The notes beneath the pieces are model-generated. The model saw only the letters and a list, made by a program, of their open reading frames with translations, was not told where the DNA came from and searched no databases. This document shows, in pieces, positions 1 to 64,000 of a stretch of DNA of 64,000 nt. Within the stretch, counting starts at the first letter, position 1, and the number at the start of each line of letters is the position of its first letter. The translations under genes were made by a program, and so were the position numbers. This stretch comes from Abditibacterium sp. (GTDB lineage: Bacteria > Armatimonadota > Abditibacteriia > Abditibacteriales > Abditibacteriaceae), in assembly GCA_965199495.1 (NCBI GenBank), contig CBDASK010000003.1, positions 2,432,001-2,496,000 of the forward strand. Reading direction: 5' to 3'.

Positions 1-1039
1 CGTAATGCCAGATGTCGCCCTGCAACAGCGACGCGACGAGTGTGCTTTCCCAGTTCGCCCGATAATCGTCCCACGAATGGTTGGCGTTGTCTTCGACGGG
101 ATCGTTCAAGAAATACATCCGGCGCCCGCTCGCGCGCACCATGTTTTGCATTTGGCCGTATTCCAAAAACGCCGTCTCGAATGTGCGCTCTTGCGTAACG
201 CCGTTATAAGTGTTCGGCTCGCGCGAAGTGCCCGTCCAAACCTGCGCGATGTAGCCGTCGGCGCCGACATCGAGCAGCGACGATTGCGGCGAAACGATGC
301 CCCACTGCGAATAGTTCAGCAGCGAGTGCGTCGGCACGTAACATTGAATGTCGCGCCCGTGTTCCTTGCCATAAGCCTTGACGAAGGTAAAAACCTGCGA
401 CAACGCGCGCCGGTAAAGATAATATTTCAGTTTCGCCGAACGATACGACGCATCCACCGAAGAAGTCGGGTCGCTCCAATCTTCATTGTAAAACTTTTTC
501 CATTCGCGCTTGAACGACGGGCTGTAACCGGCGCGCACCCAGAACTCCGGCTCTTCCAGATGAACCGCTTCGGCCCCGGCATCGAGCGCCTTTTTCACGC
601 CCTGACTGAGGAAATTGCCGTAATCTTCGCCCGGCGACATATAAGGGATGTTGACGCCGTGGCCGATGATGTCGCCGTTTTTGGTCGTCTGCGATTCGTC
701 TTCGTGGTTTTTGCCGTCGAAGCGACCAAACAAGTAATCCTGATATTCGCCCCACGCCACACCCGTCATGACGTGAATGCGATAGCCCCGATCTTTCCAC
801 GTTGCAATGCGGTCGGGCATCGAATCGTCAATGCCGTAAACCATAGCCACGTCGCCGTTGATGTTGGTGCGCGGCATCCACGGTTGCAGCGTTTGAAACG
901 ATAAACGCCCGTCTTCGCGGCGTTCTTGGTTGGCTTTGGCGTCTTGCATCACGGAAGTTTTGGTTTGGCTTTGCGCGCTCGCCAGTTGCGGCAACGCGAG
1001 CGTTAGTAAAAGTGCGTTGGCGATGAGAAGTGGTTTCAT
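1..1039 (-). CDS. Secreted conserved hypothetical protein, possibly a glycoside-hydrolase-like TIM barrel; 3' end runs off the window
   Basis: Absent from the ORF track because there is no stop in the window. Manual translation from ATG at 1039 gives MKPLLIANALLLTLALPQLASAQ (signal peptide)...HVMTGVAWGEYQDY...VHLEEPEFW...IAQVWTGT..., open to the window edge. Confidence 0.75.
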   Translation of the reverse strand, partial: MKPLLIANALLLTLALPQLASAQSQTKTSVMQDAKANQERREDGRLSFQTLQPWMPRTNINGDVAMVYGIDDSMPDRIATWKDRGYRIHVMTGVAWGEYQDYLFGRFDGKNHEDESQTTKNGDIIGHGVNIPYMSPGEDYGNFLSQGVKKALDAGAEAVHLEEPEFWVRAGYSPSFKREWKKFYNEDWSDPTSSVDASYRSAKLKYYLYRRALSQVFTFVKAYGKEHGRDIQCYVPTHSLLNYSQWGIVSPQSSLLDVGADGYIAQVWTGTSREPNTYNGVTQERTFETAFLEYGQMQNMVRASGRRMYFLNDPVEDNANHSWDDYRANWESTLVASLLQGDIWHY

Positions 1040-1065
1040 GCGAGGATTGGATCAAACAAAAGGCA

Positions 1066-1101
1066 AGAAGTCCTTTATCATAACTGTGATAAAGGACTTC
1101 T
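1066..1101. terminator. Intergenic stem-loop (terminator or stabiliser)
   Basis: Inverted repeat agaagtcctttatca / tgataaaggacttct between two co-directional genes. Confidence 0.55.
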
Positions 1102-1136
1102 CTGCGCCCGTTTTTAGTTTAACTGGCTTGCAATTT

Positions 1137-3779
1137 TTATTTCACCGTCGCCAGTCCCATATCAATATATTGGCCGCCGCCGGTTTGATGAACGTGAACG
1201 GCGAACACATTTTTGCCCGGCTTGAGCGTGGCTTTGGCGCGCGCACTGATGATGAACGGCTCGTATTTGCCGTTGAAACCTGTCGCCTGTGTCGCCAGAA
1301 CGCCATTGATGTAAACATCGGCGTCTTCGTCGTGAAACATCAACAACTGCAAATCGTCGCGATTGGCGAGTTGCGCCGCCGTCATGGTGAATTCGCGGCG
1401 CGCCCAAATGTCGGGCGTGTCCCAGTTGGTGCGGACGTTGCCAGCGCTTTTGCCCAGTCCGCCTTCGCCGGTTTTCCAGCTCGTCGCGTTGTAATCGGCG
1501 GCGAACCAATCGCCCGCCGGTTTGGTCGTGGTGTAATTCCACATCACGCCGCCTTTCTCCGAAGTCGGCACGACGCTGGTAATCACGGGCGCCGCCGGAA
1601 TCGGCGCCCAGTTGAAGTTGATCCCTTTCGAGGCCGCGATGTCGCGCTGCGCCCATTTGTTCCAGATTTGCTTGTTGTTGAGCATCGGCATGAACACGCC
1701 GCCAACCGCCGAACGCGCCTTGAAGTTGACCTGCGTGCCCTCGATGGTGCGATACCAATCGGTCATCGGCACGCGCGAAGGCGATTCGTTGAGGAAATCG
1801 TAAACCGGTGCCACCAACGCCTCGACATCGGCTTTTTTGCCCGTCAGCGCCGCGCTCCACAACGTCCAATCCAATTTGGTGTAAGTTTCGCGGCTGTCGA
1901 GCGGCAGACCGTAACGATTGAGTTTGGTCTTATAATAGGCCATCTCGGCTTCGTCCACGCTGGCGGGGAACAGGTCAATGCCCAGAATTTTATCCCACAC
2001 GATATTATATTTCTGGCTCCAGGTGCCCGATTTATCGAACGCCAATTTGTAGTGATCGCCATCTTTGGCCGCGTCTTGCCACTGCTGGCTCATGCCCTGC
2101 GCGATTTTGCGCACGCGCTCGCTTTCGGCACCATCGCCGCGCATTTTCGCCATCATCGCATAGGCGCCCAGCGCTTCGATGGATTTGCCCGACAGGTTGA
2201 CGTTGTGCGCCAGATGTCCGGCGAAGTCGTCGGTCGAAAGCTGATTGTCCAGATCGTAACCTTTGCTGATGAGGAAATTCGCCCATTTGGTCAGCGTGGG
2301 CCAATAGCGGTCGGCATATTTGGTGTTGCCCTCGACCTGCGACAAAGCGCCCATCAAAATCAGCATATTGCCGCTTTCTTCGACCGGCATTTTGCCCGAA
2401 ACATCGCCGTTATCGGGGATGCTTTCGCCGCCGCCGTAGGTCATGCCGGTGGCTTTGGGGTAGGTGCCGAGATCATGCGGCGCAAAGTCGAACGGCCAGC
2501 GTGCGCTACTCGAATAGAGCATAGTCGGCTCCATCGTCGCTTTGAGTAGAGTTGGCGAGAGCAGCAACATCTGCGGGCTGGCTGGATACATCAAGTCAAC
2601 GGTGCCCGCCGAGCCGTTGGAGTTATTTTCTTTGGAAATCGAGAGCGGCGCGCCGTTATCGTCGGCCACGATTTTCTGCGCCGCCAACGCCTCACGATGC
2701 GCCAGTGCGCACAGGCGCGCGAACTTCTCGCCACCCACCGAACGCAAATCGGTCATCAATTCGTTATCAAAGGCAATCGCACGCGTGTTGAGACTGATGT
2801 AATCTTTGGCCGCGACGCTCAAAAGTCCCAAAGCGTCCATGCCATTGCGGCGCCAATAGGGCCGCAGATTGCGGCCCATCCAGTTGAGCGAATATTCGTC
2901 GTCATAGGCGACCATCAGGGTGCGCGAAACCGGCTGCGCGCCGACTTTGCCCGCATCGAGCGCGATGGCAGCCACGGGCGCGTCGTCGGCGATTGTGGGC
3001 GTGGAAGCGACATCCGAAGTCGGCAATTTGCCCGATTTGCCCCACGCCGCTTGCGCATCGGCGCGCGAAACCAAGGCACTGCTCAAACCGGCCTGATTGG
3101 GCGCCGCCAGATAAAGATAGCCCCAGTCAATGCGCACGTCGTCGCCCGTTCGAGCCAAAATCGGTTGGTCGGTCGAGCCAATTTTCAGCGCGGTAATGTC
3201 GCCTTTGGAGGCGCGTTCCCAGCTCACTTGCTGCGCGCGCGCGTCGTTGACGGTGATGTCGGCGTCAGCGTCGGCGTAAAACTGCACGTCGTGTTTTTGG
3301 CCGTCGAGCGAGCGCACCAAAAACGTCATATAAGTCACGGGACGCGCCAGAACTTCCAGATCGGACGGAATCGCGGGCGTTAAGAAAACCAGTTGCACCT
3401 GAACTTTGTCGTTCCCAAACGTGTAAATCGTGCGCGTCGGCAACACTTCGAGTTTGGTTTGCGGCAGCGACGCCGATTCGGCGGGTTGCGTGCCCATCAG
3501 GCGAAAGGTCTGGCCGTCCACGCGCGCCATTGCGCTCAGACTGTTCTCACGGCCCGTCCAGTGGCGCGTCTCGTCACTGTAAAGTTTGTTGGAATTCGAC
3601 CAGATCGAAAAATACGGATCGTGCGCGGCTATCGGCACCGATGGTGGACGGAGCGGCGGCAGATTGTCGCTCATTTGCATTGCGTTTTGCGCGCACGATG
3701 CCGAAGCAAAAACCACAGAAGCCAACGCGCAATTCAAAGAGAGCGTGCGCAGTGAGGAAGGATGTGTTTTGAAATTCAT
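1137..3779 (-). CDS. Glutaminase-A-like (DUF4965/DUF5127-type, six-hairpin glycosidase fold) secreted protein with C-terminal galactose-binding-like domain
   Basis: Signal peptide; family motifs RPPSVPI..HDPYFSIWS, SKENNSNG, MPVEESGNM, QLSTDDFAG, WSQKYN; C-terminal W..R.F...HDEDADVYING domain. Confidence 0.85.
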   Translation of the reverse strand: MNFKTHPSSLRTLSLNCALASVVFASASCAQNAMQMSDNLPPLRPPSVPIAAHDPYFSIWSNSNKLYSDETRHWTGRENSLSAMARVDGQTFRLMGTQPAESASLPQTKLEVLPTRTIYTFGNDKVQVQLVFLTPAIPSDLEVLARPVTYMTFLVRSLDGQKHDVQFYADADADITVNDARAQQVSWERASKGDITALKIGSTDQPILARTGDDVRIDWGYLYLAAPNQAGLSSALVSRADAQAAWGKSGKLPTSDVASTPTIADDAPVAAIALDAGKVGAQPVSRTLMVAYDDEYSLNWMGRNLRPYWRRNGMDALGLLSVAAKDYISLNTRAIAFDNELMTDLRSVGGEKFARLCALAHREALAAQKIVADDNGAPLSISKENNSNGSAGTVDLMYPASPQMLLLSPTLLKATMEPTMLYSSSARWPFDFAPHDLGTYPKATGMTYGGGESIPDNGDVSGKMPVEESGNMLILMGALSQVEGNTKYADRYWPTLTKWANFLISKGYDLDNQLSTDDFAGHLAHNVNLSGKSIEALGAYAMMAKMRGDGAESERVRKIAQGMSQQWQDAAKDGDHYKLAFDKSGTWSQKYNIVWDKILGIDLFPASVDEAEMAYYKTKLNRYGLPLDSRETYTKLDWTLWSAALTGKKADVEALVAPVYDFLNESPSRVPMTDWYRTIEGTQVNFKARSAVGGVFMPMLNNKQIWNKWAQRDIAASKGINFNWAPIPAAPVITSVVPTSEKGGVMWNYTTTKPAGDWFAADYNATSWKTGEGGLGKSAGNVRTNWDTPDIWARREFTMTAAQLANRDDLQLLMFHDEDADVYINGVLATQATGFNGKYEPFIISARAKATLKPGKNVFAVHVHQTGGGQYIDMGLATVK

Positions 3780-3806
3780 GAATAACGGAAGAATCCGAGG
3801 ATAAAC

Positions 3807-3838
3807 AAAATGAACTCGCCGTCTGGCGAGTTCATTTT
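3807..3838 (-). terminator. Rho-independent terminator-like hairpin downstream of the sulfatase
   Basis: aaaatgaactcgcc-gtct-ggcgagttcatttt. Confidence 0.6.
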
Positions 3839-3983
3839 AGCTGTCTTTGAGTTTTCTCAGAGGAAGAGAAATTTAGAGCGTTTTTCAAAGCTATGGTTGC
3901 TCAATTTTCGCTGAGGAAAATAGTTTGATCTGATGGTTCTTGACCAAAAGCGGTGCCAACTTCAGTCGAGCGCCACAGCAAAA

Positions 3984-6062
3984 TTATTTGGTTTCGACTT
4001 TCACATTTTCGACTTTGCCGCGCAACGAAAATGGCGCCGTATATTCGCCGACAGCGCTCATTGTGTCTTCGCCAACGCTCAAACCGTCGGTCGGTTGCGT
4101 GGTGAAAACGCCGGGCGCTTTGCCGGTGGCTACTGTTTTACCGTTGATTTTTAGCGTCATGGCGCCGGTTTTATCGAGGCGCGCTTCGACCGAAAACTTG
4201 CCTGTGGGCACCTTTTGAGTCGCGGTCGCCAGCGACAAAACCTGATTTTGGCGCACGCCGAAATTCGGCACGCCGTCTTGCAAATACACAACGTAGCCGC
4301 GCTCTCTGCCGCCCTGCGCCACAATCACGCCATTTTGCGCGTTGGTCGTCACGTCGGCGGAGATGGTCAACGCCTTGTTCACCAATTGCGGCGACGGCTT
4401 GGCGATGACCATCGAATTTTGCGCCCAGGTTTCCCAGTCGGCGGCCATTTTCTTGGCGCGCGCGGGTTGCGCCGCCGTTTGGTCGCGCATTTCGGTCGGG
4501 TCTTGCGCCAGATTATAAAGTTCCCACGGGCGGTCGTGAATCGCCACCAATTTCCAGTCGCCCTCGCGCACCATGCGATTGCCTTCGTGTTCGATGAATT
4601 GCGGACGCGCGGGCAAAGTCGCGCCGCCAAACGTCGGAACCAGACTCACGCCCTGTTCCGGTATGATGTTGAAACCGTTGAACTCGTCGGGATACTTCGC
4701 GCCACTAACCTGCAAAACCGTCGGCATGATGTCAATCAACGAGCCGGGTTGTGAAGTACGAGTGCCGGGTTTGGCCGTCAAACCATTGGGCCAATGCACG
4801 ATCAAAGGCGTGCGAATGCCGCCCTCTTCGGCGTAATGTTTATACAAACGCCACGGCGTATTGCTGGCGTTGGCCCAGCCACTGCCATAGGAAACGTAGC
4901 TGCCGGGCGCGCCGATCTGCTTCAAATCGTCGCCTTTGTGCAAAATATTAAGCGGCGAATCCAGCTTGTCGAAACCAAACGGATCCCACTCCGCACACGC
5001 GCCATTATCGCTCAAAAAGAAAATCAGCGTGTTGTCATATTGGCCGGTTTCTTTGAGATGCGCGACGACGCGTCCGATGTTGCGATCCATCACTTCGATG
5101 GCCGCCGCGTAAGTCGCCATGCGGCGTGCCAAATCTTTCTGGCGGTCGGCGGGCAACGTGTTCCACGCCGGATTTTCTTTGTCGGCCCAACCGGTCTGCA
5201 CGTTGATAAAGTTTTTGGGCACTTCGCTGCGCGGCGTTAGTTCGAGGTTTTGCGGCACCAAGCCCAACTTTTTCTGGCGCGCCAGCCGCTCGGCGCGAAT
5301 TTCGTCCCAGCCCTTCTGATAAATCGTGTCGTATTTATCAATCACATCGGCGGGCGCATGGAGCGGAAAGTGCGCGGCGTTGAAAGCCAGATATTGAAAC
5401 CACGGTTTATTCTCGCGCTTGCCCTGATCAATGAAATCAATCGAGTAATCGCCAAAGGCGTTGGTCGAATAATATTGGCCGGGTTTGTAATCAATGGCCG
5501 GATGACCGGCGGGCAAACGGATTTGATAGGGATGCTCTTCCCAGTAGGAATTGAAGCCGCCCAACATACCGTAAAACTCCTGAAACCCGCGATCCACCGG
5601 CGTGCTTTGCTCGCTGAGATGCCACTTGCCGACCATCGAAGTCGCGTAGCCGTTGCCATCGAGGATTTCGGGAATCGTCACGGCGTTTTTGCTGATCGGC
5701 TGGCCCAATCCGGGCACGCCCGCCTGATGCGGATACAAGCCGGTCAGCAAACTGGCGCGCGTCGGACTGCAACGCGGCGTGTTATAAAAATCGGTAAAAG
5801 TCAGACCACTGCCCGCAAGCGCATCAATGTTGGGCGTGCTAATTTCGCCGCCCATCACGCCGATATCCGACCAACCCAAGTCGTCGGCCAAAATGATCAG
5901 CACGTTGGGTTTCTGCGCGTTAGGCGCGGGTTTGGGATTGATTTGGGCCACAGCCTGAGTTTGCACGGTTTGCGCGTTGCAACCAGCCACGGCGAGCGCG
6001 CTGGTTAGTCCGACAGTCAAAGCCGCGAACTGGCGCCGCGTTAAAAGTTGATTTTTGATCAT
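3984..6062 (-). CDS. Arylsulfatase (formylglycine-dependent), Tat/lipoprotein signal
   Basis: PNVLIILADDLG, CSPTRASLLTG (CxPxR), GKWHL, SDNG motifs; N-terminal TRRQF...LAVAGC. Confidence 0.92.
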   Translation of the reverse strand: MIKNQLLTRRQFAALTVGLTSALAVAGCNAQTVQTQAVAQINPKPAPNAQKPNVLIILADDLGWSDIGVMGGEISTPNIDALAGSGLTFTDFYNTPRCSPTRASLLTGLYPHQAGVPGLGQPISKNAVTIPEILDGNGYATSMVGKWHLSEQSTPVDRGFQEFYGMLGGFNSYWEEHPYQIRLPAGHPAIDYKPGQYYSTNAFGDYSIDFIDQGKRENKPWFQYLAFNAAHFPLHAPADVIDKYDTIYQKGWDEIRAERLARQKKLGLVPQNLELTPRSEVPKNFINVQTGWADKENPAWNTLPADRQKDLARRMATYAAAIEVMDRNIGRVVAHLKETGQYDNTLIFFLSDNGACAEWDPFGFDKLDSPLNILHKGDDLKQIGAPGSYVSYGSGWANASNTPWRLYKHYAEEGGIRTPLIVHWPNGLTAKPGTRTSQPGSLIDIMPTVLQVSGAKYPDEFNGFNIIPEQGVSLVPTFGGATLPARPQFIEHEGNRMVREGDWKLVAIHDRPWELYNLAQDPTEMRDQTAAQPARAKKMAADWETWAQNSMVIAKPSPQLVNKALTISADVTTNAQNGVIVAQGGRERGYVVYLQDGVPNFGVRQNQVLSLATATQKVPTGKFSVEARLDKTGAMTLKINGKTVATGKAPGVFTTQPTDGLSVGEDTMSAVGEYTAPFSLRGKVENVKVETK

Positions 6063-6080
6063 GGAAATTCTGGGGGCCGA

Positions 6081-6134
6081 AGAAAGAACGAAAGCCTTAA
6101 AGAGCGAACCTCTCCAAGGCTTTTCGTTTTTTCT
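6081..6134 (-). terminator. Imperfect hairpin directly downstream of the prepilin-like gene
   Basis: agaaagaacgaaagcctt ... aaggcttttcgttttttct. Confidence 0.45.
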
Positions 6135-6150
6135 GCCAACGGGTTAGTCA

Positions 6151-6930
6151 TTAGTCAACCAGACGAAACGTCGGGCTGGTGCCGGAAGTGGCAAACGGTG
6201 TGGCTCCGTTGTAAATCGTGGTGGTGCTGTTGCTGTTGATGTTTTTAAACCACTTCACATGGCCATCGGAAAAGCCGTAGTTGGCGCCTTCCAGATGGCG
6301 AAAGCCGCCGCCCGCCAAGTTCGTCGCCAGACCGGGGCCGCCACAAACGGGCTGAAAACGGTCGAAAGGAGCGGCGCCCCCCGGATCGCCCGCCGTCGCG
6401 CATCCGTTGTTGCGTTCGCGCGCATTGGAGTGCCCGTTGATGCTCTGGCCAGCAGGCGCGCCGCTATCGCCCACCAAAATCGTCAATGTCGGATTGTTGA
6501 GCGAAGGCAACGCCTGCGCGCCATCGCCCGCGTTTTTGTTCATGAAATAATCGGTGTAGCCCGCCGAATTCGGATTGGAGTTGGGCGGCGCTGGCTCGCT
6601 GGGACACTGATAAATCTGCGTGCTTTTCAGGTAGGGCTGAATCGCGTCGGCCCAACCCACTGTCGCGCCAGCGGGCGCATTGCCGGGGCCGAGCCATACC
6701 ACCGAAAGCGGGAAATGCTCGTCGTAATCCTGCGTATACTGCGCGAAACCCAGACCCATCTGTTTGAGATTGCTCTGGCAACTGGCACGGCGCGCGTTTT
6801 CGCGGGCACGCGCGAAAACCGGAAACAGAATCGCCGCCAGAATCGCGATTATCGCGATAACAACGAGAAGCTCGATCAAAGTGAACGCGTGAATTTCATT
6901 GCGCTTGCGCGCGATTTGAATGTTTTTCAT
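6151..6930 (-). CDS. Prepilin-type N-terminal cleavage/methylation domain protein with DUF1559 and H-X9-DG motif
   Basis: [51 protein letters not shown]-terminal [17 protein letters not shown]. Confidence 0.92.
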
Positions 6931-7131
6931 AGCTCTAACCCAAAAATACCGACTTCTTTCAGATCTTACGATTTATCAAAAATTGCGAAAAAATCACCGC
7001 AAAAAACAGCATTGATAAATTTGAGGGTCGGGGAACTCGCTTATAGTAGAACACCGATTTTGATGACAATCAATGAGAATTCAAGTCAGTCAACTGAGAT
7101 TTTTTGTTATTGTATGGGATGATTATGAATA

Positions 7132-8337
7132 TTAATTTTTGAGTTGTGTTGTGAGTTGTGTCGCGCGCCATTGCGAGGGCGTTTGGCCGAAAGTTTTCTT
7201 GAATTGAACCATCATATATTCGGAGTGTTCGTAGCCGGTGAGTTCGGCGATGCGAGCGAGCGGCAAATCGGTTTCGCGCAACAAGTTTTGCACGCGCTGG
7301 AGGCGCACGCGGCGAATTTCCTGTTGGGGCGAGCAACTGAGCAAACGCCGAAACGTGCGCTCCAAAGTTGAGCGCGACATCCGCACATGAGCCGCGACTT
7401 CTTCGACCGTGAGCGCGTCGCAGGCGCGCTCGCGGATGAAGTGGAGCGCGCGCGCAATCGCCGGATCGTTGACCGTCCAGATGTCGGACGATTGGCGCGT
7501 CACAACTTCGAGCGGCGCCAAATAAATCTGCGCGGGCGCCGTTTCCTTTGGCGGGGTTTGGGCGTTCATCAGGCGCGAGAGCAGGGCGGCGGCTTCGTAA
7601 CCGATCTGTTCGGAATTTGGCACCACGCTCGAAAGCGGCGGATCGCACAAATGGCACAGCAGTTCCGAATTATCCGCGCCCACAACCGCGACCTGTTCGG
7701 GCACAGCTACGCCCAATAATCGGCAGGTATCGAGCAGGTGTTGGCCGCGCAAATCGTTACAGGCCACGATGCCAACCGGAAAAGTCAGCGTTTGAAGCCA
7801 TGCCGACAAAAGCGCGCGTTCTTCGTGCCAGTTGCGATTATTTAAATTCCACGGCGACTCGAAAACGCCGTGCAACTCGGCGCTGGCGCCACGCGCTGTT
7901 TTCAGCGCTTTCAGCGCGCCCGCGTGGCGTCTCTGCGACCAAGACTCCTCGGCAAATCCGCAATTGGCGAAGCCGCAATAGGCGATGCGCTCGAAACCGC
8001 GTTCGAGCAGATGGCGCGTGGCCATCGCGCCGATGGCGTCCATATCGGAAGCCACGCGCGGCAACCCCAGAAACCCGTAACAATCGTTGAGGTCAACCAC
8101 CGCAAGCGGGCGCTTAATCAACTCCTCGGCTAACGCGGGGGTCATCAAGCGGCAAATAATGCCGTCGCCGTTCCAATCCAACAGCCACTTGGGCGAGTGC
8201 GCTTTGTGGTCGCGTTCGCTGAAGAACACCGACCATTGCTCATGGGCGTGCATATAGCGCGAGACGCCGCGCAAAATCTGGCGCCCGTAGACGCCCGAAG
8301 TTTCGATAATCAGCGCGACGTTAGCTCGTTTTTTCAT
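7132..8337 (-). CDS. XylR-type transcriptional regulator (LacI-like sensor plus AraC HTH)
   Basis: Periplasmic-binding-like N-domain (VAVVGADN..LC.LCDPPLSSV); AraC HTH (MSRSTLERTF...IAELTGY...FKKTFGQTPSQWR). Confidence 0.9.
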   Translation of the reverse strand: MKKRANVALIIETSGVYGRQILRGVSRYMHAHEQWSVFFSERDHKAHSPKWLLDWNGDGIICRLMTPALAEELIKRPLAVVDLNDCYGFLGLPRVASDMDAIGAMATRHLLERGFERIAYCGFANCGFAEESWSQRRHAGALKALKTARGASAELHGVFESPWNLNNRNWHEERALLSAWLQTLTFPVGIVACNDLRGQHLLDTCRLLGVAVPEQVAVVGADNSELLCHLCDPPLSSVVPNSEQIGYEAAALLSRLMNAQTPPKETAPAQIYLAPLEVVTRQSSDIWTVNDPAIARALHFIRERACDALTVEEVAAHVRMSRSTLERTFRRLLSCSPQQEIRRVRLQRVQNLLRETDLPLARIAELTGYEHSEYMMVQFKKTFGQTPSQWRATQLTTQLKN

Positions 8338-8383
8338 GCCGTGAGTTTAATCAGCATAAAATTTATTCGCACTTAAATCTCTG

Positions 8384-8737
8384 CTAAAACAGTTCACCCT
8401 GTGCCGGTGGCTCGTCCTCGAAGAACGCGAGTTCGATCAAATCGTTTTCAAAAATCACGCCTTCGTCTTCCAACCGTTTGCGTTGTTCCAGCGCTTTGTC
8501 CGGCCCGCGTTTGGAAATCGGCAACGCGCCAGTTTTGCCGACGACGCGCCACCACGGCACATCGTCCATCAATTGTCCCATCACGCGCCCGCAAATGTAA
8601 CCCGAAATCGGAGGCTCGCAGCGCGCGCCCAGCGCGCCATAAGAAATCACGCGACCGTTGGGAATTGCGCGCGTCAAACGCCGGATTTGCGCGCGCAGCT
8701 TTTCGGCTTCGTCGAAGTGTTCATCGAGAGTTGACAT
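8384..8737 (-). CDS. Alkyltransferase-like (ATL/MGMT-family) DNA-binding protein
   Basis: IPNGRVISYG and PWWRVV; Trp replaces the catalytic Cys of the MGMT PCHRV motif. Confidence 0.85.
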   Translation of the reverse strand: MSTLDEHFDEAEKLRAQIRRLTRAIPNGRVISYGALGARCEPPISGYICGRVMGQLMDDVPWWRVVGKTGALPISKRGPDKALEQRKRLEDEGVIFENDLIELAFFEDEPPAQGELF

Positions 8738-8740
8738 GAT

Positions 8741-10624
8741 TTAATTTTTGCCCAACGACTCTTTCAACGATTGGCGAATCCGAATGTTGCGGCTGGCTTC
8801 GTGCGTTTCGTCCAATCGTTTGGCGTGCGCCGCCAGCAAATCGCCGCGCGTCAAAATGCCAGTCATGCGCGCAGTTTCGCCCGGCTCTATGACGACCAAA
8901 CGCCCGACACCAGCGCGCACCATGTGATCGGCGGCTTCGCGCAGAGTGCGGTCGCTCTCGATAATCACCGGCGCGCGCTTGATGAGTTCGCCGACTAATC
9001 GTTCGTCGGTCGCGCCGATTTCGAGAATATCGCGCCGCGTCACTACGCCGCAAACCACGCCGTTTTCGTTCGTCACCGGATAGCCCTGATGATGCGCCTG
9101 CGCGGCGCCCGAATGAAACCACGCGCGCACTTCGCGCAGTGTATCGCTCGATTTGAGCGTCACGACGGGCGACGTGGCTGCATCGCGCACGGCGACCTGC
9201 GCCAGATAATCCGCCGAGTATTCCGACGGCACGCGCACGCCGCGCCGCGCGATTTTTTCGGTCATAATCGTGTTTTCCATCAATAAAGACGAAACCAGAT
9301 ACGCCGCCGCGCAACCGCCCAACAGCGGCAACAGCCCCAGCGGTTGCAACGTCGTCTCGAACGCGAAAACTACCGAAGCCAGCAATGCGCGCGAGGCGCC
9401 CGCGAAAATCGCTGCCATGCCGACCAATCCCGCGATGCGCGGGTCAATGCCTACGCGCGGCAGCAATGCCGAGAAAGTCGCGCCGATGGAGGCGCCCAAC
9501 GCGCCGCCGACGGTGAAAAGCGGTGCCAGAGTGCCGCCCGAAGTGCCACTGCCCAGCGCGATAACCCACGACAAAAACTTGAGAATGCACAGCATTATCA
9601 GCGCGCGCCCGACCAGTTGGCCCGTCAGAATTTGCTCGATATTATCGTAGCCCACGCCCAGCGTATGCGGCGAAAAATAGCCGACGACGCCAACAGCCAC
9701 GCCGCCGATGGCGGGCCACCACATCCAGTGAATCGGCAACTTTTCAAACGCATCTTCGACGCCGTAAACCAACTTGGTAACGCCCACCGAAACCAATCCC
9801 ATAAACGCGCCCAAAATCACATAAAACGCCAGCGCCTCGCGGCTCGGTTGCGCCACGTTTGGCATCGCGAAAACCGCCGCGCTGCCCAGCGCCGCATAAC
9901 GCATCGCGGCGGCAGTTACGCTGGCGAGCGCAACGGGAATCAGCGAACGCGGGCGAAACTCGAACAATAATAGCTCAACTGCCAAAATCACGGCGGAAAC
10001 TGGGCTGCCGAAAATCGCCGACATACCCGCCGCCGCGCCCGCCGCCAACAGCGTTTTGCGCTCGTCTGCCGTCGTATGCAAAACCTGACCGACCAACGAA
10101 CCCAACGCGCCACCGGTCGCGATAATCGGCCCTTCGGCGCCAAACGGCCCACCGGTTCCAATGGCAATCGCCGACGAAACCGGCTTGAGAAACGTCAGGC
10201 GCGGCGGAATGCGGCTTTCGTTGAGTAAAACCTGCTCCATCGCTTCGGGAATGCCGTGCCCGCGAATCGCCTTGGAGCCATAACGCGCCATAAACCCGAC
10301 GATGACGCCGCCGATAACCGGAATTAGAATGACCCACAAACCCAGCTTATTTCCGGCGGGCGAAACCAAATTGGTCGAGAACTTCCCGTAAAACGCGAGA
10401 CCCGTCACGATGCCGATGAGCGCGACCAACAAACGCGCGATAAGCGCCGTTGCGACGCCCAGCGCAATCGCCAAACCGCTCATCAAAAGCACGCGGTTAT
10501 TGATTAACGGTTCGGGGCGCGGGGCGCCAACCGCGTCCAAGATCACTTCGAGCGAAGGAGCCACGGGCAACGCGCCGGTTTCTTCTAAAGCGCCAGAAAG
10601 CGGATTTCCATTGTGTTTATTCAT
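8741..10624 (-). CDS. ClC chloride channel/antiporter with C-terminal CBS pair
   Basis: GHGIPE, GAEGP and GSGTSGGTLAP ClC motifs; two CBS domains. Start placed at ATG 10624 because the ORF-track start lies inside a palindrome. Confidence 0.9.
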   Translation of the reverse strand: MNKHNGNPLSGALEETGALPVAPSLEVILDAVGAPRPEPLINNRVLLMSGLAIALGVATALIARLLVALIGIVTGLAFYGKFSTNLVSPAGNKLGLWVILIPVIGGVIVGFMARYGSKAIRGHGIPEAMEQVLLNESRIPPRLTFLKPVSSAIAIGTGGPFGAEGPIIATGGALGSLVGQVLHTTADERKTLLAAGAAAGMSAIFGSPVSAVILAVELLLFEFRPRSLIPVALASVTAAAMRYAALGSAAVFAMPNVAQPSREALAFYVILGAFMGLVSVGVTKLVYGVEDAFEKLPIHWMWWPAIGGVAVGVVGYFSPHTLGVGYDNIEQILTGQLVGRALIMLCILKFLSWVIALGSGTSGGTLAPLFTVGGALGASIGATFSALLPRVGIDPRIAGLVGMAAIFAGASRALLASVVFAFETTLQPLGLLPLLGGCAAAYLVSSLLMENTIMTEKIARRGVRVPSEYSADYLAQVAVRDAATSPVVTLKSSDTLREVRAWFHSGAAQAHHQGYPVTNENGVVCGVVTRRDILEIGATDERLVGELIKRAPVIIESDRTLREAADHMVRAGVGRLVVIEPGETARMTGILTRGDLLAAHAKRLDETHEASRNIRIRQSLKESLGKN

Positions 10625-10717
10625 CGGGGTTAAGCGAGTTTGTCGTAAAGTCCCGCTTATTTCAGGCATTTTTTTGACAGCGTTTTGTTGTGTGACCTTT
10701 TTCGTGATGCCCACCAT

Positions 10718-10854
10718 ATTGTCATTTTGAGCGCAGTGAGGGACGAACGAAGTCGAAGAATCCACAACGTATTGGTAGTGACGAAGGTGAACTCAACGCA
10801 CAATTTATGGATTCTTCGACTTCGTTCGTCCCTCACTGCGCTCAAAATGACAAT
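10718..10854. repeat. Palindromic element family A, copy 1 (GTCATT...AATGAC type)
   Basis: About 47 bp perfect inverted arms tgtcattttgagcgcagtgagggacgaacgaagtcgaagaatcca; homologous to 32322-32456 and to the core of 63029-63237. Confidence 0.9.
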
Positions 10855-10893
10855 GCGAAATTAAAGCTCAAGTTCTTCCGCTATCCTTTCTTC

Positions 10894-11151
10894 ATGGGCG
10901 ACCTCAAATCCACGCGTTTAATAATATTCAAAGGTTTTCTGTTTCTCTTCTGCGGCGCCGTGGCTGCACTCACGCTGCTCGCCGAAAATTGGAATTGGCG
11001 CAACGCGTTACTTCTCGCCATCGCGATTTGGAGCTTTTGCCGGTTCTATTATTTCGCGTTTTACGTCATCGAACGCTATGTTGACGCGACTTATAACTTT
11101 TCGAGTTTGTGGTCGTTTATGATGTATTGGTTCAAAAAACGCGCGCAGTAA
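10894..11151 (+). CDS. Small membrane protein of unknown function
   Basis: MGDLKSTRLIIFKGFLFLFCG...RFYYFAFYVIERYVD; two hydrophobic segments. The upstream ORF extension lies in the palindrome. Confidence 0.7.
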   Translation: MGDLKSTRLIIFKGFLFLFCGAVAALTLLAENWNWRNALLLAIAIWSFCRFYYFAFYVIERYVDATYNFSSLWSFMMYWFKKRAQ

Positions 11152-11324
11152 TAGACAAATTAGGGTTCCCGGCGCGCGCTAAGCGCGTATAATGTTCCCG
11201 CACGTTCTTAATTTCGCCCCCTTTTATCAGGAAAATTCCCCCGCGAAATTCAGACTCGAATTTCACGTTGGTCTCGCATTGACCCATTTAGATTTGTCGG
11301 GTCAAGCGCGCTAAAAGACCAAAT

Positions 11325-12707
11325 ATGTCAGAAAAACTCAACACGACGGAAGAGTCCGTCCCATCGTCGCTCGCCGACACTCCCGAAATTTCGCAAAGCG
11401 AAATTAACGAAACCGAAGCTCCGCAGACAAACGAGCTTTCGTTTCACGACCTCCCGCTCGCGCCGCCGATTTTGAAAGCGCTCGACCGCGCCAAATTCAC
11501 CATTCCCACGCCGATTCAGGCGCAGGCGATTCCCATCATCACGTCGGGCAAAGATTTGATCGGCATTGCCCAGACCGGCACCGGCAAAACCCTGGCGTTT
11601 GGCCTGCCGATTTTGCAGCACTTCATCGAAAGCCGCACCGCCGGTCGCGCCTTGATTCTGTTGCCGACGCGCGAACTGGCTTTGCAGGTCGAAGAAGCGT
11701 TGCAGGGCATGGCCAAGCAATTCAAATTGCGTTCGGCGGTTTTGATCGGCGGCGCACCGATTCGCCAGCAGTGGGCGCAACTGCGCGCCAACCCCGACCT
11801 CATCGTAGCCACGCCGGGCCGCTTGATTGACCATCTCAAAAATGGCGCCGTTGATTTGCGCTCGGTTGATACGCTCGTCTTGGACGAAGCCGACCGCATG
11901 CTCGACATGGGTTTCGCGCCGCAGATCGACCAAATCGTCAAATCGGTGCCCAAAGAACGCCAGACATTATTGTTTTCGGCGACGATGCCCGAAGCCATCG
12001 AACGCATGGCGCAGGATTATATGCACAACCCGGAACGCGTCGAAATCGAGAAGGCGGGCACATCGGCGGAAAACATCACGCAGGAACTGTTCGTCGTGCC
12101 GCAGGAAGCCAAAAACGATTTGTTGTCACAGGTTTTGTATGACACGACCGGCCCGGTTCTGGTGTTTACGCGCACAAGGTCGCGCGCGCGCCGCGTCTGC
12201 AAAGAGGTCAACGGCTGGGACATCCGCGCCGCCGAAATCCACGCCGATAGAACATTGGTGCAGCGTCGCGCGGCTTTGGACGGCTTCAAGGCGGGCAAAT
12301 ATCGCGTTCTGATCGCGACCGACATCGCGGCGCGCGGCATTGACGTGAAGAACATCGAAGTCGTCGTCAACTACGATTTGCCCGATTCGGCGGACGATTA
12401 CATTCACCGCATCGGTCGCACCGCGCGCGCTGGCGCGAGCGGCAAAGCGATCTCGTTCGCCGCGCCCGACCAGGGCCGCGACGTGCGCGACATCGAACGC
12501 CTGATGCGCATGACGTTGCCGTTGGCGGAAGGCAACAAATACGAACTCGAAATGCCCAAAAGTTCGAGCGGCGGACGCAAACGCGGCCCCTCGCGCGGCG
12601 GCTCCGGCGGCGGCAATCGCCGCTCGTTCGGTGGCGGTGGCTCCGGCGGCCCACGCGGCGCAAGCGGTGGCGGCAATCGCGCCCGTCGCCCGGCGCGCGC
12701 GCGTTAG
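11325..12707 (+). CDS. DEAD-box ATP-dependent RNA helicase (RhlE-like)
   Basis: Q motif, AQTGTGKT, PTRELA, DEAD, SAT, HRIGRTAR; Gly/Arg-rich tail. Confidence 0.95.
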   Translation: MSEKLNTTEESVPSSLADTPEISQSEINETEAPQTNELSFHDLPLAPPILKALDRAKFTIPTPIQAQAIPIITSGKDLIGIAQTGTGKTLAFGLPILQHFIESRTAGRALILLPTRELALQVEEALQGMAKQFKLRSAVLIGGAPIRQQWAQLRANPDLIVATPGRLIDHLKNGAVDLRSVDTLVLDEADRMLDMGFAPQIDQIVKSVPKERQTLLFSATMPEAIERMAQDYMHNPERVEIEKAGTSAENITQELFVVPQEAKNDLLSQVLYDTTGPVLVFTRTRSRARRVCKEVNGWDIRAAEIHADRTLVQRRAALDGFKAGKYRVLIATDIAARGIDVKNIEVVVNYDLPDSADDYIHRIGRTARAGASGKAISFAAPDQGRDVRDIERLMRMTLPLAEGNKYELEMPKSSSGGRKRGPSRGGSGGGNRRSFGGGGSGGPRGASGGGNRARRPARAR

Positions 12708-12721
12708 TTGTTGGTGCTTGC

Positions 12722-12766
12722 AAACAGAAAACTCCCGCGATGTTTTATCGCGGGAGTTTTCTGTTT
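12722..12766. terminator. Bidirectional terminator between convergent helicase and RND genes
   Basis: aaacagaaaactcccgcgat-gtttt-atcgcgggagttttctgttt. Confidence 0.8.
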
Positions 12767-12772
12767 CTTACA

Positions 12773-12847
12773 GCGGGGTTGACGCCCTCTTCCAATCGGC
12801 GGACTTTTCTCCAAACTTAACAGATTGGAAGGAGGCGTCAGCTCCGC
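12773..12847. repeat. REP-like imperfect doublet; uninterrupted form of the MITE target
   Basis: gcggggttgacgccctcttccaatc ... gattggaaggaggcgtcagctccgc; matches the sequences flanking both MITE copies. Confidence 0.7.
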
Positions 12848-12858
12848 CTCTGCTCCTC

Positions 12859-15800
12859 CTACGTCGCATTCTCAACTTTCGCCGCCTTCTTCTCTTTGCT
12901 CCGCACGCGCGCGAACCATTGTTGCGCGTCGTCCAACAGCGAATAAACGACCGGCGTGGCTAAGAGCGTCAGCAACAGCGAGAGCGTTTGGCCGCCGAAA
13001 ATCACCGTGCCAATCGCGCGGTTGGTGCCCGCGCCCGTTCCCGTCGAAATCACCAGAGGAATCATGCCCGCCACGAACGCGAGGGTCGTCATCAAAATTG
13101 GGCGCAGACGGTCGCGGTTGGCCTGGATAATCGCGTCGTGCCGGTTCATGCCGCGCTCGCGCAGTTGGTTGGTGTGGTCAACCTGCAAAATCGCGTTTTT
13201 CTTGACAACGCCAAACAATAAAAGCATGCCCAGCGCCGAATAAATGTTGAGCGATTGGCCGAATATCACAATCGAAAGTAACGCGAATGGCACCGTTAAA
13301 GGCAGCGAAACCAAAATCGTGATCGGGTGAATCCAGCTCTCGAACTGCGCGGCCAAAATCAGATACATGAAGACGACCGATAGGCCCAGCGCGAGCAAAA
13401 AGGCTTCGGTGGCTTTGGCCTGTTCGCGCGAACTGCCCGAAGGCGCGCCGACGTAGCCGGGCGGCAAGTTCAGGTTTTTGTAGGCGTCGTTCAGGCCTTT
13501 GATAATCGAATCCGACGATGCGCCGGGCGCGGTGTTAATCGAAACCGTGATGGCGCGCTGGCGGTCAACGCGATTGATTTGCGTCGGGCCGAGCGCGCGT
13601 TTGAAGCTGGCAACCTGATCTAAATTCGCGGTGCCGTTGAAGCTCGACGGCACGCTCCACAGCGAAATGCCGCCCGCATCGGCGCGATATTGCGAGGGGG
13701 CGCGCATGAAAACGTCGTATTGGTAGCCGCCGGTGATGTAAGTCGAAACCTTGTCGCCGCCCACGATAAAGCGTAGCGCCGTGGCGGCGTCGCTGACTTT
13801 CACACCCAGATCGGCGGCGGCGTCGCGGTTGATGACGGTTTGCAGTTCGGGATTGCCCTCGACGTAATCGGTGTCGGCATCGGCGGCGCCGGGCAACTTT
13901 TTGGCGGCCTCGATCATGCGGGCGGCGGCATCTTTCAAAACCGGCAAATCGGGGCCGGTCAAAACGTATTGCACGCCGCGCCCGCCACCGCTAAATCCGC
14001 GTAGTGCCTGGGGCGGCGAAACGCGCGTGCGCAGATTATCGGCTTTGAACTTGGGCAAAACCTTTTTGCGCACCAAGTCCATCACATCGTTTTGCGAAAC
14101 CTCGCGCGCGCCGATGTCTTTGAGGCCGACGAAAACCTCCGCCGAGTTGGTGCTCGATGCCCCATAACCATTGACAGACATCAGCGTGTAATCCACGCCC
14201 GGCAACTTCTGAATTTGCGCGGCCATGCGGTGCGCGATGGCGGTCGTCGCTTCCAAAGATGTGCCTTCGGGCGCGCGCGCCGAAACCGAAAAGTTCGATT
14301 CATCGTCTTCGGGCAAAAAGTTAAACGGCGCCATTTTGTAAAGCGTCGGAATGGCCGCCAGCGACAAAACGCACGCTGTGACGATCACCCAGCGATGCGC
14401 CATCGTCCATTCGAGCAAACGTGTGTAAGCCGCGTCAATCGCGCCGAAAAACTTGCCGCCGCTCGCGTGGCCATCGCTTTGTCCGGCGCCGTGGCTGCTT
14501 TGGCCACCACGCGGTTTTTCGTCCGGTTTACGCCCCAGCCAGCGCGCGCCCAGCGACGGCGCCAGCGTGAACGAAACCAGCAAACTCACCAGAATCGCGA
14601 AGCTCATGGTGATGCCGAACGAACTGAGTAAGCGTCCGGTCAAACCCTGCATGAACGCGACCGGCAAAAAGACGGCGATCAAACTTAAAGTCGTCGCCAA
14701 GACGGCCAGACCGATTTCGCGCGTGCCTTGAATGGCGGCTGCTTCGGCGTCCAATCCTTCGGCGTTCATCACGCGAAAGATGTTTTCGATGACCACAATC
14801 GCGTCGTCAATCACGATGCCAACCGCCAAAGTCAGCGCCAAAAGCGTGATAATATTGAGCGTGAAACCGAACGCCCACATCAAACCGAAAGTCGCGATAA
14901 TCGAGGCGGGAATCGAGAGCGCCGCGATAATGGTGGCGCGCCAGTTGAGCAGAAATATCAACACCACGAGAGTCGCCAGAATCGAACCGACAACCAGATG
15001 TTCTTCGACGGCGTCAACGGCGGCCTGAATATATTGCGATTGATCGCGCACGACTTGGGCTTTGTAATCGGCGGGGAAACTTTTTTCGGCTTCGCTCATG
15101 CGCGCTTTGATGGCGTTAATTGTCGTCAAAGTGTTGACGCCCGATTGCTTGCGAATATAAATCGAGACCGTCGGTTTGCCGTTCAATTCGGATGTGCGCG
15201 AAACCTCAGCCACGCCGTCTTCGACCTGCGCGACATCGCTCAATCGCACCGAGCCGCTCCCCGCGCCGTCATTTTTAACGATCAAACGCTCGAAGCCTTG
15301 CAATGAAGTGATGCGGCCTTGCGTGCGCAAAGTCAGAGTTTGCTTGCCGTTCTCGACATCGCCGCCGGGCACTTCCAGGTTGCCCGCCTGAATCGCCGCG
15401 ATCAAATCGTTGACGCTCAGGCCGTAGCCGCGCAGTTTGAACGGATCGGGAATGATGTTAATTTGCCGATCTTGCCCACCGCCGACGATGACTTCGCCCA
15501 CGCCATCGGCGCTTTCGATTTGCGGCTGCACGACTTTGGTCGCGTATTCGGTGAGTTGCTTGACACTGACCGGCGCCGACAGCGCGTAGCCGATGATGGG
15601 CGACGAGTTGGGGTCTTGCTTGCGCACGATGGGCGCATCAATTTCGTCGGGCAGCTGGCGCTGCGCCAAGTTGACTTTATCGCGCACTTCCTGCGTCGCC
15701 AAATCGGGGTCAACATCGAGATTGAACGAAACCGTGACGCGCGAACTGCCTTCGGTCGAAGTCGAACTCAACTCGTTGATGCCAGCGATAGTATTGACGT

Positions 15801-16011
15801 TCGATTCGATAATTTCGGTGATTTCGGTTTCGATGGCTTCGGGCGAAGCACCCGCATAACTGGTCGAAATGCTGATCGTCGGGTTTTCGACTTCGGGCAA
15901 GCGGTCAACGCCCAAACGGGTAAATCCAACGGTGCCGAACACGACCAACACCAAGATTAAGACGATAGCGAAAACGGGGCGCTTCACACAGACTTCGGCG
16001 AGCTTTTGCAT
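12859..16011 (-). CDS. RND efflux transporter permease (AcrB/AcrD/AcrF family)
   Basis: 1050 aa; RPVFA, GIVIDDAIVVIEN, KKNAILQVD, RLRPILMTT motifs. Confidence 0.95.
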   Translation of the reverse strand: MQKLAEVCVKRPVFAIVLILVLVVFGTVGFTRLGVDRLPEVENPTISISTSYAGASPEAIETEITEIIESNVNTIAGINELSSTSTEGSSRVTVSFNLDVDPDLATQEVRDKVNLAQRQLPDEIDAPIVRKQDPNSSPIIGYALSAPVSVKQLTEYATKVVQPQIESADGVGEVIVGGGQDRQINIIPDPFKLRGYGLSVNDLIAAIQAGNLEVPGGDVENGKQTLTLRTQGRITSLQGFERLIVKNDGAGSGSVRLSDVAQVEDGVAEVSRTSELNGKPTVSIYIRKQSGVNTLTTINAIKARMSEAEKSFPADYKAQVVRDQSQYIQAAVDAVEEHLVVGSILATLVVLIFLLNWRATIIAALSIPASIIATFGLMWAFGFTLNIITLLALTLAVGIVIDDAIVVIENIFRVMNAEGLDAEAAAIQGTREIGLAVLATTLSLIAVFLPVAFMQGLTGRLLSSFGITMSFAILVSLLVSFTLAPSLGARWLGRKPDEKPRGGQSSHGAGQSDGHASGGKFFGAIDAAYTRLLEWTMAHRWVIVTACVLSLAAIPTLYKMAPFNFLPEDDESNFSVSARAPEGTSLEATTAIAHRMAAQIQKLPGVDYTLMSVNGYGASSTNSAEVFVGLKDIGAREVSQNDVMDLVRKKVLPKFKADNLRTRVSPPQALRGFSGGGRGVQYVLTGPDLPVLKDAAARMIEAAKKLPGAADADTDYVEGNPELQTVINRDAAADLGVKVSDAATALRFIVGGDKVSTYITGGYQYDVFMRAPSQYRADAGGISLWSVPSSFNGTANLDQVASFKRALGPTQINRVDRQRAITVSINTAPGASSDSIIKGLNDAYKNLNLPPGYVGAPSGSSREQAKATEAFLLALGLSVVFMYLILAAQFESWIHPITILVSLPLTVPFALLSIVIFGQSLNIYSALGMLLLFGVVKKNAILQVDHTNQLRERGMNRHDAIIQANRDRLRPILMTTLAFVAGMIPLVISTGTGAGTNRAIGTVIFGGQTLSLLLTLLATPVVYSLLDDAQQWFARVRSKEKKAAKVENAT

Positions 16012-16138
16012 AAGATGATGAGAAAGAGTTTAGGAAGTGATGTGCCATTTGGGGCGCGCGCGAGAAAACGTCACGTTAGGAAAACGCGAGTTACTTTGCG
16101 CTTGCCACAAAGCGAAGGCTGAGTGAGGGCGTCAGCCC

Positions 16139-16383
16139 CAGGGCAAACGCACACCAAATTGAGCGTGAATCGTAGGGTCACCGGCTTGCCGTGACCGCAA
16201 AGGTCAGTTGACTTTGTTGTTTGGCAAGAACTTGGACTTGACCAAAAGCCGTGACTTTGCGGTCACGGCAAGCCGGTGACCCTACGGTTCACGCTCAATT
16301 TGGTGTGCGTTTGCCGACGGCTCTGGCAGCCGCTTCTTCTTTTTTGCGAGGGTTCACGCTCAATTTGTAGTGCGTTTGCCCTG
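16139..16383. mobile_element. MITE copy 1 (TIR CAGGGCAAACGCAC..), carrying a GTAG-REPIN and a duplicated right TIR
   Basis: TIRs cagggcaaacgcac / gtgcgtttgccctg; flanking direct repeat ggcgtcagccc (16128-16138, 16384-16394); internal gtagggtcaccggcttgccgtgaccgc inverted pair. Confidence 0.85.
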
Positions 16384-16524
16384 GGCGTCAGCCCCGCCTT
16401 TTAACTTCCGAAACATTCCGGTAACCCAAAGTTCACCCAAAAAACACGCGAAACCAAGGGTCTGCGAAACAAGCGCGCGCCAATCTATAAGACAAGACGC
16501 CGACACGCAGGCGCACTTGTTCTT

Positions 16525-17850
16525 ATGAATCTCACCCGACGCGAAATGATGCGCGAACTGCTGTTGGCTGGTCTTTCCCTGACCGCCGCCAGCACCGTCC
16601 TTGCCGGTTGCGGAGGCAATTCCGCTTCCACTGACTCCAATGCAGCCACGGCGAGTTCGTCGTCGGGCACCGCGTCATCAAGCGGCCCGATTCGGCTGGG
16701 TTTTATCCCGCTCACCGACTGCGCCTCGCTGGTCGTGGCCGATCAGATGGGCTACTTCAAAAAACATAATGTGCAAGTCGAAGTCGTCAAAATGGCGAAC
16801 TGGAACGCGGTGCGCGATCAGATTTCGTCCAACATTTTGCAGGGCGCGCACTGTCTGTTCGGAATGCCGTTTTCGATTGCGACCGGCGTTTCGCAGGCCA
16901 AAGGCGATCCGCTCAAAATCGCTATGACCATCAGCAACAACGGGCAGGGCACCTCGCTGGCCAACGAGTTTCAGGGCAAAGTCAAATACGCCGATTTCGC
17001 CGGTTTCGGCAAAGCCGCAAAAGAACTGCAACAGAAGCTGAAACTGGAAAATAAGAACCTGACCTTCGGCATGACTTACCCCGGCGGCACTCACGATATG
17101 TGGATGCACCTGAGTTTGGCGGGCGCGGGCATTGACCCGAAAAGCGTGGCGATTAAACCGGTGCCGCCGCCGCAGATGGTCAACAACATGAAGGTCGGCG
17201 GACTGGACGGCTACAACGTCGGCGAGCCGTGGAATGGGCGCGCCGTCGCCGAAAACGTCGGGTTTAGCTTTATCGCCTCGCAGGATTTGTGGCAGAATCA
17301 TCCCGAAAAAGCTTTGGTCGTCAACGGTAAATTCGCCGAATCGCGCCGCGATGATCTGAAAAAAGTGATGATGGCGATGCTCGAAGCCTCGAAATTCATT
17401 GACGACATGAAGAACCGGCCCGCCGTGGCTAAGACGATTGGCACCAAGGCTTATGTCGGCGCCGAACCCGAAGTCATTCTGCCGCGCTTGATGGGCACTT
17501 ATCCTCTGGGCGGCGGTTTGGGCCAGCATACGACCGATCACCCGATGCAGTTCTATCGCGACGGCGACGTGAACTTGCCGCGCCACGGCCACGCTATCTG
17601 GTTCATGACGGCCTACGAACGCTGGGGCATGGCGAAATTGCCCGCCGACCCGATGAAAGTCGCCAAAGACGTGATTATGCAAGACCTGTATAAAGAGGTC
17701 GCGGGCGAAATGAAAATTCCGGTTCCCGACGACGACATGAAGCCGTTCGAGGTGAAAGTGGACGCGATGACCTTCGATCCGAACAAGCCGCAGGAGATGG
17801 CGAAAATGCTGATGGCGCAGGACGCGACGCGGCAGAAGACGATGGCGTAG
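16525..17850 (+). CDS. nrtA: CmpA/NrtA-family nitrate/nitrite ABC substrate-binding lipoprotein
   Basis: TRR..LAGC signal; LGFIPLTDCASL, TYPGGTHD, PPPQMV, VGEPWN, HPEK. Confidence 0.9.
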   Translation: MNLTRREMMRELLLAGLSLTAASTVLAGCGGNSASTDSNAATASSSSGTASSSGPIRLGFIPLTDCASLVVADQMGYFKKHNVQVEVVKMANWNAVRDQISSNILQGAHCLFGMPFSIATGVSQAKGDPLKIAMTISNNGQGTSLANEFQGKVKYADFAGFGKAAKELQQKLKLENKNLTFGMTYPGGTHDMWMHLSLAGAGIDPKSVAIKPVPPPQMVNNMKVGGLDGYNVGEPWNGRAVAENVGFSFIASQDLWQNHPEKALVVNGKFAESRRDDLKKVMMAMLEASKFIDDMKNRPAVAKTIGTKAYVGAEPEVILPRLMGTYPLGGGLGQHTTDHPMQFYRDGDVNLPRHGHAIWFMTAYERWGMAKLPADPMKVAKDVIMQDLYKEVAGEMKIPVPDDDMKPFEVKVDAMTFDPNKPQEMAKMLMAQDATRQKTMA

Positions 17851-17855
17851 CGATT

Positions 17856-18002
17856 AATGCGATATAAAATCGCAGCCAAGGAAGTCGTCGGCCTTCGCCG
17901 ACACGAGGAGGTTGCGACAACAACGAACTGTTCGTCGCTGAAATAATTGCGATATGTCGGCGAAGGCCGACGACTTCCTTGGCTGCGATTTTATATCGCA
18001 TT
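17856..18002. repeat. Long palindromic element (family C), 48 bp perfect arms
   Basis: aatgcgatataaaatcgcagccaaggaagtcgtcggccttcgccgaca and its exact reverse complement at 17955-18002. Confidence 0.9.
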
Positions 18003-18033
18003 CATTCCCCAACAAACCCAAACACAAAACATC

Positions 18034-18930
18034 ATGGTTCAAGACGCATCCACTCTCGCGCAAAGCGCGCATCAAGCCGTCGCACCGGCGCCGGTCAAAG
18101 TCAAAACCGATCCGTCGGTGCTGGCGGTTAAATCGAAATCGGCGCTGGTTGGCGCGCTTTATTTTCTGGCTTCGATGGCGATTTTATTGGCCTTCTGGGT
18201 CGCGCTGCAAAAGAGTTTCGCCCACGATTTGCCGACGCCCGCCGCGACGTTTACCGCGCTCAAGGCGTTGCTGGCTCATCCCTATTTCATCAAGCCCGAC
18301 GGCACGATGGGCGTGATTAATCTGGTTTATGCTTCGCTGGTGCGCGTGTTTATCGGCTTCGCGCTGGGCAGTTTGGTCGCGATTCCTCTGGGCGTGTTGA
18401 TGGGCAGTTCCGATGTCGCCAAACGCCTGATTGACCCGATTTCGCAGGTGATGCGCCCGGTTTCGCCGCTCGCGTGGTTCCCGCTCGCGCAGGTCGTATT
18501 TTTGACGTTGGGTCAGGGCGCGATGCCCGCCGCGATTATCGGCACCATCGCCATTACCTGTTTGTGGCCGACTCTGGTCAACACCGCCGTCGGCGTCGCC
18601 AGTTTGCCGCAAGATTACGCGACCGTCGCCAAGGTTTTTCAGTTTTCCAAAACGCGCTATCTCACCAAAGTTCTGCTGCCCTATTCGCTACCGCATATCG
18701 TGACCGGTTTGCGTTTGAGCATGGGCATCGCGTGGCTGGTCATCGTGGCGGCGGAAATGTTGTCGGGCGCTTCGGGCATCGGCTTTTCGGCGTTTGACGC
18801 CTACAATCAAGGCCGCCTCGACGACATGATGGCGACGATTATCGTCATCGGCGCCGTCGGTTTGATTCTGGATAAAGGCTTCGATTGGATGCAACGCCGC
18901 CTGTCGTATGAGGATGCACCGGGGAAATAG
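18034..18930 (+). CDS. nrtB: Nitrate ABC transporter permease
   Basis: SLVRVFIGF, RPVSPLAWFP, GLRLSMGIAWLVIVAAEM; start placed at ATG 18034, after the palindrome. Confidence 0.9.
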   Translation: MVQDASTLAQSAHQAVAPAPVKVKTDPSVLAVKSKSALVGALYFLASMAILLAFWVALQKSFAHDLPTPAATFTALKALLAHPYFIKPDGTMGVINLVYASLVRVFIGFALGSLVAIPLGVLMGSSDVAKRLIDPISQVMRPVSPLAWFPLAQVVFLTLGQGAMPAAIIGTIAITCLWPTLVNTAVGVASLPQDYATVAKVFQFSKTRYLTKVLLPYSLPHIVTGLRLSMGIAWLVIVAAEMLSGASGIGFSAFDAYNQGRLDDMMATIIVIGAVGLILDKGFDWMQRRLSYEDAPGK

Positions 18931-18944
18931 AGCGTGTGGCGTTA

Positions 18945-19085
18945 TTCCCTCACCCGACCTCGCGCGGCTCGGTCACCCTCTCCCGAAGGGAGAAGGATTG
19001 TTGGCGCTCTTTTTACACGAAGAAATTTCCTACTTCCTTCTCCCTCCGGGAGAGGGTGGCTGAGGCACGAAGCCGGGTGAGGGAA
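18945..19085. repeat. Palindromic element family D (CCCTCACCC..CCCTCTCCC..GGGAGAGGG), copy 1
   Basis: ttccctcacccg...ccctctcccgaagggagaagga and reverse arm tccttctccctccgggagaggg...gggtgagggaa. Confidence 0.8.
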
Positions 19086-19169
19086 AACGGCTCGCTCTTC
19101 AATCCAACAAAAACCACCACTTCCCTTAGCGGGGAAATAGCGCTTTTTAGCGGAGGCGCGGAAAAAACC

Positions 19170-21104
19170 ATGAATTCATTTGTTCAAATTCAAAACGTTC
19201 GCAAGGCGTTCAAGACCAACAAGGGCGAATACGTCGCTTTGCAAAATATCAATCTCGATGTCGAGCAGGGCGAGTTCGTCGCGTTTATCGGCCATTCGGG
19301 TTGCGGCAAATCTACTCTGCTCAACATGATCGCCGGGCTTTATACGCCAACTTCGGGCAGCGTCAAAGTGGACGGGCGCGAAATCAAGGCGCCCGGCAGC
19401 GACCGCGCGATGGTCTTCCAGAACTATTCGCTGTTGCCGTGGATGAGCGTGCAGGAAAACGTTTTTCAGGCGGTTGATTCGGTTTACGAGAAGAACTTAA
19501 CCGGCGTCGCCAAGCGCGAGTTGGCCGATAAATTCATCGAAATGGTCGGGCTGGGCAAGCACAAAAGCAAACTGCCCGGCCAACTTTCGGGCGGCATGAA
19601 ACAACGCGCCGCCATCGCGCGCGCCTTCGCCACTAAACCCGAAGTTTTGTTGTTGGATGAACCGTTTGGCGCCCTCGACGCCCTCACCAAAGGCGCGCTG
19701 CACGACGAACTTTTGGACATCTGGAACGAATCGGCGCAGGGCGGGCGCAAGCAGACGATTTTCATGGTAACGCACGATATTGACGAAGCGATTTATCTGT
19801 GCGACCGCATCGTGGTCTTCACTAACGGCCCCGCCGCGACCATCGGCGAAGTCATCGAAGTGCCGATTCCGCGTCCGCGCGACAAACGTTCGATGGCGCA
19901 GCTTTCGATTTACGGCGAAATCAAATCGCGTTTGATCGAATTGCTCACGGTCGGTTCGCTCGGCTCGCACAAAAAGGCGCGCGAAACCGGCTCGAAAACG
20001 GTGCGCGTTGGGTTCATCCCGCTCACCGATTGCGCGCCGATTGTGGTGGCCAAAGAACTCGAACTCGATTTCAAATATGGAATCAAAATCGAGCCGGTCA
20101 AAAGTTCGAGTTGGGCGGCGATTCGCGACGATTTAATCACCGGCGATCTGGACGCCGCGCACTGTTTGTGGAGCCTGCCGCTGTCGGTGGCTGCGGGCGT
20201 GACCCAGCCCGCCGGAATGCCGTTGCCCATCGCCATGACGATGGCGTGCAATGGTCAGGCGATTACGCTCTCCAATGAAAATTTCCCGATTCCCTTTGGC
20301 AATTTAAAGCAGTTGCGCGACGCCGTCGGTCTGCTGCGCGAGCGTAAGGGCGAGCCGTTGACGTTCGCCGCGACTTATGTTGGCGGCACGCACGGCATCT
20401 GGCTGCGCACGATGCTCGACGCGGCGGGCGTTTCGCCTGAAGATTATCGCGTGGTAACGATTCCGCCTCCGCAGATGGTTTTGAACCTTCAGGCCGGAAA
20501 CATCGACGGCTTTTCGGCGGGCGAGCCGTGGAACGGTCTGGCCGCCGGGCGCGGCGCTGGTTGGACTTTTATGGCGTCGCAGGACATTTGGCCCGATCAT
20601 CCCGAAAAAGCCTTGGTCGTTTCGCCCGAATTTGCCGACAACAATCGCCCCGCGCTCAAAGCGTTGATGAAAGCGATTTTGGAAGCGTGCCTTTGGCTCG
20701 ACGAGCCGAAGAACTTGAAGCGCGCCGCGCACAAATTGGCTTTGCCCGACTATGTCGGAACCGCGCACGACGTGATTCAGGGCCGCATGGAAGGCCGCTA
20801 CGAGTTGGGCGGCACGGCGGGCACGCGCGTTTACACCGACGACAAATTAGCGTTTTCTAAGGGCGGCACGCTCAACGCGCCGCGCGCCAGTTACGCGCGC
20901 TGGTTCTTCGATCAATACGCCCATTTCGGTCTGCCGATGACGCCCGGTTTCGACGCCGAATCTGCGTCGGAGCAATTGGTTTTGTCGGATTTATACGCCG
21001 AAGTCATCGCCGAAATGAACGACGCCGGTTTCGCTTTGCCTATGTTCACGGACGATGACGCGCTGCCCGTCGTGATGGGCGCGCGCGAGTTGGTTGGCGT
21101 TTGA
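19170..21104 (+). CDS. nrtC: NrtC-type ABC ATPase fused to a C-terminal NrtA-like domain
   Basis: GHSGCGKST, LSGGMKQR, LLDEPFGALD; C-terminal VGFIPLTDCAP...PPPQMV...AGEPWN...HPEK; GGAGG upstream of ATG 19170. Confidence 0.9.
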   Translation: MNSFVQIQNVRKAFKTNKGEYVALQNINLDVEQGEFVAFIGHSGCGKSTLLNMIAGLYTPTSGSVKVDGREIKAPGSDRAMVFQNYSLLPWMSVQENVFQAVDSVYEKNLTGVAKRELADKFIEMVGLGKHKSKLPGQLSGGMKQRAAIARAFATKPEVLLLDEPFGALDALTKGALHDELLDIWNESAQGGRKQTIFMVTHDIDEAIYLCDRIVVFTNGPAATIGEVIEVPIPRPRDKRSMAQLSIYGEIKSRLIELLTVGSLGSHKKARETGSKTVRVGFIPLTDCAPIVVAKELELDFKYGIKIEPVKSSSWAAIRDDLITGDLDAAHCLWSLPLSVAAGVTQPAGMPLPIAMTMACNGQAITLSNENFPIPFGNLKQLRDAVGLLRERKGEPLTFAATYVGGTHGIWLRTMLDAAGVSPEDYRVVTIPPPQMVLNLQAGNIDGFSAGEPWNGLAAGRGAGWTFMASQDIWPDHPEKALVVSPEFADNNRPALKALMKAILEACLWLDEPKNLKRAAHKLALPDYVGTAHDVIQGRMEGRYELGGTAGTRVYTDDKLAFSKGGTLNAPRASYARWFFDQYAHFGLPMTPGFDAESASEQLVLSDLYAEVIAEMNDAGFALPMFTDDDALPVVMGARELVGV

Positions 21105-21108
21105 GGAT

Positions 21109-21267
21109 AACGCATCGCCTGCGTCCGCTCCTGATTCCGTAGGGTCAAAACATGTTTTGACCGCGCCACAAAATTTTGCCTTGCAACGGCAAAGAGGGCG
21201 AACGTTTCTGCGCGGTCAAAACATGTTTTGACCCTACGGAATCAGGAGCGGACGCAGACGATACGTT
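21109..21267. repeat. GTAG-type REP doublet (REPIN-like, family E) with extended outer arms
   Basis: cgtagggtcaaaacatgttttgaccgcg inverted pair inside 57 bp arms with 2 mismatches. Confidence 0.85.
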
Positions 21268-21342
21268 CTGAAATCGCCGGTCTCGAATGCTCCAAAAATT
21301 CCCACAACAGTCGCACCCCGGAAGCCCCCGATTTCCACTCCA

Positions 21343-22851
21343 ATGCACCGATTTCTTCCTCTCTTCTGCTCTGCGACTTTGATTGCTCTGGCTTCGAGTA
21401 GCCACGCCCAGCCAGTAGCCACGCCGGGCACCAACACGCCCGCGCCCGGCCAAACGACCGGCGGCACGCCCGCCGCGTCGGGCCGCCCGGTCGCGCCGCC
21501 GAAACCGTTCTATTCCATCGGCGGTTTCGGATTGTCCGGTTATCTGCGCGTGCGCCCCGAAAACTACGATTGGTTTCGCGTGCCCGGCAAAGACAACAAT
21601 TATACCTTCACCGGCTACCAACTGCGTTTAGCGGGCGTAAAGTCCACGCCCAAACTCGATATTCAACTCGATTTGCAGGCGACGGCTCTAACGTCGGTGC
21701 CCGATAACGCTGTTGGCATCGGTTCGCTTTATCGTAATGCCAACGGCTCGCGCGATGGCGCGATTTCGATTAAGCAAGGTTTCGTGCGCTTCAAAAACGC
21801 GGTTGGCAAAGGCAGCGCCGCGCGTTTGGGACGCTTCGAGTTCAACGAGGGCGTCGAACTCAACAATGCCGACCCGACGCTAACTTTTCTCAAAACGCAG
21901 CGCATCGCGCAGCGTTTGGTGGGCACCTTCGGATTTTCCAATACCGGGCGTTCGTTCGACGGCATTAATTTGTCGGCGCCCGTCGGCAAAACCGGCAATT
22001 TTACCGGCGTCTTGGCGCGCCCGACCGAGGGCGTTTTCAAACTCGAAAGCAACGACAACATTGACGCCACGCAGTTTTTGTATGGCGCTTATTCCAAACC
22101 GTTCACCGGCGGCGAAGGCCGCATCTTTGGCTTGGTCTACGAAGATGGCCGCGAAGCAATTGGAGGCAAGTCGGTCAAAACCGACAATCGCCCGCTCGCC
22201 GCGCGCCAGGCCGATAACGACCGCATTCGCACTTACACGCTGGGCGCCAACGCGATCAAAGTTTTGAATACCGGCGGCGGCAAAGTGGATTTGCTGGCGT
22301 GGGGCGCGCTTCAGGGCGGCGATTGGGGCAAGCTCAAACAGAGCGCCAATGCGTTCGCCCTCGAAGCGGGTTATCAGCCCAAAAATGTGCAATTGAAGCC
22401 GTGGTTTCGCGTCGGTTATTATCGCGCGAGCGGCGACAATAATCCGCTCGACGGCGACCACAACACCTTTCACACGCCGCTCCCGACGCCGCGATTATAT
22501 GCGCGCTATCCGTTTTACAACCTGATGAACAACACCAGCACCTATGCGCAATTGTTGTTGCGACCCAACCCGAAATTGCTGATTCGCTCGGAGTTCCAAA
22601 ACCTGCGTTTGACCAACGCCAACGATTTATTATATTCGGGCGGCGGCCCGTTCAACGATGTCGGGTTTGGCATCGCGGGCACGCCATCGCGCGGCCAGAA
22701 GCGGCTGGGCAATCTGATTGATACCTCGATTGATTACAAGTTTTCTCCAGAAACCAGTCTGGGTTTTTATGTCGGTCAGGTCATAGATTCCAAAGTCTTC
22801 GCCGATCCGAGCAGTCGCTTCGCGTTTCTGGAATTTACGCAGAAGTTTTAG
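21343..22851 (+). CDS. Alginate-export-family outer-membrane beta-barrel (putative nitrate/nitrite porin)
   Basis: Signal peptide; LRVRPENYDWF, RLVG.FGFS..GRSFDG, ASGDNNP.DG..NTF; terminal Phe; located inside the nrt/nas cluster. Confidence 0.75.
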   Translation: MHRFLPLFCSATLIALASSSHAQPVATPGTNTPAPGQTTGGTPAASGRPVAPPKPFYSIGGFGLSGYLRVRPENYDWFRVPGKDNNYTFTGYQLRLAGVKSTPKLDIQLDLQATALTSVPDNAVGIGSLYRNANGSRDGAISIKQGFVRFKNAVGKGSAARLGRFEFNEGVELNNADPTLTFLKTQRIAQRLVGTFGFSNTGRSFDGINLSAPVGKTGNFTGVLARPTEGVFKLESNDNIDATQFLYGAYSKPFTGGEGRIFGLVYEDGREAIGGKSVKTDNRPLAARQADNDRIRTYTLGANAIKVLNTGGGKVDLLAWGALQGGDWGKLKQSANAFALEAGYQPKNVQLKPWFRVGYYRASGDNNPLDGDHNTFHTPLPTPRLYARYPFYNLMNNTSTYAQLLLRPNPKLLIRSEFQNLRLTNANDLLYSGGGPFNDVGFGIAGTPSRGQKRLGNLIDTSIDYKFSPETSLGFYVGQVIDSKVFADPSSRFAFLEFTQKF

Positions 22852-22933
22852 GAAAGGATGAAGGCTGAAGGCTAAAGGATGAAAAATACGCATCCCCAAT
22901 TTTAGCCTTTAGCCTTTATCCTTCAGCCTTTCC
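22851..22933. repeat. Degenerate heptamer palindrome (AAGGATG/AAGGCTG units facing their complements)
   Basis: ggaaaggatgaaggctgaaggctaaaggatgaa ... tttagcctttagcctttatccttcagcctttcc. Confidence 0.75.
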
Positions 22934-22935
22934 CT

Positions 22936-24993
22936 ATGCCAACTCCCACACACTGTCCCTACTGCGCGATGCAATGCGGCATGAACCTGTCGCTTGTCGA
23001 AAACGAGTGGCAGGTTTCGGCGCGCGAGTTTCCGACCAATCGGGGCGGCATGTGTCGCAAAGGCTGGACGAGCGCGCAATTGCTCGAACACCCAGAGCGT
23101 TTGGCGACGCCCTTATTGCGCACCGACAAAAGCCGCCCGTTCGAGCCTGTTTCGTGGGACGAAGCTCTCGATTATATCGTGGCGGTGTGGGATCAAATCG
23201 GCATTCACTTCGGGCGCGCGGCCATCGGCGTCTTTGGCGGCGGCGGTTTGACGAACGAAAAAGCCTATTTGCTGGGCAAGTTCGCGCGCGTGGCTCTGCG
23301 CACGCCCAACATTGATTACAACGGCAGATATTGCATGGCGAGCGCGGCGAGCGCGGCGATTCGCGCGTTTGGCATTGACCGAGGTTTGCCGTTTCCGATG
23401 CAGGACATCGCCAAAACAGACACGGTTTTGTTGGTCGGCTCCAACATCGCCGAGACGATGCCGCCGATTATGCAATGGTTTGAACAATTGCGCGAGAACG
23501 GCGGCCAATTGTTCGTGGTTGACCCACGAGCCACGCCGACGACAAACAGCGCCGACGAGTTTTTGCAAATCACGCCCGGCACCGACATTGTTTTGGCGAA
23601 CGGACTATTATATATCGCCATCGAAGAAGGTTTGATAGACGAAGCATTTATCCAATCGCGCACGCGCGATTGGCCTTTGGCCAAGCAAGCGGCGCTCAAC
23701 TATTATCCGCCCCTCGTCGAGCAACTGACGGGCGTTGACGAGGCGCAGTTGCGCGCCGTTGTGCGAAGATTGGCGAGTGGCAATGCGATGATTCTGACGG
23801 CGCGCGGCGCCGAGCAACACGCCAACGGAACCGATACCGTGCAAGCCTGGATTAATCTGGCGCTCGCGCTGGGCAAAGCGGGCCAGCCCTTGAACGGTTA
23901 CGGCACAATTACTGGGCAGGGTAACGGGCAGGGCGGGCGCGAACACGGGCAAAAAGCCGATCAACTGCCGGGTTATCGCAAAATTGACAATCCGGTTCAC
24001 CGCGCGCAAGTCGCCAAAGTTTGGGGCATCGAACCCGACGAATTGCCCGGCGCGGGCCTCAACGCCTACGATTTGCTCAATTCGATTGGCGAAGCAGACG
24101 GTTTGCGCGCGCTCTTCGTGATGGGATCGAATTTGAGCGTTTCGTCGCCCAATGCTGGACGCATCCGCGATAAGTTGGAGCAACTCGAATTTCTGGTGGT
24201 CAGCGAACTCTTTCTGAGCGAAACCGCGATGCTCGCCGATGTCGTTTTGCCCGCCGCGCAGTGGGCCGAAGAAGAGGGCACGATGACGAATTTGGAGGGC
24301 CGCGTTTTGCGTCGCAAGCGCGCCAAAACTCCGCCCAACGGCGTGTGGAGCGATACCAAAATTCTGGCGCATTTAGCGGACAGAATGGGTTGCGGCGATA
24401 AATTTCCCGCGCGCCCCGCCGATGTTTGGGCCGAACTACGGCGCTGCACGGCGGGCGCCCCGGCGGATTATTCGGGCATTTCGTATGAGCGCATCGAAGC
24501 CGAAGACGGCGTGTTCTGGCCCTGCGCGCGGGGCGAAAACGGCACGCCGCGCATGTTCCTCGATTCGTTCGGCCACGAAGATGGACGCGCGCGCTTTTTC
24601 GCCATCGAATGGTGGGGCGCGCCCGAAACGCCCGACGCGAATTATCCGCTCTACTTCACTACGGGCCGCGTGACGGCGCAGTATCAATCGGGCACACAAA
24701 CGCGGCGTATTTCGGAATTGAACGAAGCGTCGGGGCCGCCGTTCGTTGAAATCAACCCGGCTCTGGCAAGCGAACTGGGCATCGCGGAAGGCGATAATGT
24801 GCGCGTTTCGTCGCGCCGTGGCTGCGCGCTGGGCGTGGCCCGTTTGAGCGAGGCGATTCGCGCCGATACGCTGTTCATGCCGTTTCACTGGGGCGGCGAA
24901 AACACGGCGAATTTGCTGACGATTCCCGCGCTCGATCCAGTCTCGAAGATGCCGGAGTTTAAGTTGTGCGCGGCGAAGATTGAGCGGGTTTGA
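22936..24993 (+). CDS. Assimilatory nitrate reductase catalytic subunit (NasA/NasC/NarB-type, Mo-bisPGD)
   Basis: THCPYCAMQCG..MCRKG [4Fe-4S] motif; NIDYNGRYCM; GQGNGQGGRE; DPVSKMPEFK; nrt context. Confidence 0.9.
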   Translation: MPTPTHCPYCAMQCGMNLSLVENEWQVSAREFPTNRGGMCRKGWTSAQLLEHPERLATPLLRTDKSRPFEPVSWDEALDYIVAVWDQIGIHFGRAAIGVFGGGGLTNEKAYLLGKFARVALRTPNIDYNGRYCMASAASAAIRAFGIDRGLPFPMQDIAKTDTVLLVGSNIAETMPPIMQWFEQLRENGGQLFVVDPRATPTTNSADEFLQITPGTDIVLANGLLYIAIEEGLIDEAFIQSRTRDWPLAKQAALNYYPPLVEQLTGVDEAQLRAVVRRLASGNAMILTARGAEQHANGTDTVQAWINLALALGKAGQPLNGYGTITGQGNGQGGREHGQKADQLPGYRKIDNPVHRAQVAKVWGIEPDELPGAGLNAYDLLNSIGEADGLRALFVMGSNLSVSSPNAGRIRDKLEQLEFLVVSELFLSETAMLADVVLPAAQWAEEEGTMTNLEGRVLRRKRAKTPPNGVWSDTKILAHLADRMGCGDKFPARPADVWAELRRCTAGAPADYSGISYERIEAEDGVFWPCARGENGTPRMFLDSFGHEDGRARFFAIEWWGAPETPDANYPLYFTTGRVTAQYQSGTQTRRISELNEASGPPFVEINPALASELGIAEGDNVRVSSRRGCALGVARLSEAIRADTLFMPFHWGGENTANLLTIPALDPVSKMPEFKLCAAKIERV

Positions 24994-25005
24994 GGTTTAG
25001 AGGGT

Positions 25006-25187
25006 GTTTACGTTTTCCCTCACCCTCACCCTCACCCTAACCCTCTCCCGGAGGGAGAAGGAACTACGCATCGGATAACTATAAGTCGCTTCAACTGACT
25101 TACAAAGTCAGTTCAACGCACTTCTATCTTCCGATGCGTAGTTCCTTCTCCCTCCGGGAGAGGGTTAGGGTGAGGGAAAACGTAAAC
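25006..25187. repeat. Palindromic element family D, copy 2
   Basis: gtttacgttttccctcaccc...ccctaaccctctcccggagggagaaggaactacgcatcgga and reverse arm; left arm has two extra CCCTCA units. Confidence 0.85.
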
Positions 25188-25261
25188 GCTTGCCTTTCCG
25201 AAACACGCCGTTAATCGCATTTGCATCGGACAATTCGCGCGCCGCCGCGCACTTTACCTTT

Positions 25262-26692
25262 ATGTCCCAACGCAAACTTATCGTGATTGGCAACGGCATG
25301 GCCGGAGCGCGCTTGCTCGCCGAATTATTGGCGCGCGGCGGTAGCGAGAAATTCCACATCGTCGTTTTCGGCGACGAACCCGGCGGCGCCTACAACCGCA
25401 TTTTGCTGTCCGATGTTTTGAACGGCTCCAAGGCGCCCGATTCGATTACGACGCATCCGCTCGATTGGTATCAGCGCGGCAACATTGACCTGCGCGCCGG
25501 ACAACGCATCGCGCACATTGACCGCCAAAACCAAACCGTTACCACGGAAAATGGCGTCATTGAATCGTTTGATGAACTGGTTATCGCCACCGGTTCGCGC
25601 TCTCTGGTGCCGCCGCTCGACGGTTTGACCGACGCAAACGGCGAACGCATCAAAGGCGTGTTCGCGATGCGCACACTGGGCGATTGCCACAACATCGCCG
25701 GTTACGCGACCAAAGCAGCGCGCGCCGTCGTGATTGGCGGCGGATTACTCGGCCTCGAAGCCGCGCGTGGCCTGATGCAGCACGGCGCGCAGGTGCATCT
25801 CGTTCATCGTTCGAGCTGTCTGATGAGCGCGCAATTGGATCAAAGCGCCAGCGATTTGCTGCAAAAGCAAATCGAGCAAATGAGCATTTCGGTTCATTTG
25901 AACAAACAAACGGTGGGCGTGATCGGCGATGAGCAAGTGACCGGTTTGACTTTCGCCGATGGCAGCGAATTGAGTTGCGATATGATCGTTTTCGCGTGCG
26001 GCATCGTGCCCAACGTCGAGTTGGCGCGCGAAGCCGGTTTGCCGGTCGAGCGCGCGATTGTAGTTGACGACGGTTTGCAGGTCGCGCCGCATATTTACGC
26101 GGTCGGCGAATGCGCGCAGCATCGCGGGCAAACCTACGGTTTGGTCGCGCCGGTCTGGGAACAGGCGCGCGTTTTGGCGCAACGTTTGAGCGGGCAAAGT
26201 CCCGACGCGATCTATTGTGGCTCCAAAACTTCGACGCGCCTGAAAGTCATGGGCGTCGAACTGGCTTCGATGGGCGAGGCGCGCGAATGCGAGGGCGACG
26301 AAGTGATTCAATACGTCGAGGCGCGCAAAGGGCGTTACAAAAAATTGATTATCCGCGAGGGACGTCTGGCGGGCGCGGTTCTGCTGGGCGACGCCAGCAA
26401 AGCCGCGATGTTGATGCAGATTTTCGAGAGCCAGATGGCATTGCCCGACGAACGCGCGAGTCTGTTTTTCGACATCGGCAAAGCCGCCCCCGCCGACGTG
26501 GCTGTTCTGGCTGACGACGCGACAGTTTGCAATTGCAACGCGGTCAAAGCGGGCACCATTCGTTGCGCCATTAAAGACGGCGCCGCCGATCTGCCCGCGC
26601 TGATGGCAGCCACGCGCGCGGGCACCGGTTGTGGTTCGTGCAAAGGTTTGGCGCGCGAGTTTCTGGCGTGCGGGGCGAAAGTCGCGGCGTAA
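25262..26692 (+). CDS. NasB/NirB-N-terminal-like NAD(P)H:FAD oxidoreductase with one BFD-type [2Fe-2S] domain
   Basis: VIGNGMAG, YNRILLS, VIGGGLLGLE, GECAQH, TRLKV; C-terminal VCNCNAV...GTGCGSC; no siroheme domain. Confidence 0.85.
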   Translation: MSQRKLIVIGNGMAGARLLAELLARGGSEKFHIVVFGDEPGGAYNRILLSDVLNGSKAPDSITTHPLDWYQRGNIDLRAGQRIAHIDRQNQTVTTENGVIESFDELVIATGSRSLVPPLDGLTDANGERIKGVFAMRTLGDCHNIAGYATKAARAVVIGGGLLGLEAARGLMQHGAQVHLVHRSSCLMSAQLDQSASDLLQKQIEQMSISVHLNKQTVGVIGDEQVTGLTFADGSELSCDMIVFACGIVPNVELAREAGLPVERAIVVDDGLQVAPHIYAVGECAQHRGQTYGLVAPVWEQARVLAQRLSGQSPDAIYCGSKTSTRLKVMGVELASMGEARECEGDEVIQYVEARKGRYKKLIIREGRLAGAVLLGDASKAAMLMQIFESQMALPDERASLFFDIGKAAPADVAVLADDATVCNCNAVKAGTIRCAIKDGAADLPALMAATRAGTGCGSCKGLAREFLACGAKVAA

Positions 26693-26694
26693 AC

Positions 26695-26793
26695 CGTAGA
26701 GACACCGACTTGTCGTGTCTAATAAGATTGAAATTGCCTTCGCGTTGAAGCAATTCTAACCTTTATTAGACACGACAAGTCGGTGTCTCTACG
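26695..26793. repeat. GTAG-type REP doublet (REPIN-like, family F)
   Basis: cgtagagacaccgacttgtcgtgtctaataa ... ttattagacacgacaagtcggtgtctctacg. Confidence 0.85.
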
Positions 26794-26841
26794 AGAATTC
26801 TGATTATTGAGCCGCACCGCCGTTGCTACACTAAGTCGCCC

Positions 26842-28293
26842 GTGAGCAACCCGACAATGCAAGATTTTTCCAACACGACCGCCGCCGTCATCGGACTGGC
26901 GCGCGCGGGCGCGCCCGCCGCCCGATTTTTACTGGAGCGCGGCGCTCGCGTTATCGGCTACGATTCCAAAGCGCACGCCGAACTATCCGACGAAGCGCGC
27001 CAACTCGAACGCGATGGCGTGCAAATTTACGCAGGCGAGCATAATTACGAAAACATCGAAACCGCCGATTTAATTATTTTGTCGCCCGGTTTGAAAGTTC
27101 ATTACGAACCGTTGCAAAGCCTCATCGCTCAAGCCGAAGCGCGCGGCGCCGAAGTCATCGGCGAATTGGAATTGGCCTCGCGCTTTTGTCCGTGCCCGAT
27201 GATCGGCGTGACCGGCACCAAAGGCAAAAGCACAACAGTAAAACTCATCACCGAAATGCTGCGCGCCTGCGGCGTGGCTGCTTTCAGCGCGGGCAATACC
27301 GGAACGCCGCTCATCGAAATGTTGCCGCAACTCACGCCCGATTCGTGGGCCGTCGTCGAAGTTTCGAGTTTTCAACTCGAAAAAGCGCCGACGTTCAAAC
27401 CAAAAATCGCGGTTTTGTTATCGCTTTTGGAAGATCATCAAGATTATCATCCGACGCTGGAGCAGTATTGGAAAACCAAGTTGAAATTATTCGCTAATCA
27501 AGATGAAAATGATATTGCGATTTATAATGTCGATGATGTTCGTGTGTTTGAAGAGTGGAAGAAAAGTAATGGAAAATATTTCACTTATGCAAATGCAAAA
27601 AACGAAGACGCAGTTGATATTTTTCCTCAAGAAGCTTTAGTGGCTCCACATACGAAATATTCACTTCACCTCGAATTAGATACATCTAAAGGAGCGATTC
27701 CTATCATCGAACAAGAAAAAGTGCCGCTTAAAGGAATTCATAACCTTTCCAATATTGCTGCTGCAATTGGTGCTGTTGGAAGTGTGCTAAATCTAACGAA
27801 TAAAGACGTTCAAGATTATTGCTCACAAATCGCGGATGCGATTCGCAATTTCCAAGCGTTGCCCCATCGGCTCGAAGTTGTCGCGCGCAAAGACGGCATC
27901 ACTTACGTCAACGATTCGCAGTCCACGATTCCCGATGCTTCGATTGCTGCGTTAAAAAGTTTTCCCGCGCCTGTGACTTTATTGTTGGGCGGCAAAGCGA
28001 AAATCGAGGCCGATTCTTATCGCGCTTTGATGGATGCAGTGCGCGAGTCGGGCGCGAAAATCGGGTTATTTGGCGAGGCGGCGGCGATGTTGGAAGAAGT
28101 GGCGCGCGCGCAAAATGTGAGAGATTTGCAAATAAATCGGGCCAACACGTTGGCAGAGGCGCTCGAATCTGCGAAAATAGAGGCGTCGCCCGGCGAAACT
28201 ATTGTTTTGAGTCCCGCTTGCGCTTCGTTCGATCAGTTCAAATCCTACGAAGATCGCGGCCAAACCTTTCGCGCGCTGGTTGATGCCCTCTAA
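26842..28293 (+). CDS. murD: UDP-N-acetylmuramoyl-L-alanine--D-glutamate ligase
   Basis: IILSPG, GVTGTKGKSTT, EVSSFQL, HRLE, NDS, LSPACASFDQFKSYEDRG; adjacent to ftsW. Confidence 0.92.
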   Translation: MSNPTMQDFSNTTAAVIGLARAGAPAARFLLERGARVIGYDSKAHAELSDEARQLERDGVQIYAGEHNYENIETADLIILSPGLKVHYEPLQSLIAQAEARGAEVIGELELASRFCPCPMIGVTGTKGKSTTVKLITEMLRACGVAAFSAGNTGTPLIEMLPQLTPDSWAVVEVSSFQLEKAPTFKPKIAVLLSLLEDHQDYHPTLEQYWKTKLKLFANQDENDIAIYNVDDVRVFEEWKKSNGKYFTYANAKNEDAVDIFPQEALVAPHTKYSLHLELDTSKGAIPIIEQEKVPLKGIHNLSNIAAAIGAVGSVLNLTNKDVQDYCSQIADAIRNFQALPHRLEVVARKDGITYVNDSQSTIPDASIAALKSFPAPVTLLLGGKAKIEADSYRALMDAVRESGAKIGLFGEAAAMLEEVARAQNVRDLQINRANTLAEALESAKIEASPGETIVLSPACASFDQFKSYEDRGQTFRALVDAL

Positions 28294-28363
28294 ATTATTG
28301 CCCACTTTTTCCCTCGTTTTTACGCGAATGGAAAAACAATTGAATAGCCGTTCTGGAGAACCA

Positions 28364-29788
28364 ATGTCGCCCGAATCACAGCCCCAAACTCCACCCCTTT
28401 CTCCGCCCGCCACCGATGTTGACTTTCACGCGCTCCGCCAAAACCGGATGCGCGAAGCTCACGCACAGGCCGCCGTGCCCCTGCCCGAATTGAAAATCGG
28501 CGAAGTCTCGACTAATGAAGTCGCGCCCGAAAACGATCCGTTCGTGCCCGAAACGCCCGAAGCGCGGCGGCGCGCGGCCAAACTGCAAATCGAAAACGGC
28601 GCGCCCAAACTTTCGCCCGACGAATCGAAACAGTTCGAGCGCCTCATCAAATCGCGGCGCCTCGCGCCCTGCCATTGGGGCTTGCTCGTCGCTGCCTTGA
28701 TTTTGACGGCGCTCTCGATTCCGCTCGTCTATTCGGCTTCGACGGCGATTGCTTTGGATCAGCATCATGGCGATACCAACTTCTTTTTGTGGCGCCAGAT
28801 CGGTTACTCGATTGTCGGTTTGGGCGTCATGCTGTTCGCCTCGCGCATCGCGCCCGAAAAGTTGCGCGCTTTCGCGTGGGGACTTTACGCGTTCGCCATT
28901 TTGGGTCTGTTAGCGACCAAGTTTTCGCCGCTGGGTTATTCGATGGGCAACGTCGAACGCTGGGTCAAACTGGGGCCGCTGACGTTTCAGTTTTCCGAAT
29001 TGGCCAAAATCGCCGTCATTGGTATTATGGCCGATTTCTGGAGCCGGGCCGCGCGCCAATCGCAGAAGTCCATGACGCCGTGGCTGGTCACGGCGGCGCT
29101 GGCGGGCATCCCGATTGTTTTGACGTTTATTCAGCCGCACTTATCGGCGACGCTGGTTTTGCTGTTGTTGCCTTTGGCCGTCGCGTTTTTCGCGGGCGCG
29201 CCGACCAAACATTTCATCACGATTTTTGTGCCGTTTCTGGTTGTCATCGCTGCAACGATTGGCCTGTGCAAAACGCACAAAATGCCGTTTATGGCGCCCT
29301 ATCAACAAGACCGCATCGCCGCCAAGTTCGGCGGCGACGACGCCAGTGACGACCGGGGCAACAACTATCAATCGTTGCAGGGCCAGCGCGCCATTATGCG
29401 CGGCGGTCTCACCGGCGTGGGATTGGGCGCGTCGTTGTATAAACAGGGCCATCTGCCCGCGCCGCACACCGACTTTATTTTCGCGGTCATCGCCGAAGAG
29501 ACCGGCGCGTGGGGCGTGCTTTTGCTGCTCACGCTTTATGGCGCCATCGTGTTCTTCTGCTTTCAGATTGGGCACAGTGCCAGCAACGGTTTCGATTCGC
29601 TGCTCTGCGTTGGCATCGGCACGCTGTGGGCGTTGCAGGTTTTGGGCAATATCGCCGTCGTTTCGGGCGTGATGCCCGTCACCGGTATGCCGCTACCGAT
29701 TCTCACGTTCGGCGGTTCGGGATTGTGGTGCGCGCTGTTTGGTCTGGGCTTAGTTTTGGCCGTCTCGCGCGCACAGGGCGAAAGTTAA
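28364..29788 (+). CDS. ftsW: FtsW/RodA/SpoVE SEDS-family protein with an N-terminal extension of about 100 aa
   Basis: RWVKLGPLTFQFSELAK, YQSLQG..A..GG..GVGLG, LPAPHTDFIFAVIAEE, PVTGMPLP; GGAG upstream of ATG 28364. Confidence 0.88.
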   Translation: MSPESQPQTPPLSPPATDVDFHALRQNRMREAHAQAAVPLPELKIGEVSTNEVAPENDPFVPETPEARRRAAKLQIENGAPKLSPDESKQFERLIKSRRLAPCHWGLLVAALILTALSIPLVYSASTAIALDQHHGDTNFFLWRQIGYSIVGLGVMLFASRIAPEKLRAFAWGLYAFAILGLLATKFSPLGYSMGNVERWVKLGPLTFQFSELAKIAVIGIMADFWSRAARQSQKSMTPWLVTAALAGIPIVLTFIQPHLSATLVLLLLPLAVAFFAGAPTKHFITIFVPFLVVIAATIGLCKTHKMPFMAPYQQDRIAAKFGGDDASDDRGNNYQSLQGQRAIMRGGLTGVGLGASLYKQGHLPAPHTDFIFAVIAEETGAWGVLLLLTLYGAIVFFCFQIGHSASNGFDSLLCVGIGTLWALQVLGNIAVVSGVMPVTGMPLPILTFGGSGLWCALFGLGLVLAVSRAQGES

Positions 29789-29790
29789 AA

Positions 29791-29881
29791 GCAAGGGACA
29801 AGTGACAAGTAGAAGGGAACAAGGGCGACGCAGGGAGCCGTTGCCGCAAACCTTGTCCCGTGTTCCCTGTCCCTTGTCACT
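29791..29881. repeat. Degenerate heptamer palindrome (AGGGACA-type units)
   Basis: caagggacaagtgacaagtagaagggaacaaggg ... ccttgtcccgtgttccctgtcccttgtcac. Confidence 0.65.
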
Positions 29882-29890
29882 TTTTAAATT

Positions 29891-30892
29891 ATGTATTTCA
29901 TCGGCATTGACGGCGGCGGGAGCACGACGCGGGCGGTTGTAATCAACGAGCACCGCGAAGTTTTGGGGCGCGGCGAGTCCGGCCCATCGAGTCATTATGC
30001 GGTCGGCCCGGCGGTGGCAACCACGTCGTGTCAGGAGGCGGCGCAATTGGCGATTCAAAACGCGCGCGATATACACCCGGATTTTGACGCCGAACAGATC
30101 GCCGCGTGGGGATTTGGTCTGGCGGGCGTGCGCCGCGAAGCCGATCAGGAACTGATGAACGCGTTTCTCTCCGAGATTTGCGACGTGCCGTTTTTGCTCG
30201 ATACCGATGTCGTCGCGGCGCACGCGGGCGCCTTTGCGGGCGATCCGGGCATTGTTGTCTCGGCGGGCACAGGCGCCATCACGTTGGGCGCCGACGAGTA
30301 TGGCGAGCAGTTTTACGCCGACGGCTGGGGACCGCTGATGGGCGACGAAGGCGGCGGTTATTGGATCGGCGTTGAGGCGTTGCGCGCCGTTTGCCGTTCG
30401 CTCGATGGGCGCTCGCACGCCACTCAACTGACAGCGCCGATTTTCAAGATGCTCGGCGTGGCTGATGGCGGGCAGTTGGTGCAGTTCGTCTATTCGGAGG
30501 TCTGCACGCGCAACGACATCGCGCGACTCGCCGAAATCGTGTTCGAGCTGGCCGATGCGGGCGTGCCCGAAGCCGTGGACATTCGCGCGCGCGCCGCTTC
30601 GATGATGTCGCGCGGCGTGCGTAGCGTGGCGCGCGCACTCTTGCAGCGTCGCCGCGAACGCGCCATCGAAAACAATGAGGAAGATAGCCCGCCCCTTGAC
30701 ATGTTGGTGGCACTGCGCGGCGGCATCTTCGAGGACGATTTCATGCGCGCGACACTGGGTTTTTCCGCGACCGAAGCGATGGTCGAACTCAAGCGCGATT
30801 ACCTGCCGATCAACAGTTGGCGCGTCGTCAAACCGCAGCACGACGCGGCAGTTGGCGCCGCGATTTTAGCGCAATTGTTGGTGTGGAATTAA
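29891..30892 (+). CDS. BadF/BadG/BcrA/BcrD-type ATPase, likely N-acetylglucosamine/N-acetylmuramic acid kinase
   Basis: IGIDGGGSTT, AGTGA, GWG.LMGDEGGGYWIG. Confidence 0.85.
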   Translation: MYFIGIDGGGSTTRAVVINEHREVLGRGESGPSSHYAVGPAVATTSCQEAAQLAIQNARDIHPDFDAEQIAAWGFGLAGVRREADQELMNAFLSEICDVPFLLDTDVVAAHAGAFAGDPGIVVSAGTGAITLGADEYGEQFYADGWGPLMGDEGGGYWIGVEALRAVCRSLDGRSHATQLTAPIFKMLGVADGGQLVQFVYSEVCTRNDIARLAEIVFELADAGVPEAVDIRARAASMMSRGVRSVARALLQRRRERAIENNEEDSPPLDMLVALRGGIFEDDFMRATLGFSATEAMVELKRDYLPINSWRVVKPQHDAAVGAAILAQLLVWN

Positions 30893-30907
30893 CTTTTAAA
30901 AATTCAA

Positions 30908-31072
30908 TTAGCCACCAAGGACACCAAGAAAACACCAAGAAAACACCAAGGGGCACCAAGAAGGGAGAAAAGAATGAAATGTAGAAGAACTATTTGTGGT
31001 CTTGCTTCTGCGTTTAAATTCTTCTCCCTTCTTGGTGCCCCTTGGTGTTTTTTTGGTGTCCTTGGTGGCTAA
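30908..31072. repeat. Palindromic element family G built of CACCAAG units
   Basis: ttagccaccaaggacaccaagaaaacaccaagaaaacaccaaggggcaccaagaagggagaa and reverse arm with one fewer 11-bp unit. Confidence 0.85.
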
Positions 31073-31092
31073 AAACGTCAAACTAAAAATCA

Positions 31093-32283
31093 ATGATTTA
31101 TTTTGACAACGCCGCCACGACGCCGCTTCATCCTGCCGCTCTCGAAGCGATGATGCCTTATTTACAGGCGAAGTTCGGCAATCCTTCGTCGCTGCATCAT
31201 CTGGGCAAAGAGGCCCAGTTTGGCGTCGAGTGGGCGCGCGAAAGCGTCGCCGGTTTGCTGGGCGCGCGGCCCGCCGAAATTATCTTCAATTCGGGCGCCA
31301 CCGAAGGCAATAACCACGCCATCAAAGGCATCGCCGCGCATCTGTCGAGCAAAGGTCGCCACATCGTCACCACACAAATCGAACACGATGCGGTTGTGCA
31401 TCCGCTCGGCCAACTCGAAAAATTGGGCTACGAAGTGACGTATGTCGGCGTCAATTCGGGCGGCATTGTCAATTTCGATGAACTGCAAAACGCGCTGCGT
31501 CCCGACACGATTTTGGTTTCGGTGATGCACGCCAACAACGAGTTGGGAACGCTGCAACCGATTTCGCAAATCGGCGCCCTGTGCCGCGAGCGCGAGATAC
31601 TCTTTCACAGCGACGCCTGCCAAACCGTCGGCCACATTCCGGTTGATGTCAAAGCTCTGAACGTGGATTTGCTGACGTTATCGGGCCACAAGTTCTACGG
31701 CGCCAAAGGCGCGGGCGCGCTTTATGTGCGGCGCGGCGTGCGCTTGGAAACTTTGGTTGACGGCGGCCATCAACAAAAAGGTCGTCGCGCCGGAACCGAA
31801 AACGTGCCCGCAATTATCGCGATGGGCGCGGCTTGTCAAATCGCTGTTGCCGCGATGCAAAGCGGCGACGAAGCCGCCGTGGCTGCATTGCGCGAACGGC
31901 TCATCGAAGGCGTATTGAACGGCGATATGGGCGCGCATCTCAACGGCGACCGCAACAATCGCGTGCCGGGCATCGCCAATTTTTCGTTCGAGGGCATCGA
32001 AGGCGAAGGCTTGATTTTGGAATTGGACGCCCGCGCTGGCGTCTGCGCCTCGACGGGCAGCGCGTGCGCGGCGGGCAGCTTAGATCCGTCGCCAGTTTTG
32101 CTGGCGATTGGCCGCGAAGTCGGCCTGGCACGCGCCGGAACGCGCTTTTCGCTGGGACGCGAGAACGCCGCCGAAGAAGTGGACGAACTATTAAGTCTGT
32201 TGCCCGAAGTGCTGGAAAGTTTACGCGCCCTCAGCCCAGCCACGCGCGCTGGCATCGCGAGCGGAGCGGATGTTGTGGTTTAG
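31093..32283 (+). CDS. iscS: Cysteine desulfurase (IscS/NifS family)
   Basis: YFDNAATT, FGNPSS, SGHKFYG (PLP Lys), STGSAC. Confidence 0.92.
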   Translation: MIYFDNAATTPLHPAALEAMMPYLQAKFGNPSSLHHLGKEAQFGVEWARESVAGLLGARPAEIIFNSGATEGNNHAIKGIAAHLSSKGRHIVTTQIEHDAVVHPLGQLEKLGYEVTYVGVNSGGIVNFDELQNALRPDTILVSVMHANNELGTLQPISQIGALCREREILFHSDACQTVGHIPVDVKALNVDLLTLSGHKFYGAKGAGALYVRRGVRLETLVDGGHQQKGRRAGTENVPAIIAMGAACQIAVAAMQSGDEAAVAALRERLIEGVLNGDMGAHLNGDRNNRVPGIANFSFEGIEGEGLILELDARAGVCASTGSACAAGSLDPSPVLLAIGREVGLARAGTRFSLGRENAAEEVDELLSLLPEVLESLRALSPATRAGIASGADVVV

Positions 32284-32321
32284 AATTTTGGTTGAAAAGA
32301 CAAGTCACTACTCACCTGCGC

Positions 32322-32456
32322 TTGTCATTCTGAGCGGAGAGAGGCACGAACGAAGTCGAAGAATCCATCGGTTGCGAGTAAACTCGACTTTCGTCGGTAA
32401 TCTTACGTTATGGATTCTTCGACTTCGTTCGTGCCTCTCTCCGCTCAGAATGACAA
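32322..32456. repeat. Palindromic element family A, copy 2
   Basis: ttgtcattctgagcggagagaggcacgaacgaagtcgaagaatcca and exact reverse arm. Confidence 0.9.
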
Positions 32457-32486
32457 ACATGGAGAAGGGAGCGATTTGGATTAATT

Positions 32487-33536
32487 CTAATCAATCACAA
32501 CTTCACGACCCGTCTTTGACGATTCGTAAATCGCGTCCAAAATCTTCTGCAACGCCAGCGATTCTTCCGGCTTGATGAACGCCTGCGCTTCGCCGCGCAA
32601 AACGTCAATGAAGTGCGCCATGCGGTTGGTGTCCACCATCGGCGGCAACATCTCGACATCTTCGATTTTGTAACCGTTGGGCGTGTCGTGATACCATTGC
32701 AACGGCGGGAACTTCAGGCCGCCGTCGGTGCCGAAAATCTGTGTGCCGTCATAATTATCGATGTGCGCGGCCCACGAAGCCTCCAGCAAAACCGTGCGCC
32801 CGCTTTTGAGCTTGATTAAAGCAATCGCCAAATCGTCCACATCGAACGGTTTGTCGGGGTTGATTTCGCCACGGCCCCAATTTCCGTCGCCCAAGCCGCG
32901 CGGGCCAAACTCCGCGTAGGTTTTGCCCGAAACACTCGCCGCATCGAACTCGCCCATCAGATAAAGCGCGCGGTCTAAAGCGTGAACGCCGATGTCGTAG
33001 GTCGCGCCGCCGCCCGCGAACTGGGTTTGCGTGAACCACGAACCGATGCGCGGAATGCCCGACCGGCGCAGCATCGCGGTTTTGGCGTGATAAACGTCGC
33101 CGATTTTGCCCGCGTCAATCATCTGTTTGGCGGTTTGAACGGTTTCGGTCATGCGATTGTTCTGGCCGACCATCAAAAGCGTGCCCTGTTTTTTCGATTC
33201 GGCGAGCAACTGCGCCGCGTCCGAGGCGCGCGTGGCGATGGGCTTATCAACCATCACGTTTTTGCCCGCCTGCAACGCTTCCAAGCCGACGGGCGCGTGC
33301 AAAAAGTTGGGTAACGCAATCGAAACCACGTCAATATCGTCGCGCGAAAGCAGCGTTTTGTAATCGGTGGTGAGCGTGGGAATGCCAAACTCGTCGGCGG
33401 TTTCTTTGCCGCGTTCGGGCGAAACTTCGGCCAGAGCCACGACAGTGGCGTTGGGGTGCTTTTTGAAGGAGCGAATGTGGTCTTGACCAATGGCGCCCGC
33501 GCCGATAACGGCGACGTTGTAATTGTCTTTTTTCAT
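32487..33536 (-). CDS. Gfo/Idh/MocA-family oxidoreductase
   Basis: VAVIGAGAIG, DKPIA, GGGATYDIGVH. Confidence 0.9.
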   Translation of the reverse strand: MKKDNYNVAVIGAGAIGQDHIRSFKKHPNATVVALAEVSPERGKETADEFGIPTLTTDYKTLLSRDDIDVVSIALPNFLHAPVGLEALQAGKNVMVDKPIATRASDAAQLLAESKKQGTLLMVGQNNRMTETVQTAKQMIDAGKIGDVYHAKTAMLRRSGIPRIGSWFTQTQFAGGGATYDIGVHALDRALYLMGEFDAASVSGKTYAEFGPRGLGDGNWGRGEINPDKPFDVDDLAIALIKLKSGRTVLLEASWAAHIDNYDGTQIFGTDGGLKFPPLQWYHDTPNGYKIEDVEMLPPMVDTNRMAHFIDVLRGEAQAFIKPEESLALQKILDAIYESSKTGREVVID

Positions 33537-33675
33537 GGGAAAAATAGCGATATTTAAGGTTAGCCGATTGAGCGAATTCGCGCGAAATCATAGACGTTTT
33601 ATTTCGTGGTTCCTAGGAGACGAACACGCAAATATCGCCAACTCATAAATCGGGTATAATTGCCCATAAATCTCC

Positions 33676-34662
33676 ATGAAAAATACCTCTTCTTCCGTCC
33701 GCCGCGCGCTGGCTTTTACCGCGTTTTGCGCTCTTGGTTTCGTTGTGACGAATGTAACTGCTCACGCGCAAGATGCGCTAATTCAAGATACAAATGTTCC
33801 CGCCGTGGCTGCTTCGTCGGTTGTGCCAGAAACGGCGTTTCCGACGCTGCTCGCTCTGGATAATAACGGCGTGTGGGCGCTGCATATTTCCGATGGCCAG
33901 CTCAAAATTAAGGGCGATGTCGCCATTGATTCGAGCAACAAAAGCGCGCTGTGGTCTTCGGGTGGCGCGGTGCAAATTAGCGACGGCGCTTTGAAAGTGG
34001 CTGGCGGTTATACCCATTTGGGAAACAATTCGATTTCGCCGTTGCCATCGTTGGGCGGCGCGCTGGTCGCCGATCCCATCCCCGATTTTCGTATCTCTGC
34101 GGATTTGCAATTGATGTCGCCGCAGAAACTTTTTCTGCAAACCGACCCCAACGATAACGACACCGAACTCAGTCCGGGCGTTTACAACGGCGGCATTTTC
34201 GCCAGCGGCAAAGGGCGCATTCATCTCGAACCGGGCGTCTACGTGATGAACAACGGCGACTTCAACGCCATCGGCCCCACCGTCGAAGGCGAAGGCGTGA
34301 CGATTGTGATGGCGGGCGACCAAGCCGGTTCGCTGAGTTTTTCGCTGGGCGCCAAACTCATCGCCTCGGCTCCCAAAACGGGCCAACTCAAAGATTTGGT
34401 TATCATCAGCCGCGCCAGCGGCGGTTTGAACAAAGCCGTGGCTTTTTCGGTCGCTGGCGCGCGCCTCGACGGCATCGTCTACGCGCCCAATACGCAGTTC
34501 AATCTGGCGAGCCAAGCCGATGTGCGCGCCACCAAAGTGATTTGCTTCAGTTGCAGCGTGGTCGCTTCCAAACTCGAACTCACCGGCACGCGCGACCCCA
34601 ATAACGGCGACGATGCAGCCACGGCGACCGAGAACGCTGAAATGGCACCTCAGCAAAATTAA
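33676..34662 (+). CDS. Secreted hypothetical protein, beta-rich with repeated PGVY motifs
   Basis: Signal peptide ending AHA; LSPGVYNGG, LEPGVY, GEGVTI, GIVYAP. Resembles beta-solenoid/TadG-like C-terminal regions (weak). Confidence 0.65.
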   Translation: MKNTSSSVRRALAFTAFCALGFVVTNVTAHAQDALIQDTNVPAVAASSVVPETAFPTLLALDNNGVWALHISDGQLKIKGDVAIDSSNKSALWSSGGAVQISDGALKVAGGYTHLGNNSISPLPSLGGALVADPIPDFRISADLQLMSPQKLFLQTDPNDNDTELSPGVYNGGIFASGKGRIHLEPGVYVMNNGDFNAIGPTVEGEGVTIVMAGDQAGSLSFSLGAKLIASAPKTGQLKDLVIISRASGGLNKAVAFSVAGARLDGIVYAPNTQFNLASQADVRATKVICFSCSVVASKLELTGTRDPNNGDDAATATENAEMAPQQN

Positions 34663-34713
34663 TTCAATAAAAAATCGCAATCTACTGCTCTGTTTTTATC
34701 GAGCCAAAACGCA

Positions 34714-37700
34714 TTATTTGCTCGCTGCTTTATACCGAATACGCGGCGTCTCGGCAAAGACGTTTCTCATTATCGGCTGGTAATATTGCCAGAAGAATTG
34801 CGACGAATAATCGCCGTAGCGACCGGAAACTAATTTATCAACGCCGCCCAAAACTGGATATTTCTGCACTAATTCGGGCACTTGCAGATAATTGGCGACG
34901 TTGCCCGCGAAATACAATGAGCGCAATTGGCCGCGCGAATTGTCGCCGTCGCGCCAAGCCACGGCGGCGGGCAGCGAGACGCGCGTGCCGCCGTTGATCA
35001 GATATTTGGTCGGAAAACCGGCTTTGCGCAGACGCTCGCCCGCTGCGGCTTTGATTTCCAAATGATAATAAGCCAGCACGCGCGCGCCCGGTTGCGGCGT
35101 GACGACATCGAACCAGTAGCGGCCCGGAATGCGGTCGCCGACGCCGTTAAGCAACGCGTCATTCTTCACTTTTGGGTCGGTCGAATGGCGCAGCATGGCG
35201 ACGTGGCTGGTCAGACCGGCCTGAAGCGAGTTGCCCAATTCGTCTTCCAAAATTGCGATGGGTTTGCCAAAAGGCGACGGTTCGAGCGACTGCGTTTTCG
35301 GGTTGAAAATTTCGCTGGGGCCATCGGGATAAAAGACGAAACCGCGCCCGCTCGGATTGGTCGGTTTGCCCGCTTTCGCCGAAACGTAAGCGCGCACGCT
35401 TTTCCATAAGGCGTTGTCGTAGCGTTCTTCTTCGGCGAAGTTTTCGACGTAGCGGCCATACCAACCGTCGTAATGGACGTGCAAAACGCCCTCTAACTGG
35501 CGCGCGGCCTGCGCCTGACGGAATTGCACGGCGTTATAGAAAACCGAGTTTTTCAGGCCGTCCAACTTGGCACGCGCATCAATCAGCGCGCCGCGCTCGT
35601 CTTCCAGATGGCCGCGCGCGTCGCGAATCGCTTTGAAGTTATCGCCGGTCTCGACTTTTCGTAACGCCTGCCGCGCCGTCGGAATACGCACGCGTTCGAT
35701 GTTGGTGACGCGCTCACGCTGCGTTTGCGTCGCCGCCTCCAACTGCGCGGGCGCGATGAAATTGCCGGGCCGCGTCGGATAACCCAGCGTGTTCCACTCG
35801 CCAATCACCAATCCGCCCGCGCGCGCGAAACCGTCAACCGAATGGATTTCTTCGGCGCTTAAACCTCGACGCGGCGCGCGGAAACGCACGTATTTGTCGG
35901 CTCTGGCTTCATATTGGGTGAACTCGCCGTAAGTGTCGGCCAGATACAATGCGCCCGGCGTTTCGATGGTCGTGGGCAAAGGCCGGTCGCGGCCCGATGC
36001 GACATAATCGGCGACTTTGGTCGGGTCAATCGCCAAGCGTTTCGGGTCGGGCACGAAGCCGTAATAGTCCTGCGCCGCGTCGTATTGCGTATGCTGCGAC
36101 TCGCCCGCGCTCGGCCCAAAATTGGGCTGATGGCGCACTTTCAAAAAGTTCAGCGTCCACGAAAGCGCGCGGTGTTCGCCGCCGTTTTTGCCAAACGTCC
36201 GATCCAAAATCGAGACGTTGACCGGATAAATCGGCGCATTGAGCCAACTCAGCGCGCTCCAGCCCAAAACGCCGACGCCCGCCAGCATCAATAAAGTGAA
36301 GGCGCCGATGACGCGGCTCGGCGTGATCGGATTGCGCACGCCGCGCAATGGTTCGAGCGGGAGCGGGCTGGGTTGCCCCTGCGAATCGTCGAAGAACGCT
36401 TTGTTGATGGCGCCCGCGCGCACCGGTTTGTTGAGCGTGAAAATGCTGGAAAGCATCCACACATGATAGAGCGCCCAAAACGAGTTGAGTAAGACAGCCA
36501 CGCCGTCGCGCTGGTAGCCGCCGATCCAACTCCAAAGGCCCCAGCAAAACGCCCCCAGCGACAGCAAAAGCATCGCGATCTGGAACCACAAAGAAGTCCA
36601 CGCGACGCGCCCGCCGACGCCTTTGGGCGTCACGCCAAACGGGCGTTTGCGGCCCAAAAGCGCCGAAATCGCCGACGACATGTGAACCGGAAACGAGACG
36701 AAACCAATCTGCTGTCCCAACACCATCTGGTTGAGCGGAAAGCCGCGCGCTTCCATGCCCACATAAAACATGTTGAGCGAAAATAAAAAATAGGGAATGA
36801 AAACCGCGATATAGGTAAACGTATCTTGCTGCAATGGTTTGATGCCGAAAAAGATATAGGCAATCGGCAAACACATAAAGATAAAATTGACCCAGCCAAC
36901 CCAATAGTAAGTCGCCGATAAAAAGTATTCCCACCATTGTCCCAACCGAAGCGAGCGCGGATGTTTAAAGAACTCTGCGAAGATATGGCGCGCCGTGCCC
37001 AGTGTGCCAAACGACCAACGGCTTTGTTGAGTGAAATAGGCCGCCAAGTTTTCGGGCGCCAAAAGATAGACGAAAACGCGATTGAGATACAAAGAATCCC
37101 AGCCTTTGCGGTGCATCTCGAACGAAGTCGCGAAATCTTCGGTCACGCTTTTCTCGTCGAAACCGCCGACATCTTCCAAGGCCGCGCGCCGAAAAATCAC
37201 GTTCGTGCCGCAGCAAAACGCCGCGCGCGAATACGATTTGCCTTCGCAGATATATTCGTAAAACACGTTCTGCTGGCGCGCCGCCGCGAGGGCGACATAG
37301 GAAACGTCGGTGTTGGCGTAAAACTGCGGCGTCTGCACGAACGCCAATTTCGGGTTTTCCTGGATTTGCGGCACGACATCGCTCAAAAAGTTGGCGACGG
37401 GCAGCGCGTCGGCATCGAAAATCGCCAGAAACTCGGCGTCGGATTGCTTCAGATAATCGTTGATGGCGCCCGCTTTATAACCGCGCCGATTGGTGCGCTG
37501 GATGCACTCGATGCCATAACGCCGCGCGGTTTCGCGCGCGCCCTGCTGCGATTCGGGGCGCGTCGAATCGTCCAAAATCACGACTTCTTTGTTGGGATAA
37601 TTGAGCGCCATCAGCGCGCCGACAGTTTCGGCCAAAACTTCCGGCGGCTCGTTGAAACAGGCGACGATGCACGCCACGCGCGGCGTGCCCAATTCGGCGA

Positions 37701-38217
37701 ACATTCTCTGGCGCGTTTCGCGGTAGCCCCACATCGCCTTGAGCATCGAGTTGGTATAGCCGATGCCATGAATCACGATGAAGCCAAACGCGAAAAGGAG
37801 GAAAACTGAGCCAACTCGGTCAACCAAACGGTAGCCGGGCTGCAAGAGAGCCACGCCGACCGTGACGGCATAAACCGCCATGAAAAACAGGCCGAGCCAA
37901 CTGAGCCACAGCACGAGTTTGTGCGCGCGCGGTAGGTTGCGAAACCCGCGCGGCGCCCCGCGCGCCATGCGCGTGCGACGCGGCATGTTTTCCAGTTGCG
38001 CGCGTTCCGATTCGCTGGATAAGTCGCCGCTGACCGAGACGAAATTGTTGCTTTTTGCCACTGGTAAAATTAAAAATTCCCGCTTTGCCCTTCTCTTCGT
38101 CACCATTCTCGCCAACGCGAAAAGCGGCGAGTGCAAAGCGGCGTCAAGTTTAAACGTTAAAGGCGCGCGCGACCCAAATTTTGTGTGAAGCTGTTTTTTG
38201 AGGTTGAACGCGCGCAT
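34714..38217 (-). CDS. Cellulose-synthase-like processive GT2 fused to a large C-terminal domain of unknown function (true start possibly near 37986)
   Basis: DD, YKAGAIN, DAD, VQTPQ, CCGT, TED, QQSRW motifs; multiple TMs; about 500 aa C-terminal domain (ILDRT..EHR, YLADTYG, EWNT, GWYGRY). Confidence 0.85.
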   Translation of the reverse strand: MRAFNLKKQLHTKFGSRAPLTFKLDAALHSPLFALARMVTKRRAKREFLILPVAKSNNFVSVSGDLSSESERAQLENMPRRTRMARGAPRGFRNLPRAHKLVLWLSWLGLFFMAVYAVTVGVALLQPGYRLVDRVGSVFLLFAFGFIVIHGIGYTNSMLKAMWGYRETRQRMFAELGTPRVACIVACFNEPPEVLAETVGALMALNYPNKEVVILDDSTRPESQQGARETARRYGIECIQRTNRRGYKAGAINDYLKQSDAEFLAIFDADALPVANFLSDVVPQIQENPKLAFVQTPQFYANTDVSYVALAAARQQNVFYEYICEGKSYSRAAFCCGTNVIFRRAALEDVGGFDEKSVTEDFATSFEMHRKGWDSLYLNRVFVYLLAPENLAAYFTQQSRWSFGTLGTARHIFAEFFKHPRSLRLGQWWEYFLSATYYWVGWVNFIFMCLPIAYIFFGIKPLQQDTFTYIAVFIPYFLFSLNMFYVGMEARGFPLNQMVLGQQIGFVSFPVHMSSAISALLGRKRPFGVTPKGVGGRVAWTSLWFQIAMLLLSLGAFCWGLWSWIGGYQRDGVAVLLNSFWALYHVWMLSSIFTLNKPVRAGAINKAFFDDSQGQPSPLPLEPLRGVRNPITPSRVIGAFTLLMLAGVGVLGWSALSWLNAPIYPVNVSILDRTFGKNGGEHRALSWTLNFLKVRHQPNFGPSAGESQHTQYDAAQDYYGFVPDPKRLAIDPTKVADYVASGRDRPLPTTIETPGALYLADTYGEFTQYEARADKYVRFRAPRRGLSAEEIHSVDGFARAGGLVIGEWNTLGYPTRPGNFIAPAQLEAATQTQRERVTNIERVRIPTARQALRKVETGDNFKAIRDARGHLEDERGALIDARAKLDGLKNSVFYNAVQFRQAQAARQLEGVLHVHYDGWYGRYVENFAEEERYDNALWKSVRAYVSAKAGKPTNPSGRGFVFYPDGPSEIFNPKTQSLEPSPFGKPIAILEDELGNSLQAGLTSHVAMLRHSTDPKVKNDALLNGVGDRIPGRYWFDVVTPQPGARVLAYYHLEIKAAAGERLRKAGFPTKYLINGGTRVSLPAAVAWRDGDNSRGQLRSLYFAGNVANYLQVPELVQKYPVLGGVDKLVSGRYGDYSSQFFWQYYQPIMRNVFAETPRIRYKAASK

Positions 38218-38287
38218 TTCATAACAGCGGTTTGTCCGCGTGAGGCCGTTGCGCAGACGGGCAATTGAGCAAATACCGCCGCCTTCA

Positions 38288-38328
38288 TTGTCATTCCGCG
38301 AGCAAGCTCCTTACTCGCGGAATGACAA
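38288..38328. repeat. Short GTCATT...AATGAC hairpin related to family A ends
   Basis: ttgtcattccgcgag ... ctcgcggaatgacaa. Confidence 0.65.
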
Positions 38329-38413
38329 GCGGGCGTAACTGGGCAACTCTTATCTAAATCCGCTATTCTGTTCGTTACGCCGTCCTCGATAATTTCGCGC
38401 AAACTCAACAGCA

Positions 38414-39538
38414 ATGCACACGATTCCCGGCCTCGACGCACTGGCGCACAACTCCGATCTGCTCGCGCGCCTCGAAAACCAGCGCTTGGGTTTGCTCACC
38501 AATCCAACCGGCGTCACGCGCGACGGCACGCCCGCATTAGACGTTTTGCGCGCCCTTGATTTAAACGTCGTCGCGCTATTTTCGCCCGAACACGGCCCGC
38601 GCGCCGACCGCGAGGGCGAGATCGAATCGGGTCAATCTGCCGAAGGTTTGCCGATTTACTCGCTTTATGGAGCCACGCGCACGCCATCGCCCGAAATGTT
38701 GGACGATTTGGACACGATTATTATCGATTTGCAGGATGTCGGTGCGCGCTTTTACACCTATGCCGCGACGATGTTTCATCTAATGGAAGCGTGCGCGGTG
38801 CGCGGCATCGCTGTTGTCATTTTAGATCGGCCTAATCCGCTCGGCGGCGGTTGCGAAGGCCCAATTATCGAGCCAGATTTGCAATCGTTCGTCGGCGTGG
38901 CTGCTTTGCCAGTGACGCACGGCATGACGATGGCCGAACTGGCTCACTGGTTCGCGCACACGTCAAATTTGGCGATTGATTTATCATTTGCGCCCATCGA
39001 AGGTTGGACGCGCACCGCGCGTTGGCCCGATACGGAATTGCAATGGCGCCGTCCTTCGCCCAACTTGCCCGATTTCACTTCTGCCGCGTGGTATCCGGGT
39101 TTGTGCTTGCTCGAATTTTGCGATTTCTGCGTCGGGCGCGGCACGCCAGCGCCGTTTCAAATTTTGGCGTCGCCCGATTTGCCCGCCGCCGAATTCGTCG
39201 CGCGCTGGCGTAACAGCGCGATTGCGGCTTCGGTTGTGGAAATCGTGCCGACGCACGCCAAATTCGCGAACGAAAAATGTCGCGGCGTGCGATTTACGGG
39301 CGAGGCGCCCAAAAATCCAGTTGCGTTTGGCCTCGAAGTTATCGCGATATTACGCGCATCTCACCCGAATTGGCCGCGTGCGGATTTCGATAAAGCGGCA
39401 CAATTGATTGGCTCGCGCGCCGTGATAGACGCGTTGTGGAGCGGCGATTTGGCGACGGCCCAAGCGATTGCGCGCACGGACGGCAACGCGTGGAGAGCCG
39501 AACGCGCGCCGTTTTTGATTTATGGCATTGACGAATAA
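38414..39538 (+). CDS. namZ: Exo-beta-N-acetylmuramidase NamZ family (DUF1343)
   Basis: GLLTNPTG, LFSPEHG, YSLYG, DLQDVGARFYTY, LDRPNPLGG, HGMT, PSPN. Confidence 0.88.
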   Translation: MHTIPGLDALAHNSDLLARLENQRLGLLTNPTGVTRDGTPALDVLRALDLNVVALFSPEHGPRADREGEIESGQSAEGLPIYSLYGATRTPSPEMLDDLDTIIIDLQDVGARFYTYAATMFHLMEACAVRGIAVVILDRPNPLGGGCEGPIIEPDLQSFVGVAALPVTHGMTMAELAHWFAHTSNLAIDLSFAPIEGWTRTARWPDTELQWRRPSPNLPDFTSAAWYPGLCLLEFCDFCVGRGTPAPFQILASPDLPAAEFVARWRNSAIAASVVEIVPTHAKFANEKCRGVRFTGEAPKNPVAFGLEVIAILRASHPNWPRADFDKAAQLIGSRAVIDALWSGDLATAQAIARTDGNAWRAERAPFLIYGIDE

Positions 39539-39580
39539 TAAAAAGTTAAAATATGAAGTGAAACAATCCAAGGAGATTCC

Positions 39581-40132
39581 ATGCAAAGCAAGAAAACCCT
39601 GATAGTGAGTAGCGGCCTCGTGGCTTTGGTGCTAACGGCGGCGGTTGGCATCGCCAACACCAGAACGCGATCTGTTTATGTCCCCAGCGGCAGTATGCTG
39701 CCGAATCTGCCCCTTGGATCGACGGTGTCGGTTAAGCTCAACGCTTATCAAAAAATAAGCGATGTCAGGCGCGGCGACATCATCGTTCACACGCGCACCG
39801 ACAGAGGACGGCGCGTGGACTCGCTGAAGCGGGTCGTTGGCTTGCCGGGCGATAGAATCGTTGCCATCGGCACGACTTTGAAAATCAACGGGCGCGCGTT
39901 GCCGCATAGACTCGTGCGTAAAGTCGGCAAAGTTTCGGTTTATAGCGAAACCAACGGCGCCGCCAGTTACGCGGTTCAATATGGCGATAACACTGCGCCC
40001 GCTCCGGCATTTCGCGGGGTTGTGCCCGCCGGACAGCTGTTTTGTCTGGGCGATAATCGCGATAATGCTTACGATAGCCGCTATCTGGGCGGCTTGTTTT
40101 TTGGCGAAATTCTCGGCAAAAAGGTGCCGTAA
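39581..40132 (+). CDS. lepB: Signal peptidase I
   Basis: PSGSMLP (Ser), KRVVGLPGD (Lys), GDNRDNAYDSRY. Confidence 0.88.
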   Translation: MQSKKTLIVSSGLVALVLTAAVGIANTRTRSVYVPSGSMLPNLPLGSTVSVKLNAYQKISDVRRGDIIVHTRTDRGRRVDSLKRVVGLPGDRIVAIGTTLKINGRALPHRLVRKVGKVSVYSETNGAASYAVQYGDNTAPAPAFRGVVPAGQLFCLGDNRDNAYDSRYLGGLFFGEILGKKVP

Positions 40133-40422
40133 ACCAAGGCATCAGGAGGCGCAAAAAAGAAAATTATCGTCCGATGCGGTGCGCCATACCGAGCGTTTGA
40201 TCGGTAAGAGCGTTGATATTTCCGTTTGTGGACGCCTATTTCGCCGCTCGCTTGCCCGATGCCGAAGGTTTCGGACGGGAAGATTTGCGTGTCAATTGAT
40301 TCCGCAACGGGCTTAAATGAAAGTTGTTAACTCAACTTAACAGTTGGCGCGAACAAAAGTTTGGGTCTGGCGGTCGGTTTTGGGATGCGCACAAAAGAAG
40401 TCGCATTTTAAAATCAAAAATT

Positions 40423-42096
40423 ATGAAACAGCTCAACATTCCCGCTTTGATTTGCGGCGGCGCGCTCGCGTTGTCGCTGAGCTTTGCTACGGCCACAACC
40501 AGCCACGCCGCCGAACCGAATGCGCCCGCTTCGACAAATAAAAGGCAAGTCAATCGCGCGCTCGCCGGAACGCGGTGGCAACTGACTTCGCCGACTTACG
40601 CCGGTTTGACTAATAAGCCGACTTTGAACTTCGACGATGAGCGCATCGGGGCGTCTGTCGGCTTGAACCAAATGGGCGGCACTTACACAATTGACGGCCA
40701 AAAGATGAAATTCGGGGCTTTAATTTCGACCAAAATGGCCGGGCCTCCCGCTTTGATGCGCGCCGAAACCCAATATGCCAAAGATTTGGATGGCGTTCGC
40801 AGCTTCCAAATTTCGCCCGACGGAAAGACTTTGACCTTGCGCGGCCAGAAAACTCTGACATTCGCGCGCGCTGGCTTTGCGCAAACCAATTCGCTCGCCA
40901 ATACCGAATGGATTGCAACTCTTGCGGGATTTCCTGGCATAACCGTCAGTGGCAAAGCGCGGGTCATCAAATTCACGGACAAAATTCTCAGCACATCGGT
41001 TGGTTTGAACCAAATCAACGGCAACTATAAAACTGCCACGTCCAAAATTGATATTAGCGGTTTGGCTTCGACCAAAATGGCTGGCCCGCCCGCGTTGATG
41101 CAAGCCGAAAACGATTACATCGCGGCGCTGCAAGGCGCGACCGAATATGAGATTTCGCCCGATGGCCAAACGCTGACTTTGCGCGGCAAGAAAACGTTGA
41201 CATTTTCGCGCCTCACAGTGCAGACCAATTCCCTGACCGATACCAATTGGGAATTGACCGATCCAATTTATGCGGGACTTAACAAAAAGCCGACGCTCAA
41301 ATTTACCGACAAAGCCACCGGTGCGTCGGTTGGGCTGAACGCGATGGGCGGTGGCTACACAATTGACGGCGCGAAAATCGAGTTCGAGCAGATGATTTCG
41401 ACGATGATGGCCGGGCCGCCCGCTTTGATGAAAGCCGAAGATAGTTACAAAACAGCTCTGGCGGGCGTCAAAAGTTTCGAGATTTCGCGCGACGGCCAAA
41501 CTTTAACACTACGCGGTGCGCAGACTTTGACCTTCGTTTCGACGGGCAAAACGGCGCAGGGATTTGTGCCGGAGCAAACCAAAATCATTAACGTCGCGCC
41601 GCAGTTGGGCGCCGAATTCGACGGCGACCAAACGCCGAAATATCTGCAACTCGAAGATTTGAGCGAGGGCACAAGCTGGGGCAAATTCACCGAAGCGCAA
41701 ATTATCGGTTTCGATTATCAGCCGGGCAATCGTTATCAGTTGCGCGTGCAAGTCGAGCGCGATGCCAATAGCGGCGAAAAGCAGTTGCGTTTGCTCGAAG
41801 TGTTCAGTCAGCATTATGTCGGCGACGCGAAGCTAAATCCCGGCGATAAAATTCTGGAAGTCGCGCCCACCAAAGTCAATGGCGTCGGCGTGGCTCCGAT
41901 GAAGTGCCTGCAAGTCCGCGAAGTCGGCGGCCCGTGGCAGAATTTCTACGCGCCGATTCAGAGCTTCGATTTTCAGGAAGGCTGGCGCTATCGTTTGCAG
42001 GTCAACGTCAGCAAAATCGCCAACCCACCCGCCGACGGTTCGAGTTTGCGCTACCAGTTGGTGCGTATTTTGGACAAAATGCCGGTGACGTATTAA
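40423..42096 (+). CDS. Secreted protein with three META (HslJ-like) domains and two DUF4377-like domains
   Basis: Signal peptide; three copies of SVGLN..GG.Y...STKMAGPPALM.AE...DG.TLTLRG; two F.(Y/F)Q.G.RY.L.V domains. Confidence 0.85.
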   Translation: MKQLNIPALICGGALALSLSFATATTSHAAEPNAPASTNKRQVNRALAGTRWQLTSPTYAGLTNKPTLNFDDERIGASVGLNQMGGTYTIDGQKMKFGALISTKMAGPPALMRAETQYAKDLDGVRSFQISPDGKTLTLRGQKTLTFARAGFAQTNSLANTEWIATLAGFPGITVSGKARVIKFTDKILSTSVGLNQINGNYKTATSKIDISGLASTKMAGPPALMQAENDYIAALQGATEYEISPDGQTLTLRGKKTLTFSRLTVQTNSLTDTNWELTDPIYAGLNKKPTLKFTDKATGASVGLNAMGGGYTIDGAKIEFEQMISTMMAGPPALMKAEDSYKTALAGVKSFEISRDGQTLTLRGAQTLTFVSTGKTAQGFVPEQTKIINVAPQLGAEFDGDQTPKYLQLEDLSEGTSWGKFTEAQIIGFDYQPGNRYQLRVQVERDANSGEKQLRLLEVFSQHYVGDAKLNPGDKILEVAPTKVNGVGVAPMKCLQVREVGGPWQNFYAPIQSFDFQEGWRYRLQVNVSKIANPPADGSSLRYQLVRILDKMPVTY

Positions 42097-42123
42097 TTAT
42101 CGTTGGTGAAGTAGGGGACGAAA

Positions 42124-42255
42124 TTTAACCACAAAAACGCAGAAATCACAAAAGGCACAAAAATTTCAAAAGGTTTGAAAGAACAATATCTATCGAAGAA
42201 AGTTCTACCAACTATTTTTTGTGCCCCTTGTGACTTCTGCGTTTTTGTGGTTAAA
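42124..42255. repeat. Palindromic element related to family G (ACCACAAA..CACAAA type)
   Basis: tttaaccacaaaaacgcagaaatcacaaaaggcacaaaaa ... tttttgtgccccttgtgacttctgcgtttttgtggttaaa. Confidence 0.8.
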
Positions 42256-42305
42256 GATGGTCAAATCTGACTCGCCAAATTCTACTTTTACTGCCGGTTC
42301 GCAAT

Positions 42306-42314
42306 TGCTATAAT
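42306..42314 (+). promoter_or_regulatory. Extended -10 promoter element (TGnTATAAT)
   Basis: tgctataat 14 nt upstream of ATG 42329. Confidence 0.5.
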
Positions 42315-42328
42315 GAAAGTCAAATTAT

Positions 42329-43813
42329 ATGAATTTTGCTCATTGGACGACGCCCCAACGCGAATTGTGGGCGCGTTTGCAAGCCTTCGATTTGGACGAA
42401 CCCGGCGCCTCGCTCGATTTCTCGCGGCGTCTGGCGCGCGAAAACGGTTGGACGCACCCATTCGCCAAACGCGTCGTCGAGGAATACAAACGTTTCTTAT
42501 TTCTGGCGATGAGCGCCGGGCATCCGGTCACGCCGTCGGACGAGGTTGATCAGGCGTGGCATCTGCATTTGGTTTATACGCGTTCTTATTGGGACGAATT
42601 GTGCGCCGACGTTTTGTGCGCGCCGTTGCATCACGGGCCGACGCGCGGCGGCGCGCGCGAGGGCGCCAAGTTCGGCGAGTGGTATGCCAAAACTCTGGCC
42701 AGTTACGCGCGTTTTTTCGGCGCCGACGCGCCCGCCGAGGTTTGGCCCGACGCGCAGACGCGCTTTGGCGAAACGACGCATTTTCGGCGCATCAACGCGC
42801 GGCGCCATTGGATCGTCGAAAAGCCGCGTTTGCAATGGCGCGCGCATTTCTCGCCCGCGCTGTTAGTCGTGTTGGCTTTGCTCGGAGCGGGCGGTGTGGC
42901 CTGGGGCGCGCAGTTGGGTTGGAACGTGTGGAATTGGTATGGCCCTGAGTTTCTGACGCTGTTCTGGCTGCTCACTTTCGCCGGTTTTGCGGGCATAATT
43001 TGGGCGCATCGAACGTGGAATGTACCCCACGACGAGCAGTTGCCGCTGCAAAAATTGGACGCTTATTCCATCGCCCGTTTGAGCGACGAAGGCGAGAATT
43101 TGCCGATTGATGCGGCGCTGGCTCACATGATTCAAGATGGACGCATTGGTGTCGAAAGCAATGGCGTCGTTAGCCGAATTGGAGCGATGCCAACAGATGA
43201 TTGGGAACGTTTGGTGTGGGACAAAATCGGCGTTGGCACGCGACAAATCGCGATGTTGCGCGCGGAACTCAAACCCTCGTTAAACCGCTTCGATGGCGAA
43301 TTGGAACGTTTGGGATTGTTTATCGCGCCCGCAGCGCGCGCGCAAATTGGGACGATTTCGGTGATGGTGCCGACGCTTTTGCTGATGCTGGGCGGCTCGA
43401 AAATTTTGGTTGGATTAAGTCGCGGGCGCCCGGTCGGATTTCTCCTCATTTCGTGCGTCCTCGTTTTGGTCGCGATGGCAATCGCGTGGAGCAATGTTCC
43501 GCGCCGCAGTCGGCGCGGTGACGCGTTTCTCGAACGTTTACGCGCCACACACCGGCGCGGCAGTTTGAGTTTGCCGCCGCTTTCCGATACGGCGCCAGCC
43601 AACGATGCAGCCACGGCGAGCGCGTTGGTTCTGGGCATGGCGTTGTGGGGCGCGAATGAAATGGACGCGTTCGGTCTGGGGCAGCAACGCCGCCTGATGC
43701 AGCCACCGCCCGCCAGTAGCGGCGGAAGTAGCGACGGCGGTTGCAGTTCCGATAGCGGCGGGTGTGGCGGTGGAGGATGTGGCGGCGGCGGGTGCGGAGG
43801 TTGTGGCAGTTGA
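42329..43813 (+). CDS. TIGR04222-domain membrane protein fused to an N-terminal GRDP-like domain, with Gly/Cys-rich tail
   Basis: EEYKRFLFL..PSDEVDQAWHLH; GPEFL; GLSRGRPVGFL; terminal GGCSSDSGGCGGGGCGGGGCGGCGS. Confidence 0.82.
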   Translation: MNFAHWTTPQRELWARLQAFDLDEPGASLDFSRRLARENGWTHPFAKRVVEEYKRFLFLAMSAGHPVTPSDEVDQAWHLHLVYTRSYWDELCADVLCAPLHHGPTRGGAREGAKFGEWYAKTLASYARFFGADAPAEVWPDAQTRFGETTHFRRINARRHWIVEKPRLQWRAHFSPALLVVLALLGAGGVAWGAQLGWNVWNWYGPEFLTLFWLLTFAGFAGIIWAHRTWNVPHDEQLPLQKLDAYSIARLSDEGENLPIDAALAHMIQDGRIGVESNGVVSRIGAMPTDDWERLVWDKIGVGTRQIAMLRAELKPSLNRFDGELERLGLFIAPAARAQIGTISVMVPTLLLMLGGSKILVGLSRGRPVGFLLISCVLVLVAMAIAWSNVPRRSRRGDAFLERLRATHRRGSLSLPPLSDTAPANDAATASALVLGMALWGANEMDAFGLGQQRRLMQPPPASSGGSSDGGCSSDSGGCGGGGCGGGGCGGCGS

Positions 43814-43829
43814 CGCGCTTTTCCAAATC

Positions 43830-44540
43830 ATGAAAAATTTTTTCAAACCCGTGGTTTTAGTTGCCCTTTTCCCCATACTCCACGGTTGCACGCGAACGCA
43901 AGCCGAAATCGGCCAAACCGCAGACGCAATCCCGCAAACCGTCGCGCAGCAAAAACCAGTGCCGACTGCGACGCCGATGAATCCGTGGGAAGAATCGGCG
44001 GTGCGTCGCGTCAACGTCCAAAATCCCATCGCCGCCAAAATCGTCAAAGCCGCGCGCGCGCAGGAAAGCGATAATTACGATCCGTCCTATCAATCCATCA
44101 AATACCCCGGCGGCGACGTGGCTGCGGGGCGCGGCGCCTGCACCGATGTCGTCATTCGCGCTTTGAGAGGCGCCAATATTGACCTGCAAAAGTTGGTTCA
44201 CGAAGACATGAAACGCAATTTTCGCGCTTACGGCGATCATTGGGGTTTGGGCCACACCGACAAAAATATTGACCATCGCCGCGTGCCCAATCTGATGATA
44301 TTTTTCGCGCGTCACGGCAAAACTCTGTCGCTTTCGACCGATAAAGCTAACCTGAAAAATTGGCAGCCGGGCGATATTATTTGCTGGAAATTGCCGGGCA
44401 ATCTCAATCATATCGGCGTCGTTTCCAACGGCATCGGCGCGCGTGGTTTGCCGCTCGTGATTCATAATGCACAGCAGTGCATCGAGCAGGATTATTTGGA
44501 CGAATGGCCGATTACAGGTCATTATCGATATCCCAAATAA
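43830..44540 (+). CDS. DUF1287-family lipoprotein
   Basis: Lipobox ILHGC; YDPSY..I.YPGGDV...GACTDVVIRA, DKNIDHRRVPNL, HIGVVS, IHN. Confidence 0.88.
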   Translation: MKNFFKPVVLVALFPILHGCTRTQAEIGQTADAIPQTVAQQKPVPTATPMNPWEESAVRRVNVQNPIAAKIVKAARAQESDNYDPSYQSIKYPGGDVAAGRGACTDVVIRALRGANIDLQKLVHEDMKRNFRAYGDHWGLGHTDKNIDHRRVPNLMIFFARHGKTLSLSTDKANLKNWQPGDIICWKLPGNLNHIGVVSNGIGARGLPLVIHNAQQCIEQDYLDEWPITGHYRYPK

Positions 44541-44576
44541 TTCGTTATTACGCACAAGAAGAACACAAAAGACACA

Positions 44577-45071
44577 CTACTCTTTCAGCGGTCGCCACTT
44601 GCCGTCCGCTTGTTTGCGCCAGCCAAATGTGTAGTCCTCATGCAAATCTCGTTCAGTATCATAGGCAATACGTTGTTGAGCAGTCACTAACGCAGAGGAT
44701 TCGCCCGCTTTATCCGCACGAGGCCGCAAAACGTTCCACACCTGATCCACTTCTTTCTTTAAAGCCTTTAAGTCGGTTTTGGGCAAATCCGTGATATAGG
44801 TAAACCTCAACGCGGGCGGTTCAGTGCTATTTTCGTTGAAAATTACGAGCGCAGTTCTGAGTAGAGTGAGCTGCTTCCCAGACGCGATTTTGATTTTTTC
44901 CAACTTCTCTATTTTTGTGTCCAACTCTTTTTGATCGATAACTTTCAGCTCATCAGTCGAAATCTTGGCGTAAAAGTTGGCGTGACATCCGCCGAGAATT
45001 ACCGATATTAAAGCGCAAGTCAAAGGCTTTGTGACGGATGAAATTCTCTTCAGAATTTGTGCAAGATTCAT
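44577..45071 (-). CDS. Hypothetical lipoprotein (AT-rich)
   Basis: 164 aa ORF with lipobox ILGGC; visibly lower GC than neighbours. Confidence 0.6.
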   Translation of the reverse strand: MNLAQILKRISSVTKPLTCALISVILGGCHANFYAKISTDELKVIDQKELDTKIEKLEKIKIASGKQLTLLRTALVIFNENSTEPPALRFTYITDLPKTDLKALKKEVDQVWNVLRPRADKAGESSALVTAQQRIAYDTERDLHEDYTFGWRKQADGKWRPLKE

Positions 45072-45277
45072 GATGGCCTTTGACTATAAATGCTCTCTCA
45101 CATTTTAATTCCCGTTGAGGATAAAGTCAATTAGCGTTACCTTATGCTGTTCTTGCGCAGTAATCAAAAGTGTTATCGAGAGGAAATAAATACGTGCTTT
45201 CAAGCTGAGTCGGCACCAAAACGCGCCGGGCGCGTCTGAGTTTGCTAACCTTTGGAAGCGTAAAAGGGAATTAAAAT

Positions 45278-46633
45278 ATGGCAATGTTTGGCGAAGACCG
45301 CGAAAATTTGCGGTGCTCTTTCTGTGGCAAGCGCCGCGAACAAGTGAACAACTTAATCGCGGGCGCGGGCGTTTATATCTGCAACGAATGCGTCGAGTTG
45401 TGCAATGGCATTCTCACCAAAGAGGGCGGCCCCGAAATCGTCGAAGACGACGATTTGCCTTTGGGCACGATGGGCGGCTTGCCCAAACCCCGCGAAATCT
45501 TCGATGTTTTGGGACAATACGTGATCGGCCAAGAACGCGCCAAGCGTTTATTGTCGGTCGCGGTTTATAACCATTACAAGCGGCAGGCGATTCTGGAAAA
45601 CGGCCCGTCGCGCGATGGCGTCGAACTCGAAAAATCGAACATTTTGCTGATCGGCCCGACTGGTTCCGGCAAAACGTTGTTGGCGCGCAGTCTGGCGCGC
45701 ATCATGGATGTGCCGTTTTGCATTGCCGACGCGACTTCTTTGACCGAAGCCGGTTATGTCGGCGAAGATGTCGAATCCATTTTGGTGCGTTTGTATCAGG
45801 CCGCCGATGGCGATATTGAGGCGGCGCAGCGCGGCATCGTTTTCATTGACGAAATTGACAAAATCAATCGGAAAAGTGACAATCCGTCCATCACGCGCGA
45901 CGTTTCGGGCGAAGGCGTGCAGCAGGGATTGTTGAAGATTTTGGAAGGCACGGTCGCGACCTTTCCACCGCAAGGCGGGCGCAAACATCCGCAGGGCGAA
46001 AATCAGGTCAATCTCGATACGAGCGGGATTCTGTTTATTTGTAGCGGCGCTTTCGAGGGTTTGGAAGCGGTTATCGAGCGTCGCGTGCGTTCTTCGAGTC
46101 TGGGCTTTCGCGCCAAGCCGGAAGGCAAAATCGAGGATTCGATGGAGCGCGCCAAGCTGTTCGCCCAAGCCACGCCGGACGACTTGATGAAATTCGGCTT
46201 CATTCCCGAATTTATCGGACGTTTGCCGGTTTTGGCCACGCTCGATCCATTATCGGAAGAAGCGATGATTTCGATTTTGACTGAGCCGAAAAACTCGCTG
46301 GTCAAGCAATACTCGAAAATGCTGCTGGCCGATGGCGTTGACCTGAAATTCACCGAAGGCGCTTTGAAAGCCATCGCGCACGAAGCGATGTCGCGCCGGA
46401 CGGGCGCGCGCGCTTTGCGTTCGATTTTGGAAGACACCATGACCGGCGTAATGTTCGACGTGCCCAGCCAAAAAGGCATTGCGCAGTGCGTGATTGACGC
46501 GGAAAACATCATCGAAAAAACCGAGCCGAAACTGATTTCGCGCGAGCAAATTTTGGCCGAAACGCGCGAACGCATGCGCGCAGAACGCGCGACGGACGAC
46601 GAGGAAACTCGGCCCGATTTGGAAGTCGCTTAA
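45278..46633 (+). CDS. clpX: ATP-dependent Clp protease ATP-binding subunit ClpX
   Basis: CSFCG...CNEC zinc finger, [30 protein letters not shown] loop. Confidence 0.97.
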
Positions 46634-46635
46634 AC

Positions 46636-46670
46636 AAAACGCCGCGAATCGAATGATTCGCGGCGTTTTT
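46636..46670 (+). terminator. clpX terminator
   Basis: aaaacgccgcgaatc-gaat-gattcgcggcgttttt. Confidence 0.8.
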
Positions 46671-46732
46671 ATATTGAGATAATGCGATAACGTTTCATAA
46701 TGTGAAGGCTATATGAAAGCGGGGTTTGCGCT

Positions 46733-46911
46733 CAGGGCAAAGGCACACCAAATTGAGCGTGAAATGTAGGGTCACCGGCTTGCCGTGACCGCAAACGTCA
46801 ATTGAATTTGTTGCCTGACAAGAGCTTGATCGACCTGAAGCCGTGACGTTTGCGGTCACGGCAAGCCGGTGACCCTACATTTCACGCTCAATTTGGTGTG
46901 CCTTTGCCTTG
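46733..46911. mobile_element. MITE copy 2 carrying the same GTAG-REPIN
   Basis: TIR cagggcaaaggcacaccaaattgagcgtgaa; flanking direct repeat gggtttgcgct (46722-46732, 46912-46922). Confidence 0.85.
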
Positions 46912-47018
46912 GGGTTTGCGCTCTCTTTCAATCGGGACGTGAGGGAAAACCACGATAAGAACAGGAAGTAAGTCTCGCTAATTGACGTGGCTGGCGAGTT
47001 ATGCAAGAAGCCTAAAAC

Positions 47019-47051
47019 AAAAAAGACCGCAGCGTTTGCTGCGGCCTTTTT
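47019..47051 (-). terminator. recA terminator
   Basis: aaaaaagaccgcagc-gttt-gctgcggccttttt. Confidence 0.7.
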
Positions 47052-47060
47052 GGATAAATT

Positions 47061-48170
47061 CTACTCTTCGTCATCCAAATCTTCGTCCACTTCCGGCACT
47101 TCGGCAGTTGGGTCAACCGGGTCGGTTTCCTCGACCGGGCCGTCCAGGCCCATCGCCACGCGGACTTTGGCTTCGATGATGTCGGCTTCTTCGGGATGTT
47201 CCTGCAAATAGGCGCGCGCCGAATCGCGGCCCTGAAAGCGTTCTTCGCCGATGGTGAACCAGGCGCCACCTTTTTGCACGGCGCCCACGCGCACGCCCAA
47301 ATCCAAGATATCGCCGTATTTGTTGATGCCCTTGCCAAAAATTACGTCGAACTCGGCGTCTCGAAACGGCGGCGCGATTTTGTTCTTGGGAATCGAAACT
47401 TTGGTGCGGCTGCCGATCTGAACCGTGCCGTCCTTAATCGCCTCGCCGCGCGAAACGCGCATACGAACCGACGCGAAAAACTTCAGCGCGCGTCCGCCGG
47501 GCGTGGTTTCGGGCGAGCCATACATCACACCGATTTTCTCGCGAATCTGGTTGATGAAAATCACCGTCGTGCCCGCGCGGCCCGCCGTCGAAGCCAGTTT
47601 GCGACACCCTTGGCTCATCATACGCGCCATCGTGCCGACCTGCAAATCGCCCATTTCGCCCTCGACTTCGGCGCGTGGTACCAGCGCCGCGACCGAGTCA
47701 ATCACGATCAAATCAATGGCGCCCGAACGAATCAGCGTGTCGGCGATTTCCAACGCCTGTTCGCCGTTGTCGGGTTGCGAAATATACAAATTGTCAATAT
47801 CAACGCCCAAAGTCTGTGCGTAAGTCGGATCGAGCGCGTGTTCGGCATCAATAAAGGCCGCAATGCCGCCTTTCTTCTGACATTCGGCGACGCAGTGCAA
47901 GGTCAGCGTCGTTTTGCCGCCGCCCTCGGCGCCGAAAATTTCGACTAAACGGCCTTTGGGCAAGCCGCCGCCCAGAGCCACGTCGAGCGACAGGCTGCCC
48001 GTCGGCGTCGTGTCCACTTTCATGTGCGCGCGCTCGCCCAGACGCATGATGGAGCCTTTGCCAAACGTCTTTTCCATGCGCGAAACCGCTTCGGAGAGCG
48101 ATTTCTGTTTGTCCGTCACTTTGCCGTCCATGATCGGCACCATCTTAGTTGATTCGGTTGATTTAGCCAT
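47061..48170 (-). CDS. recA: Recombinase RecA
   Basis: [48 protein letters not shown]; start placed at ATG 48170. Confidence 0.97.
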
Positions 48171-48447
48171 AGTTTTTCTCGTTAATTTCTCAGCCGCGAG
48201 CACGCTTTTAACGCCCCTCATTCGCTGGCATTCTTGACGCATTAGAGCAGTCTTCGTTGCCTCCAATGTTTTCACTTTATCGAATGACACCGAGATTTTA
48301 CCGCGTATTCAATGAAAGCGCAAGGGGCGAATCTCACATTGGCGAAAAAGTGAATGGCCGGAGGTTTGATATTTCGATTTTAACCGATAATTGGCTTTGG
48401 CTTTGGCGCGGGAATGCCCTGTTTTACCGGCCAATCACGCGGCGATT

Positions 48448-48456
48448 TGCTATAAT
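48448..48456 (+). promoter_or_regulatory. Extended -10 promoter element (TGnTATAAT)
   Basis: tgctataat 13 nt upstream of ATG 48470. Confidence 0.5.
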
Positions 48457-48469
48457 CAAGGGCAAACTT

Positions 48470-49882
48470 ATGATTCACATCTCTCAATGGTGGGCGCAAA
48501 ACTCGAACGGCAAGACGTGGCTGGCGGCGGGAGAGGACGCTTCGCTCCAAAAAATTGGCGAATTCGATTTGAGCGAGTTTTCGATTCTCGCGCTCGATGG
48601 CGCCATCGAAACCTTCGAACGCGCCGACGTGGCTGCGACGCTCGATTTGGAAAATGTCAGGGCGAACGGCGAGGCGATGGATGCGCGCGCCCAATTCGTG
48701 TTGTTGCCGCGCTACGCCAACTTAAATGGGCAACTTCAGACCAAACCGCTGGAAGCGTTTTTTGGCGATTTCCCCTTGCTCAAAAAGTGGGACGACGCGA
48801 ACCGTTTGTTGGTGTGCGATCTTTCGACGGCCCCAGCCTCGACCGCAGCCACGGCGGGCGAGACGATTTTTCACGCCGGGCCAAACGCGGCGGAAACGAT
48901 GATCGGGGTTTTGGCGCAACTGGGGCAGAAAAAATTTCGCACGATAGGATTAGATTTCCGCTTGCGTTCGGCGCCCGCCGAAGGCGCCGTGGCTCTGCCG
49001 TTGGGGCGCGGCACCGGCGAAGTGATTCTGCGGCACGATTTGGATTTGCTGCCGTTGGGCGCGCCGGGGCCGATTCGGATTTTCGTGGGCACCGACATTT
49101 CGCAGATGATCGGCGCCAAAGTTTTGCATTACAGCCTGCAAACTCACACCCCGATGACGGCGATTTTCGATTTGATGCAGGACGTGAATCCGCCCACGCC
49201 CACAGACAAAAAGAACTGGGCGCGCACCGAATTTTCGTTTCGCCGCTTCGCTATTCCTTCCAAGGCCGGTTATCAGGGACGCGGCGTTTATCTCGACGCC
49301 GATATGCAGGTTTTTCAGGATTTTCGCGAACTCTGGGACGCGCCGTTCGAGGGCGCGACCGTTTTGAGCGCGCCCTCGTCCAGTCCCACGCGCAAAGCCC
49401 AATACGCGATGATGCTGCTCGACTGCGCCCGCTTGAAATGGGACGTTGACGAGATTATCGCCGGTTTGGACGAGGAACGCTACGATTACCAGCAACTGGT
49501 CGGCGAATTGTGCATCGTGCCGCCCGAACAGACGCGCCAGAGCATTTCGTCCGATTGGAACTCGATGGAAGAGTTTACCGAGGGCAAAACGCGATTGATT
49601 CATTATACCGACTTGAATAAGCAGCCCTGGGTTTCGGCGCGCAACCCCAACGGCAATTTATGGGTGGACGAACTGGTGCGCGCGATGAAAGACGGCTTCG
49701 TTTCGCAGGGCGAAGTGGACGAGGCGATCAAAAACGGTTTCGCGCGCCCTTCGCTGGCGCGCCAAATCGCGACGCCGCGCGCTCTGTGGCCGATGTTCAA
49801 ATCTGCCGCGCGCCTTTTGGATCGCGGTTACAGACCGCACGCCGCCATCAACGCGCGCCTCTACCAGAAGACGCCCGCGTAA
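48470..49882 (+). CDS. Two-domain protein with a C-terminal GT-A (GT8-like) glycosyltransferase
   Basis: IRIFVG, TEFSFRRF, YLDADM, WNS, LIHYT..KQPW; N-terminal domain unassigned. Confidence 0.72.
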   Translation: MIHISQWWAQNSNGKTWLAAGEDASLQKIGEFDLSEFSILALDGAIETFERADVAATLDLENVRANGEAMDARAQFVLLPRYANLNGQLQTKPLEAFFGDFPLLKKWDDANRLLVCDLSTAPASTAATAGETIFHAGPNAAETMIGVLAQLGQKKFRTIGLDFRLRSAPAEGAVALPLGRGTGEVILRHDLDLLPLGAPGPIRIFVGTDISQMIGAKVLHYSLQTHTPMTAIFDLMQDVNPPTPTDKKNWARTEFSFRRFAIPSKAGYQGRGVYLDADMQVFQDFRELWDAPFEGATVLSAPSSSPTRKAQYAMMLLDCARLKWDVDEIIAGLDEERYDYQQLVGELCIVPPEQTRQSISSDWNSMEEFTEGKTRLIHYTDLNKQPWVSARNPNGNLWVDELVRAMKDGFVSQGEVDEAIKNGFARPSLARQIATPRALWPMFKSAARLLDRGYRPHAAINARLYQKTPA

Positions 49883-49973
49883 TTTTATTCGCGTTCTGAA
49901 ATGGAAATTACTCGCGCCCAAAGCCTGAATTAAGCGTGAAATAACCGGTGATTGCGCGCGAGTGCGCTTTGAG

Positions 49974-50999
49974 ATGACTTTATCGAATCCTAATCCGCGC
50001 ACAATTGGCGTTATTAATTACCGGCACATGGGCGATGTGTTGTGTTCGTTTCCGGCGCTCTTGGCGCTGCGAACCCGGTGGCCCGAAGCCAAAATCGTGG
50101 TTTTGGCGGCGCCGCTGGGTTGCGCATTATTGCCGGGTTGCGGGCTGAGTGACGTGACGGTCGCGATTTCGCGCGACTGGCGTGGTTTGGTGACGGGCGT
50201 GCGCGCTTTGCGGCGCGAGCGCGCAGATTTGGTGATTTGCCTGCAAAACTCGCGGCGCCTGCGCACAATGTCGCGCTTATCGGGCGCGCGCGATCGCGTC
50301 GGGTTTGAGGGAGGCCGCAGCGAGAATTTTTTGACGCAAACCGTCGAGAAAGAAGGCCCGCCCTGGCTTTTTGACGATCTGCGTTTGGTCGAGGCGCTGG
50401 GTTGCGCGCCGGTTCAAAACGACATCGCCGGCTTATTGAATCTCAGCGACGCCGAGCGCACGCGCGCCGCGCAGTGGCTGCAAGAGCAGGGCGTGGGCGA
50501 AAACGAGCGTTTGATCGGCGTTAATCTGGGCGCCTCGGACGAGCGGCGCGTGTGGCCGCTGGAAAATTTCGCGCGCGTGGTGAACGCGCTGCAAGAGCAG
50601 GAGCGCGCGCGCGTCGTTTTGTTGGGCGGCCCCACCGATATAGCGCGCATTGAGGCGTTGCAACTGTTGCTCGCGCGGCGCGCCTTGCGGTGCGCGGGCG
50701 AGTTTTCGCCGCGCGAAACGGCGGCTTTGCTCGAACGTTGCGCGGTTTTGGTCACCAACGACAGCGGCCCGATGCACCTGTCTATCGCCGTCAAAACTCC
50801 GGTCGTAGGCTTGTTTGGGCCGGTCGCCGCCGCGCACCGTCTGCCGCCGGGATACGGCCACATCGGTTTGGAACACAACGCGCCATGCCGCGCCGTGCGC
50901 CCGTTCGGTTGCGTCGAAGAACGCACTTGCGCGCTCTGCCATTGTTTGCTCGCCATCACGCCCGATGAGGTCGTGGAAGCGGCGCTTTCGCGGTTGTAA
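49974..50999 (+). CDS. GT9 ADP-heptose:LPS heptosyltransferase family
   Basis: HMGDV, NLGAS..RRVW, NDSGPMHL, GLFGP. Confidence 0.88.
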   Translation: MTLSNPNPRTIGVINYRHMGDVLCSFPALLALRTRWPEAKIVVLAAPLGCALLPGCGLSDVTVAISRDWRGLVTGVRALRRERADLVICLQNSRRLRTMSRLSGARDRVGFEGGRSENFLTQTVEKEGPPWLFDDLRLVEALGCAPVQNDIAGLLNLSDAERTRAAQWLQEQGVGENERLIGVNLGASDERRVWPLENFARVVNALQEQERARVVLLGGPTDIARIEALQLLLARRALRCAGEFSPRETAALLERCAVLVTNDSGPMHLSIAVKTPVVGLFGPVAAAHRLPPGYGHIGLEHNAPCRAVRPFGCVEERTCALCHCLLAITPDEVVEAALSRL

Positions 51000-51009
51000 A
51001 TGTGCCGCA

Positions 51010-52395
51010 TCAACCTGATTGGCGCGCATCCGCCGCGTCTACGGCGTCCACTAAAATTTGCAGCGTGCGCGCAAAAGCTTGGTTTTGCGCGGCGAGCAAA
51101 GCATCGGCTTTCTCGCCCAACGCGCGGCGCAAGTCGGGCGAATCGAGCAGCCACGTCCAGTGCGCGGCCAACTCGGCGGGCGTGTGAACGCGAAAACCCA
51201 CGCCCGCCGCTTCGCACAGATTTTGCTCGACCGCGAAGTTGCCGCTTTTGGGGCCGTAAGCCACGGGCTTCGACCAGACCAACGGTTCGGTGACGTTTTG
51301 CGAGCCTGAAAAGATCGAGCCGCCCACGAAAATGCCGCTGGCCCACCGGTAAACCGTCAACAATTCGCCCAGAGTATCGAGCAGCAAAATATCAATGCTT
51401 GCGCCCGAACGTTCTTGGTGCATTTGTGAGCGGCGCGCGAGGCGCAATCCGCGTTGTTCCACCAACTGCGCGATTTCGTCGGCGCGTTTGGGGCGGCGCG
51501 GCGCCAACAGCAAAACCGGTGGCGGCCCCTCGTGACTCCAGTTCTCGCGGACGATTTGAAAGGCTTCCAACACCCAATTCTCTTCGTCAGGGTGCGTGCT
51601 GCCCGCGACCAAAAGTGGGGCAGCGCCCGCGTTGGTTTCGATCCAGACGCGCAAACTCGCTTCTTTGGCGGCGTCGAAAGGAGGGCGCTGGTGAGGAAAT
51701 TTGATGCTGCCGACGACGTGAGACTGCGCCGTCGCGGGCGCCAGATTCTCTACGTTTGGCAGATAATCCGGCGTCGTGAGCGTAATTGCGCGCAGACCGC
51801 GCAACTGCCAACGCTTGAACTTAACGCTTGGCGAAGAGCCTTCGTTGGCTCGCTTGATGCTCAGGCGCGCGTGAACGATGACGAAAGGCACGCGCTGCAC
51901 CCATAAGCTGCGGATGAGCGCGGAATAATTAAATTTCTCGTAAAACACCACCAAATCGGGGCGCGCGCGCGCGTGCCAGCGCGCCACGGCCCACACGTTA
52001 TCAAACGGCTTGGGCAAAACTTCTTCGTCGGTTAATCGAGACGCGGTTTCAATGGCTTCGCGCTCCATGACCGTGAAGACCAGACGGGCATCAGGGCGCG
52101 CCTGGCGTAGCGCGCGCGCAAGCGGCGCGATGGTGGCGACTTCGCCCCAACCATCGGCGATAATCGCGACGCGTGGCCCCTTTTTACTGTTTTCTCTCTC
52201 TGAGAGCGACGGCGTGGCTGCTTCGGGGAAATCAATGCTCCAGCGCGCCGGATCGAACTCGAAAGTGAAACCGTGATGGCGCATTCGTCGCCACTTTCGC
52301 CATAGGAAAACGGGCGCGCCTATCAAGCAAGCCGCGCTGTAGGCCAGCAGCCCGCCGTCGCGCAAAAGCGCCGCTAAAATTTTGGCTGATTTCAT
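51010..52395 (-). CDS. waaA: 3-deoxy-D-manno-octulosonic acid (Kdo) transferase-like (GT30)
   Basis: GEV, GSIKF, VAGSTH..EE, LAPR.P.R, LDTLGEL, FVGGS...QN..EP; ATGA overlap with the upstream GT9. Confidence 0.8.
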   Translation of the reverse strand: MKSAKILAALLRDGGLLAYSAACLIGAPVFLWRKWRRMRHHGFTFEFDPARWSIDFPEAATPSLSERENSKKGPRVAIIADGWGEVATIAPLARALRQARPDARLVFTVMEREAIETASRLTDEEVLPKPFDNVWAVARWHARARPDLVVFYEKFNYSALIRSLWVQRVPFVIVHARLSIKRANEGSSPSVKFKRWQLRGLRAITLTTPDYLPNVENLAPATAQSHVVGSIKFPHQRPPFDAAKEASLRVWIETNAGAAPLLVAGSTHPDEENWVLEAFQIVRENWSHEGPPPVLLLAPRRPKRADEIAQLVEQRGLRLARRSQMHQERSGASIDILLLDTLGELLTVYRWASGIFVGGSIFSGSQNVTEPLVWSKPVAYGPKSGNFAVEQNLCEAAGVGFRVHTPAELAAHWTWLLDSPDLRRALGEKADALLAAQNQAFARTLQILVDAVDAADARQSG

Positions 52396-53417
52396 CGCGC
52401 CGCCTCGCGCGCTTTGCTCAACTGCACGCGCGCCGCCACGACGACTTCGGCGGGCGCAATCGCCGCCAGACAGGAGCAATGCGACTCGAACGCGCATTTG
52501 GCGAGCGGCAAATTTTGGCAAACCGCGTTATGTTCGAGCGCGATATGCCCGCGATGCGGCACCATGCGAAGCGCCGCCGGAACGAGGCCAAACAACGCGA
52601 CGGTCGGCGTATCAACGGCCATCGCGAGGTGCATTGGCCCGGTATCGCCGGAAATAAAAGTCGCGCAACGTTCGATGAGCGCCGCCGATTGGCGCGGCGA
52701 AAACTCGCCCGCCGCAATAATTAGCGGCGCGCTGACCAGCGTTTTTAATTCTTCGATCATCGGCAAATCGTTTGGCCCGCCGAAGACGATAATTTGCGCC
52801 TCGTCGCTCAATGCGTTGGCGACTGCCGCGAAATTTGACACGCTCCAACGCCGCCGCTCGACACTGGCGCCCATGTTAAGACCAACCAATGGTTTTTCCA
52901 CGCCAACGTTTTGGTCGCCCAGCCAACGAACAGCCACGGCGCGTTCGTCGTCGGAAATTCGCAGCAATCCAACGTAATCGGTTCGCCTCGCCGGAGCGCC
53001 CAACGCGCGCGCCATTTCCAGATCGAGCGCCGTAGATTGCAAACCGTCCCACGGCACTTTGAGATTGAGCGTGAAGGTATGTTTGGTCGGCGCGAACCCC
53101 GCGCGCACGCGAGCGCCCGATAATTTCGCCATCGCCGCGACGCGAAAGGTGCTGGAAAAACAGACCGCGACATCGGGTTTTTCGCGCCGAATTTGGGCCA
53201 GCGCGCGCAGGTTATCGCGCCATTTGCGCTGGTGCAAAATTAACCCATCGGCCAATCCGGCGCCCTCGAACAAATTCATTGGCAACGGAGCCGCCACGCA
53301 GATAATGCGCGCGTCCGGCCAACGCGCCCGCATCGCCAATATCGCCGGGAACGAACCCAGCGCATCGCCCATATGACGATGGTTGAAAATAACGAGGGTG
53401 CGCGGCTCAAAATTCAT
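52392..53417 (-). CDS. GT9 ADP-heptose:LPS heptosyltransferase family (second paralogue)
   Basis: HMGDA, NMGAS..RRRW, GDTGPMHL, ALFG. Confidence 0.88.
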   Translation of the reverse strand: MNFEPRTLVIFNHRHMGDALGSFPAILAMRARWPDARIICVAAPLPMNLFEGAGLADGLILHQRKWRDNLRALAQIRREKPDVAVCFSSTFRVAAMAKLSGARVRAGFAPTKHTFTLNLKVPWDGLQSTALDLEMARALGAPARRTDYVGLLRISDDERAVAVRWLGDQNVGVEKPLVGLNMGASVERRRWSVSNFAAVANALSDEAQIIVFGGPNDLPMIEELKTLVSAPLIIAAGEFSPRQSAALIERCATFISGDTGPMHLAMAVDTPTVALFGLVPAALRMVPHRGHIALEHNAVCQNLPLAKCAFESHCSCLAAIAPAEVVVAARVQLSKAREAAR

Positions 53418-53457
53418 GCGGAAAAGCGGACGATAGTTTAGCCCGCACTTCGTTGGT

Positions 53458-54786
53458 TTAACCGATGCCCAGCAGGCTCGTTATCAACAAAATCAACGTC
53501 AAAACGATCAGAATTATCACCGTCGTCCACGCGACCAAATTGCCCCACAAGCCGTTGACGTAATCTTTCATCAAGCGTTTGTCGTTGACCAATTTCAACA
53601 TGAAAATCAGCACGACCGGCAGCAGCATACCGTTGAGATTTTGCGAAATCAGCATCGCCGATAAGGGCGAAATGCCGGGTAGCAAAACCGTGGCGGCGCC
53701 AATGAACAAAGTCGCCGAGAAGATGCCGTAAAAGAGCGGCGCCTGTTTGCTGGTTTTTTGCAAACCGATTTCCCAGCCGAACGCCTCGCACCACGTATAA
53801 GCCGTCGCCAGTGGTAACACGGCGGCGGCGAGCAACGACGCCGCCAGCAAGCCGACGGCGAACAAAGTCGTGCCGATGTGTCCGAGCGGAATCGAAAGTG
53901 CCTGTGCGATTTGTTCGGTGCTTTCGACTTTGAGTTGCCCGCTTTTGACGAGCGGATACAACGTGGCTGCGGTGCAGACGATGATGAACCAGCCGACCAA
54001 ATCGGTGACAAAAGCGCCCAGATAAACGTCGGCTTTTTGGTAGCGGTAACCCGCCACGCGAATGCCTCTGTCCACCATATTCGATTGCAAAAAGAACTGC
54101 ATCCACGGCGCGATGGTGGTGCCGACGACGCCGACGCAGAGCAGCAAAAACGCGCTGTCGCCGGTAAAATTGGGCGTCACGGTTTGATGCAAAATCTGCG
54201 GCCACGTCACGCCCGAATCGGGTTTGCCGACGGCTTCGATGGCAGCGATGACGTAAGTGACTTGAATCAGGCAGATCGCCAAAAATATGCGTTCGACAAT
54301 GCGAAATGGGCCGCGCGTGACCAAAAGCCACATGAACAAAGCAGCCACCGGGACGGTGAGCCATTTGGATAAACCGAACAGTTCGCCCGCCGCGATGACT
54401 CCGGCGAACTCGGCGACGACGGTGGCGGTGTTGGCCACGAACATCACGCCCAGAGCGAACAGCGTCCACGAAACGCCGTATTGTTCGCGAATTAATTCGC
54501 CCAAACCTTTTTGCGTGACGGCGCCCATACGCGCGGCCATCTCCTGCACGAGGGCCAAAACAAAAGTAATAGCGACCAGCAGAAACAGCATCCGGTAGCC
54601 GTAATTGGCGCCCGCGTAGGAATAGGTGCCGATGCCACCCGCATCGTTGCCCGCCAAAGCCGAAATTAGGCCGGGGCCGAGCGCGGCCATGTATAAACCC
54701 AAAGTGGAGCGCGAGGGAAAACGTTGGCGCAACCCCGCTAAACGCGATGGGAGTTTGGTGCGGACGTTGGGAGGAACTGTGGCCAT
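53458..54786 (-). CDS. NRAMP-family divalent metal transporter (Mg-type subgroup)
   Basis: GPGLI...GNDAGGI.TY, QEM.AR, GTTIAPW. Confidence 0.88.
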   Translation of the reverse strand: MATVPPNVRTKLPSRLAGLRQRFPSRSTLGLYMAALGPGLISALAGNDAGGIGTYSYAGANYGYRMLFLLVAITFVLALVQEMAARMGAVTQKGLGELIREQYGVSWTLFALGVMFVANTATVVAEFAGVIAAGELFGLSKWLTVPVAALFMWLLVTRGPFRIVERIFLAICLIQVTYVIAAIEAVGKPDSGVTWPQILHQTVTPNFTGDSAFLLLCVGVVGTTIAPWMQFFLQSNMVDRGIRVAGYRYQKADVYLGAFVTDLVGWFIIVCTAATLYPLVKSGQLKVESTEQIAQALSIPLGHIGTTLFAVGLLAASLLAAAVLPLATAYTWCEAFGWEIGLQKTSKQAPLFYGIFSATLFIGAATVLLPGISPLSAMLISQNLNGMLLPVVLIFMLKLVNDKRLMKDYVNGLWGNLVAWTTVIILIVLTLILLITSLLGIG

Positions 54787-54997
54787 AAGTGCGGCTCCTC
54801 CGTGGGCATAACGAGAGCGTTCATAAAGTGAAAAACCTTAGAGGTTATACTCTTTTTTCGCGCGTTTCGCCATCAGGAAATCCACAATTCTCTCCGCAAA
54901 TGAAACGTAATCCATCGGTTTTCTGACATCAAATTCCTCCGTTCTCACGCGTCATGAAGCCGACAAAATTATCTATAATTTGCCGCAGAATTTCCTT

Positions 54998-56857
54998 ATG
55001 TTTCGTTTTTCCTCGTTCACAATTCTGTTGCCTGTTCTGCTTTGCCTCGCGGTCTGCAAGGTGCCGCAGATTCGGGCGCAAACCGCAGAGAAGCCAGCCG
55101 CGTTGCCGCCCAATCAAGCGGTTTTGGCGTCCGACGCGTTGGAAAAAATCAACTGGCCCAACGCGCAAACCTTTGATGTGAACGGCCAAACTTTCGCGCG
55201 CGCTTTGCGCGTGCGCGTGCCGCCAACCCAGGGCGAAAGCAACGCGGTTCAAATCACGATTAACAACGGCGCGCCCGTGAAAAAAGGCGATGTTTTGCTG
55301 GCGACCTTCGCCGCGCGCGGACAAGCCACGGCGCGTGAACCGGGCGCAGAGGCGGGCGCGGCGCAGATCATGTTTCTCTTCGAGGGCAGTTCCGAGCCGT
55401 GGACGAAAAGCGTGACGCGCGGTATTTCGCTGCCGAGCGCAACCGTGTGGCGACGCGTCGCGATTCCGTTTGTCGCGCAGCAAGATTATGCGACGGGCGC
55501 GGCGATGGCCTCGTTGCGGCTGGCGTTTGGCGAGCAAACCATCGAACTCGCCGATTTGCAAGTGCGCGATTTTGGCGACGCCATTTCGCTCGAAAAAATG
55601 CGCGCAATCGCCGCCAATCTGTCGCCTTTGGGCGCGCTCGATGTGACGATAAACGCGGCACACACGCGCCAGACGATGCGCGGTTTGGGCGGTAACTATA
55701 CGGCTGGCGGACGCGAAGGTTGGGGCACGGTCAACGACCATGTCGCGCAATATACGCGCGCCCATCTTCATCCGGTTCATGCGCGCCTTGGTTTTTCGCT
55801 CAAGTTGTGGCAACCCCAAGCCGGTGGCTCGTTCGTGACGGACGGAAAAAACGGCGAAGTGTTGAAAATGGCGGGCGAATTCGCCGCCCGCAAAGTGCCG
55901 ATGACGGCGAGTATTTGGGAAGCGCCCGCTTGGATGACGACTAACGAAGGCGACCGCAAAATCATTCCCGAAGCGCAGTGGGACGCGGCGATTAACGCCA
56001 TCGCGGCGTTTTTGGAGCGCGCGCAAAAACAGGGCGCGCCCATCGAAACGCTGTCGTTTAACGAAGCCGATTGGGGCGTTGATATTCACTGGGCGCCCGC
56101 GCGTCTGGCCGCCTTTATCAAGCGCGCCGCGCCCGAATTCGCGCGGCGCGGTTTGAAGACAAAATGGCTCGTCGGGGACACAACCAGTGGCGCGGCTCTG
56201 GTGGATTACGCGCGCCCACTGCTCGAAGACGCCGAATTGCGCCCATTTCTGGGGCCAATCGCCTTTCATGGCTGGGACGCGCTGGGCGCCAGCGACGCGA
56301 CTTATCGCGCGATTTACCAATTGGCCGCCAAATACCATCGCGAAGTCTGGTGCCTCGAAGCCGGTTCGGACTCGTCGGCGTGGCAACTCGATCCGAAAGT
56401 GTGGCCGACATGGAACTACGCGCTCGACGTGGCTGTGGTCTACGCCGTAACTATCGCCGAGGCGCGCGCGAGTGTCGTGGATTATTGGACGTATCGCGAC
56501 GATTATCCGCTCGTTGACAAAGATAATCAGCCCTATCCGGTTTTCGGGGTTCTGCAGCAATTCAATCGCGCGTTTGGCGCGGGCACGCGAATCGTCGAAG
56601 CGAACGCGCCCAGCGCCGACTTGCGCGTCTTAGCGGGCGTCAAACCCGATGGCACAACGGTGGCAATGCTGATTAATCCCATCGGCGCCGGGCAGGTGAC
56701 ATTGCGCGGATTGAAACCCCATTCTACCGTGACATTCACACTTTCAGACGAAAAAGGGCAGGGCGTGAAATTTTTTGAACAATCAACTGTGAGCGCAAAC
56801 GGCGCCGTCATTTGCGCGTTGCCCGCGCGTTCGATAATGTTTGTCCAAACAAAGTAA
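54998..56857 (+). CDS. Secreted clan GH-A (GH30-like) glycoside hydrolase with an N-terminal CBM-like domain
   Basis: Signal peptide; jelly-roll-like N-domain; QTMRGLGG, SFNEAD (acid/base), AFHGW, WCLEAG (nucleophile), LPARSI C-terminal sandwich. Confidence 0.68.
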   Translation: MFRFSSFTILLPVLLCLAVCKVPQIRAQTAEKPAALPPNQAVLASDALEKINWPNAQTFDVNGQTFARALRVRVPPTQGESNAVQITINNGAPVKKGDVLLATFAARGQATAREPGAEAGAAQIMFLFEGSSEPWTKSVTRGISLPSATVWRRVAIPFVAQQDYATGAAMASLRLAFGEQTIELADLQVRDFGDAISLEKMRAIAANLSPLGALDVTINAAHTRQTMRGLGGNYTAGGREGWGTVNDHVAQYTRAHLHPVHARLGFSLKLWQPQAGGSFVTDGKNGEVLKMAGEFAARKVPMTASIWEAPAWMTTNEGDRKIIPEAQWDAAINAIAAFLERAQKQGAPIETLSFNEADWGVDIHWAPARLAAFIKRAAPEFARRGLKTKWLVGDTTSGAALVDYARPLLEDAELRPFLGPIAFHGWDALGASDATYRAIYQLAAKYHREVWCLEAGSDSSAWQLDPKVWPTWNYALDVAVVYAVTIAEARASVVDYWTYRDDYPLVDKDNQPYPVFGVLQQFNRAFGAGTRIVEANAPSADLRVLAGVKPDGTTVAMLINPIGAGQVTLRGLKPHSTVTFTLSDEKGQGVKFFEQSTVSANGAVICALPARSIMFVQTK

Positions 56858-56890
56858 TTCCAAATCGCATCGCCACTATTTACTCAATCC

Positions 56891-58780
56891 ATGCTTTCTC
56901 CCACTTCTTCCACTCCGACGACCGGCACTTTGACCGACGCGATTTTGCCGGTCGCCTCGGCCAATTCCAACGAGTTGCTCGTCGAACTTTCGCAGACTTC
57001 GCTCGCCGAGGCCGACGAAATTCTCAAGGCCACGCTCGAAGAAGCGATGCAAGCCGTCGGCGGCACGCGCGCGTTTCTGGCCTTAGTTGACATGGGTTCG
57101 GGTGAACTCGCGCTGCGCTTCACCACGGGCGAAGGCTGGACGGACGAGATTCGGCGGCGCCGCGTCAACGTCGAAAACGCGGCGCATATCGGCAGCGCGC
57201 GGCGCGGCATCACGCGTCACGTCGTGGTCAACAGCAAGCCCTATTGGACGGGCGATGTGCTGGCCGACCCGCATTATATCGGCTTTTTCGACGACGTGAA
57301 ATCCGAAATCGCAATGCCACTGCGCAGCTCGAACGGCGGTACGATTGGCGTGATCAACATCGAATCGCCCGACGCCGATAAGTTCAACGATTCGCACATC
57401 GAAGTTCTGGCGCCGCTCTGCCGCCGCGCCGCGATTATCGTGGCAATGGCCGAGCATCAATTGCGCGAGGAAGCCTTGGTCGCCATTGGCCGCGATTTGA
57501 ACTCCGCCGCCGATCTGGAAATGCTGATTCACGATGTGGTGAATCAGGCGACGAAAATTCTGCGCGCCGAAGATTGTTCGCTGTTTCTGATGGACGAGGC
57601 AGGCGAAATGCTCGAACTCGTCGCCTCGCAAGGCCCGCTCGATAAAGAATCGGGACAGCACACGGTGAAATATCGGTTGGGCGAGGGTTTGACCGGTTGG
57701 GTCGCGCAAAATGGCCGCGTGATTCGCGTGGGCGACCCGCGCACCGATTCGCGTTGGAAGGGCGTTTTCGAGGAAGCGCCGCCCGCCGAAACCGCCGCTT
57801 TGATGGCCGTTCCCGTTCACACGCAGCGCCAGAAAACCGGAGTTTTGCGCGTGGTGCGCCATCGCAAAGGCTCGCTCTATTTTTTGCCGCAAGAGTTCAC
57901 TCAGGCCGACGAAGACATTCTGGTCACGCTGGCGGGCCAACTCGCCGTGGCTATTGATCGGACGCGACTCACCGAGCGGCTTTTGGGCGCCGAACGCATG
58001 GCCGCCTGGGGCGAAATGAGCGCGCGCGCCGCGCACATGATCGGCAATACGGTGTTTGGCGTCAAAGGTCATCTCAACGAACTGAATTACGTTCTCAAAG
58101 AAAGCGAAAAAGACGATGAAGAATGGACGGACGTGAAAGAACTGACCAGCCACGTCACGCGCGGCTTATATCGTTTGGAAGGGATTTTAGGCGAATTTCG
58201 CGATTTCGTGCTGGCGACGCAGCTTCATACGGTTCAAAGCGACATCAACGGAATTTTGAGTAACGTCACCAAAGAAACTTTTCCCAAGCACACCGAAATT
58301 GATTTGATTTTGAGTCTCGCGCCCGATTTGCCGCCGGTTCTGGCCGATGAAGTGAAACTCAAGCGTGCCTTTGGCGAACTCATCGAAAACTCGATTGATT
58401 TTCAGCCCGAAGGTGGCCAACTCACGGTGAAAAGCTCGCTTACGACACAAAAAGCTATCGCTCATCTGACGCGGGCGCAGTTCGCCACGCCGATTGTGCG
58501 CATTGACTTTATAGACCACGGCCCCGGTCTGAGCGAGCAAGACCGCGCGCGCGTTTTCCAGCCGTTTTATACCAAAAAAGCCAAAGGCATGGGATTGGGA
58601 CTTTCGATTGTCAAAGGTATTATCGAGGCGCACGGTGGCGCGATTTTAGAAATCGGCAATGAAGACGAATTAGGAAAAGGCGCGCATTTCGTGGTGTTTT
58701 TGCCGACGGTGAGCGGCAAAGAACGGCGGCCCCGCCACGAAAATAATGGAAGCGGCAAGCAGGAGATGGAGAAAAGCTAA
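56891..58780 (+). CDS. Soluble GAF-GAF sensor histidine kinase
   Basis: Two GAF domains; AHMIGN H-box; ELIENS, DHGPG, FQPFYT, GMGLGL. Confidence 0.9.
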   Translation: MLSPTSSTPTTGTLTDAILPVASANSNELLVELSQTSLAEADEILKATLEEAMQAVGGTRAFLALVDMGSGELALRFTTGEGWTDEIRRRRVNVENAAHIGSARRGITRHVVVNSKPYWTGDVLADPHYIGFFDDVKSEIAMPLRSSNGGTIGVINIESPDADKFNDSHIEVLAPLCRRAAIIVAMAEHQLREEALVAIGRDLNSAADLEMLIHDVVNQATKILRAEDCSLFLMDEAGEMLELVASQGPLDKESGQHTVKYRLGEGLTGWVAQNGRVIRVGDPRTDSRWKGVFEEAPPAETAALMAVPVHTQRQKTGVLRVVRHRKGSLYFLPQEFTQADEDILVTLAGQLAVAIDRTRLTERLLGAERMAAWGEMSARAAHMIGNTVFGVKGHLNELNYVLKESEKDDEEWTDVKELTSHVTRGLYRLEGILGEFRDFVLATQLHTVQSDINGILSNVTKETFPKHTEIDLILSLAPDLPPVLADEVKLKRAFGELIENSIDFQPEGGQLTVKSSLTTQKAIAHLTRAQFATPIVRIDFIDHGPGLSEQDRARVFQPFYTKKAKGMGLGLSIVKGIIEAHGGAILEIGNEDELGKGAHFVVFLPTVSGKERRPRHENNGSGKQEMEKS

Positions 58781-58837
58781 AGCATAAAAGGAGAAATTCT
58801 ACTTTTTATTCTCTATCCTTCGGCTTTCATCCTTTCT
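58771..58837. repeat. Short degenerate heptamer palindrome
   Basis: gaaaagctaaagcataaaaggagaa ... ttctctatccttcggctttcatcctttct. Confidence 0.4.
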
Positions 58838-58862
58838 CCGTGCCATACTAAACCGTTCAATT

Positions 58863-59324
58863 ATGGGAAAAATTTTAGTGGCCGACGACGAAGATGATGT
58901 GCGGCTTTCGCTCGAACGCAGACTGCGGCGCGATGGACATAATGTCACCATTGCTGGCTCCGAACTCGAAGCGGCGCGCGCCATCGAAGACGCGCCGGTG
59001 CCATTTGACGTAGTTTTGACCGATATGCTGATGGAATCGCCCAATTCGGGCGTCGAAGTTTTAAAGTCGGCGCTGGCGCGCGACGTGTTTACCGAAGTCG
59101 TGGTTCTGACGGCTTATGGCAACGTGACCAACGCCGTCGAGTGCATGAAAATGGGCGCCTTCGATTACATCGAAAAGAACATTCCCGGCGTGGATGTTTA
59201 CGAACTCATCTCGATTAAGATCGAGCAAGCGTTGGAACGACGCCGTTCGAGTTTGTCAACGGTGCGCCGCCTCGAATCGTTCGCCAAAGTCCGCGAAATG
59301 CAGGACGAACACGGCGGAAATTAG
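58863..59324 (+). CDS. Single-domain response regulator
   Basis: ILVADDE, VLTDMLM, LTAYG, AFDYIEK; no output domain. Confidence 0.9.
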   Translation: MGKILVADDEDDVRLSLERRLRRDGHNVTIAGSELEAARAIEDAPVPFDVVLTDMLMESPNSGVEVLKSALARDVFTEVVVLTAYGNVTNAVECMKMGAFDYIEKNIPGVDVYELISIKIEQALERRRSSLSTVRRLESFAKVREMQDEHGGN

Positions 59325-59382
59325 AAGTTAGAAAATGGAAGTTGTCGCGCGACGTGGCTGCTTCTGACCTCTCAAAAGAATC

Positions 59383-59817
59383 ATGGAAGACGAACCTCTG
59401 GAACCGTTGCCTTTTGGCACGCGCGTAGAAATCGGCGGGCGCACGATGCTGCGCCCCGGCTTTTCGCTCGTCGGCTTGACTGGCATGGTTTATCTGCAAT
59501 CGCCCGGCACGCCGCCCGGCTGCACAACGGTTATTGTTGACTGGAAATCGCACGGCTACACGCCCGAAGGCGGCTATCCCGAAGACAGTTTGCCGCCGAT
59601 GGTCAACGTGCCGACCCAACATTTGACGATTTTCGAGGGCGAAGTCGAAGAACCCGAAGTCAAAGCCAAACCGAAATTCGTGCCGCGCCCCGACCGCATT
59701 GACCCGCGCACCGGACGCCCCGCCGACGAAGGCGCATCGGCGCCCGCGCCAACACCAGCCACGCCGGAAGACAAAGACGACGATGAGCCAATACGCCCGG
59801 CGTTGCGGCTGGTTTAG
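59383..59817 (+). CDS. Hypothetical protein
   Basis: 144 aa ORF with codon style typical of the window, followed by a terminator; Pro/acidic tail. Confidence 0.65.
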   Translation: MEDEPLEPLPFGTRVEIGGRTMLRPGFSLVGLTGMVYLQSPGTPPGCTTVIVDWKSHGYTPEGGYPEDSLPPMVNVPTQHLTIFEGEVEEPEVKAKPKFVPRPDRIDPRTGRPADEGASAPAPTPATPEDKDDDEPIRPALRLV

Positions 59818-59831
59818 AATGTCAGGCGCAC

Positions 59832-59870
59832 AAAAATGGCGATTGAAACTCAGTTTCAATCGCCATTTTT
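59832..59870. terminator. Bidirectional terminator
   Basis: aaaaatggcgattgaaact-c-agtttcaatcgccattttt between convergent genes. Confidence 0.8.
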
Positions 59871-59873
59871 TGT

Positions 59874-61034
59874 TTAAACGCCCTGCGCGCGCGCCGGGCG
59901 CGTGCCCGCTTTCAAATCATATTTTTGCGTTTTGCCGTCGCTCCACACTTCGACGCTGAGCGGCGCGCCCGGCTTGGCGCTACCAATTAAATTGCGCAGT
60001 TCGCCCGGCGTATCAATTGTTTTTCCGTTGATTTTGGTGATGACATCGGTTCCGCGTTGGCTCCACGGCACCGCTCCGGCGGGCGATTGCGGATAGACGC
60101 CCGTGACCAAAACGCCGTCTTGCAAGCCCAGTTGGTCGCCGATGTCGCCCGTGAGCGGTTGAACCGTGACGCCCAGCCAACCGCGCGTGACGTGGCCGGT
60201 GGCTGCTAACTGCGCGCCGACCGAGTGCGCCAGATTCGCCGGAATCGCCAAGCCGATGCCTTGGTTGCCGCCGCTTTCGCTCAAAATCGCGGAGTTGATG
60301 CCGACCAAATCGCCGTTAATATCAACCAACGCGCCGCCCGAATTGCCGGGGTTAATCGCGGCGTCGGTCTGCAAGAAATCTTCGTAAGCCGAAATACCCA
60401 GATCGCTGCGGCCCTTCGCCGAAATGATGCCTTGCGTCACCGTCGAACTCAAATTGAACGGACTGCCAATCGCCAAAACGATGTCGCCGACGTTGATTTT
60501 GTCGGAATCGGCCCAATTCAAAGTCGGCAAATTCGAGCCTTCGATTTTCAGCATGGCGATGTCGGAATCGGCGTCGGTGCCCAAAAGTTTGGCGGTGAAA
60601 CGGCGCCGGTCGGTCAGCGTGACCGTTATGCGCGTCGCGTTTTTGATGACGTGATTGTTGGTCACGATCAGGCCGCTACCGTCGATAATGACGCCCGAAC
60701 CCAGCGATTGCGCTTTTTGGTCGGGTTCGCGCAATGGGCGCCCGCCGAAACTGCCGTCGCCGAAGAAATCGCTCATCGGATCGCGAAAAACGCGGCCCGG
60801 AATCACGCTTTCCGATTGGATATTGACAACGGCGGGCGTGACCTTGCGCGAAATCTGCGCGTAAGTCGAGGATAACGCCGCCAAATCGTCGGCGTTACGG
60901 ATGGTGTTTTGGGCTTGCGCGGTTTTGTTGATCGAATTGGAATTATGTTGCGCGCAGGCACCAATGACAAAAGAAAGAGCCGCAACTCCCAAAACGGCGG
61001 GCACCAGACGAGGGGAACGAGAATGAATTTTCAT
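59874..61034 (-). CDS. HtrA/DegP-family serine protease with one PDZ domain
   Basis: GSGVII, TNNHV, DIA, QTDAAINPGNSGGAL, RGWLGV. Confidence 0.93.
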   Translation of the reverse strand: MKIHSRSPRLVPAVLGVAALSFVIGACAQHNSNSINKTAQAQNTIRNADDLAALSSTYAQISRKVTPAVVNIQSESVIPGRVFRDPMSDFFGDGSFGGRPLREPDQKAQSLGSGVIIDGSGLIVTNNHVIKNATRITVTLTDRRRFTAKLLGTDADSDIAMLKIEGSNLPTLNWADSDKINVGDIVLAIGSPFNLSSTVTQGIISAKGRSDLGISAYEDFLQTDAAINPGNSGGALVDINGDLVGINSAILSESGGNQGIGLAIPANLAHSVGAQLAATGHVTRGWLGVTVQPLTGDIGDQLGLQDGVLVTGVYPQSPAGAVPWSQRGTDVITKINGKTIDTPGELRNLIGSAKPGAPLSVEVWSDGKTQKYDLKAGTRPARAQGV

Positions 61035-61145
61035 GGCGGGCAGGTCGGCTCAGATTTGGTGCCGAGATTTGGGTTGGAAAGTTCGCCGAGCGCTTTGTGA
61101 CGCGCAGGTGCGCGGAGATTTGTGGAGCGCAGTGACGTTTATTCC

Positions 61146-63014
61146 TCAACCTTTCTCGACCAAATACGCCCGCGCCCCAAACTTCACCACATCGCCAATA
61201 AGCAAAGCTGTCGGCGCGTTCGCCGCCAGCTTGCGACTATTAACGAACGTGCCATTGGTCGAACCCAAATCGGTCACGATCAATGCTTTTGGCCCGATTT
61301 GCAAGCGCGCGTGGCGCGACGAAACGCCCGCGTCGGCGATGATTAAATCGTTGTCCGCCGCGCGTCCGAGAGTTAAAGTTCCGCTCGCGGGCAAGTTCAA
61401 CGCGGGTTCGCCGCGCAGTCGCCACGAAGCAGCCACCGGCATCGGCTCGGCGACGATTGGCGGTTGAATCGGCGCGGTTTGAACTGGAATCGGTGCGCGT
61501 GGCTGGATGGGCGCGGCGCCCGCGCCTTCGAGATAGAGCGTGATTTCGACGTTGCCGAAACGGCGCGTATCGCCGTTTTGGAGCGGGCGCGTTTGGCCGG
61601 TGAAATCGGTCAAAGTTGGGTGCCCGCCCTCAAAGGCGTAGCGCGCGGCGACGGCGGGGGCTTCGCGCGTGAAGATGCGACATTTGCTGCGGTCACTGCC
61701 AACGGCTAACGGCTGCGCGCCCAGACTAAGGTCGAACGCGTCTTTGGGACCATAAGAAACGTGCAGATAGGCTTTGCGAAACGCGACTTCGGCCCAGACG
61801 ACCATCGCGCCGATGGCGAAACCCAAAATCGTGGCGCCCAGCAAACGGCCCGTCACATCGTTGGCAAAACGCGCGGCCAAAATAAACGCCATCGCGCCGA
61901 TCCAGCCGCCGCCCGCGCCGCCCAAAATCGCGCGCCACGCTTGCAGATTGGGCACGAACGGCGCGAGGCCCGCGCCCAAGAGGGCGCCGCCCGCCGCCCA
62001 CGCGACCAGACGGCTGAGCGTGATGGTGAAGTTGTTATCGCCCGCGCCCGAAAAAATCAGTTGCCCCAGCAAACCGGCGACGCATCCGGCACCCAAGCCC
62101 GCCGCCATGCCGCCGATTTCGGCCCAGCCGACTTTGCGCCGCGTGGTGCGACTTTGTATGCCAATTAAAGCGATGGAGGCGCCCAATCCGACCAATGCCG
62201 CCCAGACCGCCGTGCGCGTCCATTCGAGCGCGGCGTCGTAGTTCGCGACGGCGTGCGATTGAATCATCGCGCGGCCTTTGTTGCCGGTTAAGGCTTGTTC
62301 GGCGCGCTGAAACGCTTCGCCGAAACTGCCCGCCGACGCGGCAAAAACTAAATTGGGATCGCCCGTTAATTGCGCCAGATAATCTTTGTCGGCGTCGTCG
62401 GTGCCAATCGCCACGATTTTCATCCCCGAACTCCGCGCGCCCTGCGCGACTTTTAACGTTCGAGCAACGGGATTGACATTCGTGCCATCGTCGTTCGCAC
62501 CGTCGGGATAGCCGTCGGTAAACAGTAGGATATTGCGCGCTTCGGTCGTCTGTTTGGCCGTGCCCGCGAGGGCGAGTTGCGGCGTTTGCGGCAAGGCGCC
62601 GACGGCGCTTTGCATTCCCAAATCCATGCGCGTCGAACCGTCCACGCTCAGACTGTCAATCGCGCCGTGGAGCGCCAGAGGGTCACGCGAAAGCGGGCTG
62701 ACGACGCGACTTTGCGAGTTGAATTCGATGACGGCCACGCGGGCGGTCGCGAAATCCTGCCGGTCAATATAAGCGTTGGCGGCGCGCTTCATTTCGTCGA
62801 GGGAACCGAACATCATGCTGCCCGATGTATCCAAAACCAGCGCAACAGCTTGAGGCGGCGCGGGCGGCGGCGGTGGGGGCGGCGGTGGAGGCGGCGGCGC
62901 GGTGAGCGCCAGAAATCCCTCGCCCAGCGCCGCGAAAAGCAGCGTGCCCAGCGCGGCGGTCGCGCCGAAAAGCATCGGTTTTTTCCAGCGGTTGTGGCGA
63001 GAGGGCGATTGCAT
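61146..63014 (-). CDS. vWA domain + multi-TM + degenerate FHA + FHA protein
   Basis: Polyproline linker; DTSGS MIDAS and TDG; about 5-6 Gly-rich TMs; GRAADND..VSSRHA..DLGSTNGT. Confidence 0.88.
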   Translation of the reverse strand: MQSPSRHNRWKKPMLFGATAALGTLLFAALGEGFLALTAPPPPPPPPPPPPAPPQAVALVLDTSGSMMFGSLDEMKRAANAYIDRQDFATARVAVIEFNSQSRVVSPLSRDPLALHGAIDSLSVDGSTRMDLGMQSAVGALPQTPQLALAGTAKQTTEARNILLFTDGYPDGANDDGTNVNPVARTLKVAQGARSSGMKIVAIGTDDADKDYLAQLTGDPNLVFAASAGSFGEAFQRAEQALTGNKGRAMIQSHAVANYDAALEWTRTAVWAALVGLGASIALIGIQSRTTRRKVGWAEIGGMAAGLGAGCVAGLLGQLIFSGAGDNNFTITLSRLVAWAAGGALLGAGLAPFVPNLQAWRAILGGAGGGWIGAMAFILAARFANDVTGRLLGATILGFAIGAMVVWAEVAFRKAYLHVSYGPKDAFDLSLGAQPLAVGSDRSKCRIFTREAPAVAARYAFEGGHPTLTDFTGQTRPLQNGDTRRFGNVEITLYLEGAGAAPIQPRAPIPVQTAPIQPPIVAEPMPVAASWRLRGEPALNLPASGTLTLGRAADNDLIIADAGVSSRHARLQIGPKALIVTDLGSTNGTFVNSRKLAANAPTALLIGDVVKFGARAYLVEKG

Positions 63015-63028
63015 GGAGGAAAGTAAAA

Positions 63029-63237
63029 CGCGTTTCGGTTAGTTTGCTCTGTTCTCTCGCTTCGCTTTGTCATTCTGAGCGGCGTGAGGAACGAACGAAG
63101 TCGAAGAATCCATAACTCTCGATGAAGTGAAAGCGAAGTTCAGTCACGACCGATGGATTCTTCGACTTCGTTCGTTCCTCACGCCGCTCAGAATGACAAA
63201 GCGAAGCGAGAGAACAGAGCAAACTAACCGAAACGCG
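63029..63237. repeat. Palindromic element family A, copy 3, nested in longer arms (about 84 bp perfect inverted repeat)
   Basis: cgcgtttcggttagtttgctctgttctctcgcttcgctttgtcattctgagc...gaatcca and exact reverse arm. Confidence 0.9.
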
Positions 63238-63283
63238 CTCACAGGGACAATGAACGGCAGGCGTCATGGCTCGAAATTTAGAA

Positions 63284-64000
63284 TTACAAAGCCCGCAACG
63301 CGAAGTCGAGTTTGCCCAATCGCACGCGGTCGCCGACGTTTAATTTGCGCGCGACGTTCGGCGCCAACTTCTCGCCGTTGACGAAGGTGCCGTTGGTCGA
63401 ACCCAAATCGGTCAGTTGCAGCGCGCCGCACTGCCATTGCACTTGCGCGTGGCGCGACGAAACGCCCGCATCGGCCACGACAATCGCGCTATTGGCCGTG
63501 CGCCCGATTGTCGCGGGTTGCTCGCACTTGGGAATCGCGAGGCTGTGGCCTTGAAGCGACAAAAACGCGAAATTTGGCATCGTCGCGCGAATCGTCGGCG
63601 CGTTGGCCGAAACGGACGCGGGCGCCGTGGCTGCATCGGGCGCGGCCCAACCGGCGACCGTTTTCGCGTTAGAAGTTGCGGGCGAATTGGCGGGCGGCGC
63701 GTAAATTGGCGCGGCGGTAGGCGATGGGTAAGTGGGCGTTCGCGATTTACTTGATTTCGATTGAAAGCGAAATTGGGTGGCGCCGATTTTTAGCGTGTCG
63801 CCCGGCGTTAAGGGCGCGTTCTCGCACGCGACGCCGTTGATTCCAATGGCCTCGCCCTGCCAAAACCATTGGCCGTTTTGCGAAACTAAGGCGCCCAATT
63901 TGGCGGGCAAATGTGTGTCACGAAACAGCGAAATCGCGTTCGATTCGTCGCGACCAACCGAAACGCGCGCCGTGTTGAGCGGATATTCTTTGCCCTCGTA
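63284..64000 (-). CDS. Tandem-FHA protein, 5' end beyond the window
   Basis: Frame open to the edge (YEGKEYPLNTARVSVGRDESNAISLFRD...); degenerate FHA, Pro/Ala linker, canonical FHA (GRTANS..VSSRHA..DLGSTNGT). Confidence 0.85.
   Translation of the reverse strand, partial: YEGKEYPLNTARVSVGRDESNAISLFRDTHLPAKLGALVSQNGQWFWQGEAIGINGVACENAPLTPGDTLKIGATQFRFQSKSSKSRTPTYPSPTAAPIYAPPANSPATSNAKTVAGWAAPDAATAPASVSANAPTIRATMPNFAFLSLQGHSLAIPKCEQPATIGRTANSAIVVADAGVSSRHAQVQWQCGALQLTDLGSTNGTFVNGEKLAPNVARKLNVGDRVRLGKLDFALRAL

Follow-up and report, generated by a model that had tools for sequence, protein, structure and literature searches.

A lineage-specific, strand-spaced DNA word in the Abditibacterium chromosome: a candidate uptake-type self tag in the Abditibacteriaceae

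To our knowledge, only two families, both of the Proteobacteria, are established as having sequence-specific uptake tags. The uptake sequences of these families (DUS and USS) are reported to show a bias towards terminators, and the function of the short word HIP1 (GCGATCGC) is still open. HIP1 is described as raising transformation efficiency, and for DUS and USS the accounts cited here describe both dialects and inverted pairs (PMC3630211, PMC7811141), as found below for the Abditibacteriaceae.

We analysed a stretch of 64 kb (the window) of the 4.72-Mb chromosome of Abditibacterium sp. (genome G000; assembly 95% complete, 3 contigs), whose sequence is confirmed by sequencing runs and in which an earlier note had pointed out the dispersed 9-mer GCAGCCACG. 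The word to which this 9-mer belongs resembles DUS and USS in its density of about one copy per kb, in being non-palindromic and graded, in its equal use of both strands and its amino-acid cost in genes, in its close inverted pairs, lineage dialects and scarcity in acquired DNA, and in the presence of an intact type IV pilus, ComEA, ComEC and DprA; its strand-specific exclusion is also seen in a Pasteurellaceae control. It differs from them in that it occurs in another phylum with unrelated words, its flanks are GC-rich and carry no AT-rich segments, it is depleted rather than enriched between genes, its exclusion range is longer, palindromic and non-palindromic words are mixed within the family, and no ComP- or ComN-like receptor emerged among the candidates profiled. 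Moreover, an AddAB-like pair is missing from the carriers, while RecBCD is treated as present in the Pasteurellaceae (10.1101/2025.10.24.684340). With HIP1 and the alternate HIPs it shares the density, the location in genes and the occurrence of other words in some lineages, and the AGTACT palindromes of its relatives include a sequence that an orphan methyltransferase found across the family probably recognises; however, the G000 word is non-palindromic and the methyltransferase profiled across the family does not track it. Chi (read by RecBCD or AddAB) and KOPS (read by FtsK) are likewise polar, strand-read, over-represented short words, but the word studied here shows no leading/lagging skew and its carriers have no RecBCD- or AddAB-like pair.

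The 9-mer occurs 21 times in the window, whereas 100 dinucleotide shuffles of the window gave 0.97 +/- 0.98 copies and never more than 4. Seven copies are on the plus strand (2968..2976; 16642..16650; 26606..26614, in nirB; 34615..34623; 43607..43615; 48845..48853; 51147..51155, in a KDO transferase gene) and 14 on the minus strand (9173..9181, in a ClC-type channel gene; 10959..10967; 14490..14498, in an RND permease gene; 24817..24825, in a nitrate reductase gene; 27273..27281, in murD; 31878..31886, in a cysteine desulfurase gene; 33804..33812; 38896..38904; 44117..44125; 48628..48636; 52213..52221; 53962..53970, in an NRAMP transporter gene; 59353..59361; 63626..63634). All 19 positions listed in the earlier note are exact, only the copies at 14490 and 24817 having been missed. 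The copy at 59353 is indeed intergenic, with called genes at 58863-59324 and 59383-59817 on either side. The core AGCCACG forms an array of 63 copies on both strands (845..63634, about one per kb), compared with 8.83 expected and 17 at most in dinucleotide shuffles; the enrichment noted before is thus real, although the figure of about 50 was too low. Orientation alternates in 41 of 62 consecutive core pairs. A rare close same-strand pair, two copies of AGTAGCCACGCC 17 bp apart on the plus strand (21397..21425), is an exception to the exclusion rule described below. The recA gene (47061..48143, minus strand; best matches 80-83%, next 56-64%) served as a lineage marker only and places the chromosome in the Abditibacterium lineage.

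Chromosome-wide there are 4,533 copies of AGCCACG, 4,108 of them inside genes. The consensus, (A)(G)(C)AGCCACG(S)CG, is non-palindromic and graded over approximately 13 bases, of which the 9-mer is one slice; past these 13 bases no conserved unit was found, the flanks having only a mild G+C preference, and in the related genome G004 the consensus is graded over 19 bases. The lack of a longer unit and the predominantly genic location do not fit a REP or other mobile repeat.

Synonymous-codon shuffling within genes, the codon-preserving test proposed in the earlier note, left the enrichment in place: 4,108 copies of the 7-mer compared with 721 (5.7x) and 1,609 copies of the 9-mer compared with 93 (17x), while 19 one-letter variants of the word reached 0.2-1.5x. 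Together with the dinucleotide shuffles this rules out chance, codon bias and peptide bias as the cause. Under a stricter null with the previous codon and the next amino acid held fixed, which is partly circular because it was trained on motif-bearing genes, the enrichment is still 1.84x and 2.89x, respectively. As suggested before from the window, the word occurs in different reading frames: all six frame/strand classes are used in the chromosome's genes (by frame, 162/406/1787 for CGTGGCT and 392/128/1233 for AGCCACG), the commonest encoded peptides being AVA, AAT, GVA, DVA, AWL and SHA. The codon GCT, rightly noted as unusual elsewhere, encodes alanine after C-GTG(Val) in 59% of 3,010 cases but only 10% overall. 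Sites are conserved in the relative G011 in 180 of 268 cases (20-56% for eight control words), and the amino acids under the sites are conserved in motif-free congeners less than expected (198 of 368, compared with 234). The codon null, the conservation of sites and the amino-acid cost demonstrate that the word is selected at the DNA level, as the earlier note had proposed, and it is read in one orientation.

The word is not spread evenly over all DNA of the cell. Its density is 0.72/kb in genes and 0.34-0.42/kb between them, and CAGCCACG reaches only 0.08-0.09/kb in the resident plasmid (C1) and phage (C2) compared with 0.65/kb in the chromosome; both elements show a palindrome avoidance like that of their host. 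Low-GC genes, accessory islands and CRISPR spacers are motif-poor, with one site per 8.7 kb in the CRISPR array, and of 242 kb and 195 kb of alignments with relatives none fell on three motif-poor islands. The depletion in acquired AT-rich genes that had been put forward as a check is therefore borne out. Two scans of viral contigs (119 loci each, without host link) revealed none with a host-like word density.

Both strands carry the 7-mer equally (2231:2302, P 0.30), and the 9-mer has a small strand bias (0.465, P 0.003). With respect to the replichores the strand split of the word is 0.492, compared with 0.787 for a KOPS-like word on the same chromosome, and no flip of orientation at origin or terminus, the hallmark of KOPS, was found chromosome-wide; the word is therefore not a canonical, replichore-polar Chi or KOPS, and this option of the earlier note, for which no RecBCD- or AddAB-like pair was found either, has to be dropped. 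The copies nevertheless keep their distance from each other in a strand-specific manner. Same-strand pairs of CAGCCACG number 20 of 106 expected at 40-150 bp and, in the following bins, 46 of 144, 69 of 191, 130 of 236 and 192 of 233 (750-1000 bp), whereas opposite-strand pairs in the same bins number 106 of 113, 116 of 153, 208 of 202, 236 of 250 and 274 of 247. Exclusion between same-strand copies spans 1-1.5 kb and opposite-strand copies are independent; beyond this zone there is no periodic peak up to 10 kb. G011 shows a like pattern, while the isolated sites of G004, which are few, show no clear strand-specific exclusion. Exclusion tracks site strength (0.20 for strong-strong and 1.0 for weak-weak pairs) and not the identity of the pair. 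A cost of deletions between nearby direct repeats is ruled out as its cause, since pairs that differ in their variable bases are excluded like identical ones (0.13-0.28 and 0.16-0.19, respectively) and no depletion is seen for other frequent 10-mers (4.4x, a value inflated by repeats). Close inverted pairs are enriched (85 compared with 41 in G000, 36 compared with 2.9 in G004) and comprise most copies in G017; those of G000 are mostly in called genes, with only 17 intergenic inverted pairs. Only core chromosomal DNA has this requirement, which comes to approximately one copy every 2 kb for either strand on its own.

The same signature was found in isolated USS sites of Pasteurellaceae (46 non-redundant loci of 73, 714 kb): at 40-300 bp there are 8 same-strand pairs compared with 28.3 expected (Poisson P 7e-6) and 30 opposite-strand pairs compared with 28.9, the zone spanning about 0.3-0.5 kb. 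Among 200 Gammaproteobacteria no USS-bearing control was found. Published uptake data, in the account cited, report no effect of USS orientation (PMC1939737), which does not account for the strand-specific exclusion of USS.

Words at about one per kb are present in 10 of 27 genomes of the family, three of the AGCCACG type and seven with AGTAC-core palindromes or paired words, and the other 17 sampled genomes have no such word. Palindromic dialects occur in G014, G018 and G032-G035, inverted-pair dialects in G004 and G017, and non-palindromic words in G000, G004, G011 and G017. All ten motif-positive genomes encode a single UvrD/PcrA and no AddB-like protein (G000 has one UvrD-family match and no AddB-sized PD-(D/E)XK protein), whereas an additional UvrD, of AddA type, is encoded in all ten motif-free congeners and in seven of them adjoins an AddB-like gene. 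The AGCCACG clade lies inside its genus between AddAB-bearing clades (FastTree, with weak support among deeper genera), so that loss of AddAB and gain of the word map to one branch; only about two independent AddAB losses are seen. No word was detected in samples of 20-60 kb from the AddAB-less genomes G016, G031, G036, G037 and G038, nor in 80 kb of G013 (no AddB match; an additional UvrD frame of 1,225 aa), and a gapped-word scan of six AddB-less motif-free genomes yielded nothing comparable. The dialects, the coincidence with AddAB loss and the strand-specific exclusion were all absent from the earlier note.

G000 has an intact pilB-T-C-D/minor-pilin operon, comEA, comEC and dprA, as well as RecJ and RecQ-like genes. 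Motif-free relatives mostly keep the competence genes, too (ComEC domain in 30 of 31, DprA in 25 of 27, ComEA domain in 20 of 20 searched); their presence therefore does not discriminate, and on this basis ComEA, ComEC and DprA were rejected as reader. None of the four minor pilins of the operon is basic or tracks the word; the 607-aa minor pilin shows just 48% identity between G000 and G011 although both share the word. A basic DUF1559 pilin (2782760-2783359 on contig C3 of G000) is a candidate in G000 and G011, albeit with a poor structure model (pLDDT 45); searches of G004 and of AGTAC-type genomes did not recover it. A Dna2-like nuclease-helicase (only in G000, G004, G011, G017 and the motif-free G016) and NurA (in one of five) were also rejected. 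An orphan beta-class methyltransferase, encoded in 22 of 27 family genomes, was the sole lead among the best 70 of 212 matches when G000 proteins were compared with sampled AGTAC-type DNA; it tracks avoidance of GTAC, its putative target, and was rejected as reader of AGCCACG, as it was not found in G004. None of the candidates profiled emerged as a sequence-specific receptor for the word.

On balance we lean towards the word being a lineage-specific self tag of the DNA-uptake type, kept by transformation drive. This class, uptake-sequence- or HIP-like, was already among those listed in the earlier note and fits the tests run, the uptake role being a prediction. A component of the competence pathway, such as a pilin at the tip of the pilus or a factor in contact with the single strand as it passes ComEC, would bind the word in one orientation and favour uptake or integration of the marked strand or arm. 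New copies would spread among kin by biased transformation (molecular drive) and be blocked wherever the strand is already served by a copy in the same orientation less than about 1-1.5 kb away, while palindromic dialects and inverted pairs would cover both strands at a single site. The word would not build up in plasmid, phage or accessory DNA because kin do not exchange such DNA by homologous transformation. AddAB loss may, as a guess, be permissive, with linear DNA surviving longer. The depletion between genes and the scarcity of intergenic inverted pairs in G000, set against the terminator bias of DUS and USS, speak against an uptake tag, as do the palindromic dialects, which resemble HIP1 more than DUS. 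Competence genes that are equally intact in most motif-free relatives, a basic pilin seen in G000 and G011 alone among the genomes searched, the lack of a receptor among the candidates profiled, the absence of clear exclusion in G004 and the published finding on USS orientation also count against it.

A rather unlikely alternative is that an internal, polar Chi-like recombination signal replaced AddAB-Chi. At two-ended breaks, caused for example by drying, a RecJ/RecQ/UvrD-type or other resection machine would halt, or load RecA, on meeting the first word in the right orientation, giving each direction its own even series and no replichore bias. The strand-specific saturation, the contrast in AddAB between carriers and congeners, its mapping to a single branch and the available RecJ and RecQ-like genes are consistent with such a signal; HIP1 has also been proposed to be partly Chi-like (10.1101/2024.09.10.611283), and model HIP1 cyanobacteria are described as lacking parts of recBCD (PMC5101192). 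However, there are only about two independent losses, six AddAB- or AddB-less genomes have no word in the samples covered, USS shows the identical strand signature, none of the enzymes profiled tracks the word and the host-adapted plasmid and phage lack it. Unlikely, too, is that the word acts as a recombination licence read by strand, which would have arisen two or more times after AddAB loss and have as its reader a putative protein on incoming or resected ssDNA.

The methylation-driven iterated motif suggested in the earlier note has lost support. In its elaborated form, Elhai's model for HIP1, a methyl-marked site would direct mismatch repair and thereby multiply, like a ratchet, to a density of about one per kb; a mark on one strand would require a separate series for each strand. 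Saturation near one per kb is predicted by this model (PMC4390886, section 3.4), and the orphan methyltransferase and the GTAC core of all seven AGTAC-type dialects point the same way. AGCCACG contains no GTAC, however, and a consensus graded over 13 or 19 bases is unlike a methyltransferase site. Divergence from G011 at four-fold sites stays level (0.27-0.30) over distances of 15 bp to 2.5 kb from the word, without 5'/3' asymmetry, as also in G004, and no zone protected by mismatch repair was seen; plasmid and phage, which would share the mutation bias, lack the word. We thus regard this model as quite improbable. Least probable of all appears a directional site of chromosome architecture, kept by organism-level selection, at which a translocating nucleoid, SMC or replication-restart protein would be stopped or loaded. 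The even spacing per strand, the restriction to the chromosome and the higher density in genes agree with it, and the periodicity of HIP1 has been interpreted in this way (PMC5861425); but the word changes fast between related genera and is absent from most sampled genomes, which would be unusual for core architecture, no periodicity follows the exclusion zone, and there is no candidate protein.

With ten carriers, at least six words, palindromic or not, and close motif-free relatives, the Abditibacteriaceae should allow the reader and the function of such words to be found by genome comparison and simple transformation assays. Strand-specific exclusion is a measurable constraint on mechanism that applies to Haemophilus-type USS as well. 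If the word is a recombination licence, uptake sequences, HIP1-type palindromes and Chi-like signals would be versions of one rule of per-strand coverage, and the exclusion among Pasteurellaceae USS would mean that USS act directionally after binding. If it is an uptake tag, the word would also open the way to genetic tools in a phylum of which few members are in culture.

The 9-mer GCAGCCACG occurs in the window in 21 exact copies (7 on the plus and 14 on the minus strand; 0.97 expected) and its core AGCCACG in 63 (8.83 expected), which bears out the earlier note in that the word is over-represented and found on both strands. The window is a segment (C3:2432001-2496000) of the chromosome (C3) of a 4.81 Mb genome in three contigs (G000), and it contains ordinary housekeeping and metabolic genes. 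The four best matches of RecA are 80-83% identical (three from Abditibacterium, Abditibacteriaceae or Abditibacteriota), the next best 56-64%. Across the genome, no 6-mer is more over-represented than AGCCAC (2.07x, z 60; maximal-order Markov model), and under an order-3 model CAGCCACG exceeds expectation 13-fold and the 9-mer 23-fold. AGCCACG is present in 2,256 plus-strand and 2,277 minus-strand copies on the chromosome, with graded preferences before the AGCCAC core (A-3 0.41, G-2 0.45, C-1 0.59) and after it (G 0.71, G/C, C 0.64, G 0.57). For 3,678 genes predicted by a simple self-trained caller (82% coding), 4,108 sites lie within genes and 404 between them, at 1.06/kb and 0.48/kb, respectively.

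The motif is under selection at the DNA level. Its enrichment survives the codon-preserving null model on which the earlier note had made this claim depend: a synonymous shuffle inside genes leaves 721 of 4,108 7-mers and 93 of 1,609 9-mers, with 19 one-letter variants at 0.2-1.5x. Under a stricter, partly circular dicodon null the motif is still enriched 1.84x (7-mer) and 2.89x (9-mer). Residues at motif codons are identical in motif-free congeners in 198 of 368 cases, whereas the same amino acids in the vicinity predict 234 (P 1e-4); the word therefore overrides protein sequence. In the related genome G011, 180 of 268 aligned sites are retained (eight control words, 20-56%), but sites are not conserved in G004 (39 of 185), which uses a longer variant of the word.

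Reading of the motif is orientation-specific, and the motif saturates per strand at 1-2 kb. Neighbouring sites on the chromosome are in opposite orientation in 2,799 and in the same orientation in 1,733 cases, and orientation alternates in 41 of 62 consecutive pairs in the window. Among 198 7-mers of similar abundance, motif words show the highest alternation (0.61-0.62; median 0.48, best unrelated word 0.54) and are also the extremes of evenness. For pairs on the same strand, the correlation stays at 0.15-0.6 under 500 bp and returns to 1 close to 1.5 kb; for pairs on opposite strands it is about 1 at every distance above 30 bp and 1.6-2 below, representing inverted pairs, and the gap hazard plateaus near 2 kb. 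Same-strand exclusion is also seen in G011; in G004 inverted pairs are abundant and isolated sites too few to show it. Exclusion follows site strength (strong-strong 0.20, strong-weak 0.63, weak-weak 1.0) and is independent of identity between the two copies. Conservation is higher at isolated sites (84 of 108 vs 96 of 160, P 0.002), although it is also higher at those isolated from opposite-strand neighbours (44 of 57). Near lost G000 sites, those specific to G011 divide 12:9 between same and opposite strand, and near kept ones 12:31 (P 0.03). Each strand thus has its own saturating series. The leading/lagging skew of Chi or KOPS sites, another option in the earlier note, is lacking. About the origin and terminus, placed with GGGNAGGG, which we take to be a KOPS-like word, that word splits 299:81 and AGCCACG 2231:2302, which rules out a canonical Chi or KOPS; the 9-mer shows a small bias (827:953).

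The uptake signal sequence (USS) of Pasteurellaceae, reportedly described by Karlin as evenly spaced in each orientation separately, served as control. With what we take to be the core pattern of this uptake word, 73 metagenome loci with an inverted pair at their centre were retrieved (Pasteurellaceae-type contigs L198-L270). A filter on length and density kept 49 of them, and 46 (714 kb) were left after redundancy removal; paired sites were excluded from counts. At 40-300 bp there were 8 same-strand pairs (28.3 expected) and 30 opposite-strand pairs (28.9 expected), and exclusion, on the same strand only, spans about 300-500 bp. A proven uptake sequence therefore shares the motif's strand-specific exclusion, over a shorter range, which supports an uptake reading. 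No paper stating this same-strand-only exclusion of USS was found in the literature searched; PMC1939737 credits even USS spacing to Karlin et al.

The motif is restricted to the core chromosome. CAGCCACG reaches 0.65/kb there and 0.08-0.09/kb in both a 24.7 kb plasmid with a ParA match (C1) and a 64.6 kb tailed phage (C2; terminase, Mu-type portal, head protease, major head and a 2,400-aa protein), where 7-mer counts are 8 (4.0 expected) and 12 (9.7 expected), respectively. A CRISPR-like array (C3:2766484-2775007; 131 repeats, 63-67 bp spacing) has one site in 8.7 kb, genes below 45% GC have 0.29/kb, and the 16S gene has a single weak core. Three motif-poor regions comprise 6.8% of the chromosome; 0 of 242 kb (G011 sample) and 0 of 195 kb (G004 sample) align onto them. 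The chromosome strongly avoids TTCGAA, GCCGGC, CCGCGG, CGGCCG, CTCGAG, GTCGAC, GGWCC, CTAG and GTAC, and palindromes avoided by the chromosome are avoided by C1 and C2 as well.

Some other features were noted. One 16S gene was found (C3:1860971-1862487), and a protein gene called about 2 kb after it suggests that rRNA genes may be unlinked. A GTAG-starting REP-like inverted repeat family (GTAGAGACACC...) occupies 161 places on C3 (e.g. 83229 and 83313), its arms often 84-86 bp apart. An intergenic 47-nt inverted repeat at 42117-42262 of the window belongs to a family, rich in AT, for which blastn gives about 50 matches in the genome, and several sequencing-run contigs have loose ends inside this region (42124-42125).

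The word turns over between lineages. CAGCCACGSCG occurs 1,692 times in G000, 1,392 times in G011, 413 times in G004 and, among the 31 genomes of the class, 7-73 times in each of the remaining 28. Samples of 3-420 kb from each genome, scanned de novo, gave other words at densities near 1/kb: GACACCAGCCACGTCCTAC in G004, often as inverted pairs; TCGAGTACTCGA in G035 (gap CV 0.54-0.65), G033 (from 6 kb) and G034 (from 3 kb); GAGTACTC in G032 and locus L005; TGCAAGTACTTGCA in G014; CAAAGTACTTTG in G018; and AGTACGGTCGA in G017, mostly as pairs 15 bp apart. The remaining 17 genomes of the family, sampled at 20-81 kb, showed no comparable word, although a weaker one could have escaped.

At C3:861101-880963, G000 has pilB, pilT, pilC and pilD along with four minor pilins and two large genes associated with the pilus; comEA, comEC (859 aa) and dprA are also present. 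This set is present in nearly all relatives, with or without the word; the exceptions, a 62-aa comEA frame (G012) and split frames (G038), are in motif-free genomes. One 607-aa minor pilin (C3:868625-870448) shares 48% identity with its G011 counterpart, compared to 76-95% for its neighbours, possibly due to diversifying selection on a phage receptor or adhesin. Among about 40 DUF1559-type prepilin genes on the chromosome, one encodes a strongly basic pilin (net +15; five database homologues +7 to +12; at most +2 among 82 pilin frames in fetched loci). It adjoins a neutral paralogue, is shared with G011 (87%), was not found in G004 or carriers of AGTAC-core words, and is a weak lead as candidate reader. 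An orphan beta-class DNA methyltransferase (C3:1807695-1808396) is present in 22 of 27 family genomes, with two copies broken. Ten sampled holders without an AGTAC word show GTAC at 0.00-0.12 of its expected frequency, which suggests that GTAC is the target; holders G013, G015 and G031 are at 0.32-0.56, and four of the five genomes lacking the enzyme at 0.41-0.79 (exception G004, 0.08). The enzyme may thus methylate the AGTAC dialects and cannot account for AGCCACG.

We lean, by a little, towards spread of the word by biased homologous transformation, with a reader that would act on one strand or arm; this is the model proposed for USS and the Neisseriaceae uptake sequence DUS (PMC7811141). 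A rather improbable alternative is an internal Chi-like signal in place of AddAB. A protein classed as AddB-like from its PD-(D/E)XK domain, size and cysteine pattern is present in nine of ten motif-free congeners (826 aa in G009) and a second, AddA-type UvrD in all ten, beside the AddB-like gene in seven; neither was found in any of the ten carriers. In a FastTree phylogeny (four proteins, 26 genomes), G000, G011 and G004 group as one clade with support 1.0, nested between clades that bear AddAB. The AGTAC carriers fall within a larger AddB-less group, its deep nodes weakly supported, that also includes six genomes free of the motif. Word and AddAB loss coincide in about two independent events, not ten, and the strand signature, being common to USS, is by itself no pointer to Chi. 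G000, G004, G011 (split), G016 and G017 carry a 1,420-aa protein in which a PD-(D/E)XK nuclease is fused to a Dna2/NAM7-like helicase (C3:4111371-4115615; L143:3608-7882). A methylation/mismatch-repair ratchet is improbable, as four-fold divergence is flat (0.27-0.30) out to 2.5 kb, and a directional architecture site seems more improbable still.

For USS, the receptor ComN has been predicted (PMC12616744); DUS, USS and the cyanobacterial HIP1 are treated in PMC5861425, PMC3630211, PMC5101192, PMC4390886, 10.1101/2025.10.24.684340 and 10.1101/2024.09.10.611283, with further related literature in PMC13756078 and PMC12061091. In the literature searched, in which subscription journals were thinly covered, neither this word nor comparable words in Abditibacteriaceae are described. 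The intergenic and terminator pattern of DUS/USS appears not to fit G000, and the word is not yet a member of that class but a putative, uptake-like sequence. The motif is a real, selected, undescribed genome-wide signal that resembles uptake sequences in most of the sequence tests applied.
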